Assembly: GCF_006345805.1 (NCBI RefSeq)
Contig: NC_043002.1
Location: 96,782,001-96,846,000 of the forward strand
Direction of reading: 5' to 3'
Length of the DNA stretch: 64,000 bases
Source of the DNA: Octopus sinensis
Lineage: Eukaryota
The notes under the pieces were generated by a model. That model made no database searches. It had not been told where the DNA came from and saw only the letters and a list, made by a program, of their open reading frames with translations. Position numbers and translations under genes: made by a program. Below, piece by piece: positions 1 through 64,000 of the stretch. Position 1 is the first letter of the stretch. Every line of letters begins with the position of its first letter.

Positions 1-241
<241 letters not shown>

Positions 242-447
242 TATTACTCTTACGCAAGAACATAATTAACAGTAATTCGTAATTCGATGTTTCAGCCAGT
301 TCAGACATCGTCTGCATTTTCTATTATACTTATTATACTCACACATACCTGAAACGTACGTTGTAAACGATTTCGGGATCTTACTATTTGCTTTGATTTC
401 ATCATTATTACACACATAGACACACAGACACAGAAACATGCACACAC

Positions 448-848
448 AGGAGTGGCTGTGTGGTAAGTAGCTTGCTTACCAACCACATGGTTCCGGGTTC
501 AGTCCCACTGCGTGGAATCTTGGGCAAGTGTCTTCAGCTATAGCCCCGGGCCGACCAATGCCTTGTGAGTGGATTTGGTAGACGGAAACTGAAAGAAGCC
601 TGTCGTATATATATATATATATATGTATGTATGTGTGTGTATATGTTTGTGTGTCTGTGTTTGTCACCCTAGCATTGCTTGACAACTGATGCTGGTGTGT
701 TTATGTCCTCGTCACTTAGCGGTTCAGCAAAAAGAGACCGATAGAATAAGCACTGGGCTTACAAAGAATAAGTCCCGGGATCGAGTTGCTCGACTAAAGG
801 CGGTGCTCCAGCATGGCCGCAGTCAAATGACTGAAACAAGTAAAAAAA
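448..848 (+). mobile_element. tRNA-derived SINE, family A (full length)
   Basis: Head with A-box (gtggctgtgtggtaag) and B-box-like (gggttcagtccc), internal (TA)/(TG) tract, 3' tail ending gactgaaacaagtaaaaaaa; further copies at 19225, 28140 and 58498. Confidence 0.9.
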
Positions 849-927
849 ATATATATATATTGGTAAAAATGGTAAGATAACAAAAGAAAGAAAGAGACCT
901 GAATATTATGTAAATAGAGGAAATTTA

Positions 928-962
<35 letters not shown>

Positions 963-1097
963 TGCGATCTTCTCGCGGTCTACCTGATAGACTCACAAGG
1001 CTTCAGTCGTCTCGAAGCTGTGGCTGGACTGGATTTGGTTCCGAAGCAAACTTTTTACCATACCTCAGTGCCTACGCCTACAGAGTCATATATATGC

Positions 1098-1173
<76 letters not shown>

Positions 1174-1519
1174 GAAAAACAAACCCTTGTACATAAACGC
1201 ACACAGTCATGCGCACAGACACAAATATGCATACATATACGATAATTTCACATAATGACGCTAATAACTATTTGCTACAAGAATTAAACGTATTTATGCG
1301 TTGGAATAAATCGGCAAGTCAGTACATGTTTACTGTAATAAACATTCATTTAATTTCAAATAGGTCACAAGAAGCTATATATTGTCGCTCCAGCACTCAG
1401 ATCTGCGTGCATATTTTTTACATTAGAAACAACGGTAAGCTAATGAAAATCATTTCGCCACTATTCTATTTATACCTTCAATAAATTGAGTTTCATACAT
1501 TTCTATATACATACGTACA

Positions 1520-1585
<66 letters not shown>

Positions 1586-1614
1586 TATGTATACATAATA
1601 CATATATGTGTATA

Positions 1615-1805
1615 TAGGAGAGTTTACGAAAAAAACAAAAGACGAAGTCAGGCGGTGTACAAAACAAACAGATATATTAGTATAACGCTCAGGAATAGAA
1701 AAAGGCTCTTACGTTCGAGCCTACGCTCTTCTACAAAAAGGGACACAGAAGAAACAAGAAGCGAAAAAATGTGTTTAGTGGCTAACGATCTATCATGGCG
1801 ACTTG
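1615..1805 (-). mobile_element. Penelope-like terminal (pseudo-LTR) fragment with degenerate hammerhead motif
   Basis: Reverse complement aligns with 24390-24580, the 3' end of the GIY-YIG-bearing Penelope fragment. Confidence 0.65.
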
Positions 1806-1851
<46 letters not shown>

Positions 1852-1957
1852 CTTAAATATGTAAGGTATTCAGGCATAGGAACATAACCAATAGCTAACT
1901 CATCAGATATGAAAAATGTGAAGAAAGTATATCTATTAATTACTGCTTTTTACTTAC

Positions 1958-2083
1958 AACTTCTCATTGTTTTCATGTCATCGTTGAGACATGATATTTC
2001 GTCACAATCCTCCATAGATGGGTGTATAACCGTATGTTGTCCGGTACAAAAGCATTTTGCTTGATAGAAACAATCGCTACATT
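1958..2083 (-). CDS. Cys-rich secreted protein paralog 1, exon B (126 nt, phase 1-1): (E)CSDCFYQAKCFCTGQHTVIHPSMEDCDEISCLNDDMKTMRS
   Basis: Acceptor atgtatttcctttacag, donor gtaagt, open frame with 6 Cys; same length and Cys pattern as 25103-25228, same pattern as 52452-52574. Confidence 0.88.
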
Positions 2084-2810
2084 CTGTAAAGGAAATACAT
2101 TTATGAAGGCTTCAAAATAGGTTATCTTCGTTTTTGACGAGGTGGTTCAGTTTATATGGTTTAGCATAAATTCTGCTTGAATTAAATTCCTCCAGTCATA
2201 TTTGAATGTTAGATCTTAGTACGAATGTTAGATGTCGTTAGTGTCGTGATCGTGTGAATTACGAAAGCGCTCATGAGCAGAGGCCAGCAGAGTGGTCAAT
2301 ATTGACACCTTGTTTTCTTTATTATCAACCAAGCGTTCGATAAACAGCTGAAGCGACTTTGAGCCTTAAACGTGCTGGATGATTGACGAACATCACCTTG
2401 GAAAACGTGATAATTAATTTCCAATCAAATATCGATGTAATTAGTATTTAGTAGACATATATTTCACTTTAAACATTTCGACTATATCAATGTCATGCGA
2501 GTAAATTTCTATTGTATTTTCCTTTCAAATTCGCTTACTATTTTCATTCATTTTCTTTAAATATTAATTTTATTTTAGAAATTTAAGTGATGGGGATGGA
2601 TAAGTTATCAACTATTCCTTGAAATGTTCAATGATGTTAGAAGTTTACCGACTTGCAACTAAGAGGGATGCAAATGTTCATGGATATGACGAATACGTGT
2701 TTTACAAGTTACCCGGAAAGAAATGGAACTTTTAAGGGGGTTATATCAGGATCGTATACATCCATCGTGTTCAGTGCAATAGATGATAACGTAAGAATAT
2801 TGAAACTTAC

Positions 2811-2877
2811 CATTGTCACCAAACATATGACATTTAGGAATGATAAGGAAGAACAAAGTTACCGCAAATGTATACAT
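2811..2877 (-). CDS. Paralog 1 exon A (67 nt), signal-peptide-like: MYTFAVTLFFLIIPKCHMFGDN
   Basis: Acceptor ttctttactaacag (TACTAAC branch site), ATG at exon start, hydrophobic core, phase-1 donor gtaagt; same length in paralog 2. Confidence 0.85.
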
Positions 2878-3244
2878 CTGTTAGTAAAGAAGCACAAATA
2901 AAATGTCTCATTATATTCGGCATTTATTTAATATTGTTGCAAAATTCCTACGAAAAGCCAATCATTCAAACAATATTAACATTCAGATATGAGGCTGGTG
3001 ATCGCCTCCGGCATATACACTGTCTCTCATACTTCAGTGGCCGACACTATTATTACGTGTAAAATACAGAGGTAAATGAATGTCACTGTGGCCTAACGGT
3101 AATACTGGGGTATTATGTTGCTGTTGAGGGAAGTTATAACGCTGTGAATGACATATAGAAGTACGTATTATACTTAGCTTAGCGTCGCATGTTACAGAAT
3201 AAATAAAAGAATGTCTAATTTGCTTAGTAATTAATATTCTTTTC

Positions 3245-3365
3245 TCCTCTAGGCACAAGGTTCGAAATTTTGGGGGCTGGAGCCAGTCGATTATATCGAC
3301 CCCAATACGCACCTGGTACTCAATTTATCGACCTCGAACGATGAAAGGCAAAGTCGACCTCGGCT
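3245..3365 (-). mobile_element. SINE family B fragment (gtcgactttgcctttcat-type core)
   Basis: Matches copies at 47540-47715, 47935-48355 and 54370-54560. Confidence 0.75.
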
Positions 3366-4506
3366 GGAGATTACATATATGAAAGCCTTGATACAAAAAC
3401 AGACAAACGTAGCTGTCAGTATAACGTTGCAATCGCGATTACACATTGGAATATATTCATACACTTATGTAGACTTGTATACAGATAGACAGATATATTC
3501 ATAGCTACATGAATATACGCACATATACCCATGTAGACATCAGTGTGCATAAGAATATCTTCATATGGAAGGTAATATATACGTAGCCAGTAACTAGGTC
3601 GTTGTTGTGCGACAAATATCCTGAAGTTTCATCAATTAAACTGAATTTGGTTTTAATAGCCTTTTTGCGTTAGTAATTAGGTAGAAGAATTCGAAAATGC
3701 CAATTATAATGTATAACAACAAAATATAATGGCGAAAACGTAATTCGAACTAGCATCAACTTGATAGAGCATTGCCGGTCACACAGCATTCGACAAACTG
3801 CATGCAGTTCCATTTCAGTTCAACTAAATAAATAAATAATCAAATAAATGATAAAACGCGAATCCCTGGTGGGAAAATTTATAAAAGTAACGCATGAGTT
3901 GCGCGCAAATCTAACAAAAAATTAGTTTTCTAAGAAATGAGTTTTCAGTGTGAGGATTATTGCTGATACAATTGCAACTACCAAACAATACGATATCAAT
4001 CAGAAAGAAGGGCAGAAAGTCACATAGCATGCTAAGTAGGGAGTCTGCAAATTTTACTGGACCTGCTAGAAATATCAGCCAAATCTCCCTAATATCGTAT
4101 TTTATTTCATAAATGATTAGATAAGAGGGAAAGACTATACCTGAAAAAAAAGTAGTAGATGTAACAGCCACAAATAGATTATATTTTGATTACCTTTTTT
4201 CTTTACTTAATCACTGATGTAACTTACATTACAATAATAAATATATGAATAATTATTTTAATTATTTTAAAGTCATATTCCACCTATGAGATAAAATGTA
4301 ATTTTACGCAAAATATATTCTCGATGTGATGAAAGTGTAGATTAATTACAAGGGAAATATATTCCGAAAATCATTATAACATTTCTTTATGTCACTTAAG
4401 TATATAAAAGTATATAAAAAGTATATAAAGTATATAAAGTATATAAAAGTATATAAAGTATATAAAAATGTTAAATTCTAAATTTGCTTCTACGCATGTA
4501 ACTCAC

Positions 4507-4526
4507 CTTGAAATCCTGAACGTGAG
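4507..4526 (-). other. Putative 5'UTR micro-exon, or 3' end of first exon, of paralog 1
   Basis: gatatttcag|CTCACGTTCAGGATTTCAAG|gtgagt; perfect donor, identical at 32276-32295. Confidence 0.55.
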
Positions 4527-4969
4527 CTGAAATATCTTTTTTTGTAAAAGAAGAAAATAATTAGTGTTGTAAAATCTTTCAAAGTTTGCGTTTCGCACCA
4601 TACAGCTGCCGTATGTTGTATATACAAATCGTAAGCATACATTCTCAACATGAATTTCTGATTTATAGCTGTGATATAAATGTTAAGTTTACAATGACAC
4701 GTTTATTGTTAGTTTTATATTAGCGTTTAACACTCTAATTTATAACAATCACATGAAATGGCTTGTAACACAGGAAATTTGAGAGAAATAGGAAAAAAAG
4801 AATTGTTAATGGGGGCGGCTAAACTCCAGTTAGCAGATTCTGTTATGGGAATTCGAGTTTATCTCGGAACATATAATCCTATGTATTATTTAAGATAATG
4901 AGTAATTTCACACGAATATTGGTTGTTATTCTAGAAAGTTGAATGTTAGGATCTTTACCTTTTGACCTA

Positions 4970-5527
4970 CAGATTTAAAAAATGATTTTTTGTAACTAAA
5001 CATTTTCAAACTTCGGACATCTTGTACTCTTAGCATTTTTGAGAAAAACTTATATTTACGAAGTTATTTCACGTTAATGTTGTCCTATTTCGGTAATTTC
5101 AACCAATCAATGACGTGTATTCAGCTGAATAAAATTACTGCTGTTGTTTCTCAACAACTTCCGGCGGTGTATATTTCGTTTGTCACTGTTATTTATGACA
5201 TTGTTCGTGCGTTTGCACTGGTTTTTAGGTTTTTAGGGTTAGGGTTTTAGGGTCAGGGTTGGGGTTTTAGGGTTAGGTTTGTCATAAATAAGAGTGACAA
5301 ACGAAATATACACCGGCGGAAGTTCTTGTTGACAGCAGTAATTTTATTCAGCTGAATACACATCATTGATTGGTTGAAATTACCGAAATACGAGAACTTT
5401 AACGTGAAATAACTTCGTAAATATAGGTTTTTCTCAAGAATGCTAAGAGTAAAAGATGTTTTATATGACACATTCTACCAGTGTCCGAAGGTTGAATGTG
5501 TTTAGTTACAATTTTTTTTTAAATCTA
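4970..5527. mobile_element. Fold-back/MITE-like element with ~230-bp inverted arms around a degenerate TTAGGG tract (5221-5280)
   Basis: Arms ~4970-5200 and ~5281-5527 are reverse complements. Confidence 0.8.
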
Positions 5528-5572
5528 GATTTAGATCCGAATGTTGTGTTATGATTATATATATTCTTTTAT

Positions 5573-5756
5573 TCTTTTACTTGTTTCAGTCATCTGACTT
5601 CGGCCATACTGGAACACCGCCTTTAGTCGAACGAATCAACCACAGGACTTATTCTTTGGAAGCCGAGTACTTATTCCATCGGTCCCTTAGGCCAAATTGT
5701 TTAGTTACGGGACGTAATCACACCAACATCCGTTGTCAAGCAACGGTGTGTGGACA
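5573..5756 (-). mobile_element. SINE family A 3' half
   Basis: Reverse complement of the 660-848 tail. Confidence 0.8.
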
Positions 5757-6576
5757 AACACAGACGACGCACAAATATATATAAATACATATAACAAAGT
5801 GGAGTTGTGGGGTACCGCACGAGTGGAATTATATACGAAAGAAGGTTTGAAAATGCAATTTAAAAGATGTTTATTTACTTTACCGGTTTCACTCTTTGGA
5901 AAAAGATTGTCAAAAGTAACATGTAGAAGTTTGGTTGCGTTAATTATTGCTTGTTACAAATTGCTACATTACATATATACAGTCTTTGGTAACATGGACA
6001 TGTTAAGGACATAAAAAACTTCAACAAGTTCCTTAAAATATTGGGCACAAAAGATTACTACATAAATAATCGTTCTCAAGGACATGCTTAAGATAGTTTC
6101 CAGAAGAAATTGATATTGGTATTGGTATTGTATCTGCATATTCAAACATGCACAGAATATTGGTTGACACAGAGTACTACAATCCATATAAATATACATT
6201 CTTTGGTGACAAGAGCATGTTGAGAATATAAAAAAGTTTAACAAGCTCTTTGAAATAATGGGCACAAAAGATTACAACAAATATATTATACATTCTCAAG
6301 ATAATTTCCAGAAGGAATTATTAAAAAACGTTCAGTATACAGGTACAGAATATTATGAGTTCAAAAAGATTTACATTATAATATTAGTGAAGCCAAAACT
6401 GACCTGTCCGCTATGGTAGTGTAAAAGAATATTGTGTATTTCAAGGGACACAGTAGGTGTGTTTGGTTGTGGGGAAAAGGAGGAGTAACGTGGAACTGAA
6501 AAGAATTTACCCTTTTTTTTGTCTCTCCTTCAAGCATCAATGATTTAGGGGTCAGGATGGGGTGAGTGTGTGTGTC

Positions 6577-6612
<36 letters not shown>

Positions 6613-6837
6613 CATATGTGGTGTGAATAGATGTGTCTGTGTGTCTGTGAGATCTGGTAGGATGGTGTGTGTGTGTGTGTCCTTGTATTTGTCTGGGTGG
6701 CATGTGTGTGTTTATGTGTTTTGTGTGTGTTGGTATTGAGTATGTGTTTGTGTGTGTGCGTATATATGATGCGAGTGTGTGTGTGTGTGTGTCTGTGTGT
6801 TTGTTTAGGATGGGTGCTTGGGAGTATGTTAGAGTAT

Positions 6838-8240
6838 GTTTAGTTGTGGTCTTTATTTTTGAATAAGATTATTTTCCCTATTTATTCGTGTTTGGTCTGT
6901 GGTGTTGTCCGGGTATTGGTATAGTGGGAGAACTAAAAATTTTGGGGACTTATTGTGTGCACAGAGGTCTAAGTGTCCACTTAGTGGTATCTGTCTTGTG
7001 GAGGGGTCCCTCAGTTGTTAGCGGTGAACTGTCATTCTTTCTCTGAGGGTAAGGCTCGTTTGCCCTATGTAGTCTTCGTGGCACCCTTCACACCTTATGA
7101 CGTACAGTAAATTTTTTGATGCGCACGTGAAATTATTTTTTATGATGAATGTGTGTCCCGACTGGAACTTGTACGTCGATCCCTCAATGAGGTGGATGCA
7201 AGTCCTGCAGTTGGGACGACCACATTTTTTAACGGTGGGCGGTGGGCGGTGGGTTTGTGTTGTGTAATTTTGCGTTGGTGAGGAGGTTTTTTAGGGATTT
7301 AGGTTGTCTCTTACTTTTTATTATTTTATGAGCTGCCAGTAATTTTTTTAGGCGTGGGTCTTGATTTAGCTGTGGAATGTTGTATATAATAGTGTAAGCT
7401 TCTGCATTTCTTGGGTTGTGTGTTGAGAGATAGGGGAGGCTATTTACTGTACTGTGGATGTGTTTTGGTTTTCGTAAGTCTTGAGTGTTAATTGATTTGG
7501 CCCGTTCTATTCCGTTGCCCACTAGTGATGCCGGGTAATGTCTTTCGAGAAGAATTGCCCTTAGTTCCCGGAGTCTTCTATTTCGTGTTGTGTCATTTGA
7601 GACAATTGTGCAGATTCTTCTCGCTAAGTTGAAGGGGATATTTGTCTTTGTGTGTTTTGGGTGATTGGAGGTGAATAGAAGGTATTGTTTAGAGTCAGTG
7701 GGTTTGTAATGGATGTCAGTTTCAATGTTGATGCCTTTTTTAATGATTAGAATGTCAAGAATAGGAAGTTGGTCCTGACTATATTCCATTGTGAATTGAA
7801 TGGGATTATTTACACTGTTGTTAAGGTTTTTGAAGTCAATAAGTTGATCGAGTGTGTGGGACCATTGGATGAGGCAATCATCTAAGTAGCGTTTCCAGTT
7901 CTCCAACAGGTATTTGTGGAAAGACTGGCCGTACTTATATTTGGATTTTTCATAAATTTGTGATTCCAGGTAGGCCATCACCAGGTTTGCATAGGTAGGG
8001 GCAACTTTCGTACCCATTGCAGTTCCTGAAACCTGTCTGTAAATGTTATTATTGAAATTCATGAAGTTGTTTTGCAGAATAAATTTGAGGTCCTCAATGA
8101 TGAATTCTTTTTTCATTTTTTCCGGGATCTCATTGGGATATTTATCCAGACAGAATTTAATGGCTTCCAGTCCATATTCATGTGGGATCGTGGTGTAAAG
8201 GTTTATTACATCAAAGGAAACGATTAAAGTGTCTTTATTG
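6838..8240 (-). mobile_element. Penelope-like element, 5'-truncated: RT plus GIY-YIG endonuclease (degenerate)
   Basis: RT motifs SFDVINLYTTIP, GTAMGTKVAPTYANL and WKRYLDD; linker KCGRPNCRTC; GIY-YIG LLYVIRCEGCHEDYIGQT; stops and frameshifts present. Confidence 0.92.
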
Positions 8241-8361
8241 GTAAAGTAAATAAAAAATTTTTAAATTGCATTTTCAAACCTTCTTTCGTATATAAATATA
8301 TATATATAATTTATATAATTTTTTTTCAGAATGAGCTAAAAATCCAAGATCTTACAGATGT

Positions 8362-8479
8362 TTCCAGGATATATAACGTTGGGCTTTTATCAGCCTCCGC
8401 CTACAAAATCCACTTATAAGGATTTTGTCGGCCCGAGGCTATAAGTAGCAGACACATGTGGTTGGGAAGCAAGCTTCTT
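8362..8479 (-). mobile_element. 3' remainder of a family A SINE head (target of the Tx1-like array)
   Basis: Minus strand reads aagaagcttgcttcccaaccacatg...tagcctcgggccgac...gtggattttgtag, matching the SINE A head. Confidence 0.8.
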
Positions 8480-11400
8480 TATTTCATAAACTGGCTATGG
8501 AAGCCGTATATAGATGGGACAAACAATGACATACAAACATAGAAGGTGAAGAAGTTGCTTATTACGAATGAAATAGTTTCGAATGATAAAATATAAATGT
8601 CATGTTGTTAAAAATTATATCTTACTCCACTTTTAAAAATTCCAATATAAGCTTGATGACTGAAGGAAAGGCATCCAACCGCCAGGTTCGAACCTCTACT
8701 TTTCCTTCTGGCCCCACTTACCTGGTTCCAATCACTCGAAGCTTGTTCACTACTTGCTTCCATCTTTTCGCGAATATATCTGTGACAGATATCTCTTCTC
8801 CAGCCTGATCTTGCTAACGAGGTGGTAATTAAAGAAGTTAACCAAGCCCTGGCCGGAGACGAACGTACCTGTCATCAAACCTTTTACATGCGTCTTCCAT
8901 ATTGTTTCTTTCAGTATGGCTTCTATGCAGAAAACAACAAGCCTTTCTTTCCCTGTTAAGAGAAGGTGGTGTCACAATCTTGATAAGAGACTCAGCCGAT
9001 AGCTGTACTCTTCCCATCGTTGACAACAGATGCTCGACAAATTTATCTGTCACGATAATTCCGGACACTTCACGAAGGCGTGCAAGTTAGTTAGTTTCTC
9101 TGTTCCGCCCGAGCCTCGGGCATGTCGGCGAGACGACACCTCGGTGCCTTGACAGCTGGTCTCGCACAGGCAAAGCCAAAAGGTAGTACTGTTAAGCCAG
9201 AGATTTCTGTTAATTATCCAGATATTCCAGCCCAAAAGATCTCCTGAACATGTTGATCAACTAATTTCCATCGAAGCCCAGGGTCCTGGACATCGTCTGA
9301 CATAAATTCTGGACATAAATTCCTGGACATCGTCTGACATAAATTCCACTGACCCGCTATAGAAATCCGCAGTGGAACTCCTGCTGCCGGTATTGCTCAT
9401 CCAAGTTGCCAGACCCTCAGCTTAGGTATTCGTTTGATCTATGGACCAATGTCCATTAAGGATGTCAACTGTGGAAGGTAGAACCTTACGTGCGGTAACC
9501 ACACCTGTTCTCCATCCAGGTAAAGCCAGAGGTGCCTCAACCTTAACGCAAATTTTCGCATCCACAGCCAGGCATCCCTAGCACACCTTTTAGCGGTTTT
9601 TGGTAGTAGACAAAGCGCTTCACAAGTGGCTTTCCTCCCTTCCACAAAAAAAACGTAAGAGGGTTCTTTCCAACTTATTCAGCCACAAATCAGGGCAAAA
9701 CACAACGGTTAGGCGGTAGGTGATGACATGCTATGAACATCTGCCTGGAATAGCGCAGGTTTGTGCCTTTCCGACAAGTCTGTCCACAACACGCACCAAC
9801 CTTTTTGCCAACACCTTGGCCAATGTCTTTAACTCTGTGTTTAACAGAGTTATGGGCCGAAAATTACATATGATATCCCCCGTGCTCGGGTCCTTTCTGA
9901 TCAATGTCATCACCCCCAGCTCACAGATCTGAGAATTCTCCCATTCTGCTGCCAGTTGGCGTAGACGCTGGTCAGTGGGTGCCCAAACAAACCTGGCATA
10001 CCTTTGTAAAACTCATAGTGTAGACCCGGCGATTTATCCCCGGAGCACTCGGATAGCGCCTTGATCACCTCCGAGGCTGTAATCGGCCCCGACAGCACTC
10101 AGCTTCTCGTGGCAAGAGACGCAGACTACCAGCCAGGAAGTCCCGTAAGGTCTCACCATGGTCTAGCGTCCCACTCCTCCCGAACAACTCGGCGAAGTGC
10201 ATGTAAAATGCATCACACATCTCCTATCCTTTGACCAAACGTCCATCTTCGCCTATCAAAGTCTTGATCATGGCCACCCGGCAACATTAATTCCTTCGCG
10301 GCCGAATTGCACGTACTTTAGCCCGAAACCGGCATCCCTCATGTTTGGTTTTGAGATGACGGTCCAATGCCGTTCTCGCTGTCAAAATTTGGCATACAGA
10401 GCCAAATGTCAACGCCGATTCTAAAGCCTTAAGGAGATTCCCTTCTATCTTAGCCTTATCTAAACTTAACTGACGGCTAAATCTAACAGACTCAAAACGT
10501 ATGGCTATTTTTCGGTCAAACCACCGCCGGTTATTCACCACGGTGCCGGTTAATGCTCTTTTCACTAACTCCTTAATCCGTCACGGTATGTCTCACTGGT
10601 CAAATTAGAATTATTCAGCTTCTAGTAGCCGGATCTCTGCATATAGGCATTATGTTCAGCCTACACAGTGGACAGCTAAACCTAGACTTATCTAATCCTT
10701 ATAACTATCCTGTCTATGTAAAACTTGTGCTTCCCATCGCCATTCATCCAGGTCCACACTGCTACGCTCGAGTTCTCAAGTTTGTAACGACCTACCATTG
10801 TCTAGGATGGTTATTGTGCATAGGATATAACATTGTGGTGTGACGCTATCATATCCTTAGTGTATGGTATTTGTCCTTTGAGTCGAACTCGACCAAAATT
10901 CGTCTTTCGACTGTTTTTTTTCTGGGACGGTTGGGTGGTTTTTTTTAATATTTGAATTGTATTTTCTGTTTTTGTGGAGGATGTGGACGGGGATCGTGTC
11001 AACGTTCTTTTGGTCGGACCTCGAACAACAGTGTACTCCTCTTGGACTGTCTCCATAGTGTGTGTATGGGTTTGGGAGCAGTTTTTTGTTGTTTTGGTTT
11101 GTGAGGGTTAGGTGTATGTTTCTTCACAGGAGTTTGGGCCTTTACATTCTCTTCCTTTTTTCGCGTCGCAATCAACACTTATGTGGCCTTTTCGGCCACA
11201 TTTAAAGCATCTGGGGTTTTTTGCCCTCCACATGAATTTTGAGAGCCATGTCCTCGCCCACAAGCACTCCGTCGGAAATCCTTTCTATGTCTCCTGGTGC
11301 CGATTGAATGATGGCTACAATGCTCTGCCCGAGCCAATTTTGGGAGCAGAGCGTGTTACTTGTAGGATATTAATTTTATCTTCCCTGTGAAACAACAGGA

Positions 11401-11950
11401 CGGACTCATCCACGCGGCATCAACCTCCGGTGGTACCTCTATCACTCTAACACGGGATGTGCGTCGCTCCTTTATAGGTTGGCAGGAGGACCACTTCCTT
11501 TGTCTTCAACGGGTTGACAGCCGTCTCTGTTGTTCTGAATCTGGCTTCTATTGTGCCAAATTACCTTCCTCCTGTTATATAGCTAATATCTTTCCATATG
11601 GGTGCCAGGCATTTTTCAGTTTTATTCTGTTCCATATGTTTCCTTTTTTTCTTCTAGGTAGAACGCTTTGAATATAATTGTATTTTATCTCTGCTGTTGT
11701 GTTGGTGGGAGGTGATATTTTTACTTCACTCTCCTCCTCTGTCATTTTTTTAAACATTTCCTGGAGTTCCCCAACCGGGATCTCCAGATTTTCCATCTGA
11801 ACAATTCAGGCCTTCACAGCTTTCTGCCCGGCGCCCCTCCATTAAACAAAAGGGAACACGTCATACTGCTAAGACAACCAAACAACACGCATGTTATTCA
11901 CAAGACCGCAGTGGAACTAAACAAAACGCTATGCCTGGAGCGTGCTTCTT
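8480..11950 (-). mobile_element. Degenerate L1/Tx1-clade non-LTR retrotransposon (ORF1 CCHC knuckle plus fragmented ORF2)
   Basis: ORF1 remnant EGKKPRCFKCGRKGHISVDC (~11170-11230); ORF2 remnants GPITASEVIKAL..SGDKSPG, NFRPITLLNTELKTLAKVLAKRL, AQTCAIPGR; 3' end atgaaata followed by the target motif. Confidence 0.85.
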
Positions 11951-13658
11951 TATTTCATTGGCCATAAAAGCTGTACATAGAGGGGAGAGCACAGAGTGAG
12001 GACAAAAAAAAATGAAAGGAAAAGATGAATTTAACATAATGAAAAACTGAAATGAAGCCGTTCGACTCCATCTCCGAGAGACTTCATTAAGCATGTTAAT
12101 ACAACCCTCTTTTTGAAAACATTTATTTTAAACTATCATTGATATTGCCTTTGTGACAGCTACTTTTCATTTTTAACACAAAATGTTTATCTTAAACTTT
12201 ATAAAAATAACAACCCGTTCTGGCATTGTACTGGTGTCTATCCCCTTGACCCATCATTCATAGTCACAGTTTTCCTCATAATTCTTTAATTTTGAAAGGC
12301 ACCCCGGGTTTGGCATCATACAGCTTATGTACCCAAGCAACCCCTTCAATTTTGTTATATCCACTTTTATGACTCTATTTCGCGAGTTTATCTCCTTATC
12401 AAGTTTTTCATTTCCCCCATCGTTCAGTAAAATATATTTTTCATTACCGGGCAAGGGTGGGGAAATTTGGGGCTCTTGCGTGCTTTTGCTTTTCTTTATG
12501 TCAGGTGGGGCATGGAGAGGGTTGGTGTTTGTAAGGAGTGGTTGGGGCCGAGTGAATGTGGGTGGGAGTCGGGCAGGTATGGGATGAGGGTCGTCATTTG
12601 CAACGTATACGCTTTTTCTTTCTTTTTTTCTTCCCAGCCACTTCTCATCCATTCCTTTCCTCGTTCACTTCCTCCTCCTCCATGCTGGTACTAGGTACTA
12701 GTTTTCGTCGGTGACGTCTCAATTTCCCCCATTCTCTTGTTTCCCTTTATCCTTCACGGGTGGTGGAGAACAGTCCGTTCTAATGTAGCCTTTGAGGTCA
12801 CATTTATAGCACCGCGGGATCCTTCCTTCCACTCTAACTCTAAGTGTTGCCTCTCCGACCGTGATGGTCTCGACTATCTTTTCAATATCCTCCTCTTGTA
12901 CCACCATATCAAGGCTTTGTCCTTGCCAGTTCCTGAGGGGTGTTCTGGTGGCCTGGAGGACTACCGCCTTCTCCATGCTTGGCAGTATGGCAGCTACCAG
13001 CCAGGCTACATCCACTTCTGGGAATATTTCTTCCGCGCTAACCCTGGAAGCACGTCTCCCAATGTATACGGGTAGAAGAAGCAATTCATCAGTTTTTAAT
13101 TGTGTGGTTGAGTGCAGTCTGGCGATAGCTATCTCTTGAAACTGCACTTCCACTGTTCCGTACTTTCTTCCCATGGCAAGGTAGGATATCTCTTGCCAGA
13201 CTAGCCGTAATGCGTTTTCAACTTGTGCCTCTGACACCGCTTCTATTTTCCTTGTTGCTAACGCGTATGTCCTGTAAACAATCGTTTTCTCTTGCTTATC
13301 CTTTCAAACTTCTTTAGGGTGGGGGACAATTTCACGGCGTTCCTCTCCCTCTGATGCATTTCCACGAACTTGCTCAGCTCTTCTAGATTTATATCTTCAA
13401 TTTTTCCCTTTGCCACTGCAGTGTAATTGCTTGTTTCTATTGCTGCCTCAATCTTGTTCAAACATTTCACCATTTCTTCCTGAGACGACACAAATTCTGA
13501 AGAAGTATAATTTAAATTCTCACAGCTCACCACACGACGCCCCTCCATTAAACAAGAGGGGAAATCGTCGCACCGCCAAGACAACCAAAAATCACATGTG
13601 CTATTCACAAAGACAGCTGTCGAACTAAACAAAACGCAATACCGGAAGCAAGCTTCTT
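11951..13658 (-). mobile_element. ORF1-only (HAL1-like) Tx1/L1 derivative
   Basis: ORF 12719-13237 ends EGRIPRCYKCDLKGYIRTDC; no RT; leader and 3' end homologous to its neighbours. Confidence 0.8.
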
Positions 13659-15277
13659 TATTTTATGAAATCGGACACGAAGGCCTTATACAGAGGGGAC
13701 AGCACAAGGTAGAGACAAAAAAAAAATGAAAAACAACAGAACGAATGAAAAAAATGAATTAACATAATGAAAGATTAAATGAAGCCGTTCGGCGTTCGGT
13801 TCCCCCCCTGAACGACTTCACTGAACCTGTTAATACAACACTTTTTGGAACACAATTATTTACACCAGTTAATCACCATATTTTCTTTAATTTTTTCAGA
13901 ATGTCTTTGTCATATTTCTTTTGATATCGACATACCTTATCCGTTCCGGCATTATGCTGGTGTCTAGTTTTTTGACCAACCACTCGCTGTGTCACAATTT
14001 TCCACATACATATTTTCCTTAGAGGGCTGCGGTGAGTAAGTTTGAGGCTTCTGTGTGTTTGCACTAGTTTTTATGTCAGACAAGGCATGGATGGGGGGGG
14101 GATTTCCGTACGGAGTGGTTGGGGTAAGTGGTGCGTGTGGGGGCCGAGTGGGTGTGGGCTTGGGGGGGGTCATCCTTCACCATGTGTGTCCTCTTTCTTT
14201 CTCTTTTTTCCGCCATTTCCCAGCTGGTGTTTGCCTCCTCTTCCTCGACGCTGGTACTTGTCTTCGTCTGTGATGCCACATCACTTCCTTTTCCCTCCAC
14301 TGGTTATGGAACACCAACCACTTTCTCACTCACCTGTCTCTCCTTAGACTTTTCTAGTAGTGGACGACAATCCACTCTAATGTGGCCTTTCAGACCACAT
14401 CTATAACACCGAGGAATCTTCCCTTCCACTCTGACTTTCAACGTTGTCTCTCCGACTGTGATTGTCCCGACCATCCCTTCATAATCCTACTCCACAACCT
14501 GCACAACCACATCAAGGGCCCGTCCTAGCCAGTTTCCATGGAGTGCTCTGGTGTCCCGGAGGACCACCACCCTATTATCCATGCCCAGCAGTACGGCAGC
14601 CATCAGCCAAGCCACATCCACCTCAGATGGGCACCTCCTCCACCACAAACCCGGAAGTACGCTTCCAAAGGTATATGACTAGAAGAACCACTTCATCCGT
14701 TCTCAGAGGTCTCAATGAGTGCAGCCCGGCTGCAGCTACCCGTCCGTCTCCGAACGGCACCGCTCCAAACCTCCTTCCTCCGGCAAGACAGAAAGCCAGA
14801 TTGGTCCCACTTCCCCTCCCACCTGAACCACCGACACAATCACGATCCTTCGGGCCGCCACTGAGCATGTTCACGAAATTACAGTCTCCTCCGTTGCGTC
14901 CCCTAAAACCACTTTGGGGCGGAGCACCTTCACTTCGCTCTCCTCCCCCAAGCATTCCCTTGAACTTGCTCACACCCTCCAGCCCCATGTCCTCGCTCCT
15001 TTCTTTCGTCGCTGCATCTCAACTCCCTACCTCCATTGCTTTGTCCATCATCCCCAAACACTCCACCATCCCGCCCCGCAGACGACACAAAGTCCGGAGA
15101 AGGGCATTCCACAACGTCAGAAGCAGAACAACTCAAACCTTCGCAACTCATCACTCGCCACCCCTCCACTATACAAGAGGGAAAACACCGCAGCACCAAG
15201 ACAATCATAAAACATGTGTGTGCAACACTTACAGATAACAGTTCGACCGACAAACGCCATACCGGAAGCAAACTTCT
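13659..15277 (-). mobile_element. ORF1-only (HAL1-like) Tx1/L1 derivative, frameshifted
   Basis: SEVDVAWLMAAVL...TITVGETTLKVRVEGKIPRCYRCGLKGHIRVDC; no RT. Confidence 0.8.
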
Positions 15278-15302
15278 AACTACCCAACGACACCTGCGCC
15301 GC
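15278..15302 (-). mobile_element. 5' tip of the family A SINE head upstream of the retroelement array
   Basis: gcggcgcaggtgtcgttgggtagtt(agaagtttgcttcc) aligns without gaps to the SINE 5' end ggtgcaggcgtggctgtgtggtaagaagcttgcttcc (consensus by eye). Confidence 0.6.
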
Positions 15303-15511
15303 TATATATATATATTATATATATATATATATATATGAATGTATATATTTATATAGATACTGATCGAAGTGTACAGAACTATATATTCGTATATCCGTTC
15401 CAATCTGGGAGATGAGCAAAGCGTAACATAATTCAGCTGTCCCCTAACATCCGGTTTAACAAAAAGTTCGAAGCCGATTGGTAAGATCGGCTGTAAGAAA
15501 TTTATAATAAT

Positions 15512-15724
15512 ATACACTTAGAATTATATATCCACTGCTGAGAGATATATGAGTGCTTTCTTTTTCTCAGTGGTGGATAATAAAACGAGTGTATACATAT
15601 ACATACATATATGCATATATACATACATATATACATGTGTATATATCCGTTTAATTATCTACCACTGAGAAAAAGAAAGCACTCATATATCTCTCAGGAG
15701 TGGATATATAATTCTAAATGTACA
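15512..15724. mobile_element. MITE-like: ~75-bp inverted arms flanking a TA/CA microsatellite
   Basis: 15512-15587 is the reverse complement of 15648-15724. Confidence 0.8.
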
Positions 15725-16191
15725 TTATTATATATTTATTACATATATATGTATACGATCGTATATTGTATATTGTATGTATATATATATATATATATGT
15801 ATTTATGTTTCTCTCTGCGTATATTCCACTGATGAGGCAAAGCATTTCTAAATGCAAAGCCAGAAATCCGGGATTAGGAATTATCCAGTAATTTTTTACT
15901 AGATAAGTTTGTCTTTGTGTCTTCTCTCCTTGTGCTATTAGAACACTTAAGGTAGTTTTAGAGTGAGATCCTGGCTGCTATTTTCAGCCTGGCGGTATCT
16001 CGTATATACCCTAAGTTATAATTTTAATAATATTATTACCTTTGAAGGTTTTTAGTTCCATGCCGGCCACATTATCAGATAGTCCATTTAATTTAAATAA
16101 CGATCTTATCCTTATATAATAATATATATATATAATATATAATATAATCTCAGAGCGAGTTTTATACACAGTAGCGTAACACATCATGAAT

Positions 16192-16463
16192 CATATTTGC
16201 CTTTTGAATATGGCTAACTCCCTAAGGGTGATGCTACTGTAGTTTTGTAGCCCCAGAAGATATCTCCTCCAGCTGGCTATAGACACACTACTGTGTTCCT
16301 CTCATTATCTGTGAAGGGAAGTCATCGGGGATAATGACTTCCCTTCACATATACTGAGAGGACAAAGATAGTGTGTCTATAGCCACTGGAGAGATATCTT
16401 CCTGGGCTTACAACTACAGTACAATCCACCCTTAGGGGTTAGCCATATTCAAATGGCAATATG
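16192..16463. mobile_element. ~270-bp fold-back MITE
   Basis: Near-complete palindrome centred on gaagggaagtcat-cggggata-atgacttcccttc. Confidence 0.85.
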
Positions 16464-16766
16464 CGTCCACTATATATTATATATATTATATATATATATA
16501 TGATATATTAATATATATATATATATATATATACAGACAGACAGACAATATACTCATACATACGTACGAAATTAAGTATGTGCTAGTATGTTATGAGTAG
16601 ATATTGAATATACGATTGCTAGATTGTGCAATCAGTATTAAAAAAAAAACCACTCCGTACTTTCACGTTAAATAGAGGATTGTACATGTATAATAGCAAG
16701 AAAGAGTAAGTCAAAAGTCAATATTTGTAGCATGGATATAACACTGATTTCCATACCCCATTATAC

Positions 16767-16782
16767 TTTATTCAAGTTTATT
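16767..16782 (-). terminator. Two AATAAA polyadenylation signals of paralog 2
   Basis: tttatt at 16767 and 16777, about 60 nt downstream of the stop codon. Confidence 0.6.
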
Positions 16783-16838
16783 CTGTTTATAGTATACAGA
16801 TTAAAGAGATTAAAGAATGCTAAACATGAAATTTTCGT

Positions 16839-16906
16839 TTAGCATTCAATTCGATCCTTATAGACCAAATAGTCATCTTCCGCAAAATTATGATCTACTC
16901 TGCAAA
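16839..16906 (-). CDS. Paralog 2 terminal exon D (68 nt): (V)CRVDHNFAEDDYLVYKDRIEC*
   Basis: Acceptor TACTAACaaattatattttctgttacag; only the phase-1 frame is open; same 68 nt and C-x19-C* as 46814-46881. Confidence 0.88.
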
Positions 16907-16963
16907 CTGTAACAGAAAATATAATTTGTTAGTAGAAAATTGCGTCACATTTTCGTTTCATTT

Positions 16964-17634
16964 TGGAAAAAAATACTAACTCTTATAAGATGCTTAGAAT
17001 TTTCTGAACATTAGTAGTATGCCTGGAATAAAATACTAACTCTTATAAGATGCTTAGAATTTTCTGAACATTAGTAGTATGCCTGGAATAAAATACTAAC
17101 TCTTATAAGATGCTTAGAATTTTCTGAACATTAGTAGTATGCCTGGAATAAAATACTAACTCTTATAAGATGCTTAGAATTTTCTGAACATTAGTAGTAT
17201 GCCTGGAATAAAATACTAACTCTTATAAGATGCTTAGAATTTTCTGAACATTAGTAGTATGCCTGGAATAAAATACTAACTCTTATAAGATGCTTAGAAT
17301 TTTCTGAACATTAGTAGTATGCCTGGAATAAAATACTAACTCTTATAAGATGCTTAGAATTTTCTGAACATTAGTAGTATGCCTGGAATAAAATACTAAC
17401 TCTTATAAGATGCTTAGAATTTTCTGAACATTAGTAGTATGCCTGGAATAAAATACTAACTCTTATAAGATGCTTAGAATTTTCTGAACATTAGTAGTAT
17501 GCCTGGAATAAAATACTAACTCTTATAAGATGCTTAGAATTTTCTGAACATTAGTAGTATGCCTGGAAAAAAATACTAACTCTTATAAGATGCTTAGAAT
17601 TTTCTGAACATTAGTAGTATGCCTGGAATAAAAT
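16964..17634. repeat. 60-bp minisatellite, ~11 near-identical copies
   Basis: Unit aaatactaactcttataagatgcttagaattttctgaacattagtagtatgcctggaata; one variant unit; stops in all six frames. Confidence 0.97.
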
Positions 17635-18212
17635 ATATAGTTGAAATATCGAAAGCAATACCATTATTAAAATTCGACAATATATTTGCAAAAGTTGGTA
17701 CTTCTTCGTGCATACACCTATCGTTTATTTTACACACCACACTCCAAACTATATTGGATACCTTTACATTTGAATCTTGCTACCACACACGCACACACAC
17801 ACTCACACACATACACCATGAAATAAATGCAACATTTACATAAAAGCTACACTAAATTTCATGCTTAAATAGAAAAATAATAATAAGTATACTATCTGAT
17901 CATATTACTTTCCGGAGCCTGAAACTTATAGTAGCTCAAATGTCATTTCTGCGTTTATTTAAAAGATATTTATGTGCCACTGGATGGACTACATTTTAGT
18001 ACTACTACTATTACTAACATCATCACAATAACAACCATCACCACCACCATCACCGTTACCGCTGCAACTGTTGATACCATATATATTACAAACATCTATT
18101 GGATAGAAAATTACTATCTGTAAATCACACCACAAGAGATATTCAGCAACAGTACTTTGGAGTAAAGATTAGTTTCCAACATAACATGCCAGTCCTGGTT
18201 TAGTGCGAATAT

Positions 18213-18426
18213 TGTTGTAATTTAGCCCCAGCTGGCTATACGGCACGATCTGTGTCCTTATATTTTCGAACAAAGGGATCTGTCAACCTCACTCGGAAAT
18301 CGCGATACACATATTGTTTTGAGCTGAGTGTGTGTGCTAGAATCCGTTCTTCGAAAGCATAAGGACACAGATCGTGTCGTATAGCCACCTGAGGACGTTG
18401 TCTCCTGCGGCTAAATTACAGCAACA
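18213..18426. mobile_element. Fold-back MITE related to 16192-16463
   Basis: Inverted arms gttgtaatttagcc...ggctatacggcacgatctgtgtcctta. Confidence 0.75.
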
Positions 18427-18542
18427 TTCGTCTTAAACCAGTACTGCCATGTTATGTTGGCAAATAATCTTTACTCCATTTATTGGATAGACGAAAAAAT
18501 GAGGCAAAATGAGAAGGGAATAAAGTATTCGAAGCAACATAC

Positions 18543-18662
18543 CTTGATCATACGTTACCGAACCTTCTGTTACTTTACAGTAAAGTTTTACACAACGAAA
18601 GTTATAGGTACCAAATGCAAATTCGTCACTGCTCAAACATTGTCCGTCAGTGTCCTTGCAGA
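18543..18662 (-). CDS. Paralog 2 exon C (120 nt, phase 1-1): (F)CKDTDGQCLSSDEFAFGTYNFRCVKLYCKVTEGSVTYDQ
   Basis: Acceptor attacattactttcag, donor AG|gtatgt; homologous to 51806-51937. Confidence 0.9.
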
Positions 18663-18686
18663 CTGAAAGTAATGTAATTGTATGTA

Positions 18687-18773
<87 letters not shown>

Positions 18774-18780
18774 TACATCT

Positions 18781-19190
18781 AATGTAGGATAAAAAATTTT
18801 CGAAAAAAATTCTATCAATGGTCAGCATATTAAAAAATACCATTAAAGGTTAAATTTATAAACACGTCTCGAGATGGGCTAGGGAATTTCTATTTTGGAT
18901 ATATTTGGGGTACTTAATTGTGCTCATGACTTAGTGTTTGCTTCTTCCATGGGTATAAGTAAGTATTTCACTTATTTCTTTGCCGCATTTATCACTCATG
19001 AAGAGAAGGTTCTTATGAACTAACTCTGAAATCGGGTCCGACATGGTAATAACGGGATTTTTTAGAAATTTCTGTCGGCTTTCTTCGAGACGCGTGCTTG
19101 TAGTGATAAATTAGGTGGTTATTGACGTTGTGTCGATTTTCGGAATATTTTGGCATTAAAAATGTTTTCTTTTGCCCTTACTTATAAATT
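18781..19190 (+). mobile_element. Interspersed repeat family (taatgtagg.taaaattttt...ttttgccctt)
   Basis: Related copies at 33081-33245, 41850-42122 and 42296-42570. Confidence 0.7.
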
Positions 19191-19224
19191 ATATATAAAT
19201 ATACTTTTGTGTTTGTGTATCATA

Positions 19225-19646
19225 GGTGCAGGCGTGCCTGTGAGGTAAGGAGCTTGCTTCCCAACCACGTGGTACTGCATTCACTCCCACTGCGTGGAAA
19301 CCTTAGGCAAATTTCTTTTACTGTAGTGCTCGGCCCGATCAAAGTCCTGTGAGTGGATTTGGTAGATGGAAACTGAAAGAAGCCTGTCGTATATATACGT
19401 ATATATAAATCTATGTGTGTGTGTGTTTGTTCTCCCAACCCCAACCGGTGTTTGTGTGTTTATAACCGATGTTGGTGATAGCCACAAGTGTTAGTGTACT
19501 TGCGTCCCCGTAAGTTAGCGTTTCGATAAAAGATACCGATAAAATATGTATCACGCTAAAAAATAAGTACTACAGTCGATTAACTCGACTAAAAATTTAG
19601 GACCGTGCTCTAGCATGGCCGCTGTCTAATGACTGAAACGCGTAAA
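19225..19646 (+). mobile_element. SINE family A
   Basis: Aligns to 448-848. Confidence 0.85.
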
Positions 19647-20078
19647 TGATGAAACTTAAATGAATGAGAAAAGAACATGGAATTAGATAGTGGCCTTCAC
19701 TAGCTTTCAGCTGTTACTGCAATGGCACGTTGTGGCTTCACATTTCAGTGCTTGTGTGTCACAATATAACTTCAACAATGAACAGCGATTTTATTTGGGA
19801 AGGCAAGACTTCTGTGAATATATAAACGCTTAAACAAATGAAAGTGCACCTCATTTTGAAGCCGAGATGAAGCTATAGAATGATACACAAACACTTCATT
19901 ATGAGTGAATTATATTTGATATGAGAAATAATTGCAAAATAATGACGGTCATTATATTGATTTCATGATCCCTTGTCACTTATTTAAGTTTTCATTACAT
20001 GCTCTAACTGACTAACGGTTTTTCTGAAGTTTATCTATAATGAATTCTTACGCCAGATTCTTAGAATCTCTATGCCTA

Positions 20079-20151
<73 letters not shown>

Positions 20152-21143
20152 TAGTACGGATGGTTGTCAACTTTGTTCTATGGAAACTTATAAAATTTTG
20201 AAATATCAGAGTAATACAAATCTGTTGAATAACCGTTTGGATTTGGGAGTATCTTGTATACATCGTACAACCCGAACGTTTAAATACTTTAAATAATAAT
20301 TTTGTGAATATTCCTATATTTTTCAAATTGTAATTCTTTATAATCAAATAAGAAGGAATATACCATACTGGCTTTCAATTTAACATTCATAGATGACTAA
20401 AAAAATCTTCACTGCAAACTTGAAATTGAATTATTTTTTCTAAAATTAAACTGGCTTTAAAATTAATAAGGCTTTCCCTCAGTTAAAAAGTACTATGCCT
20501 ACTCGTAATAAGTGATAGTTTTTTTTTCTCCAAATTGCACTCTCTGTGAATGTGATAGTGACCATATGACATTGACCTAGTTCTCTCATCAAATAGTAGT
20601 AATTGGAATTTAGTAGTGAGAATTGTCTTCCTCATGAATTCCTTTTATGGAGTTCTGAATCCCCCTTTACCCCATTTCTACAATTAGAAAATCTTTATTA
20701 CTTACTTCTCCCTCTCACAAACTTACAGCAGTCTGGAACAATCAAATCTTAGTCAGTCAGTGGAGGGACTCCAATACTTCATATGTTCTTAAAATTTAAA
20801 TCCACATCTTTGTCTATAAATCTACCTTCTCTATAATGTTGCCACTTGATTAAAAAATGTTTGTATTAATGGAAAACCTCTATAATTGGCTGATGAGTAC
20901 TCAGCATCTTAAATCTGTTGTAACACTTACAACATTTAATAAAATGATGTAGTACGAAACGATCGTACCAAATTACCGGAGTCATTCTTGTTGCTTATTT
21001 TGATTATAATCACCCCACGGATTTTTATGGATAACACCATACAAAATTCTGGTGCATTTAAATTAAGTACCATATTACTTTGAATCTAAATTTTTACATA
21101 CATATATATATACATGTATATATATATATACATACATATATAT

Positions 21144-21208
<65 letters not shown>

Positions 21209-21279
21209 CATATATATATATAAATATACATATATATATATATACATACATATATATATATACATACATACATATATAT

Positions 21280-21316
<37 letters not shown>

Positions 21317-21550
21317 ATCAATATAGGGTGGCAAAAAATTTTGTAGAATTTTTTTGCCACCAGCGGCCTAGTGGGAAAAATTAAATAGTCATAGACCATT
21401 TTTAAGTTCAACATCAAACAGTAGATGAAACGGTGCATCGTATAAGAAATTACAGGGTAAATGTTTTTTAATTTTCTCCTGGTTTATTTTGCGGTTGAAG
21501 CTTTGGCTGTTATTTCTAGTGGGTGAATGGCCTATTATAGCCGTTCCTTG

Positions 21551-21618
<68 letters not shown>

Positions 21619-21850
21619 TTGTATACTGTCAACTTAACGTGACATTAAGGGATTACACCACTGCTGTTTAGCCCTAGTGAGCATCGACGCTTCCTGTCGG
21701 CTTCGACACATTTCCTGTGTTCTTATATATTTACGAAGGGGAGACAAATACCCCCAACAGCTAGGCCTGCATCTAGAGACACGCATGTTTCAGGGTCCTT
21801 GCTCATCATCGGTCTAGATTAGCAGAGGCCTGCCAGCTGAAGATGAAATC

Positions 21851-23100
21851 TTTATTATAGGCACGATGGCCCGAATTAAGAGGGGACATTACAAAACAGG
21901 ACATGGGGTACATATAATAAAAAAAATCGAAAAGTATGGTATGATAATGAATTATTGATAATGGGTTAATGGATTGTCTTACGAGTTCCCCAAGCTCGCA
22001 GTTTCATTTAAAATACAATTTTGTTATACTGGGCGTTCATCTGTAATGTGATCGAGTAGCCTCTCCTGGTCTACAATAGCTGGCAAACTGTCATAACGGA
22101 TATATTGCATTACGCATACAGCCGAAAACACACTTTTCAATTTCATCATTGTCTCTTTTTCCACAATCGCCGCCTTCACTTGATGATCAAATATTTTTGG
22201 GTTCAACTTTACTCTGATTAAACTTTTCTTATTTGCTAGCTTCTTTTCAGTTTATTTGTCCTTCATGTACAATATTACCACTTTGAGATTTTTTTCCCTT
22301 GGGTCTTCCTCCTTCCTTACATACTTTTAACTGCTCTTCTACTCTTCTGTCCCATTCTTCCCCTGCCTTTAAATTTGCCGGTTCTCTCGCTTTCGCTTCT
22401 GCATCCTTCTCTTCGTACGTTCGATCCTCCATCTCGTCGGTAGTCTTCTTTTTCGTTTTTTTCTTTATTTGTACTTTAGGTTGTGATTCCACCCGCGTTC
22501 TCTTTCTATCTTCTTTTCCTTCTGTTCTTTACTTTTCTTCCTCCTTCACCAACTCGTCACCACTTTCCACATTATCTGTATTCACAATTTCTTCTTCTAC
22601 ATCCGTCATTTGCAATTCCTCTGTCAGAGCCTCCAATGTTATCATCTCCTCTTGTATTTTTTTTCGGACACACATCCTTCATATGGCCTCTAATCTTACA
22701 TGTGTAGCACACTTGGGGTCTCCCCTCTACCACGACTCTGAGTCGTGTCTCGTCAGGGAACACCAACTCTTCTGGAATGTTATACATGTCTGGCAAGGTT
22801 ATGTGTACCAACGCTTGTACTGCATAACCCCAGCACTTTACTTCCTTCGACCTTTCTATCTTCAATATCTCGACATTCTCCTTGCAGTTAAATATTCTTG
22901 CTGCTATAATTCGCTCCATTTTCAACTCTGGTGAAATTTTGCTGATTCTTATTCTCACCGCTCGTCTTCCACAATAGCTAGGTAGTAATAGCCATTTTTC
23001 ATTTTTCAATATTTTTGTAGCGTTCTTCTTTGCTTCAGCTTCGTTCTCAAAATGATCTACCACCTCTATTATAGCTTTTTCTTTAATCTCCTGCAAACAC
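21851..23100 (-). mobile_element. ORF1-only L1/Tx1-like element (5'-truncated)
   Basis: ORF 22572-23096 with LLLPSYCGRRAVRI and EGRPQVCYTCKIRGHMKDVC; 3' end tgtcccctct...aataaa resembles the array elements. Confidence 0.78.
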
Positions 23101-23122
23101 CTCTCAGTGGAACACTGACCTA

Positions 23123-24575
23123 TGCTTTTCTCTTATCCCCCTGAACCCGCCCTGCAGTCTCCTGCCTCCCTTTTCTCCTCACCTATCACCCCACCACCCT
23201 ACCTCTCCAACTCACCATTCTCCGAGCTTTCCAGCATCTCCAGTCCGACCCATTTACTTCACACATCTTCCCTAACCGACCCCTCCCCTCCTTCAATGGA
23301 GCCCACAACCTACGAGACCTCTTGGTCCACAGCTTCTTCCCCAACCCTACCTCCCAACCAGGCTCATTCCCCTGCTCCCACCCACGCTTCCGCACTTGCC
23401 CTTACCTCTCCAACACCACCCTCCTCACCGGCACCCATCATTGACCCTATCGCATCACCGACTCCTTCACCTGCACTTCTAACAATAACATCTATTGCAT
23501 CTTCTGATCTCTCTGCCATTCTCTGTACATCGGATAAACGGTACGCCACTTGGCTGACCGGTTCGCGGAACACCTCCGAGGCATCCGCCAGTCTCACGCC
23601 GATGACACCCCGGTCTGACGCCATTTCCACTCTACCGGTCACTCTTTGCAACACTTGTCCGTGTTCGGATTGTCCTTGCATAAAGGTCATCTGGGCTCCC
23701 GCTTGCGCCGTGAACAGGGATTAATCTTCTCTCTTCGCTCCTTTATGCCATATGGCTCAACTCTCCACCCCTCTTCATCTAACCTCCTCCCTTTGCCTCT
23801 CTCCACCTCCTCTTCCCTCCTACTTCCTCCCACCCACCTTTCCTCTCTTGCTACGACTCCTACTTCTCTTCACCTCTACTCTCTTTCTCTCTTCTCTCTT
23901 ACTCTCTTTCTCTCTTCTGCCATACCTTCCCCTTCCCCCTTCATCGTCAACCCTTACCCATAAGCGCACCCACCCCTACATATTCTTGCTCCAACTTCCC
24001 TATCCTTCCCATCCCTTACACCCTCTCCTACATACCCACCTCTACCCCAACCCTCAGCCTAACCCACACCCCATCCGTGCTTTCCCCACTCTCGCCTTCC
24101 CCCTCCTCCCAACAGCATCACACCACACCACACAACACCATAACACACTACACCATACCACAATACACATCACATCACAACACACCAACCACACACCAGC
24201 ACTGACCAATTCCCATCCCCACATTTTCACAACTACACATACACACACGCACACGTCAAGACCACCAGCCCTTTTCCACACGCACATACGTACTCTCTTA
24301 CGCACACGCGCACCTTCGTTTTGGGGATCACCTTTACTTTGTTACCTCCCCTACTTCTTCGCTCTCGTGTGTGACACTTCTGTCCGGCATTCGCCATGAT
24401 AGATCGGTAGCCACTACACACATTTTATTCTCTCCTTGTTTTTTCTGTGTTCCTTTCTGTGGAAGAGCCTAGGCTCAAAACGTCAAATACTTTTTCAATT
24501 CCTGAGCTTTATAGTTATACATCTGCTTGTTTTCTACACCACCTGTCTTCATCTTTTGTTTTTTTCGTGAATTCT

Positions 24576-24580
<5 letters not shown>
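23123..24580 (+). mobile_element. Penelope-like 3' fragment: degenerate GIY-YIG domain and terminal region
   Basis: GSFPCSHPRFRTCPY...FTCTSNNNIYCI..LCHSLYIG*T.RHLADRFAEH; terminal motif ctgtgga-agagcctaggctc-aaaacgtc. Confidence 0.85.
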
Positions 24581-24654
<74 letters not shown>

Positions 24655-25102
24655 TACATATATATCTTCTTTCATCGTGTTACACCGATAGTTCCAATAT
24701 CTCTCTCGGTTTTTCCTCTCATCAGTTTCTGGCAAAGCGCGTATGCTCGAAGCGTCAAACGCTTTTCCATTCTTCCCGTACGCCAAACTAATATACCTGC
24801 TTGTTGTTCCCTCATCTGTCTTTGTCTTTTTGCTGTACATATGTTATCCTCATCGTAATTTAATCCACTTACATCCCTAATTAATTATCTAGGTGCTATG
24901 AATGATTATGTAGCAAGATCAAAATATGTTCATTCATAAATTTAGAACACGCTACAAGAACGAAACTGAAAGCTCGTAGCATGAGTCACATTCTTCATTA
25001 AATATGTAAGGTATTCAGGCATAAGAACATAACCAATAGCTAAATCGTCTGATATGAAAAATGTGAAGAAAGTATATGTATTAATTACTGCTTTTTACTT
25101 AC

Positions 25103-25228
25103 AGCTTCTCATTGTTTTCAAGTCTTTGTTGAGACATGATATTTCGGCACATGCATCCATTCTTGGATTATTGCGCGTATGTTCTCCGGTACAAAAGCAT
25201 TTTGCTTCATAGAAACAATCGCTACAAT
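25103..25228 (-). CDS. Paralog 2 exon B (126 nt): (D)CSDCFYEAKCFCTGEHTRNNPRMDACAEISCLNKDLKTMRS
   Basis: Acceptor tttcctttacag, donor gtaagt; lies within ORF-track 25095-25340. Confidence 0.9.
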
Positions 25229-25905
25229 CTGTAAAGGAAATACATTTATGAAGGCTAAAAAATAGGTCATTTTCGTTTTTCACGAGGTGATTCAGTTTAT
25301 ATGGTTTAGTACAAATTCTGCTTGAATTAAATTCCTCCAATCATATTTGAATGTTAGAGCTTAGTAAGTGTCGTAATCGTGTGAATTACGAAAGCTAATA
25401 TTGACACCTTGTTTTCTTTATTATCAACCAAGCGTTTGATAAACAGCTGAAGCGACTTTGAGCCTTAAACGTGCTGGATGATTGGCGAACATCACCTTGG
25501 AAAGCGTGATAATTAATTTCCAATCAAATATCGATGTAATTAGTATTTAGTAGACATTTCGCTTTAAACATTTCGACTATATCAATGTCATGCGAGTAAA
25601 TTTTTATTGTATTTTCCTTTCAAATTCGCTTACTATTTTCATTCATTTTCTTTAAATATTAATTTTATTTTAGAAATTTAAGTGATGGGGATGGATAAGT
25701 TATCAACTATTCCTTGAAATGTTCAATGATGTTAGAAGTTTACCGACTTGCAACTAAGAGGGATGCAAATGTTCATGGATATGACAAAAACGTGTTTTAC
25801 GTGTTACATGGAAAGAAATGGAACTTTTAAGGGGGTTATATCAGGATCGTATACATCCATCGTATTCAGCGCAATAGATGAAAAAGTAAGAATATTGAAA
25901 CTTAC

Positions 25906-25972
25906 CGAGTATAGTTTTCATAACAACTTTGGGAAGGATTAGGACGAACAATGTTACCGCAAATGTATACAT
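25906..25972 (-). CDS. Paralog 2 exon A (67 nt), signal-peptide-like: MYTFAVTLFVLILPKVVMKTIL
   Basis: tactaacag|ATG, phase-1 donor gtaagt; exons A-D splice to 381 nt, i.e. 126 aa plus stop, with 12 Cys. Confidence 0.87.
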
Positions 25973-26540
25973 CTGTTAGTAAAGAAGCACAAATAAAATG
26001 TCTCATTATATTCGGCATTTATTTAATATTGTTGCGAAAAGCCAATCATTTAAACAATGTTAACATTCAAATATGAGGTTGGCGATCGCCTCCGGCATAT
26101 ACATTGTCTCTCATACTTCAGTGGTCGACACTATTATTACGTGTAAAATACAGTGGTCACAGTGGTCTCCCGGTAATACCGGGGTATTATGTTGCTGTTG
26201 AGGAAAGTTATAATACTGTGCATGATATATAGAAGCACGTATTATACTTTGTTTAGCATCGCATGTTATACAATAAAGAACAGAATGTATGTTTTGCTTA
26301 GTAATTAATATTAAATCCTGTATGGCCAAGGACAATATTCTCAAAGTTGGAATGGAGCAAAAGAGACATAATTGTCTAGCAAAAGATTTGATATGAGATT
26401 GTCTGCGAAACTAAAGCACGTAAAGACACGTATTAATCATTAAAAAAACATACAGAGACAGTTAACTTCAATTTAATATTTATTACTATAATTTGTTTTT
26501 ATTTTCTGGAATAGTACCATATTCGCCAATCGTCGAAAAT

Positions 26541-26900
26541 TGCTTTTCTCTTATCCTCCCGAACCCGCCCTCCAGTCTCCCGCCTCCCCTTTCCCCTCAC
26601 TTACCACCCCACCACCATACCTCTCCAACGCACCATTCTCCGAGCTTTCCGGCATCTCCAGTCCGACCCGTCACTTCACACATCTTCCCTAACCGACCCC
26701 TCCCCTCCTTCAAACGAGCCCACGACCTACGAGACCTCTTGGTCCACAGCTTCTTCCCCAACCCTACCTCCCAACCAGGCTCGTTCCCTTGCTCCCACCC
26801 ACGCTGCCGCACTTGCTCCTTACCTCTTCAACACCACCCTCCTCACCGGCACCCATCATTGACCCTATCGCATCACCGACTCCTTCACCTGCACTTCTAC
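26541..26900 (+). mobile_element. Second Penelope-like fragment, same family as 23123
   Basis: High identity to ~23123-23480 by eye. Confidence 0.85.
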
Positions 26901-27740
26901 AGGTTTCGCCTGTATTGCAGTTATTCTTATGAGGAGCTGTTTTTCTTTCTGATGAAAAGATTATACAGTTATTCTTGTTAATGTTTCAGTCAGTGAAGTG
27001 TGGCCACGCCGCAGCACCTCCTGAAAGGAAGATATGGAACGCTTCACGAATTTGCATATGATTGTTATGCAGGAGCCATTATAATATTTCCTGTATGATT
27101 CCAGTTTTACTAAGTACTCATTTCTTATTATTAGCTTTGCATCGCCAGGGCAATGAGCCGCTAGAATGCTAAGCATTCCAAAGAACATGCTTAGTGGCAT
27201 TTCGTCTGTCTTCACCTTTTGAGCTCAAAATTTACCCTTTCAGGGTCAATGATATAAACACCATTTGGGCACTGAGGTCGATATAATCAACCCTCAAATT
27301 TCTGGCCTTGTTCTTATAGTTGATAGGTTTATTGGTTTTGCTTGCCAAAACCCATGACTCTTGTTGTGTTCATCCTGTTAGATATATATTCTGAGCTGTG
27401 AGATGCTTGTATCTGGTATTTAAGGCCTCTTTAGTATTAGTTATGTAACGTTGATCATATACTGGGGGGATCATTTTACGTGTACACACGAGGAAGCTAA
27501 TAAAAGTGTTTTATTTTTATTTTTTGCGGAAAAAAATCATTTTATTTCTTCATTATTTTTAGCACTTTCATTCCTTTCTCGAACTTGTCAAATAAAATTT
27601 TGTGAATGTACAAACAACTTGTTCATTTATATAAAGTAGATGTTTTAGGGGAATTTTTTTAGCAGAGAACATTGTTTATTTGGGGGGGGGGAGTGAGGTT
27701 CCGTGACAATGGAGATGGATAGATAGAAATATAGTTAGGT

Positions 27741-27743
27741 AGG

Positions 27744-27830
<87 letters not shown>
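27741..27830. repeat. (GATA)n microsatellite
   Basis: Direct reading. Confidence 0.95.
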
Positions 27831-28139
27831 GTAGAGGGAGAGAGAGAAAAGTGGTATCTCTCTTCCTATATACCGTTCATATATTTATTTAGTCCGTTAC
27901 CATTGTATTGGAATGGGTTTAAGGATGGTGACCTGTTAAAAAACCACAGAAAACAAAAACAATGTTCTCTTCTAAACAAAACCCCCGAAATAATATATTT
28001 TAAATATAAATGAACATGCTGTTTGTACATTCAGAAAATTCTATTTGATAAGTTTAAGAAAGGAACGAAACGAAAGTGCTAATAATAATGAAAAAGTAAA
28101 AAGATTTTTTCCCAAAATTCTGACGACTTTTTCTCTCAA

Positions 28140-28290
28140 TATATATATATGACAGGTTTCTTCCAGTTTCCGTATACCAAATCCATTCACAAGGCTTGCG
28201 TTGGTCCGTGGTCATAGTAGAGGACACTGAACCCGAAACCATGTGATAAGGACGCAAGTTTCTTACCACACAGCTATACCTGCGTCTGTC
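28140..28290 (-). mobile_element. SINE family A head, degenerate
   Basis: Reverse complement matches the head up to the (TA) tract. Confidence 0.7.
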
Positions 28291-28648
28291 TATCATATTT
28301 TCAATTTTATAACAATAACATCCGCGTAATCTGTGTTTTAACTCTTACAACAAATGAAGCAAAAGTAACTTCACAGTTATAATAACGGTTATTTCCATTG
28401 AAATGACGGACATTTTTGCTATTCACTTGCAAAGTGCAGACTTGGCAGGATGGTTGAGAAGTTCGTTTTCCAATTGCATGGTTTTAGCACTGAACCCGAG
28501 GCTACACAACTACAAATCAAATTTCTTAGCCACACAACCATCCCTGCGTCTCTCTGTTCATTTTCGTTTTAGAGTTATGGATACGCTGCACGTCCGTGTT
28601 TGTTCATGTCTCTCTTCTTATCCGTAGATGTAATAATAAGATCCTCGT

Positions 28649-29850
28649 GTTAGTTAGTTAGTTAGTTAGTTAATTTGGCTCAAAAGCAAATAGCAAGGCC
28701 ATGTAGGGGGACATGGAGTTAAGTACAGGGTGGTGTTCATGTAAAGAGTTCAGGCCACTTGAGGTCCAGGGAGGCTTTGAACAAAGCGGTCGTCGGCATC
28801 TTCACCATCTCGTCTGACAGCTTGTTCCACGGATCCGCAACCCGGACGGAGAAAGCTCCTCTCCTTCGATTGAGATGAAATCGTCGCAGGTAGAGCTTTT
28901 CGGAATGACCCCGCAGCCGACGCTCCGGAGCAGGAGTGAAGAACAGCTCTTTCGAGAGGTTACACTTCCCGCTTATGATGTTGTGGGCGAGAATGAGATC
29001 ACCACGGCGGCGGCGTTTTTCAAGAGAATAAAGGTCGAGCGTCCTCAGCCTTTCTTCGTAGGACAAATTTTTGAGACCATGAACCATGCGGGTAGCCAGC
29101 CTCTGGACTCTTTCGAGGTGCTGTATGTCTTTGAGGAGATAAGGAGAAGAGGCTTGAATCCCATACTCCAATATGGGTCTCACCAGCGTGACATAGAGTG
29201 GCAGGAATATGGCTGCTGTGAGCATTCCGAATGACCGTCGAATCAAAAACAGAATTCCGCGCGCTTTGTTGGCAGCATGGACGCACTGGGCCGAAGGCGA
29301 AAAGGAGGAATCCACCAAGATACCCAGGTCCTTTACCTGATCGGTCCTCTCCAGCAGCAGACGACCCGGCTCGAAATCAAGTTGAGTTGCAGGAGTAGAG
29401 CCGACAGGCAGATGACAGCACTTTGACACGTTCAGACACAGGTCCCAATCGTTAGACCACTTCCAAATTTGGTGGAGGCATCGACGAAGATCCTCTATAC
29501 TACCGCGAGGAGCGACCAGTTTGATATCGTCGGCAAATAGAAGGGTGTGTTGCGTGAGGTCGTCGGGCAAGTCTTTTATCAAGACTAAGAACAACAAGGG
29601 CCCAAGCACTGAACCTTGAGGCACGCCACTGCTCGCACTGGAGACGTCGGACCGCGAACCATTAACTTGAACTTGGAAGGAGCGATCTGAGAGGAAGGCA
29701 CCAACCCATCGTACAATATCCGGATGGAAACTATATGCTTGAAGCTTGACAAGTAGTAGGCGGTGGTTTACCGAGTCAAAAGCTTTGGCAAAGTCCAATA
29801 AAACGATGTCAACAGCATCACTATCATCGAGGATGCGCGTCACCAATTCT
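28649..29850 (-). mobile_element. 5'-truncated CR1/L2-group LINE, RT C-terminal ORF intact, (TAAC)n tail
   Basis: LDFAKAFDSV, SGVPQGSVLGPLLF, FADDIKL, LERVQRLATRMV, RLRGHSEKL; tail of actaactaac repeats. Confidence 0.93.
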
Positions 29851-32275
29851 TGTGTCCTGTCTTTGTCTCTTCTCATAATATTGCTTGTATCGTCTATTCT
29901 GTCTTTCTTCAAGCTTTCCGTTTGGATTTATAGTAAGGCTTATACATAGGTAAAACGTTCATAAACAAGTTACGGAGAGCACTGGTGAACGCAGTCGACT
30001 TTACGCATGATGTCGCCTCTGACATCTAACCTGGGATGACCCCAGTCCCATCAAACAAGATCACGAAGCAATCACGAGCAAGCATAAACAAGTTAAGGAA
30101 TTTGGATTGTCTAATTTCCGTTAAAAAAGAGTGAGTTACAAATTGCAACTACATGTATTTCAGCTTCAGCAGTTATTACAGGTAACACATTCTTCGACTG
30201 ACAGCATAAGCGGCCACAAAATTGGTCGTAATTTCAAAGATTAAACATTCACGTTAAATCGTGTCGGGGTTATCGGGGTAATAAAATCACAACGGTTGGT
30301 TCCACTAAATTGCATTAGTGCTGGGATCTGATATAAGGAATTCCGTCGAGATTCTTTCAAACCGTGTCATGAAATTGCTTAAATCATATCGATGTTACTG
30401 GATTTTGTAATGAAAATGTGTTTAAATGTGATTCAATACATGTTGAAATTGAAACAATTATATTAATTCACCTTAGAATTATTTCATGTGTAATAGTTTC
30501 CATCGTACAAAGGTGACCTGGTCACAGACACACTTTCATTGCAAATATTAGAATGTTTGCAAATAGTTTATTAATACAGTTCTCGGGCCTTTCCTTCTGT
30601 TTTTTCCCTTTCTTTTTCCCGTTTTTCTGTTTTACTTCAGCTTTCTGTTCAGACGCCCAGTAGTTTGTCTCATTTCTGCTGGTTGACTTTCTAAGAGTGT
30701 CATCGGTCGGCTATCCTTAAACACCTTCAATTTCCTTTTTCCTTTTTTTCGATTGCAGGATTACAACATTTTTATATATGAATATTACCAGATGATAAGA
30801 TGAGGTGGCAGAATCGTTAGCACGCTGGGCAAAATACTTAGCTGCATTCTTCACCAATTGAGTTCCAAGACCAAAAATTGAAACCGATATTAAGACGTAA
30901 CACATTTTACATGGTTTTCTTTCATTTGTATTTAATTTTGTTCTTCCTGCTTCTGTTGGTTATCCTTAAAATATGATTGATCAGACAATATTTATGGTGT
31001 TGTTGCACAGATTAATTACACTACCGAGATTATATATATTCTAAAAGCGTTGTCACAAAAACAGACAAAAGTAGAGCAGGGACATGCGTTAATCTGAACA
31101 TCACATGGATAACTATATAAACATCCATCAGTATAACGTTGCAATCGCGATTACACATTGGAATATATTCATACACTTACGTAAACATGTATACAGATAG
31201 ACAGATATATTCATAGCTACATGAATATACGCACATATACCCATGTAGACATCAGTATGCATAAGAATATATTCATATGGAAGGTAATATATACGTAGCA
31301 AAGGAATTTATGTGCCAGTAACTAGGTCGTTGTTGTGCGACAAATATCCTGAAATTTCATCAATTAAACTGAATTTGATTTTAATGGCCTTTTTGCGTTA
31401 GTAATTAGGTAGAATATTTCGAAAATGCCAATTATAATGTATAACAACAAAATATAATGGCGAAAACGTGATTCGAACCAGCATCAACTTGATAGAGCAA
31501 TGCCGGTTACACAGCATTCGACAAACTGCATGCCAGCTCTTCTGCCTCATGCAGCAGTTTTGTATCGCCACCAGTTCCATTTCAGTTCAACTAAATATAC
31601 AAATAATCAAATAAAGGAAAAAATGCGAATCTCTGGTTCAATCTCTGGCGGGAAAAGTTATAAAAGAAATGCATGAGTTGCGCACAATTCTAACAAACAA
31701 ACAATTTTCAAAGAATTGAATTTTCAGTGTGAGGATTATTGTTGGTACAACTGCAACTACCAAACATTATGGTAGCAATCCGAAAGAAGGACAGAAAGGT
31801 CACATAACATGCTAAGTAGGGAGCCTACGTGTTTTACTGGACCTGCTAGAAATATCAACAAAATCTTAATGTATTTTATTTCATAAATCATTAGATAAGA
31901 GGGAAAGACTATGTCTGAAAAAATTAGATGTAACAGCCACGAATAGATTATATTTTGATAACGTTTTTTCTTTACTTAATTACTGATGTAGCTTAAATTA
32001 CAATAATAAATATATAAATAATTATTTGAATTATTTGTAAGTCATATTCCACCTATGAGATAAAATGTAATTTTACGCAAAATATATTCTCGATGTGATG
32101 AAAGTGTAGATTAATTACAAGGGAAATATATTCCGAAAGCCATTATAACATTTCTTTATATCACTTAAGTATATAAAAGTATATAAAAAGTATATAAAGT
32201 ATATAAAGCATATAAAAGTATATAAAGTATATAAAAATGTTAAATTCTAAATTTGCTTCTACGCATGTAACTCAC

Positions 32276-32295
32276 CTTGAAATCCTGAACGTGAG
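32276..32295 (-). other. Putative 5'UTR micro-exon, or first-exon end, of paralog 2
   Basis: Identical to 4507-4526, with AAG|gtgagt donor. Confidence 0.55.
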
Positions 32296-32642
32296 CTGAA
32301 ATATCTTTTTTTGTAAAAGAAGAAAATAATTAGTGTTGTAAAATCTTTCAAAGTTTGCGTTTCGCACCATACATCTGCCGTATGTTGTATATACAAATCG
32401 TAAGCATACATTCTCAACATGAATTTCTGATTTATAGCTGTGATATAAATTTTAAGTTTACAATGACACGTTTATTGTTAGTTTTATATTAGCGTTTAAC
32501 ACTAATTTATGACAGTCACATGACATGACATGTGAATTTTTGATTTGTTAATGGGGGCAGCAAAACTCCAATTAGCCAATTTTTATTTAAGATAGCAGGG
32601 AGTAACTCTTGCAAGTTGAACGTGGAGCTATGAATATATAAG

Positions 32643-32683
<41 letters not shown>

Positions 32684-32700
32684 ATATATATATATATATA

Positions 32701-32892
32701 TATAAAATATTATTAGAGACAAAACCACTATTTTGCAAAACAAACAAGGAAGACTTAATCAATACATAAAATTTTAATAAATAGTCAAAAAAACCGCCAC
32801 TACAATTGTTTCTTGTCTTGATCGACAATCTTCAGGTGGACTTTCTTGTTTGTTTTGCAAAATAGTGGTTTTGTCTCTAATAATATTTTATA
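32701..32892. mobile_element. MITE with ~50-bp TIRs
   Basis: tataaaatattattagagacaaaaccactattttgcaaaacaaac and its reverse complement. Confidence 0.85.
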
Positions 32893-32972
32893 ATATTTAC
32901 TATAAAATTGGATTTAATCCTAAATCTGATTTTTTCCCTGTAAATTTGGATTTATTCCCTAATATTTATTAT

Positions 32973-33024
<52 letters not shown>

Positions 33025-33025
33025 G

Positions 33026-33057
<32 letters not shown>

Positions 33058-33601
33058 TGTATGTATGTATATACATCTAATATAGGATAACGTTTTTTTC
33101 AAAAAAATTTCATGGAAGTGGCAGCATATCAAAATACCTTTAAAGGCGAAATTTATAAATTATATTGTAATGTGGTGATTGACGATTTAAAGTCTATTCT
33201 CAGCATATTGGCATAGGAATTTTTTTTTTTTTGACCTTGTTTATAAATATACGCACACACAGGCATGGCTATATGTTAAGAAGTCTGCTTCCCGACCAGA
33301 TGGTTCCGGGATCAGTCAGGCTGCGAGGCGCCTTAGGCATTTGTCTTCTACTATAGCCACGGGTCGACCCGTTTCTTGTGAATCCATTTGGTTCACGGAT
33401 ACTGGTCGTTTAATCTAGTATTTGTTTCAGTCATTTGACTAAAACAATTACAAGAATAAAAGAATAAGAGAATGCATATATATATATATATATATATAAT
33501 ATATATATATATTATATATATATATATATATAATATATATATATATATACACGCACACGCACATACATATATATATATACATGCGTGTAAATATATTTAC
33601 T

Positions 33602-33657
<56 letters not shown>

Positions 33658-34260
33658 ATATATGTGTGTGTATGTATATATATATATATACATATATATA
33701 TGTATATGCATTATCAGTCGCACATATATAACGTATGAGTTTGGTTTTTATGTCAATTTTGCTGCGGAATGGCGCCTGAGTAAAGCTTGCACGGCGCTGA
33801 GTCTTAAGAACACAAACCAAGTAGGTTGTAGGGGATTCGTTGGATAGAGTGTGAGTCGACTGTTTTTATCGCTGGGCCGAACGCATCGTAAAGCAAATAT
33901 CACCATTAATTATAACAAAACTACACTGGAAAAAGCAAGCCACTGGATTTGGTGAAAAAAAGGCGATGAGGCATGTATAGAAGTCTATCGAGCGAAATCT
34001 GATACCCAGTTGACCTATCAAGCGTGACCTCATTTCAGTCAGGCTGGCTGGGACACAATGATGCCGTCGAAATCTAGGCTTCGAATTGGCGCGCATTATC
34101 TCCGGATGATCCCATAAACTCGGTAGCATCCAATGTGCGAGATTTTCAGCTGGTATCACAAATCTGAAAACTGTTTGCCATGATAACATTATTTTAGCAT
34201 TATCTACTCTACCTAGTCTTATTTTGCTTATACATGCGTTCCTTTTCGACCTTCTATAAG

Positions 34261-34300
<40 letters not shown>

Positions 34301-34425
34301 GTGTGTGTGTGTGTGTGTGTGTGTGTGCGTATACTTATATATATATTTACTTTTGTGTGTGTTAACATACGCATACATATGTATGTAATACATACATACA
34401 TATATATAGTACATAAGAAGGTATA

Positions 34426-34485
<60 letters not shown>

Positions 34486-35197
34486 TCGCACATATACAAA
34501 CATACCACCATCATTATCATCACTATCGTTCTAACGACTAGTAGATAACCGCTCGGAGAGTACAATTTATTTCCCATAACCCTTGGAACCACTGCTGAGA
34601 TGTGAAATAATCATACAAGATTTACTGCTGACAAGTGGCATATTGAAATCATGAAAACAGCTGTTTATTTGTGTTTTATGAAGTATTGATAACCTAAATC
34701 AATATTATTGCTAAGTGTATCACATAAGTGTGACACATAACTTCACGTTAATTGAGTCATTATTTACTTTTTAATATAATAATACTAAGCAATTTGAAAG
34801 GGAAAATATCTATCAATTAGTCGTTATAGGCAGCCGTTCTTCTCTTCCATTGCTATGGGCGGGATTGATCTTCCAGAAAGCTACACTATCCGAATGTCCG
34901 ATTCCGGGGTTTGACCTCGACCAAGGATCATTCTTCGAAATAGATGTATTACTTCTCTGTTGAGATTCCAGATAGCCATATCTTTATTCTAATAAATATT
35001 TTGGTGGGATTGAAACTCCCTTAAATCATTACCATTATCATGTTTTCTACGGGTCAGTGGTATTCACTCTGTCAATCAAAATATTTTGAATTCGTAGGCT
35101 CCTCCTTTTCTTTCTTTGTAGTTCTTTTTCTACAGTGGCCTCAAGGTTTGGTCAAGGCAAGATCACGCTTCCGTTCGTCGTCTAGTTTTGTTTAATA

Positions 35198-35198
35198 T

Positions 35199-35256
<58 letters not shown>

Positions 35257-35301
35257 TAATATAATAATAATATAATAATAATAATAATAATAGTAATAGT
35301 A

Positions 35302-35391
<90 letters not shown>

Positions 35392-35397
35392 GATAAT

Positions 35398-35467
<70 letters not shown>

Positions 35468-35514
35468 CAATAATAATAATAATAATAATGATAATAATAA
35501 TGATAATAATAATG

Positions 35515-35549
<35 letters not shown>

Positions 35550-35651
35550 GATGATGATGACGATGATGATGATGATGGTGATGATGATGATGATGATGAT
35601 GATGATGACGATGATGATGATGATGATGATAATAATAATAATAATAATAAT
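35198..35651. repeat. (AAT)n/(GAT)n compound microsatellite
   Basis: Direct reading. Confidence 0.95.
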
Positions 35652-35767
35652 AGGGAATATTATTCCAAACTTACAATGGTATATGTTTTTGTCTTATACT
35701 TAATTTTTTTATAGGATGTAATTTTTTTCTATAATTTAAATTTTTCATTGTTGATTTAAGTGCTGCG

Positions 35768-35885
35768 ATTTATGCATTATTAGTACGATCCCTCCAGGAT
35801 GTATAAAAATAACGCAGGTAAATTCCTCCTTGAACCATATAATTTTTATACACCCTGAAGAGATAGTATTAATAATGCATAAATC
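35768..35885. mobile_element. Small MITE with ~43-bp imperfect TIRs
   Basis: atttatgcattatta...gtataaaaat and its reverse complement. Confidence 0.65.
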
Positions 35886-36972
35886 GCTTCATATAAATGC
35901 AACAATATGTAATTAATGCGATCGAAACACGCATCGGACAATTATTATGAATAAACCAACTGTAAATAAGCATAAAGTTTGAATATTTAAATTGTTCATT
36001 CTCCTTATTATCAATATTGTACTTTACACTCTATATAGCCAGCAAAAAAATTTAGCATCGGCTGGGAGTTAAAGGAAAATTACCATAAAGCGCACCATCT
36101 GAAGGAAACTGCCTTGTAATTTTACATAGATAAATTTGGTACCTGCGCACACGTAACCAGCGGCTATCGTTCTTTCTTCCTCTTGCTTTACAAGAGATTA
36201 GACCTACTTTTGCCTGTCTCCTGTCTTAGCTCCTTTCCTCAGCGTTCATCAATTTACCTAATTACGGCTTCAGCCCTCACCGTTTGTTTTTACTGTTTGT
36301 TGTTACTGTCCAGTTTTTGCTACCACTTTAACTCTCCGTAAAAATCCCAAATATTGTTTAATTTGCTTTGAGGGAACGATTGTTTTAACGAAGTCGCGTC
36401 TTGTCCCTACGTTCGAAAGGCGTAGTAGATAAAACAGAAGACAACTGATGAAGGGATTTTTCTTTATGTTGCCTGTCTCGTTTCTCTATTTTTTTCTTTC
36501 TCTTTTCGAAAAAAAGTTCGTTTTCCATGTTTTTTTATGTTCTCGTTTTTTATTTTGCTCACGTTAAACATATATGCATGTATATATACATACATACATA
36601 TATGTAGGTATGTACATATATGTATATATGCGTATATACATGTGTCTTATCACCGAAAAGGTAATTATTTTTCCACGCTTGCTGATATTGTTTTTGTCTC
36701 TCTCTTTTTGTCTCAAAGCCGTAGTGCGCCTGTGTCATCCATGTTTTTAACCGTTACTGTCTCCAAAAAAGACTTTTCGTTTCATGTTTGTCTCTGTTGC
36801 GTTGCATTCTTTCCTTCTGTGGCTGGCTGATTCAGAGCGGATCTCAGATTTAAACAGCCGAAATCTGCGATGTGGGATCAGTTTCTGACTGAAGAATGAA
36901 GGGTTTGAATGACCCGTTTGTCTTTTTGTTCGTCCCTTCGTGTATTTCACGTTATTTATTTATGTAAAGGTT

Positions 36973-37045
<73 letters not shown>

Positions 37046-37114
37046 ATATATATGTATGTATATATGCATATATATTATATATATATATAATAAACCTTTA
37101 CATAAATAAATAAC

Positions 37115-37212
37115 ATGTATACACATGTCTATATGTCTATATGCACATACATCCATAGAAATACATACCTATATATATATATATATATATATCTATATAT
37201 ATATATATATAT

Positions 37213-37255
<43 letters not shown>

Positions 37256-37905
37256 ATATATATACATGTAGAAGGTTGAAAAGGAACAAACGAGCTGATA
37301 TATATATGGAAAAAGTCAAGGTAGAAAATGCTAAAATAATTTTATTAAAAATATTTCAGTACCGGTTTCCGTCATTGAGACTTCCTCAACTGTAAGCATG
37401 GAAAATAATTAGATTTTGGAAAATTTAAATGAAAAGATTTAAAAAGAATATTTGAGTAGTATTCAAATACAAGGGGCCTTTTCCTTGTCTCTGCCAGTAT
37501 CTGTTTCTCGTTTACTCTTGTGGGCTCGAGATCGTTGGGAATTCTTGGCAGAGAAGAAGAAGAAGAAGAAGAAGAAGAAGAAGAAGAAGAAGAAGAAGAA
37601 GAAGAAGAAGAAGAAGAAGAAGAAGAAGAAGAAGAAGAAGAAGAAGAAGAAGAAGAAGAAGAAAAAAATGAGGAGAATAATGTGGGAGTGCTATGATAGT
37701 AGTGGGATGTTAAATGGTCAAGTGACTTGAAAGTGACTTGTTGTGGATGGTAGTGGTGATTGAATTCTTAAGACATCTCTTTTGAAAGTTTTGTTTATAA
37801 AATTTGCGTAGGTGTTTTCTAAACGGCAGTAGTTGTAAAATTAGGAAGGAGGCAGCGGAGAGGAAGAAGACGAATATTTATATGTATATACATATACACA
37901 CACAC

Positions 37906-37971
<66 letters not shown>

Positions 37972-38148
37972 CAGATATACATATACATATATTTATATAT
38001 ATAAGAAATATAAGGGGTTTAGTTCACTGGTGATGTAAACAATTAGGCACACCTGTGTAAGTACTTTTCCCCTCTACCTATCTATCGCACTCTCTCTCTA
38101 TAATATATATATATATATATATGTATGTATATATGCATATATATTATA

Positions 38149-38228
<80 letters not shown>

Positions 38229-38620
38229 TATAATATATATGCATATATACATACATATATATATTTTTTTTTTCTTCTTCTTCTTCTTCTTCTTCTTCTT
38301 CTTCTTCTTCTTCTTCTTCTCTGCCAAGAATTCCCAACGATCTCGACCCCACAAGAGTAAACGAGAAACAGATACTGGCAGAGACAAGGAAAAGGCCCCT
38401 TGTATTTGAATACTACTCAAATATTCTTTTTAAATCTTTTCATTTAAATTTTCCAAAATCTAATTATTTTCCATGCTTACAGTTGAGGAAGTCTCAATGA
38501 CGGAAACCGGTACTGAAATATTTTTAATAAAATTATTTTAGCATTTTCTACCTTGACTTTTTCCATATATATATCAGCTCGTTTGTTCCTTTTCAGCTCG
38601 TTTGTTCCTTTTCAACCTTC

Positions 38621-38695
<75 letters not shown>

Positions 38696-38741
38696 TTCTA
38701 TGGATGTATGTGCATATAGACATATAGACATGTGTATACAT
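37115..38741. repeat. Inverted duplication, arms ~37115-37660 and ~38270-38741, each with (TA)n and (GAA)n tracts
   Basis: 37441-37560 is the near-perfect reverse complement of 38310-38430; ORF track gives twin [10 protein letters not shown] ORFs on opposite strands. Confidence 0.9.
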
Positions 38742-39243
38742 CTATGTGCATATGGATATATATATATATATATGCATGTGTGTGAGTATGAGTGGGGGTG
38801 TAAATATTTATATATGTATACATCCCCAATGAATGCTGCTTTTCATGGCTGAGTGACTTTTGAATATTGTTTGAGGCTACAAATATGTTCTATTAGTGCA
38901 TATATATATATGTGTGTGTTGCACGTGAGTGCAATTCAGTAAGACGCCGAGGAGTATTATTTGATCATCAAATGATACTCGGGCAATCAGAAAGGAACCA
39001 TCAATTATAATATTCGAATAACGGAAACAGATTAAAAGCATGATGAGATGCATTTGCAATCATGAAACCAAACAAATGAAACAACGGTGTCACTTTGTAT
39101 ATACGTAATTTTGCAAACCATTCCCACTTAGTAGGACGGCTTTGCCAATTCATTATTACAATGTAGTAATATATATTTAAGTGGTGCCATTCAAACAAAG
39201 ATAGAGGAATTTCTTAATAAATTTGATCCATGAAGTTGCTTAC

Positions 39244-39301
39244 ATGAATAGGCGTTATTGAAGTCGAACAGTGAATTATCTACTGGTCTTTCCACATATA
39301 T
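39244..39301 (-). other. Orphan candidate exon (58 nt); frame 0 reads IYVERPVDNSLFDFNNAYS
   Basis: Strong acceptor atttctttccctctccag and donor gtaagc; no homolog in the window. Confidence 0.4.
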
Positions 39302-40173
39302 CTGGAGAGGGAAAGAAATCATGTGACAGCATGTTTGATATAATTTGGTCTGAACTTGCTTTTGTATATTCATTATCACAACAAGGTAACAAGAAAAATG
39401 AGCGAATATGTCATCTTTCTTTAATGGAATAACGTTATATTAATATCAATGAAAAAGAATAGTTTCAATAAAAAAAATAGGTTTGAAACTGTATATATAA
39501 AACACAGTAACTGCTCACATAAATTTCAAAGCGTAAATAGCATCTGTCATAGAAAAACTTTCAGGGAAAACGCTTTCACACTGTCACATTATATTACTTT
39601 CACTTTCGTTTTGTTTTTAATGTTTTATTTACTTTTTGTCTGCTTCTTTCTTGTTATTTTAATTTTCTCAATGCAAATTTTTGAGCTCAGTTTTTGGTGA
39701 ACAAGTTCCCACTATACAAGCTGCTGTTCCCATTTTCTTTTCCTTTCATATCCCATTGCCTTTTCATGCTTTAAAGATGGAGTACTCTTTTAGAATACAT
39801 AGCTGCGACAAATAAAATTTAATCATAAAATAATAATTTTTTTTTTTTTAATGAATTTGCTTTTGAATTAGTTGATCTGAACTTTGTGAAATTATTTAAC
39901 ATATATTTTGATTTATTTGCACACTCATCTAATCAATTTGTTCTCTTTGTTTTCCTTCTCTGAACATTCTGTTAAACTATTTTCTGTTTCATTTCTTTCG
40001 AATACGAAAACTGGAACAGTGAAATTCTGAGTCAGGAAAATTGAAATTAATTTAATGTGTGTGTGTGTGAGTGTGTGTGTATGTGCGCGCGCATATATAT
40101 TTTATATTATTATTATTGTTGTTATTATTATTATTACTATTATTATTATTATTATTATTATCATTATTATTAT

Positions 40174-40208
<35 letters not shown>

Positions 40209-40227
40209 ATAGTAGTAGTAGTAGTAA

Positions 40228-40304
<77 letters not shown>

Positions 40305-40444
40305 ACAGCTGCAGATAGTTGCAGTAACAACTTCAAAATTGCAATTAGAATAGTTCCTATGATTATATTTATTCTAAATCTTAATTTTCTAAATTTTCAT
40401 TTCGGCTTCAGTTTTCTCACTCATTGGATATATATATATATATA

Positions 40445-41157
40445 TACTAGCTTAAGGTAACCCGCTCTACGCGTAGGTTGTTACTTTCTGTTGCTTCCTT
40501 TTCTCCCTCTTTGTTTCTCTATCCTTTCTTATTTTCCCACTCTCTTACTCTTCTTTTCTCTCGGACTTTCCCTCGCTTTCTCTTACTCTTTATCTTTCTC
40601 TATCTATCTTTCTACCATTTATAAAAAAATTAGATTTCCGCGTTGAAATTACAAAACCGCTTCCACTATACCTTGTTGAAAATTTGATAGAAATCGGGCA
40701 AAGAGTGTTCGATCTAGACCACCAGGTGTCCCCCAAAATAAAAGAAATCCCAGTTTTAACACCAAAGCAACCATTGTAGCGCCGCAAAACATCTCCCAAT
40801 CAATTTTCCCCCTTAAGTTACCCCTCCTGTAAATTTGAATCTCCTTCCAGTGCCATTTAGACCGCTTTTTACATAAAAATCTAATTTGTGTCTACGTTCG
40901 CCTTCTTCATTTTGTAGACAGGATTAGATGCCAAGCGCACCAATCTGGAGGGACTTAGGGCCCCCTTGAATCTTCTCACCATTGCAACCGCATCTTTCCA
41001 GATGGTGAGTTTTAACCAACTCCATTCTCTGCCTCATCACGCCTTCTATGCCTGTGTCAATTTTCAGCTCGATCTGACCACTGGTGTGGCCGCCAACCTT
41101 TGACGAACCAAAACGTGCACACAATTTTGACCCAAAGCCTCTTTTATATATATAGAT
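40445..41157 (+). mobile_element. Helitron-like non-autonomous element
   Basis: Begins tactagc...acccg, ends ttttatatatatagat; terminus style typical of invertebrate Helitron derivatives. Confidence 0.5.
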
Positions 41158-41704
41158 AGCAGAGAAACCCGGTCTTGCTGGGGATTAAAATAGTTTATCA
41201 TTGTTTTATTTGTTTCGGTAATATAACTCGATTTCATTCGGGTCTACGCGGGCCACACTTTAAAGATTAGGAATTTTGCCCTAGAGGCCACACCTTTCAA
41301 TTGAGCAAACTCAAAGTTGCCATGCAAACTCGCCAGGAATTTTAACATAGGTGTGCAAATTTCAAGCCGAATCCTATCCTACCATATTTACTAACACTTT
41401 TGCCTGTATAACTGCTTTTGAGACAACGTCTGTCCTTTTCACAAATATGTAGTAGGCCTACAGAGATAGCCGACCGTACTTGGGATTAAAATGGCATAAT
41501 TTTTTATTGTTTTACTTGTTTGGTTAATATAAGCCGATTTCATTCGGATGTAATCGGGCCACATTTTAAAAGATGCGGAATTTTGTCCTAGAGGTCACGC
41601 CTTTCATTTGAGGAAAAAATAGTTGCCATGCAAACTCACCAGCACTTTTAACATAGGTGTGCATATTTTCAGCTCAACCGACCACATAATCACATAATGC
41701 ACAC

Positions 41705-41741
<37 letters not shown>

Positions 41742-41749
<8 letters not shown>

Positions 41750-42568
41750 GTACATATATACGCATTATATATATATATATATATGTGTGGGTGTGGGTGT
41801 GTACGCATTATGTATACAAATGTAGACAAATTATATATATATATAATTAATGTAGGGTAAAATTTTTTTCGGGAAAAAAATTTCATCAATAGCCAGCATA
41901 TAAAAAAATACGAGTAAGTATTTCACTTATATCTCGCGTATTTGCCGCTGAAGAGGAGAAAATTCTTATGAAAATAAACTCCGAATTTGGTCCAGTAGGG
42001 TATTAACGAATTTTTTAGAAATATCTATCGGTTTTTTTTCGGGACGCAGAAATTATAACGGTTAATTGACAATTTTTGTCTTGTTTTCGGCATATTTGGC
42101 ATTAGAATTTTTCTTTTGCCCTTATATATATATATTATATATATATAATATATATAATATATAATTATATATATATATATATATATGTATATGTACATAT
42201 ATACGCATTATATATATATATATATAATGTGTGGGTGTGGGTGTGTACGCATTATGTATACAAATGTAGACAAATTATATATATATATATAATTAATGTA
42301 GGGTAAAATTTTTTTCGGGAAAAAAATTTCATCAATAGCCAGCATATAAAAAAATACGAGTAAGTATTTCACTTATATCTCGCGTATTTGCCGCTGAAGA
42401 GGAGAAAATTCTTATGAAAATAAACTCCGAATTTGGTCCAGTAGGGTATTAACGAATTTTTTAGAAATATCTATCGGTTTTTTTTCGGGACGCAGAAATT
42501 ATAACGGTTAATTGACAATTTTTGTCTTGTTTTCGGCATATTTGGCATTAGAATTTTTCTTTTGCCCT

Positions 42569-42572
<4 letters not shown>
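41742..42572. repeat. Direct tandem duplication of ~385 bp, units separated by (TA)n
   Basis: 41742-42125 is essentially identical to 42185-42572. Confidence 0.92.
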
Positions 42573-42606
<34 letters not shown>

Positions 42607-42947
42607 ATATAATATATATATATATACAAATATATACACTTTGTATATACATTATATATACATTGTTATATATAGATACAGACACACACATACACACACA
42701 TACACACACATATATAAATTAACCCAATAAATATCTGATTCATAATATTTGTTCTCATTATTGTGTGGTGGGGGTGGCGATAATAAAAATCTCTATGAAT
42801 GCAGACAGACGTACAGAGAGAGAGAGAGAGAGAGAGAGAAGGCGGCAGGGGAAGTATAGTAGTAGGTGTCAAACGTCGTTATAGAGAGAAAGTGATGGGA
42901 AGGGAGGAAAGAGAGAGAGAGAGACGGGGTAAGACGTAGTTTATGCT

Positions 42948-44480
42948 TACACGTGCATAAACTAAGAATATGAAAATGAAACTAATAAATTATAGTAACT
43001 AAGGAATTTATATTCAATTATAAATATTTAGGGGTGGAAAAAGTATTCGTATAGAACATAAATAACTGATAATTCTGATTTAATACTTCTTAGCATAACC
43101 ATTATTCAGTTCCACTTCAACCAATCTCTTCTTGCAGTTCTTAATCAATGACTCGCATGTTTCTTTAGGGATTTTTTCCCATTCTTCTTGACAAATTTTA
43201 TTCAAATCTGTAATGCACGTTGGGGCTCTTGAATGAATTTTAATTTTCAGATAATGCCACAAATTTTCAATGGGGTTCAAGTCGGGTGACTGGCTTGGCC
43301 ATTCTATTAATTTTATATTGTGATTGACAATCCATTTTTTGGTAGACTTCGCGTGTGCTTAGGGTCGTTATCCTGTTGTAAAACCCACCTTCACAAAGCT
43401 GGAGCTTTTCTACAGAGTCCCATAAATTATTGTTCAAAATATTTTGGTACATGTCTGCATTCATTTTACCATCTATCACATGTAACTTGCCAGTACCATT
43501 TGCAGAGAAGCACCCCCACACCATGATGTTGCCAACTCCAAACTTTATGTTAGGAATTGTGTATTTCGGCGGATAGGCAGTCCAATCTTTCCTCCAAACA
43601 TGGCTACGCGAATTTCGTCCAAACAATTCAATTTTCGACTCGTCTGTCCATTGAAAATTTTCCCAGAATGTATAGATTTATCCTTATGTTCATAACCAAA
43701 TTTTAATCGGGCATCTCTATGCCTTTTAGTCAACAGCGGAGTATTTGTAGGAGAGCGTCACTTCAGTCCATTCGTATGAAGTTCATTGCTGATTGTTCGT
43801 AGTGTAACACTAGTCCCTGAAGCTAACAAATCTTCTTGCAACTCCTTCCTGGTGATCATTGCGTTTTTTCGATTCTTCGCTTCATTTTTCTTAAAGATCT
43901 GGGGGAAATCTTGCGTGGTGCACCGGATCTTATTCTGTTTTCAACAGTTCCCAATTTTTTTTTCATATCTTTAAATAAATGAAGATATGGTAGAAAATGG
44001 GATACAAAGGGTCTCTGATATTTTCCTGATATTTTCCTGTAACTTTTACCTGCTTTCCACTGTTCAATAATTAAGTTTTTCACTGTATTTGTGAGTTCTT
44101 TACTTTTCACCATTATTACGATAGTACTTTATGTTGTCTCAGGGCTTAATGAAGAAGCTAGCGTTTTGACACTTAAAAATGACAACTGATAAGATTATTG
44201 GAACAAACGAGAAAGTTCTAGTAAAAATAAAATTATTTTAACAGTATTTTGTGGCATAGAAAATCATAAATTTATTCTTCACGAATACTTTTTTCACCGC
44301 TAAATATTTATAATTGTATATAAATTCATTAGTTACTATAATTTATTAGTTTCTTTTGCATATTCTAAGTTTATGCATGTGTATGTAAATATAGTATTGG
44401 TATATCCCATTTATTTTCATTAGAAATTAAATAAAAAAAGAATTTTGACATGTACGAATATTTATTTTCCCCCACTGTAT
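42948..44480 (-). mobile_element. Tc1-family DNA transposon, degenerate transposase, long IR/DR-type TIRs
   Basis: Transposase fragments 43080-44113: MVKSKEL HTH start, NIMVWGCFSANGTGKL, NPIENLW; 42948-43050 is the reverse complement of 44281-44385; outer end ccactgta at 44471-44478. Confidence 0.93.
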
Positions 44481-45659
44481 ATATTATTTGAATAAAGTAA
44501 TATATAAAGTAATATATATAATGATAAATATCGTGCTTTCCATAAGATGCCTTAACGCTAATAGTAAGGTTCTTACCATTTATTATGAAAGCGCTTGTGA
44601 TTTCTCCAGCCCTCATAAAATATCTGTTTATCTAAATACAGTTTAGAGAACAATAAAAGAGAAATGATGAACGCCACAAACAAAATATATGCGAACATTA
44701 AGTCATCTGTTTTATTGTAATATGATCAATGAGGCAGCAAGCTTACAGTCAGCTAATTGTCAGTGTGGTGGACAAAATGTTTATTATCATTTGTTCCGGC
44801 TCCTGAAGTTCAACGTCCTTGAAAATAGACTTCGCATTTCATTTTCTGAGGATCGGTAAGGAAACTAGTACTTGAGCGCTAGGGTAGATTTAATTGGGCC
44901 AAATTTATAGCATATCAATGGGAATTTCTCTGACGGCAAGTTACATTAATATACCATATCCCTCTGATATCTATTGCGTTTTTAACACAGCACTTCCATA
45001 ATAAACGTTATCCTGTAAAATATACTGTATTAACTGGACTGTCGGCTGTGTGTATAAGTTAAGTATGAAATAAACTAACAGTTTTACTTGTTTAAGGTTT
45101 TTGTTGTCAATGAACTCCGTCTCAAATTTAGCCAAGTTAATTAAAATATATATCGGGCTGGGTGGAAACGTATTTTTGCAATCCATAATAGTATGCTCAT
45201 ATGATATTTAGATAACATAAAATATGTGGCTTCTGTGCATTTCATGAGACTGTTGTTGTCTTCATAGCACAACAGATAGCTTTGGATGACGCAGACAAGC
45301 CAAATGTTTTCCCTGCAAACATCTTGTAAAACTGCGCTACAAACTTCAGTGAGATATTTACAGCAATGATGATCACATTTTTCGACAACAGCATTCCTAT
45401 CATCTGCTTTATGCATTGCACTGAACAGTTCTTATACAATATCTACCATCTTAAAATTCTCGCTAAAATAAATCTGCTTTTCTCCCTTTTTTACTAATCA
45501 TTCTTCCTGCAACGCTTCTAGTGAGCAAGAAAGGCAGCATTTTATCGACCAAGCTTCATTAAACTGTGTCATCTTCAGTCATGCAATAAGCACAAAAATG
45601 GTTAATGTCATGCACCACTTTCACCTCGCACATCGAGAAATTTCAAGTGATACTTAATA

Positions 45660-46020
45660 GGGAAAAAATGTCGGCGGTTGCCTGGTTCGCCTACATCGGA
45701 TATACACTCTCAAGAGAAGTGATCAATGACGAAGCGGTCAATAGCTGGATCTGCAAAACTGTTGCTGACGTAAGCAAACTGCGAGAAAATGGTTGGGCAT
45801 GCAGGTTGTCGTCTCTACTATCCTATATACCCGAACCTCAATCCTCTTCCCGCACATCTGATTTCAGGACAGGATATCTAAGACTGGGTTAGTTCGGCTG
45901 AGCAAAACACCAATCTTGTACACTTCTCTAAAGAAAGCCTATGTAAGATTAAGTGGGCATAACATGGGTATGCCAGGCTATCACATTCCAAATTCGCTGC
46001 TTTATGGAAGACCGCATTAA
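45660..46020 (+). pseudogene. RTE-clade LINE ORF2 C-terminal remnant
   Basis: FAYIGYTLSREVINDEAVNSWICK and RLSGHNMGMPGYHIPNSLLYG resemble RTE motifs F.YLGS and LRW.GH..RM...R.PK.LLYG. Confidence 0.65.
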
Positions 46021-46813
46021 AAAAAACGCACTTTTGAATGAAAGGGATAACGTTCATGGACTGTCAAAATTTATTTCTAAAAGGTCACAGTATTGTAGTT
46101 GACTCATGTGAGATGGCTGGCCAAAATTAACACAAGCACAGTTTGATTCACCAAGATGTTCAAATATCTAAAAGGAAAAGCACTGTTGCTGAGAAGGTTT
46201 GACTCCACAAAGATAAGCTTCAGCTGCCGCTATCTTATATTCAGCATCTTATATGTATATGTGTATGCCTTACATATAGGATAATATTTCTGTCTAGGAT
46301 AGGTTCCCATAATTCTCCTTGAAGCTCACCACACCAAATTTGAAGCCAATTCTTGTCTATTAATGACAAAAAAGAACGAAGATCTCGATGAGTCAACGCG
46401 TCTGGTTTATATTTTTGCTTTATTTTTCGTCTGACCATCGGTATCGTTGAAAGATTTGGTTAAGGAAAATAATAGTTGGGATCTTTTCACAACAAATGTG
46501 ATTCTAAAAACAAATCTACACAATGATTTTCATCCGAACGGAACGTTTCCGGAAATGTGGACAGTTTGAAAAGTATCTATTACGCAATTACGCCGTACCA
46601 CATTTTTTCTGAATAATCTCCCAACAGCACACACATACATGTATATTTAAGGAAATCTTAAGAGGTTTCACCACATACACGCACATATTCACAGCCACAC
46701 ACACATAAGTACGTATGCATGTACGTATAAATGCACGATGAGATCATGATTTATTGACATTTATTTAGTTGTTGTCAGAGAGAATAAACGGTATAGAATA
46801 TCAAATGTTCCAG

Positions 46814-46881
46814 TTAACATTCATCCAGTTTCTTATAATTGAATTTCCTCCGTTTACTGAGAATTTCGCCCACATTGCAAA
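46814..46881 (-). CDS. Paralog 3 terminal exon D (68 nt): (V)CNVGEILSKRRKFNYKKLDEC*
   Basis: Acceptor ctatttcattttgcag; same length and C-x19-C* as paralog 2; AATAAA at ~46750 and ~46760. Confidence 0.9.
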
Positions 46882-47928
46882 CTGCAAAATGAAATAGTAA
46901 ATGAAAACGCAATGTTATTTAACATATTAATTGATGGAGACAGCAAATATTTTTTCAATATAAACTAAATTTACAATAATAAAGAAAGATCATTATTTTT
47001 GATGACATATAATACGCCCTCTTTTTCGGCACACGTCTCAAAAAATTATCCCAGGTCCTATATGTGAAGTTGAGCCTTCCATAAAATTTAATGCACTAAA
47101 GCTTTCAATTTTTTCACTTATTTTCCTGAACGTCAGCTGCTGAATTTGGGGTAGGTCCTTTCAGCCTTTAAATAGAGCAAATATTCTCCAGTTGGTTGTA
47201 TAGTTTATTACGGCTTAATTCAATAAATGTAATTGTCAAAATGTATTAAGCGCAATGGAGTAGTGTCTGATGAATTGAACTTGATGAATTGAACTTGATG
47301 AATTGAACTTGTACGTTATCTGGCGCAATGAACTGATTAATAAACGTTGATTGCAAATACATTGTAGTATATTACCATTCATTTATCTTTTCTTTGTTTG
47401 ATCTATAAAATTCTTAGAATAGAAATATTAGTTTCTATTTGGGTTGAATTACTCCGGCCCTTCGTCATAACAGATTTGGTGCGGAAGAAATTCAACATGA
47501 ATCGAAATAACGTCGTGTATCTAAAAAGAGGTAGCAAGTTCGGAGGAGGGAGTAATTCAATTAGGTTGACCCGAATAATAAGCTGGTGCTTATTTTATCG
47601 ACCCCGAAAGGATGAAAGGCACAGTCGACATCGGCGAAAATTTTAACTCGGGACCTAATGACGGACGAAATGATGCTTAGTATTCTGCTAGGAGTGCTAA
47701 CGATTCTTCCAGGTTGTCGACTATGTATCTAGTATGATTAAGAACATCATAACTGAACTAGAAGCATCTAAATCAAATGAGATCCATATATTAAAATTAT
47801 AGGGTATATTTTAATTCCCTAAATTTATTTTCCGAACTAGATAGAAATAGAACACATTCCTGGCAAAATATTTCTTACCGTCCCAAAGAAGCCAATCACA
47901 AACCAGCTTATAATGTTGCTCATATTCT

Positions 47929-48355
47929 TTTCTACTCAAGGCACAAGGCCTGAAATTGGGGGGAGGGGGCCAGTCGATTAGATCGGCCCTAGTATGCAAC
48001 TGGTATTTTATTTATCGACCCCGTAAAGATGAAAGGCAAAGTCGACCACGGCGGAATTTGAACTCAGAACGAAAAGACAGACCAAATACCGCTAAGCATT
48101 TCGCCCGGCATGTTTACGTTTCTTTTTTGTTTATCGCCCACAAGGGGCTAAACATTAAGGGGACAAACAAGGACAGACAAAGGGATTAAATTGATTACAT
48201 TGACTCCAGTGCGTAACTGGTACTTAATTTATCGACCCCGAAAGGATGAAAGGCAAAGTCGTCCTCGACAGAATTTGAACTCAGAGCGTAACGGCAGACG
48301 AAATATCGCGAATAATTTCGCCCGGCTTGCTAACTTTTCTGCCAACTCGCCGCCT
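47929..48355 (-). mobile_element. Composite SINE family B insertion with 18-bp TSD
   Basis: taatgttgctcatattct (47911-47928) and taatgctgctcatattct (48356-48373) flank two core-containing units. Confidence 0.8.
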
Positions 48356-48910
48356 TAATGCTGCTCATATTCTAACCGAGCAATTGTGATTATTTTCATA
48401 GACTGGATTAATGGAATTAGAAAGACTCCAGAAACTGGTGAAATGCAGGAAGTTAATTTTGCTCTTAAAATGTTGACAGTTAAATGGTTCAGGAAAAATG
48501 TACTTGAAACTACAGAAGTCTGACGTCATGGGAGAAAAGGACTAGGATTCGCAGATAGTTCTGTGTCGGAGGAGAGACGAATGCATCAGATGTAACATAA
48601 GACCAACTGGAGATGTTAGTATGTGAACAAGCTGTTCAAAGACAGATTTTGTAAACAGGAGCTTGCAAGAATAAGTATACAGAAAGTATCACATCAAATG
48701 TTAGAATATTTAATTCATGAAAATTAATAGCACATTTAATTAGTAAGCCTCATTTTTGATATTTTCCGTATCATTTATCATAATACATTTTTCATAACTA
48801 TAATAATAATTTTATCGTAACATTTAATAATTTTGATAAAAATAAATGAGCAATGACCGTATTTTCTTTTTTCTTAACTGTATACCAACTTTTGCACGAC
48901 CCTGTATATA

Positions 48911-49024
<114 letters not shown>

Positions 49025-49302
49025 ATATAAATCCTTAAATACTTAGAAATGTTTTAGCCCGAAATAAAAATTTACCATCATTTTTGCTCATTTTTAATGC
49101 ATTTTTTTTGCTATTATATAAGGGAAGTAACTCTCTAAAAATGTATCATTGAATCTTAGAACGTAAAAAGCTACAGTAACACCCCACTTTGTGGTTAGCC
49201 ATATTGAGATTGCTATTATACTTTACATCTCTAAAAATGCTTATATAGTTATTTCCCTCACAAAGCCGAGCAACGCCGGGCGATACTGCTAATATATATA
49301 TA

Positions 49303-49352
<50 letters not shown>

Positions 49353-49505
49353 ATATAATATATATATTAAACTTAAATGTTGAAGTGAATCGAACGGCTT
49401 TTGTGTGTTTCTTAACTGGCTTACAAACACCTTCCACGCTGCAATTGTTTTCGTTTCAGCACACGATTTCAGATCAAATCACTTGCTATGCAGGTACATC
49501 TCCGA

Positions 49506-49538
<33 letters not shown>

Positions 49539-51075
49539 ACAATAAAATTTATAATTATAAGCATTATTATAATTAGGATTCAGCAAAATTTGCTTCACCA
49601 CATACCGAAATTTAGAAATAGCAGTTAAACGCTATTCCACTACCATTTGATTGTTTAGTTTTAACTACTTATGTGGTCCATCCCGATATTAATGGTTTTG
49701 ATCTAACATTTATTTAATTACGAGGATATAATTGTATTACCTTTGATCAATAATAAATTACGTGTTATGTATAGGGGTACATACATATGATATTGAATAA
49801 CTTTGGATTAATATTAAATAACCATCTTATATCAGTAAATGGATAGGGATTAATGCAGAATTAAAATATGAATAGTAACCGATTTGAGTAACATTAAAAT
49901 TGTATATCGATCTCTAAAATATCAACAATAATAAACTTAAACTAGAAGATAATATATGGTCAGATACAGAATATTTTGTTTTTATTATGGTATTTTATAC
50001 AACTTAACCTTTGCAACGAGTTTAATTGGGGAGGCGTAAAGGCTGATGTTAAGTTGACTATATGGATTTGCATTATAGTAAGGGTATATTTACACGGTGA
50101 ATTTGATTTTTATATCTTTCGTAAATTTCTTCCAATTCCTTTACCATAAATCTTGTCAAATGTGTATTACATAGTTTCTATTTCTTTCGAAAGCTTTGTC
50201 TGAACATTTTCCAATCTTTGCCAAATATATAATCCTAACGTATAATACCCTTTTAGGCCATTTATTATATATTAGGAATTAGCACAGTTTTCACTTTAAA
50301 TGGTTTATATTATTATTTTTTTAGTTATTAGTATGTATATATATATGTATATGTGTATGTGGGTGTTTATAAGTATATGTATATGTGTATATGGATATGT
50401 ACGTATGTATGTATGTATTTATGTGCATATGCTTATCTATGTGTATGTGTGCATGTGCGCATTTATGTACGTATGTACGTATGTGTATTTTAACCAACCA
50501 ACCGTAACTAAGACAATGAAATTCAAATGTGCCAACCAATTGGATTTAGCTTGAGATTGTAAATAATCTCTCCCCTACCTCCGTAAGATTTTTAACCACT
50601 GTAATACTGTATTGATAATACTGTAAGCATAGCTCGTTACGGCCTATATCTTACCTCTTGTTCCGTGAACTCTACGTATGTACATGCATATATCTTTTGT
50701 ATGATGTAAAAGGATAAAATCTCTTTATATATGTATATGTATTAGTTGATGTTTTTACGCATGTATGTATATGCATATACATCTATTTGTTACCTGTGTG
50801 TATATATATGTATGCAGATTAAGAATGAAGTTTCGACTTTGACTGTATGATATATGAATATAATGGCAATATCTGTTACATTATTTGTTGAATTAATGTG
50901 CTTGCATCTTCCATAAACATCTGTCTATATATTATGTTATACTATATTATATATGTAATATACAATATATTATATTATATTATAATACACTATATTATAT
51001 TATACTATATGTTATGTGATATTTTCCATCTACTATTTATTGTGATTAGCATAATACACATATTCCATTATTGGT

Positions 51076-51140
<65 letters not shown>

Positions 51141-51409
51141 TATTAATAGGTTTGGCAATTTAATATAATGAACTTTGGACTTTGTATATGTACCCATTGA
51201 TGTGGATGTATTTGTATACTCCAATATATATATTTGATTATCTGTAACCCTATGTGTATGAATATTATTATTTATATATATACTTATATATATGTATATA
51301 TATGTATATACACTTATATATATATGTATATATATATATTCTTGTGTATGTGTATTTTGTTTCATATTTCTATTTGCATTTTACATTTTTATAATTTTTG
51401 TACTTTATA

Positions 51410-51530
51410 ATCTCTGACGAGGCCTTGGATATATAGCTAACTCATTTTCAAGTGCATATTACCTCAATAAATATGACTAATATAGGCACAATGAGATATC
51501 TTTATCTACAGACTGAAACAGCTGTAAGAT
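51410..51530 (+). ncRNA. Type I hammerhead-ribozyme-like motif with long stem II insertion
   Basis: atct-CTGACGA-ggcc...gact-GAAAC-agct-GTA-agat; stem II pairing imperfect. Confidence 0.5.
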
Positions 51531-51717
51531 CCATTTCATATGTGTTATTTTTATGGTATTATCTTACTTATTGATGTATATTGTTAGATTCTGTTTTATT
51601 CTGTTGGATTTGGATGTTCCTATTTAAGTAGTTAATAAATAATATAAATTGGTATTATCTGTAAGTTGATGATTGAAAAGAATCTGTTCCTCCATTTTCT
51701 TTTCCATTTGTATATAT

Positions 51718-51754
<37 letters not shown>

Positions 51755-51805
51755 GAACACATACTCATACATACTCATGAAAGAGTAAATTTTATATATA
51801 CATAC

Positions 51806-51937
51806 CTACATCATATTGTATATTTAGCTTTATATCATCTTTATACACCTTGCAGTAAAATGCAACACAACGATGTTTTTGCAGACCGAATCGAAAGTCA
51901 CCAGCGCTCAGGCATTTTCCATCGTTATCTATACAGT
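51806..51937 (-). CDS. Paralog 3 exon C (132 nt): (N)CIDNDGKCLSAGDFRFGLQKHRCVAFYCKVYKDDIKLNIQYDV
   Basis: Acceptor tcaatttctcag, donor AG|gtatgt; aligns with paralog 2 exon C (C.D.DG.CLS...F.FG....RCV..YCKV). Confidence 0.92.
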
Positions 51938-52029
51938 CTGAGAAATTGATTGAATGAATTGCTTTTGGTGTAGACGGTTACACGCATGAACATGTATTTA
52001 ACATATGCAAAAAACAAACTGATGTTTGA

Positions 52030-52064
52030 TGATGATGATATGATGATGATATTGATGATGATAT

Positions 52065-52107
<43 letters not shown>

Positions 52108-52237
52108 ATTGATGATGATGATGGTGGTGGTAGTGGTGGTGGTGCTGGTGGTGCTGGTGCTGGTGGTGCTGGTGGTGCTGGTGGTTGTAGATGATGATGA
52201 AGACGACGACGATGACGGCGATGATAATAATGACTAC

Positions 52238-52283
<46 letters not shown>

Positions 52284-52380
52284 CTGATGATTATGATGAC
52301 GGTGATGATGATGATGATGATGATGATGATAATGACAATGATGATGAAGATATTGATGATAACGATGATGATGATGCCGA
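52030..52380. repeat. (GAT)n/(GGT)n compound microsatellite in the paralog 3 intron B-C
   Basis: Direct reading. Confidence 0.93.
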
Positions 52381-52451
52381 TGGTGTAAGAGAAACGAACT
52401 GCAAACTGCTTTACGCATTATATGAGGGAAGAAATTCTCGTTTGCACTTAC

Positions 52452-52574
52452 TTTTGTACATAATTAGGAGTTGGTACAACACGCACATTATTTTCAAACA
52501 CTCACCCTTGGATATATAAAAACCATACGTATTATTGCAAATGCATTTCCCCTTATGTCGACATCCGCTACATG
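52452..52574 (-). CDS. Paralog 3 exon B (123 nt): (P)CSGCRHKGKCICNNTYGFYISKGECLKIMCVLYQLLIMYK
   Basis: Acceptor tttacttttgtatag, donor gtaagt; C-x2-C-x5-C-x-C-x12-C-x4-C. Confidence 0.9.
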
Positions 52575-53276
52575 CTATACAAAAGTAAATGCATTCATGA
52601 ATGATAAAATAGAGAAATACATTTGTCAATAATAAAAGAAAATAATTGAGATTTCGTTATTCTAAAAGTGGCTGTATCAGTGTTTAATTGAAGTAATGGT
52701 TGGATTTAATTCAGTCATAATTAGAATATGGGACGTCAGAAAATAATAGCAGCGACTCCATCAATTTCTAGGGATATCTGAAGAAGGAACTATATTCCGA
52801 AATATTATATCAGACTACGGGTGATTAAATTTATTATAGTCCATTCTATTCTTTGCATCATAATGCATTGTTGTGCCATTCAAAATATTTTCTTCCTTAC
52901 AAAATATATTAGAAATTAGGCGAAAGTTCTTGATTGATACAATGTTTCAAAGTTACGACGTGAAAAAATATTTTGGTTGGTGTGTTATTTGCACAGATAG
53001 AGAGAGAAAAGAATTTAGAATCGATTTATGGAGAGAGAAAAACAGAAAGAGAAAGAGACCGAGAGAGAAGCAGACAAGCAGACAGAAAGACAGAAAGACA
53101 GACAGACACATTGTTAGACAGAGAGCAATGAAAGAGTTGGATATCGTCATCTAGAAGAGAAGAGTGATGGAGAGAGAGAGAGAGAGACATAGAAACTTGA
53201 GTTTTCTTATATCAAAAAAAAATATATTTCCAATACATCATACCGAAACCTAACAATTAAAATTCTTTAAACCTAC

Positions 53277-53367
53277 GTTTTAGATGTCCTTGTGCTTGTG
53301 CAAAACTGGCAACTGCATTTACATCGGCTACTATACTGGAAATAACTAGAAGTAAATACAAGGCTAT
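53277..53367 (-). CDS. Paralog 3 signal-peptide exon (91 nt, phase 0-1): IALYLLLVISSIVADVNAVASFAQAQGHLK
   Basis: Acceptor ctgtttttcttctattcacatacag, donor gtaggt; hydrophobic core followed by V-N-A; phase matches exon B. Confidence 0.75.
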
Positions 53368-53413
53368 CTGTATGTGAATAGAAGAAAAACAGACGTAAAA
53401 TAGCTCATGAGGT

Positions 53414-53599
53414 ATACAGTTCTATATTTAAGAGATGAGGAATTATGTACATTATTTACATTATTTACACTTGACGGATATTTGTCCTCATCTTGTTTGT
53501 TGTTAACACAACGTTTTAGCTGATATACCCTCCAGCCTTCATCAGGTGTCTTGGGGAAATTTCGAACCCGAGTTCTCATTCCTAAAGTATTTTTCGATG

Positions 53600-53647
<48 letters not shown>

Positions 53648-53836
53648 TATTATTATTATTATCATTATTCAGATCATTGGTTGGAATCTGAATCTTGGGG
53701 TTAGTAGCCTGCGCTCTTAACCACTACGCAATATGGCACAGTGGTTAAGAGCGCAGGCTACTAACCCCAAGATTCCGAGATCGGTTCCAAGCAGTGACCT
53801 GAATAATAATAATAATAATAATATATAATAATAATA

Positions 53837-53934
<98 letters not shown>

Positions 53935-54097
53935 TAATAATAATAATAATAACAACAACAACATCGAAAAATACCTTAGGAATGAGAATCCGGGTTCGAA
54001 ATTTCCCAAGACACCTGATGAAGACTGGAAGGTATATCAGCCGAAACGTTGTGTTAACAACAAACAAGATGAGGACAAATATCCGTCAAATATAAAT
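53414..54097. mobile_element. Two head-to-head copies of a tRNA-headed SINE (family D) with (AAT)n spacer and hammerhead-like 3' part
   Basis: Left copy 53414-53731 (-), right copy 53732-54097 (+); agctcatga direct repeat at 53402 and 54107. Confidence 0.85.
54010..54055 (+). ncRNA. Minimal type I hammerhead motif in SINE D
   Basis: gacac-CTGATGA-a-gactg..cagcc-GAAAC-GT-T-gtgtt; sister copy (53505-53550, -) has a perfect stem II but a G-to-A core change. Confidence 0.65.
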
Positions 54098-55043
54098 AAG
54101 GTAAACAGCTCATGATATATTCGGTATTTTGATAATAATACAAAACCATTTTTAATGAAAAGGACCCGGATACCCTAGTTGTGACTGTATTGCAAGGAAG
54201 GTAATCATTTGTAGCCAAGTCTTAGAATTCGAAGATTGAATTTTAAATCGAAGACCAGTGAAGATGTAAAGAATATGGATATTTATTTGATATCATAACT
54301 ATTTAGAAATTTCTAGAATACATGAAACAATGCCTTTTTGCTAAGGCGAACCTCGAAGCAGGTAAACATATGAATAGTCGGGCGAAATGCGTCGCCGTAT
54401 TTCGTCTGCCGTTACGCTCTGAGTTCAAATTCCGCCGAGGTCGACTTTGCCTTTCATTCTTTCGAGGTCGATAAATTAAGTACCAGTTACGCACTGGGGT
54501 CGACTTAATCCGTTTGTTTGTTCTTGTTTGTCCCCTCTATGTTTAGCCCCTTAAGGGTAATAAAGAAACAGATATGAATAATCGCGTGTGAATATTGAGT
54601 GAAAAAGAAAACATCAAATAGAATACCTGCCATGCTTATTGAAGATGTGAGTTCGAATCCCACGAACAACCTGCTAATTTTCCTATCCAAACGGTATTTT
54701 TTTAACCCAGTATTGACACACTACAATTTATAAATGTATATTGCTTCGAGTTTCGCCGTTCCAAAATGAATAATACATATTTAGTTATTTTTCTTAGTTA
54801 TTAAAAAGGTCCTAAAATTTGACAAATTATCACACTTTATTATGCATAATATTAATTTTTGCTATTATATCGTGGAAGTATTATGATATAATCATTTCAG
54901 TTACAACATGAACTCAGACGACATTACTTGCTAAGCAAATTCAATTTAACTTCCCAAATTTTAGCCGTAGGCAAAATTCCAGTATGAACCGAGACCACAA
55001 CTTTAGTTGATGTCATCATGTTTATTTGCTTACTTGTATAAAT

Positions 55044-55427
55044 GGAAGCACTCCGTCGGTTACGACGACGAGGGTTCCGGTTGATCCGAATCAACGGAGC
55101 AGCCTGCTCGTGAAATTAACGTGTAAGTGGCTGAGCACTCCACAGACACGTGTACCCTCAACGTAGTTCTCGGGGATATTCAGCGTGACACAGAGAATGA
55201 CAAGGCCGGCCCTTTGAAATACAGGTACAACAGAAGCAGGAAGAAAGAGTGAGGGAAAGTTGTGGTGAAAGAATACAGCAGGGATCACCACCATCCCCTG
55301 CCGGAGCCTCGTGGAGCTTTAGGTGTTTTCGCTCAATAAACACTCACAACGCCCGGTCTGGGAATCGAAACCGCGATCCTATGACCGCAAGTCCGCTGCC
55401 CTAACCACTGGGCCATTGCGCCTCCAC
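55044..55427 (-). mobile_element. tRNA-derived SINE family C with 12-bp TSD acttgtataaat
   Basis: Head gtggaggcgcaatggcccagtggttagggc...ggtttcgattccc; TSD at 55032-55043 and 55428-55439; partial copy at ~55870-56180. Confidence 0.9.
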
Positions 55428-56182
55428 ACTTGTATAAATAAACATCTATCAACTGAATGATATATTTCTAAATACGAATCGAAACACTTTTTGTCAAAGC
55501 TTTGTGAATAATTTCAACTTTACTTTCGTCTAAAAAGTAGCGACCTGATCCTAAATAGACAAACATTGCATAATAACAGTTTCCTTAAGATTAGATATTG
55601 AAAACTGAGCATACGCCTATTCTAAAGTTATTTATGAAAGCTTTGACATGCATCTGCATATTTTCTCTCGAATCATTGTTCGGAGAAGTATCATGCAAAG
55701 ACACTGATATATTACTCCGAGATATTTCATACTGGTTTAGTGTTATATCCTGTTTTCAACAGATCGTTTAATTCTGAAATATGTTTTGAGAAATGCTCTT
55801 ACAAGTTTCTCTAGCCGAGGGTAAAATGTTACAAAATCATATATATATATATATATATATGTATATATCACCGTGATCACCGGGACCGACCACGCTATCA
55901 GATGTTGCCACACATCGCTGGTCACAATGGGCTTAGCATTGTTTTAGCCTTCAAATAACGCCACCCCGCTGGCGAAGCGAGCAGGCCAACAGAAGAAAGA
56001 GTGAGAGAAAGTTGTGACGAAAGAGTACAGCAGGGATTTCCCCCCCCCCCCCGTGCGGGAGCCTCGTTGAAATTTAGGTGTTTTCGCTCAATAAACACTC
56101 ACAACGCCTGACCTGGGAATCGAAACCGCGACCCTACGACCACGAGTCCGTTTCCCTAACCACTGGGTCATTGCGCATTGAC

Positions 56183-56215
<33 letters not shown>

Positions 56216-57098
56216 AACTACATATGGGGAAAGTTCTGTCTCTGGGTGTGCTTGTGGAGTTGTTAGCTAACTCCTCCTACATCGTATTATCGATTTTGAT
56301 GAAACGTGACACGTGAGTAGAACTTGTCTGGAAACTTCATGGCATAATCAGATTGTTGAAAATCGATAATAGAGCCCCTGGAAGGGATCCTTATATATAT
56401 AATATGTTTTATTTTAAACACTAAGGGAAATAAACCATTCGCCCCAAGAAGAGATCCTTATATATAACCAAAGGAAATAACTCATTCATTTTCCTAAATC
56501 ATTTGGTAAGTATGAAACTGATTATGCTTATTTCTTAATGTTTGAACTGTTAGAGTTATTTTCACAATTTATCCAGTACAACCCTTAAACAAGTAAATAG
56601 TATTTTCCTAAACAATAAATCCACATATTTCGGTTAGTGACTTATTCACAAATATACCAATACTAGCGCCGCTGAGGGTAATATTCTCTGGGATGGCACA
56701 AAAGGCCTTTTCAGAGTTATTTACTTTGAATTGTTATTATCTCATATCATGCTTCACTATTTTAGTATACATACCTTATTAGTATTTCCTCTTATGTTCT
56801 ATATACTCTGGGAACGCATTAAAGCCCTTTTCGGGGCTACTTTATTTGAATTCGTACTATCGGATAACTAATTTCACGTTATTATATAACTGACTTCACA
56901 ATTTTGTTATTCATATCTTATTGGGAATTCCTAAAAGTAGGATCCTGAGTAAGACAGTTCGGTATTCTCTGTACACGCACAAAAATCGTTTTAAGGCCTA
57001 TATAATTTGTATTATTGTTGTTGGATTAGCGAAACAAATTATGTGAACGGAACCAAAGGATAAACTCCACTTTCCCGGGAACTACCGGGTACATCAGC

Positions 57099-57140
<42 letters not shown>

Positions 57141-57969
57141 GCACAAATTGAAGGAATGGAGCAGGCAAAATCCAAAATCCAAACTGCATATGCTTCCTAA
57201 CTAACAGAACCCTGGAAGTAATAATTACGCAACGTGGGGAACACCACTAGCTACGCATCACATTGAAGATACCTTAGTTACGTGAAGGTTACAAGGAATC
57301 CTAAGTTAACTCACAAGATATGTAATATAAAATGAGTGATGAGGCCGTAAGAACGGAATGAAAAGGGAAGAAAAGGATAAGAAGAGGTCAAATATTTTGG
57401 AGCGGGAATAAGGTGGATTTTGGTAGGAGGGAAGAAGAGAAAAAGGACAAAAAATAGAGGGATGTGGGAGATAAAGTTACTTGTCATTTGGGGAACATAG
57501 TAGCTAGGGGTTAATTGGTGGCTTACTACTTAACAGTAAAACTATATATTCTTAATTCCAACCGCACGCGCTTACTTTCTCTGTGTCCCTGTAGATTCTT
57601 ATAGGTGTGCACGCGAACGTACGTGCTTGCATATTCTCATGTGCGGAGAGGAAAATGTAGGAAGATCACGAGGTTAAGAAAATATAACGGTAGCTACAAA
57701 AAAAAGGTGATTATAAATACATAGAAGAGCTTCAAGTAAGGGTGGGGAGGAATGGTTTGGGAATAATTGGGGAGGGAGCTATTATTGGTGCCTGAAAAAT
57801 CTGTTACATAGCCTGTGTTTACAATCAAGATTTATGTTGCCCTATCATTCAGACAATTGTTGCATTACATAATACTTAAGACTTCTCCGATGCAGAGATC
57901 ATATCTGCTGTTGTAACCGATATACGGTTTAGCATGGGTAACGATGGATCATTTTATATTGTATAGAAC

Positions 57970-58361
57970 TACTAGCATTATCGCCCGGCGTTGCTCGGGT
58001 TTATTTCGATCCTTTAGAATTGGAATTTTTGAAAAGTAAAAATTTGGCATTATGTAGCTTGTTATTCTCTTTAAGTGAACATTTTTCTGGTTGAAATACA
58101 CCGAAAAATGGCGACACAGCAGCAAAAAAATCGTAAAAAATAGGGATTTTCATAGAAGAAAAAGCACCTTTTTGATGTAAATAATGTTTGGTCTTAACAT
58201 GGTCCGATTTGAATTTTATCTTCTACGGAATGAAGAACAAGCCTTCTTCTATCATACTCTCAATTTTGGTCAACTTGCTCCACAGGGTCTCGGAGGAAAT
58301 AGTGTTAGTTGAAGGCTACCAAACTTGTCACACACAGACAACTTCAGCTTTATATATATAG
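57970..58361 (+). mobile_element. Helitron-like non-autonomous element
   Basis: Starts actagcattatcgcccggcgttgctcggg (similar start on the minus strand at ~49260-49292), ends tttatatatatag. Confidence 0.55.
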
Positions 58362-58497
58362 TTTTATTGTGTTAGATTATCAAAGAGCCTAGATAAAGAA
58401 GTGCTGTTTGTTCTCGCTTGAGATTTAAAACTAGAAGAGCGTTTACCAACTCTGACCTTGTAAGTGATGCTGCATGAGCCGATACTCTCGTTCTCTC

Positions 58498-58710
58498 TTT
58501 CTCTTTTACTCTTTTGTTTCAGTCATTTGACTGCGGCCATGCTGGAGCACCGCCTTTAGTCGAGCAAATCGACCCCGGGACTTATTCTTTGTAAGTCCAG
58601 TACTTATTCTATCGGTCTCTTTTGCCGAACCGCTAAGTGACGGGGACGTAAACACACCAGCATCGGTTGTCAAGCAATGCTAGGGGGACAAACACACACA
58701 CACAAACACA

Positions 58711-58766
<56 letters not shown>

Positions 58767-58934
58767 CATATATACGATAGGCTTCTTTCAGTTTCCGTCT
58801 ACCAAATCCACTCACAAGGCATTGGTCGGCCCGGGGCTATAGCAGAACGCACTTGCCCAAGATGCCACGCAGTGGGACTGAACCCGGAACCATGTGGTTG
58901 CTTAGCAAGCTACTTACCACACAACCACTCCTGC
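58498..58934 (-). mobile_element. SINE family A, full length
   Basis: Reverse complement is close to 448-848. Confidence 0.92.
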
Positions 58935-59720
58935 AATATGTACATACTTACAATGTTCTGTTCATATTGTAATTTAATATCTAAGGGATAGGAGGTGGAG
59001 CGTCTACTGCTTCATAGGATTCTAGAAGTAGAGCTAAAGTGGAGTTTGCAGGGTTATGATTGTTTGGGGTTGACATAGTATATTTGGTGGGCAGGGGGGT
59101 TGAGGGAGTTGACCGTGGGATGTAGCTTATAATCTACGTGTCTAGTAATATTATTCGTATCACCTATCATTGCCTATTTCAGTGGTGGTTATAACCGTAT
59201 CGCTAGGTTGATTAAGGGTATTAGGTGAAATATTAGGATTAGGGCTGGTGGTGTTGGTAAGGAGGTTTAAGGTTATCCTAGGGCTATGGGTGGAGGGATG
59301 GGGGTTAGGGTGTGTTGTATTAGTGTGATTGCTAGTTACTATGTTTCTTATACTTCAGATGTCAGGTTATAACGACAATATTAGTTGTGGTGGAATAGGA
59401 AAATTTAATCGATTGGGGGATGCAGAATTTTCCAAGAGGACCAGTAATGTTTTGTTTCGGAAACAGCCCGACCAGTTTGGAGAGAAGGGACTGATAATAT
59501 AAGTGGCATACTTGAAAATGAATAAGTATGGTGGGGTTGCGGTTTGTTCAACAGAAACCCTTCAAAATGGTATCACAGCACGGTCGCATTCCAATCTTTG
59601 AAACAAGTCAGAGAAGAATTGGTAATCTTATGTCAGTTTAGTGAATAAATATGAACTTCTCAATATTGTTGAGTTAAGATGACATCGAATCAAAATTCTC
59701 CTGTAGAAAGCTATACATAC

Positions 59721-59732
59721 TGTTTTGTTCAT
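59721..59732 (-). CDS. Candidate start-codon exon of paralog 3 (exon 59721-59787; coding MNKT)
   Basis: Acceptor ctttatgttttctctctctttcag, ATGAACAAAACA|gtatgt phase 0; yields signal MNKTIALYLLLVISSIVADVNA and a 141-aa, 12-Cys protein. Confidence 0.6.
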
Positions 59733-60255
59733 TGCATTACCCAGCTAATCGTTATTATGAAGTTTCACGACATCGAAATAGCGTGCACTGAAAGAGAGAG
59801 AAAACATAAAGGATTTTATGGCACAAAATCAATGCTATTTGTACAAGGTTTTAGGGGATGCTTGTATTGCTGCAAAAGGTCGAGGTTTGCTGTCGGGTAG
59901 AATTTTATTAATTTCTTTTTTCATAGAATTTGCATCGCTACTCTCCTGAACTTCCTACCAGTCACAAGTCCGTTTATTCTATGAGCTTCTTTTTTTTTAA
60001 ATGCATTCTGTTCAATGGAACTCATCACCATTGTTTTGCTTTTCTCCTTCAAACTTTCTGTCGAACAATAAGCTTTTAGAATTAGCAGCCCTATTGCTTT
60101 CCTTCTGTGTAGTCTCTTTCGTTGGTCTCTAGCTCTGTTTGGAGCAAAATCGTAAAAAAAAAAGACAAAAATATCCGTCTGGAAGTTCGCAAAAGGATTA
60201 TACTAAAATCGAATATCATTATTTTCGTAGCAGCATTACGTCTCATTATATAGTT

Positions 60256-60318
<63 letters not shown>

Positions 60319-60367
60319 TGTGTGTGTGTGTGTGTGCGTGTATGCGCGTGTGTGCGTGAGTACATAT

Positions 60368-60399
<32 letters not shown>

Positions 60400-60404
<5 letters not shown>

Positions 60405-60671
60405 ATATTTCGGAATGGTCATATTGCCAGTATAGCCAATAAAAACACACGCACTATATATTTGGTGTTATTTTGCTTCAGTGTTATTTATTTTTTACAT
60501 TAATCTTAATCTTATTTCGGCCAGAGTTCTTTCGTCACACAGAAATCTGGCCGAAATAAGATTAAGATTAATATAAAAAATAAATAATACTGAAGCAAAA
60601 TAACACCAAATATATAGTGCGTGTATTTTTATTGGCTAAACTGGCAATATGACCATTCCGAAATATAACAA
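60400..60671. mobile_element. Near-perfect fold-back MITE, ~125-bp arms
   Basis: tgttatatttcggaatggtcatattgccag... and its reverse complement around a ~20-nt loop. Confidence 0.9.
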
Positions 60672-60727
60672 TTTCTGTTTCAACACACGACTTCACATAA
60701 AAAATCTTGCAGAACAAATATTTAAAC

Positions 60728-61083
<356 letters not shown>

Positions 61084-61137
61084 TACTCTACCTCTGGTAT
61101 TTGAGTACTTTTTTTCCAAATTTACGGGCTTACTCCA

Positions 61138-61184
<47 letters not shown>

Positions 61185-61275
61185 TAATCCAAACAAGAAA
61201 ACAAAAAAATACAACAACGCAAGGACGTGGAACAAATAAAGTATTATTGGACGCTCAGGAAAGAAGGGAAGGGGG

Positions 61276-61310
61276 GTTTAACGTTTCGAGCGGAGCTCTT
61301 CGTCGGAAAC
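61276..61310 (-). ncRNA. Minimal hammerhead-like motif (Penelope-type terminus)
   Basis: gttt-CCGACGA-a-gagc-tcc-gctc-GAAAC-GT-T-aaac. Confidence 0.55.
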
Positions 61311-61379
61311 ATAGGAGAAGGAAAGATCCCGAGAAGGGAAGACAGAGGGAAAAAAATCGTCAGTGGTACTCACGAGGTC

Positions 61380-61412
<33 letters not shown>

Positions 61413-62320
61413 CACGCACACATCTCGTCTTTGTATTTGGTTTGTAAGTTTATTTATGTGAATTCGTGTGTTGAAGCATATTTCATAGTGTCTGAGAAGA
61501 GTAATTCTCTTTTAGTGCCTTTGCATCGTTACTCTCCTGAACTTCCTACTAGTCACAAGTCCGTTTATTCCATTAGCTTCTTTTCTTGAAATGATTTCTG
61601 TTCAAAGAAACCGTTTCGATTCCTGCTCATTCAGAGGTTGCAAGACACAAGAAAAAAATTTAGAAAAGCATACATACGTAAATGAGCGAAAATCGAACCG
61701 GTGAGTGTGTTAAATAAAAAGGCAGTGAAAGAGAATAACTCTCCCCAGACACAGTAATACACACACACACACACTTATATATATATATATAATTAAGGAT
61801 AAAATCGTTGTTTAAATATCGAACTTATCAAGTGGCCAGTATGGGTATAAAAACCATTCAAAGGTAATAATTAATATCAAAATTATAATTTAGGGTATCT
61901 AAAAGATACCACCACACTTGAAATAGCAGCTCAAATTTCCCTCCTGGTGCTGTATGAATTTTTAATGTTGTTTAAGAGCCAAGTTTGCTCACGTCTTGAA
62001 AAGCCTGAAGAAATTCCGCTTAGCATTTTGTTTCCTGCCCTTAAAATCCTTCCATCTCGCTAGCATGTGTTAAGGAAGCAATGAATCATTTGCTACGTAT
62101 TTACCCTAACTTAGTATCGTAAAAGTCTGTTTAAGTTCTCCATCAACATTTGCTAATATGTGAGTGACCTAACGAATGGCTTCTTAAGTTAATACGGTTA
62201 GTGAGATAGACAGCTGCTGCATGTAACATACTGAAATCGTAAACATACTTCTCCTAACCTGTATTCATGAAATATTAGTCATATGTGTGTGTGTGTGTTT
62301 GATTTGTATGTATAGTAATG

Positions 62321-62552
62321 TATTGGGGTTGTCCGGAAAGTTCGTGTCGATTTTATAGTAGCTTACCTTTCGACTTACCCTCCCAGACACCTCAATTCTG
62401 GGAAGAGGATATTTTCAAGTTAAAGGAAAGATCGAGACGCATTGTGCAATAAACTGTTTCATATTTGGTTGATTAAAAATCTAATGGCAAGTATTTATTG
62501 ACCTTTTTCTTTCCTTTAAAAATCGGCACGAACATTTCCGGAAAACCCAATA
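62321..62552. mobile_element. mariner-type MITE or internally deleted element
   Basis: TIRs tattggggttgtccggaaagttcgtgtcgatttt / aaaatcggcacgaacatttccggaaaacccaata; TA ends. Confidence 0.8.
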
Positions 62553-62989
62553 TATTTATATCTCTTATATATAGTGTTCATCTGAGAAAGGCAAGTTAAT
62601 TAGCTTTCTTATTAGGATTTGTGCATAAAATGATATGGAAAATGGAAATATAACTTCGAATCAATGATATAAAATTATTGTGCAAATGAGGTCAAGGAAA
62701 TACATGTCATCTGTATCACTAAAGTTTTTGAGGGAGCAATATCATTATCGGGATCCTTTAACTGATGCAGTTAGTCGTTGGAGCATCGCTTGAAATGCTT
62801 TCATAGTCTGCTGTCGCCACGCGTATTTGCTGACTTTCTGCCTCATAAAAAGTTGTTCGCTTTGTGTAGAGGATATGTAGCAGTATTCTGAAGTACTTGT
62901 GTTCAAAAGCCTGGAGTTTTCGCTCCATGTCAGCTGTAAATATCCAGCTCTAAAATCCAGGAAAAACAATTCCAAAACTCAAAATCGTG

Positions 62990-63360
62990 TTATTCGAAAG
63001 AATATACCCGGTCAGTTTATTCAATAACGGAATAGAACGAGCAAAAGCGATAAGCATCCAAGAATTGCGCAAAACAAAAAGAAAACCCCCTGATACGCTA
63101 AACATTTTATGCATGAACTTACAATGAAAGAAACATTGAAGCGTACAACATTATCCATCCGAATATAGCTCTTTTAATGAACGACCTGCGAATTAAAAAT
63201 ACCCTCGAAGCACAAGATCATTATTTCTAAAAGGCCTACTTATTGCCGCCAAATTAGCTACCAAAACTACAATCCAAATAGTAATAAAATGTAACCGACT
63301 CAATTGCAGAACCTGCATTAGCCTTACTGAAGCTTCAAGTCAGGGTAAACATGCACCATA
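62990..63360 (+). pseudogene. Degenerate Penelope-like ORF fragment
   Basis: NNGIERAKAISIQELRK and KCNRLNCRTC parallel GNGIERAKSINTQDLRK and KCGRPNCRTC of the 6838-8240 element. Confidence 0.75.
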
Positions 63361-64000
63361 AAAATCATTGAGGAACTCAATTTGTTCTCGAACGCGGCGG
63401 GTGTAGTGTGGATTACATAGTCAAACAAGCTAGACTTTGATTGACAGAATGAAGGTAAACAGGCAACGGGTTATTTACTTATGGGCACAGACCCATAATT
63501 AAACAACTGAGTCTGTGCCCAGTGAACAAACATCCATAATATCTAATTTTACCTTTATATCAATGCATCGGAGACACTTCAGCCCATTTCCAATTGAATA
63601 AGGGAAATATGTTTAAGAAATATATCCAAAACGAAATAGCTTATAACACTAAAAATGACAAGAAGCAACAGACATAAATCAAAAGATGAAATAATGATCT
63701 GCTTCGGGATTCAAAACCTGAATTCATACTGCTATACAATTACACCTTGCATCTTCTCAAACATCAGTTACTGACGTCACCTTAGGCTTAAGCAATAAAC
63801 CGGACCCTCAGCAAAAAACAGATAAATATTCAGCTGACCAGGACAAGTGGCCTCTTAAGAGAATGAAATAAACGGAACGCTGCACGACCGTTAGAAAGAA
63901 AGCAAGATACCAAGACTTTAACAAAAACAAATGACGCTTGCAGAACATCAAACAACTTGATGTCTACTGGTCAAAAGCAAGTCATCAAAACAGGTGGTAC

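Follow-up and report, generated by a model that had tools for sequence, protein, structure and literature searches.

The exons of two tandem paralogues in Octopus sinensis differ chiefly in two short hypervariable patches, which are best read, with a probability of about one half, as divergent islands that selection retained or made while gene conversion homogenised part of the surrounding locus. Conversion would account for the mosaic of divergence around the patches and selection for the patches themselves. The pattern is real but is not proof of positive selection, because the similarity of the introns appears to stem partly from gene conversion and dN/dS lies below 1.

The window, that is, the whole stretch of 64,000 nucleotides (64 kb) that was analysed, carries on its minus strand three head-to-tail members of one unnamed family, paralogues (copies) 1, 2 and 3. 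The copy 1 locus occupies 4745..1849, and the copy 2 locus occupies 32512..31128 and 26312..24994, being split by a 4.8 kb LINE-containing insertion. The gene comprises a 5′UTR exon and four coding exons, with every coding intron in phase 1, and its precursor of about 126 amino acids, with a signal peptide and 12 cysteines, is probably secreted. A profile search (HMMER) returned one true relative, the Octopus vulgaris ‘hypothetical protein’ CAI9723911.1 (E = 6e-20; UniProt A0AA36AYH6; chromosome OX597819.1, assembly GCA_951406725.2), which has 126 amino acids, 12 Cys and four coding exons with introns all in phase 1, and is 96% identical to the paralogue 2 protein. Its 32 kb locus is collinear with 35994..6564 of the window at 93-97.5% identity, and the window contains every one of the four coding exons of its gene model, together with their phase-1 splice sites and the poly(A) signals. 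CAI9723911.1 is thus the orthologue of paralogue 2, with four matching coding exons, in a species or lineage that is distinct but very close (introns about 2% diverged); it is itself unnamed and uncharacterised, and no mention of it was found in the literature searched. It splices at the GTAAGT donor of exon B to two more exons, corresponding to 18662..18543 and 16906..16839, which bears out the exon B end proposed in the first-pass annotation.

The family had no match in Pfam or PDB and is apparently restricted to octopuses. The other ‘significant’ HMMER profile matches, Bacteroidota repeat proteins with HYR_4C (PF23237), were regarded as spurious, their scores being sums of up to 20 repeats: repeated C...C segments of the HYR_4C proteins, which are bacterial surface proteins, weakly match the profile many times, whereas the octopus protein gave no match to HYR_4C even at E up to 10.

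Paralogues 1 and 2 are supported as real spliced genes whose product combines a predicted signal peptide with a domain built on a Cys framework. Because the ATG of exon A directly abuts the splice acceptor (ctaacag/ATG), there must be an exon upstream of it. The parts of paralogue 1 are as follows.

4661..4666, minus strand: TATAAA box upstream of the 5′UTR exon, read directly from the sequence
4507..4636, minus strand: non-coding first exon (5′UTR), with a firm 3′ end (CAAG/GTGAGT) and a 5′ end probably about 25-30 nt past the TATA box
2811..2877, minus strand: exon A, 67 nt, ATG and signal peptide, MYTFAVTLFFLIIPKCHMFGDN, with a phase-1 donor (G/GTAAGT)
2811..2832, minus strand: hypervariable patch A, codons 16-22 and the first base of codon 23
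2084..2810, minus strand: intron between exons A and B (intron A-B)
1958..2083, minus strand: exon B, 126 nt, six Cys, (E)CSDCFYQAKCFCTGQHTVIHPSMEDCDEISCLNDDMKTMRS, ending at the T/GTAAGT donor
2001..2030, minus strand: hypervariable patch B, codons 41-50, the Cys4-Cys5 loop and the residue following Cys5

Paralogue 2 has the following parts.

32430..32435, minus strand: TATAAA box, from the sequence
32276..32405, minus strand: 5′UTR exon, with a presumptive 5′ end
26313..31127, minus strand: 4.8 kb insertion in intron 1, absent from paralogue 1
28737..29912: CR1-like LINE reverse-transcriptase ORF inside the insertion
25906..25972, minus strand: exon A, MYTFAVTLFVLILPKVVMKTIL, with patch A at 25906..25927
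25103..25228, minus strand: exon B, (D)CSDCFYEAKCFCTGEHTRNNPRMDACAEISCLNKDLKTMRS, with patch B at 25146..25175
18543..18662, minus strand: exon C, 120 nt, four Cys, phase 1-1, (F)CKDTDGQCLSSDEFAFGTYNFRCVKLYCKVTEGSVTYDQ
16839..16906, minus strand: coding part of exon D, two Cys and the stop, (V)CRVDHNFAEDDYLVYKDRIEC*, with AATAAA signals 3′ of it at 16781 and 16771

Paralogue 3 is distant, but its exon structure and 12/12 Cys are retained.

53277..53367, minus strand: tentative exon A, signal-peptide-like (IALYLLLVISSIVADVNA...), with a phase-1 donor and with ATA, not ATG, directly after the acceptor
52452..52574, minus strand: exon B, framework C-x2-C-x5-C-x-C-x12-C-x4-C, with phase-1 boundaries as in paralogues 1 and 2
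51806..51937, minus strand: exon C, four Cys, 49% identical to the O. vulgaris exon C peptide
46814..46881, minus strand: exon D, C-x19-C-stop, with the spacing and ag/TT TGC start of paralogue 2

As had been claimed in the first-pass annotation, the exons of paralogues 1 and 2 have diverged faster than the introns. Differences are found at 41/201 coding nt as against 27/677 in intron A-B (Fisher p = 4e-12) and 62/1118 in the whole aligned non-coding part of that segment (p = 2e-10), where the 201-nt count takes exon B on to its read-through stop; the spliced exons comprise 193 nt with the same 41 differences, which still exceeds the most diverged non-coding tracts (68/600, p = 6e-4). The hand counts for exon B (1958..2083 vs 25103..25228) were confirmed to the nucleotide: 21/126 nt differ, 12 codons change the amino acid, one is purely synonymous, and the six Cys codons (TGT, TGT, TGC, TGT, TGT, TGT) are identical. 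Of the intron positions flanking exon B, five differ among the 100 on the 3′ side, matching the approximately five reported, and eight among the 100 on the 5′ side. Exon A (2877..2811 vs 25972..25906) differs at 20/67 nt, with the described exchange of FGDN for KTIL and with the hydrophobic core retained (codons 1-15, 5/45 nt).

Patches A and B (codons 16-23 and 41-50) hold 30 of the 41 exon differences, that is, 30 in 54 nt (56%), which are transversion-biased and evenly spread over the codon positions (9/11/10), five codons differing at all three. In patch A, which covers the C-terminal end of the signal peptide and the first mature-chain residues, 15/22 nt of paralogue 1 are unlike copy 2 and only the Met18 codon is unchanged; codon 23 is finished by 2083-2082 with one more difference, giving 16/24 in all. 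Outside the patches the exons differ at the background rate (11/139 nt, 7.9%), with no change at second codon positions. When the entire 2.6 kb alignment is ranked by 30-nt windows, the two with the most differences fall in coding sequence (17 differences, at 2841-2812, and 14), as compared with 7 in the best non-coding window. The patch-bearing part of the protein has a net charge of -6 in copy 1 and -1 in copy 2.

One explanation is a recent duplication, dated by the introns (about 4%), followed by fast point substitution in the exons under diversifying selection, in the style of toxin, immune or reproductive peptides. It would fit the excess of non-synonymous differences (32/162 sites vs 27/677 in the intron, p = 4e-10; p = 2e-8 against all non-coding sequence), the fixed Cys codons, and the concentration of changes, most of which alter charge, in the loop and at the N-terminus; introns more similar than the fast mature-peptide exon are documented in conotoxin genes (PMC3862624) and scorpion-toxin genes (PMC2651877). 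This explanation is nevertheless rather unlikely. The dN/dS above 1 expected under positive selection was not found, the value being 0.73 by Nei-Gojobori (dN 0.23, dS 0.31) and 0.33-0.51 by maximum-likelihood GY94, with a non-significant likelihood-ratio test against 1. Synonymous change is raised as much as non-synonymous change (9.25/36.2 vs 62/1118 non-coding, p = 2e-4), because many changed codons hold 2-3 differences including third positions, and the patch differences are equal at the three codon positions. The earlier description of the exons as diverging ‘almost only non-synonymously’ therefore holds by codon count and fails by rate. The proposed signature of positive selection persists in the fixed Cys codons and in the focus on the loop and mature N-terminus, but not in dN/dS.

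The introns also do not date the duplication, because non-coding divergence between copies 1 and 2 is a mosaic, ranging from tracts at 0-1% to tracts at 11-12% (chi-square 65.6, p = 2.7e-8), whereas in the comparison with the O. vulgaris orthologue it hardly varies around 2% (heterogeneity marginal, p = 0.04). Paralogue-specific differences in intron A-B fall from 6.7% in the zones up to 120 nt from the exons to 1.4% farther in (p = 0.0013); such a climb towards the exons is not predicted by selection on protein point mutations, and orthologue differences are flat over the same zones (p = 1.0). The centre of the intron contains a 181-nt run (2690..2510 in paralogue 1) identical to copy 2 (permutation p = 0.003), and over the 437 sites lying more than 120 nt from either exon (about 2690..2204) the two copies and the O. 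vulgaris orthologue lie about equally far from one another. This heterogeneous divergence among the three sequences suggests that part of the intron similarity between the copies comes from gene conversion, so that the intron does not serve as a clean neutral clock. The TATAAA box of paralogue 1, which may act in a promoter, sits in a tract where the two copies are about 99% identical; the near-identity of promoter and 5′UTR could be due to either conversion or constraint.

In a three-way comparison of sites, paralogue 2 equals O. vulgaris and is unlike paralogue 1 at 142 sites, whereas paralogue 1 equals only paralogue 2 at 28 and only O. vulgaris at 25. Judged from these classes, the copies were already separate when the O. 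vulgaris lineage split off, and the near-equality of the two lineage-specific classes gives no sign of later conversion. Since that split 1/246 nt of exons B and C of copy 2 has changed (exon C is identical at 120/120 nt), which gives no hint that rapid evolution is still under way and also speaks against recent diversification by point substitution.

Under the preferred reading of islands in a converted locus, paralogues 1 and 2, now 23-28 kb apart, would have arisen by a duplication before the split, and interlocus gene conversion would later have homogenised much of the duplicated unit in patches, including the centre of intron A-B. Patches A and B would have escaped homogenisation or been driven apart, diverging to saturation while the cysteine scaffold and the remaining exon sequence stayed at background divergence, and selection for different binding surfaces may have retained or created them. 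Such a ‘peak of divergence’ has been described as a signature of duplicates under gene conversion, as in the red/green opsin genes 24 kb apart (PMC3924837).

The difference of 56% in the patches, as against at most 11% in the oldest non-coding tracts, needs acceleration or an origin older than the surviving non-coding tracts. Neutral decay cannot outrun the local non-coding rate, and it is accordingly highly improbable that the exon differences are neutral and reflect relaxed constraint on a non-functional copy, most plausibly paralogue 1 as a decaying partial duplicate. A dN/dS indistinguishable from 1 would agree with such decay, as would the fact that exons C and D of paralogue 1 were not found within the 64 kb window: collinear, same-orientation homology to copy 2 stops 110 nt past exon B, beyond which only a 270-nt segment recurs, inverted (1529-1801 vs 24391-24665), and paralogue 1 may be a truncated duplicate. 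The intact open frame is not itself significant (41 substitutions would leave no stop with an estimated P of about 0.15). However, indels, stop codons and splice-site changes are all absent, every Cys codon is kept, and second positions outside the patches are unchanged.

Alternatively, a more distant family member located elsewhere in the genome might have supplied each patch in a single event, through short-tract conversion or template switching, with the conserved Cys-flanking sequence as homology anchors; a mosaic gene would then result with no need for numerous separate substitutions. The replacements are exactly equal in length to what they replaced, dS and dN are both elevated, and divergence is saturated at the distance to paralogue 3: patch B differs at 14/30 nt between paralogues 1 and 2 and at 14-15/27 between either and paralogue 3, while the remainder of exon B differs at 6/93 and 49/93, respectively. 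The transition:transversion ratio of the exons (8:33, vs 38:24 in non-coding sequence, p = 4e-5) approaches or falls below the 1:2 that unrelated sequence should show. Even so, such import is unlikely. A search confined to the 64 kb window found nothing resembling a donor of any of the four versions of the patches at up to 3 mismatches, paralogue 3 is unlike either patch version, and intron divergence climbing towards the exons is unexpected if the tracts were confined to the patches.

The strong transversion bias (kappa about 0.3 in exons), the elevated synonymous change and the clustering of differences as multi-nucleotide changes would also suit a locally targeted, error-prone mutational process acting on mature-peptide segments. 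For conopeptides, such a mutator was reportedly put forward by Conticello et al. in 2001. This is the least probable of the readings considered, since all of these features would also follow from saturation or patch import, the stasis of exons B and C since the species split opposes a continuing process, and cephalopods are not known to have such a mechanism.

The conotoxin-like pattern that had been proposed holds as a layout of fixed Cys and a variable loop but not as homology, none being found between the octopus proteins and conotoxins or any known toxin family. In common with conotoxin and scorpion-toxin genes, the octopus pair keeps the core of the signal peptide and a fixed Cys framework whose Cys codons are identical, has introns that are more alike than the exons, and shows divergence focused in an inter-cysteine loop and a transversion-rich spectrum. 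Unlike those genes, it has no sequence or Pfam relationship to them and no pro-region, its 12 Cys are distributed among three exons, its dN/dS does not exceed 1, only two patches of 24-30 nt are hypervariable rather than the whole mature region, and the C-terminal end of the signal peptide is partly hypervariable.

A further likeness is offered by duplicates that have a selected ‘peak of divergence’ under interlocus conversion, such as red/green opsin and RHCE/RHD (the Teshima and Innan model, reviewed in PMC3924837). These are likewise tandem copies about 24 kb apart, with low flanking-intron divergence and sharp peaks at short coding segments from which divergence falls with distance. The octopus peaks, however, are saturated multi-codon blocks rather than one or two substitutions, and conversion is inferred rather than observed. 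In addition, the octopus paralogues are overall not more alike than the orthologues; because paralogue 2 groups with O. vulgaris, conversion in octopus would be mostly older than the species split.

The window is AT-rich animal DNA, rich in microsatellites and transposable elements, and comparison with itself shows one duplicated unit in two blocks, 1849-3238 against 24994-26312 (88% identity) and 3416-4766 against 31128-32533 (89% identity). The two copies, paralogues 1 and 2, are tandem duplicates spaced 23-28 kb apart. Both genes lie on the minus strand. The unit in copy 2 is split by an insertion of 4.8 kb, within which lies the reverse-transcriptase ORF of a CR1-like LINE. Upstream of both copies is a TATAAA box followed by a non-coding first exon ending in CAAG/GTGAGT, and this promoter and first-exon tract is ~99% identical between them. 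The ATG directly follows an acceptor (ctaacag/ATG) and opens exon A, which in both copies has 67 nt, encodes a hydrophobic signal-like peptide and ends at a phase 1 donor (G/GTAAGT). An intron of 727 nt in copy 1 and 677 nt in copy 2 leads to exon B, which in both has a tttacag acceptor, 126 nt, six cysteines and the donor T/GTAAGT. Collapse of the assembly was rejected as a source of the pair, as the copies differ at 175/2636 aligned sites and carry different transposable-element insertions, and an independent Octopus vulgaris assembly has the same structure for paralogue 2. The coding features of the family in the window are as follows.

2877..2811, minus strand: exon A of paralogue 1
2083..1958, minus strand: exon B of paralogue 1
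25972..25906, minus strand: exon A of paralogue 2
25228..25103, minus strand: exon B of paralogue 2
18662..18543, minus strand: exon C of paralogue 2, phase 1, four cysteines
16906..16839, minus strand: exon D of paralogue 2, phase 1, two cysteines and stop codon, followed by two AATAAA signals
52574..46814, minus strand: paralogue 3, a distant third member, 33% identical to the O. vulgaris protein CAI9723911.1, with the same exon phases and all 12 cysteines

The structure of these genes is established by that O. vulgaris protein (CAI9723911.1 / A0AA36AYH6, 126 aa, 'hypothetical predicted protein'), the orthologue of paralogue 2, which a HMMER scan with a profile of the three exon B peptides of the window matched at E = 6e-20 as its sole genuine relative. 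Its identity is 96% to paralogue 2 and 70% to paralogue 1 (exons A-B). An earlier model of a 66-aa protein with seven cysteines, in which exon B is read on to a stop six bases past the GTAAGT donor, was dropped, since the O. vulgaris protein is spliced at this donor and continues through two further exons. The three paralogues are joined by similarity to CAI9723911.1, by a common structure of four coding exons whose introns are all phase 1 and interrupt the protein at matching residues, and by a framework of 6 + 4 + 2 cysteines (C-x2-C-x5-C-x-C-x12/13-C-x4-C, then C-x6-C-x14-C-x4-C, then C-x19-C-stop); in exons B-D, phases and positions are identical in paralogues 2 and 3. The first coding exon of paralogue 3 is a candidate only: its signal-peptide-like exon (53367) has cag/ATA where paralogues 1 and 2 have cag/ATG, and there is no in-frame ATG upstream within that exon, so either the start codon lies in an upstream exon or the start has been lost. 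Paralogue 1 shows only exons A and B within the window, whose start cuts off the sequence further downstream; its exons C and D would lie past that start or may not exist. Collinear, same-orientation homology with copy 2 extends just 110 nt beyond exon B, so that paralogue 1 may have been duplicated only in part. The point at which this homology stops is marked by a segment of 270 nt present just downstream of exon B in both copies in opposite orientation (1529-1801 and 24391-24665, 85% identity), which goes back either to a small inversion that followed the duplication or to separate insertions of one element.

Judged by its sequence, the family is an uncharacterised orphan, made up of probably secreted, disulfide-rich proteins. 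The octopus proteins match no Pfam family at E up to 10, no relative was found in PDB by single sequence or by profile, nor any in a metagenome scan, and the searched literature holds no mention of the protein by sequence strings or accession numbers. Bacterial HYR_4C repeat proteins in the profile scan were discounted, their scores being an artefact of summed repeats, and the HYR_4C model itself (PF23237) gives no match to the octopus proteins at E up to 10. Word-indexed protein searches with paralogue 1 and with the alignment of the three peptides returned no match, but these negatives are uninformative as to absence, because CAI9723911.1 sits in the same collection and was missed despite having many 5-residue words in common with the queries. 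An AlphaFold2 model has a mean pLDDT of 39.6 and is unusable. The O. vulgaris locus (OX597819.1:22,612,986-22,645,369, here L001) is collinear with 35994..6564 of the window at 93-97.5% identity, which makes the window the DNA of a very close relative of O. vulgaris. L001 ends at window position 6564, and the only adjoining annotated gene, of 66 residues on the opposite strand, runs off L001.

The first-pass annotation had noted that the exons of paralogues 1 and 2 diverge much faster than their introns, almost only non-synonymously, and had read this as positive selection. The counts behind the observation are reproduced: exon B has 21/126 nt changed, which alters the amino acid in 12 codons and affects one codon purely synonymously, and its six Cys codons are all identical; exon A differs at 20/67 nt, with KTIL in place of FGDN. 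The 100 nt of intron adjacent to exon B hold 5 differences on the 3′ side, as claimed, and 8 on the 5′ side, and the splicing of exon B at its GTAAGT donor, which had been assumed, is shown by the O. vulgaris protein. Coding differences (41/201 nt, a count that takes exon B on to the read-through stop; the spliced exons have 193 nt and the same 41 differences) exceed those of the A-B intron (27/677, p = 4e-12) and of all non-coding DNA in the same segment (62/1118, p = 2e-10).

Positive selection in the dN/dS sense does not follow from this excess. Counted by the Nei-Gojobori method, copies 1 and 2 have dN = 0.227 and dS = 0.313, a ratio of 0.73, and codons 23-66 have a ratio of 0.70 (one pair, low power). 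Pairwise GY94 likelihood places omega at 0.33-0.51, with kappa ~0.3, not significantly different from omega = 1; for codons 23-64, the spliced exon B, the maximum likelihood omega is 0.33-0.46, likewise not significantly different from 1 in a single pair of low power. The sample for the tests of selection and divergence is one paralogue pair and one orthologue. The rise in synonymous change matches that in non-synonymous change (9.25/36.2 synonymous sites, as against 62/1118 in non-coding DNA; p = 2e-4), because many changed codons carry two or three differences, five of them differing at all three positions. The impression of almost exclusively non-synonymous change stems from counting codons.

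The second leg of that reading, the use of the intron as a clock for the exons, fails as well. A three-way alignment set both paralogues beside the O. vulgaris counterpart of paralogue 2 (2634 ungapped sites). Its variable sites fall into three classes: paralogue 2 and O. vulgaris agree against paralogue 1 at 142, the two paralogues agree against O. vulgaris at 28, and paralogue 1 and O. vulgaris agree against paralogue 2 at 25. Because the first class dominates, the duplication is older than the species split, and because the other two classes are about equal, there has been no large conversion since then. Non-coding differences specific to the paralogues are unevenly spread (chi-square 65.6, 15 df, p = 2.7e-8): divergence is 0-1% in the promoter, the 5′UTR exon and the centre of the A-B intron, and in intron 1 it is 3-4% in one part and 11-12% in two others, whereas the orthologue diverges by ~2% throughout (heterogeneity p = 0.04). 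This ~2% intron divergence would fit a split of O. vulgaris and O. sinensis 2.5 My ago (PMC10700109). Within the A-B intron, paralogue-specific divergence falls from 6.7% in the 120 nt next to each exon to 1.4% deeper inside (p = 0.0013), against orthologue differences that are flat with distance (p = 1.0), and the copies are identical over a run of 181 nt (permutation p = 0.003). In its central part, both paralogues and O. vulgaris lie at roughly equal distances from one another (9, 8 and 11 differences), with a normal orthologue divergence of 1.8%. This tract would thus appear to be unconstrained and to coalesce much later than the rest, as under interlocus gene conversion. Paralogue divergence is a mosaic, and the contrast between exons and introns is probably inflated by gene conversion. 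When the 11%-diverged tracts serve as the reference (68/600), the excess in exon B (21/126) loses significance (p = 0.07), whereas exon A (p = 1e-4) and the two exons together (p = 6e-4) remain significantly raised; two short patches account for this residual excess.

These patches, codons 16-23 (patch A, 16/24 nt) and codons 41-50 (patch B, 14/30 nt), hold 30 of the 41 exon differences, spread evenly over the codon positions (9, 11, 10). The other 139 coding nt have 11 differences (7.9%), none at a second codon position, and look like ordinary constrained coding sequence at background divergence. Among all 30-nt windows of the 2.6-kb alignment, the two patches rank first in divergence, at 17 and 14 differences, ahead of a non-coding window with 7. 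Patch A runs from the last part of the signal peptide into the first mature residues, the signal-peptide codons before it (1-15) differing at 5/45 nt. Patch B takes in the Cys4-Cys5 loop together with the residue that follows Cys5. At patch B, paralogues 1 and 2 are as far from each other (14/30) as either is from paralogue 3 (14-15/27); outside it they differ at 6/93 from each other and at 49/93 from paralogue 3. The ratio of transitions to transversions is 8:33 for the exons, as against 38:24 for non-coding sequence (p = 4e-5). Both patches together change the net charge of the part of the protein that bears them from -6 in copy 1 to -1 in copy 2. Because of this shift, the patches may form an interaction surface, for which the two copies would have different partners.

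Neutral decay of the patches is excluded, because their divergence is five times that of any non-coding tract and Cys codons, frame and splice sites are all intact. The pattern of fixed cysteines and hypervariable segments is real and non-neutral, and it is the part of the positive-selection reading that stands, set against the dN/dS values and the probably inflated intron contrast. An origin by micro-inversion finds no signal in patch A (p = 0.77) and a weak match of 15/23 in patch B (p = 0.026), unconvincing after two tests. No donor sequence for either patch occurs within the window.

The comparison of paralogue 2 with its O. vulgaris orthologue dates the change. Since the species split, exon A has come to differ at 4/67 nt (three non-synonymous changes), exon B at 1/126 (a synonymous change), exon C at 0/120 and exon D at 2/68, against 14/677 in the A-B intron. 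At 36 of the 41 exon differences between the paralogues, paralogue 2 agrees with O. vulgaris. The patches are older than the species split, and the mature domain has been static since.

These observations fit best with two tandem copies, spaced at 23-28 kb, that would have been patchily homogenised by gene conversion, with two short coding segments left as islands of saturated divergence whose shoulders extend into the adjoining intron. Selection would keep the functional differences between the duplicates against conversion, a situation in which a 'peak of divergence' is expected (PMC3924837). As in such systems, non-coding divergence between the octopus paralogues is heterogeneous in a manner unexplained by constraint, and the peaks of divergence centre on coding sites and decay into the flanks. 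A further mark of such systems would be converted tracts in which paralogues resemble each other more than orthologues do, or conversion tracts with an identifiable donor and recipient; in the central intron the three sequences are about equidistant, and overall paralogue 2 groups with O. vulgaris. The patches themselves may go back to old divergence shielded against conversion, to rapid adaptive substitution shortly after the duplication, or to the import of each patch in one step from another family member.

A conserved intron beside a hypervariable exon is also known from conotoxin and scorpion toxin genes (PMC3862624, PMC2651877). The octopus pair resembles them in its conserved intron and hypervariable exon stretches, and shares with the conotoxin type a conserved signal sequence, unchanged Cys codons and a hypervariable loop between cysteines. 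It departs from that type in that the end of its signal peptide is hypervariable too and that the mature region shows no dN/dS > 1 (in one pair, with low power). The protein matches no known toxin superfamily or toxin Cys framework in Pfam and PDB searches, and nothing points to its being a toxin. It is quite unlikely, if conceivable, that in this secreted disulfide-rich family, restricted to the octopus lineage, short cassettes (the mature N-terminus and one inter-cysteine loop) are replaced wholesale by a dedicated mutational or recombinational mechanism, not by point substitution. Such a mechanism could be templated exchange of patches among family members or targeted error-prone repair, and would generate diversity of the binding surface in the manner of antigen-receptor or contingency loci.

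If the patches are selected islands of divergence, they show where the functional surface of this uncharacterised, octopus-specific family of secreted proteins lies, and provide a clean, small case of cephalopod neofunctionalisation under gene conversion. For young tandem duplicates in general, exons more divergent than introns should not be read as positive selection before conversion of the introns, and likewise multi-nucleotide replacement in the exons, has been excluded.

Several repeats lie in or beside these genes. The last intron of paralogue 2 contains a minisatellite (16964-17743, minus strand, ending ~60 nt upstream of exon D) in which a 60-nt unit is repeated ~12-13 times in tandem, with 99-100% identity between the copies; because O. 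vulgaris has one copy of the unit at the same place (L001 ~22190-22250), it expanded in the lineage of the window after the species split. The insertion in intron 1 of paralogue 2 (26313-31127) contains a CR1-like LINE with an open reverse-transcriptase ORF of 391 aa (28737-29912), which in searches matched only distant CR1-like elements of birds and turtles. Two blocks of the insertion, 28651-29847 (~1.2 kb) and 27223-28033 (~0.8 kb), are without counterpart in the O. vulgaris locus, through either deletion there or a more complete or recent element in the window. A short interspersed element with a 'TTATCGACCCC...GGCAAAGTCGACC' core has copies at 3234-3364, 47536-48340 and 54376-54568 that are 71-88% alike, most above 76%; the first is an insertion in intron 1 of paralogue 1, absent from paralogue 2.

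A GC-richer block of 8.6 kb (39-45% GC) occupies 6564-15136. It has internal repeats (11814-12128 / 13520-13861 and others), gag-like ORFs that contain a CCHC-like motif and, at 7229-8116, a weak ORF for reverse transcriptase. O. vulgaris shares the block at 95%, and there the 66-residue gene is annotated across it on the opposite strand. Long trinucleotide arrays of the ATC/ATG and TAA/TAG types occur at 51978-52418 (in the B-C intron of paralogue 3), 35150-35700 and 40100-40310; His-rich, Asp-rich or Val-rich ORFs of 130-180 aa arising from them are spurious and were not taken as genes. Two pairs of inverted repeats of 91% identity (37077-37606 with 38266-38773, arms of 530 nt; 5017-5200 with 5280-5459, arms of 184 nt) and a tandem duplication of ~520 nt at 95% (41705-42224 with 42145-42678) are probably transposable-element structures.
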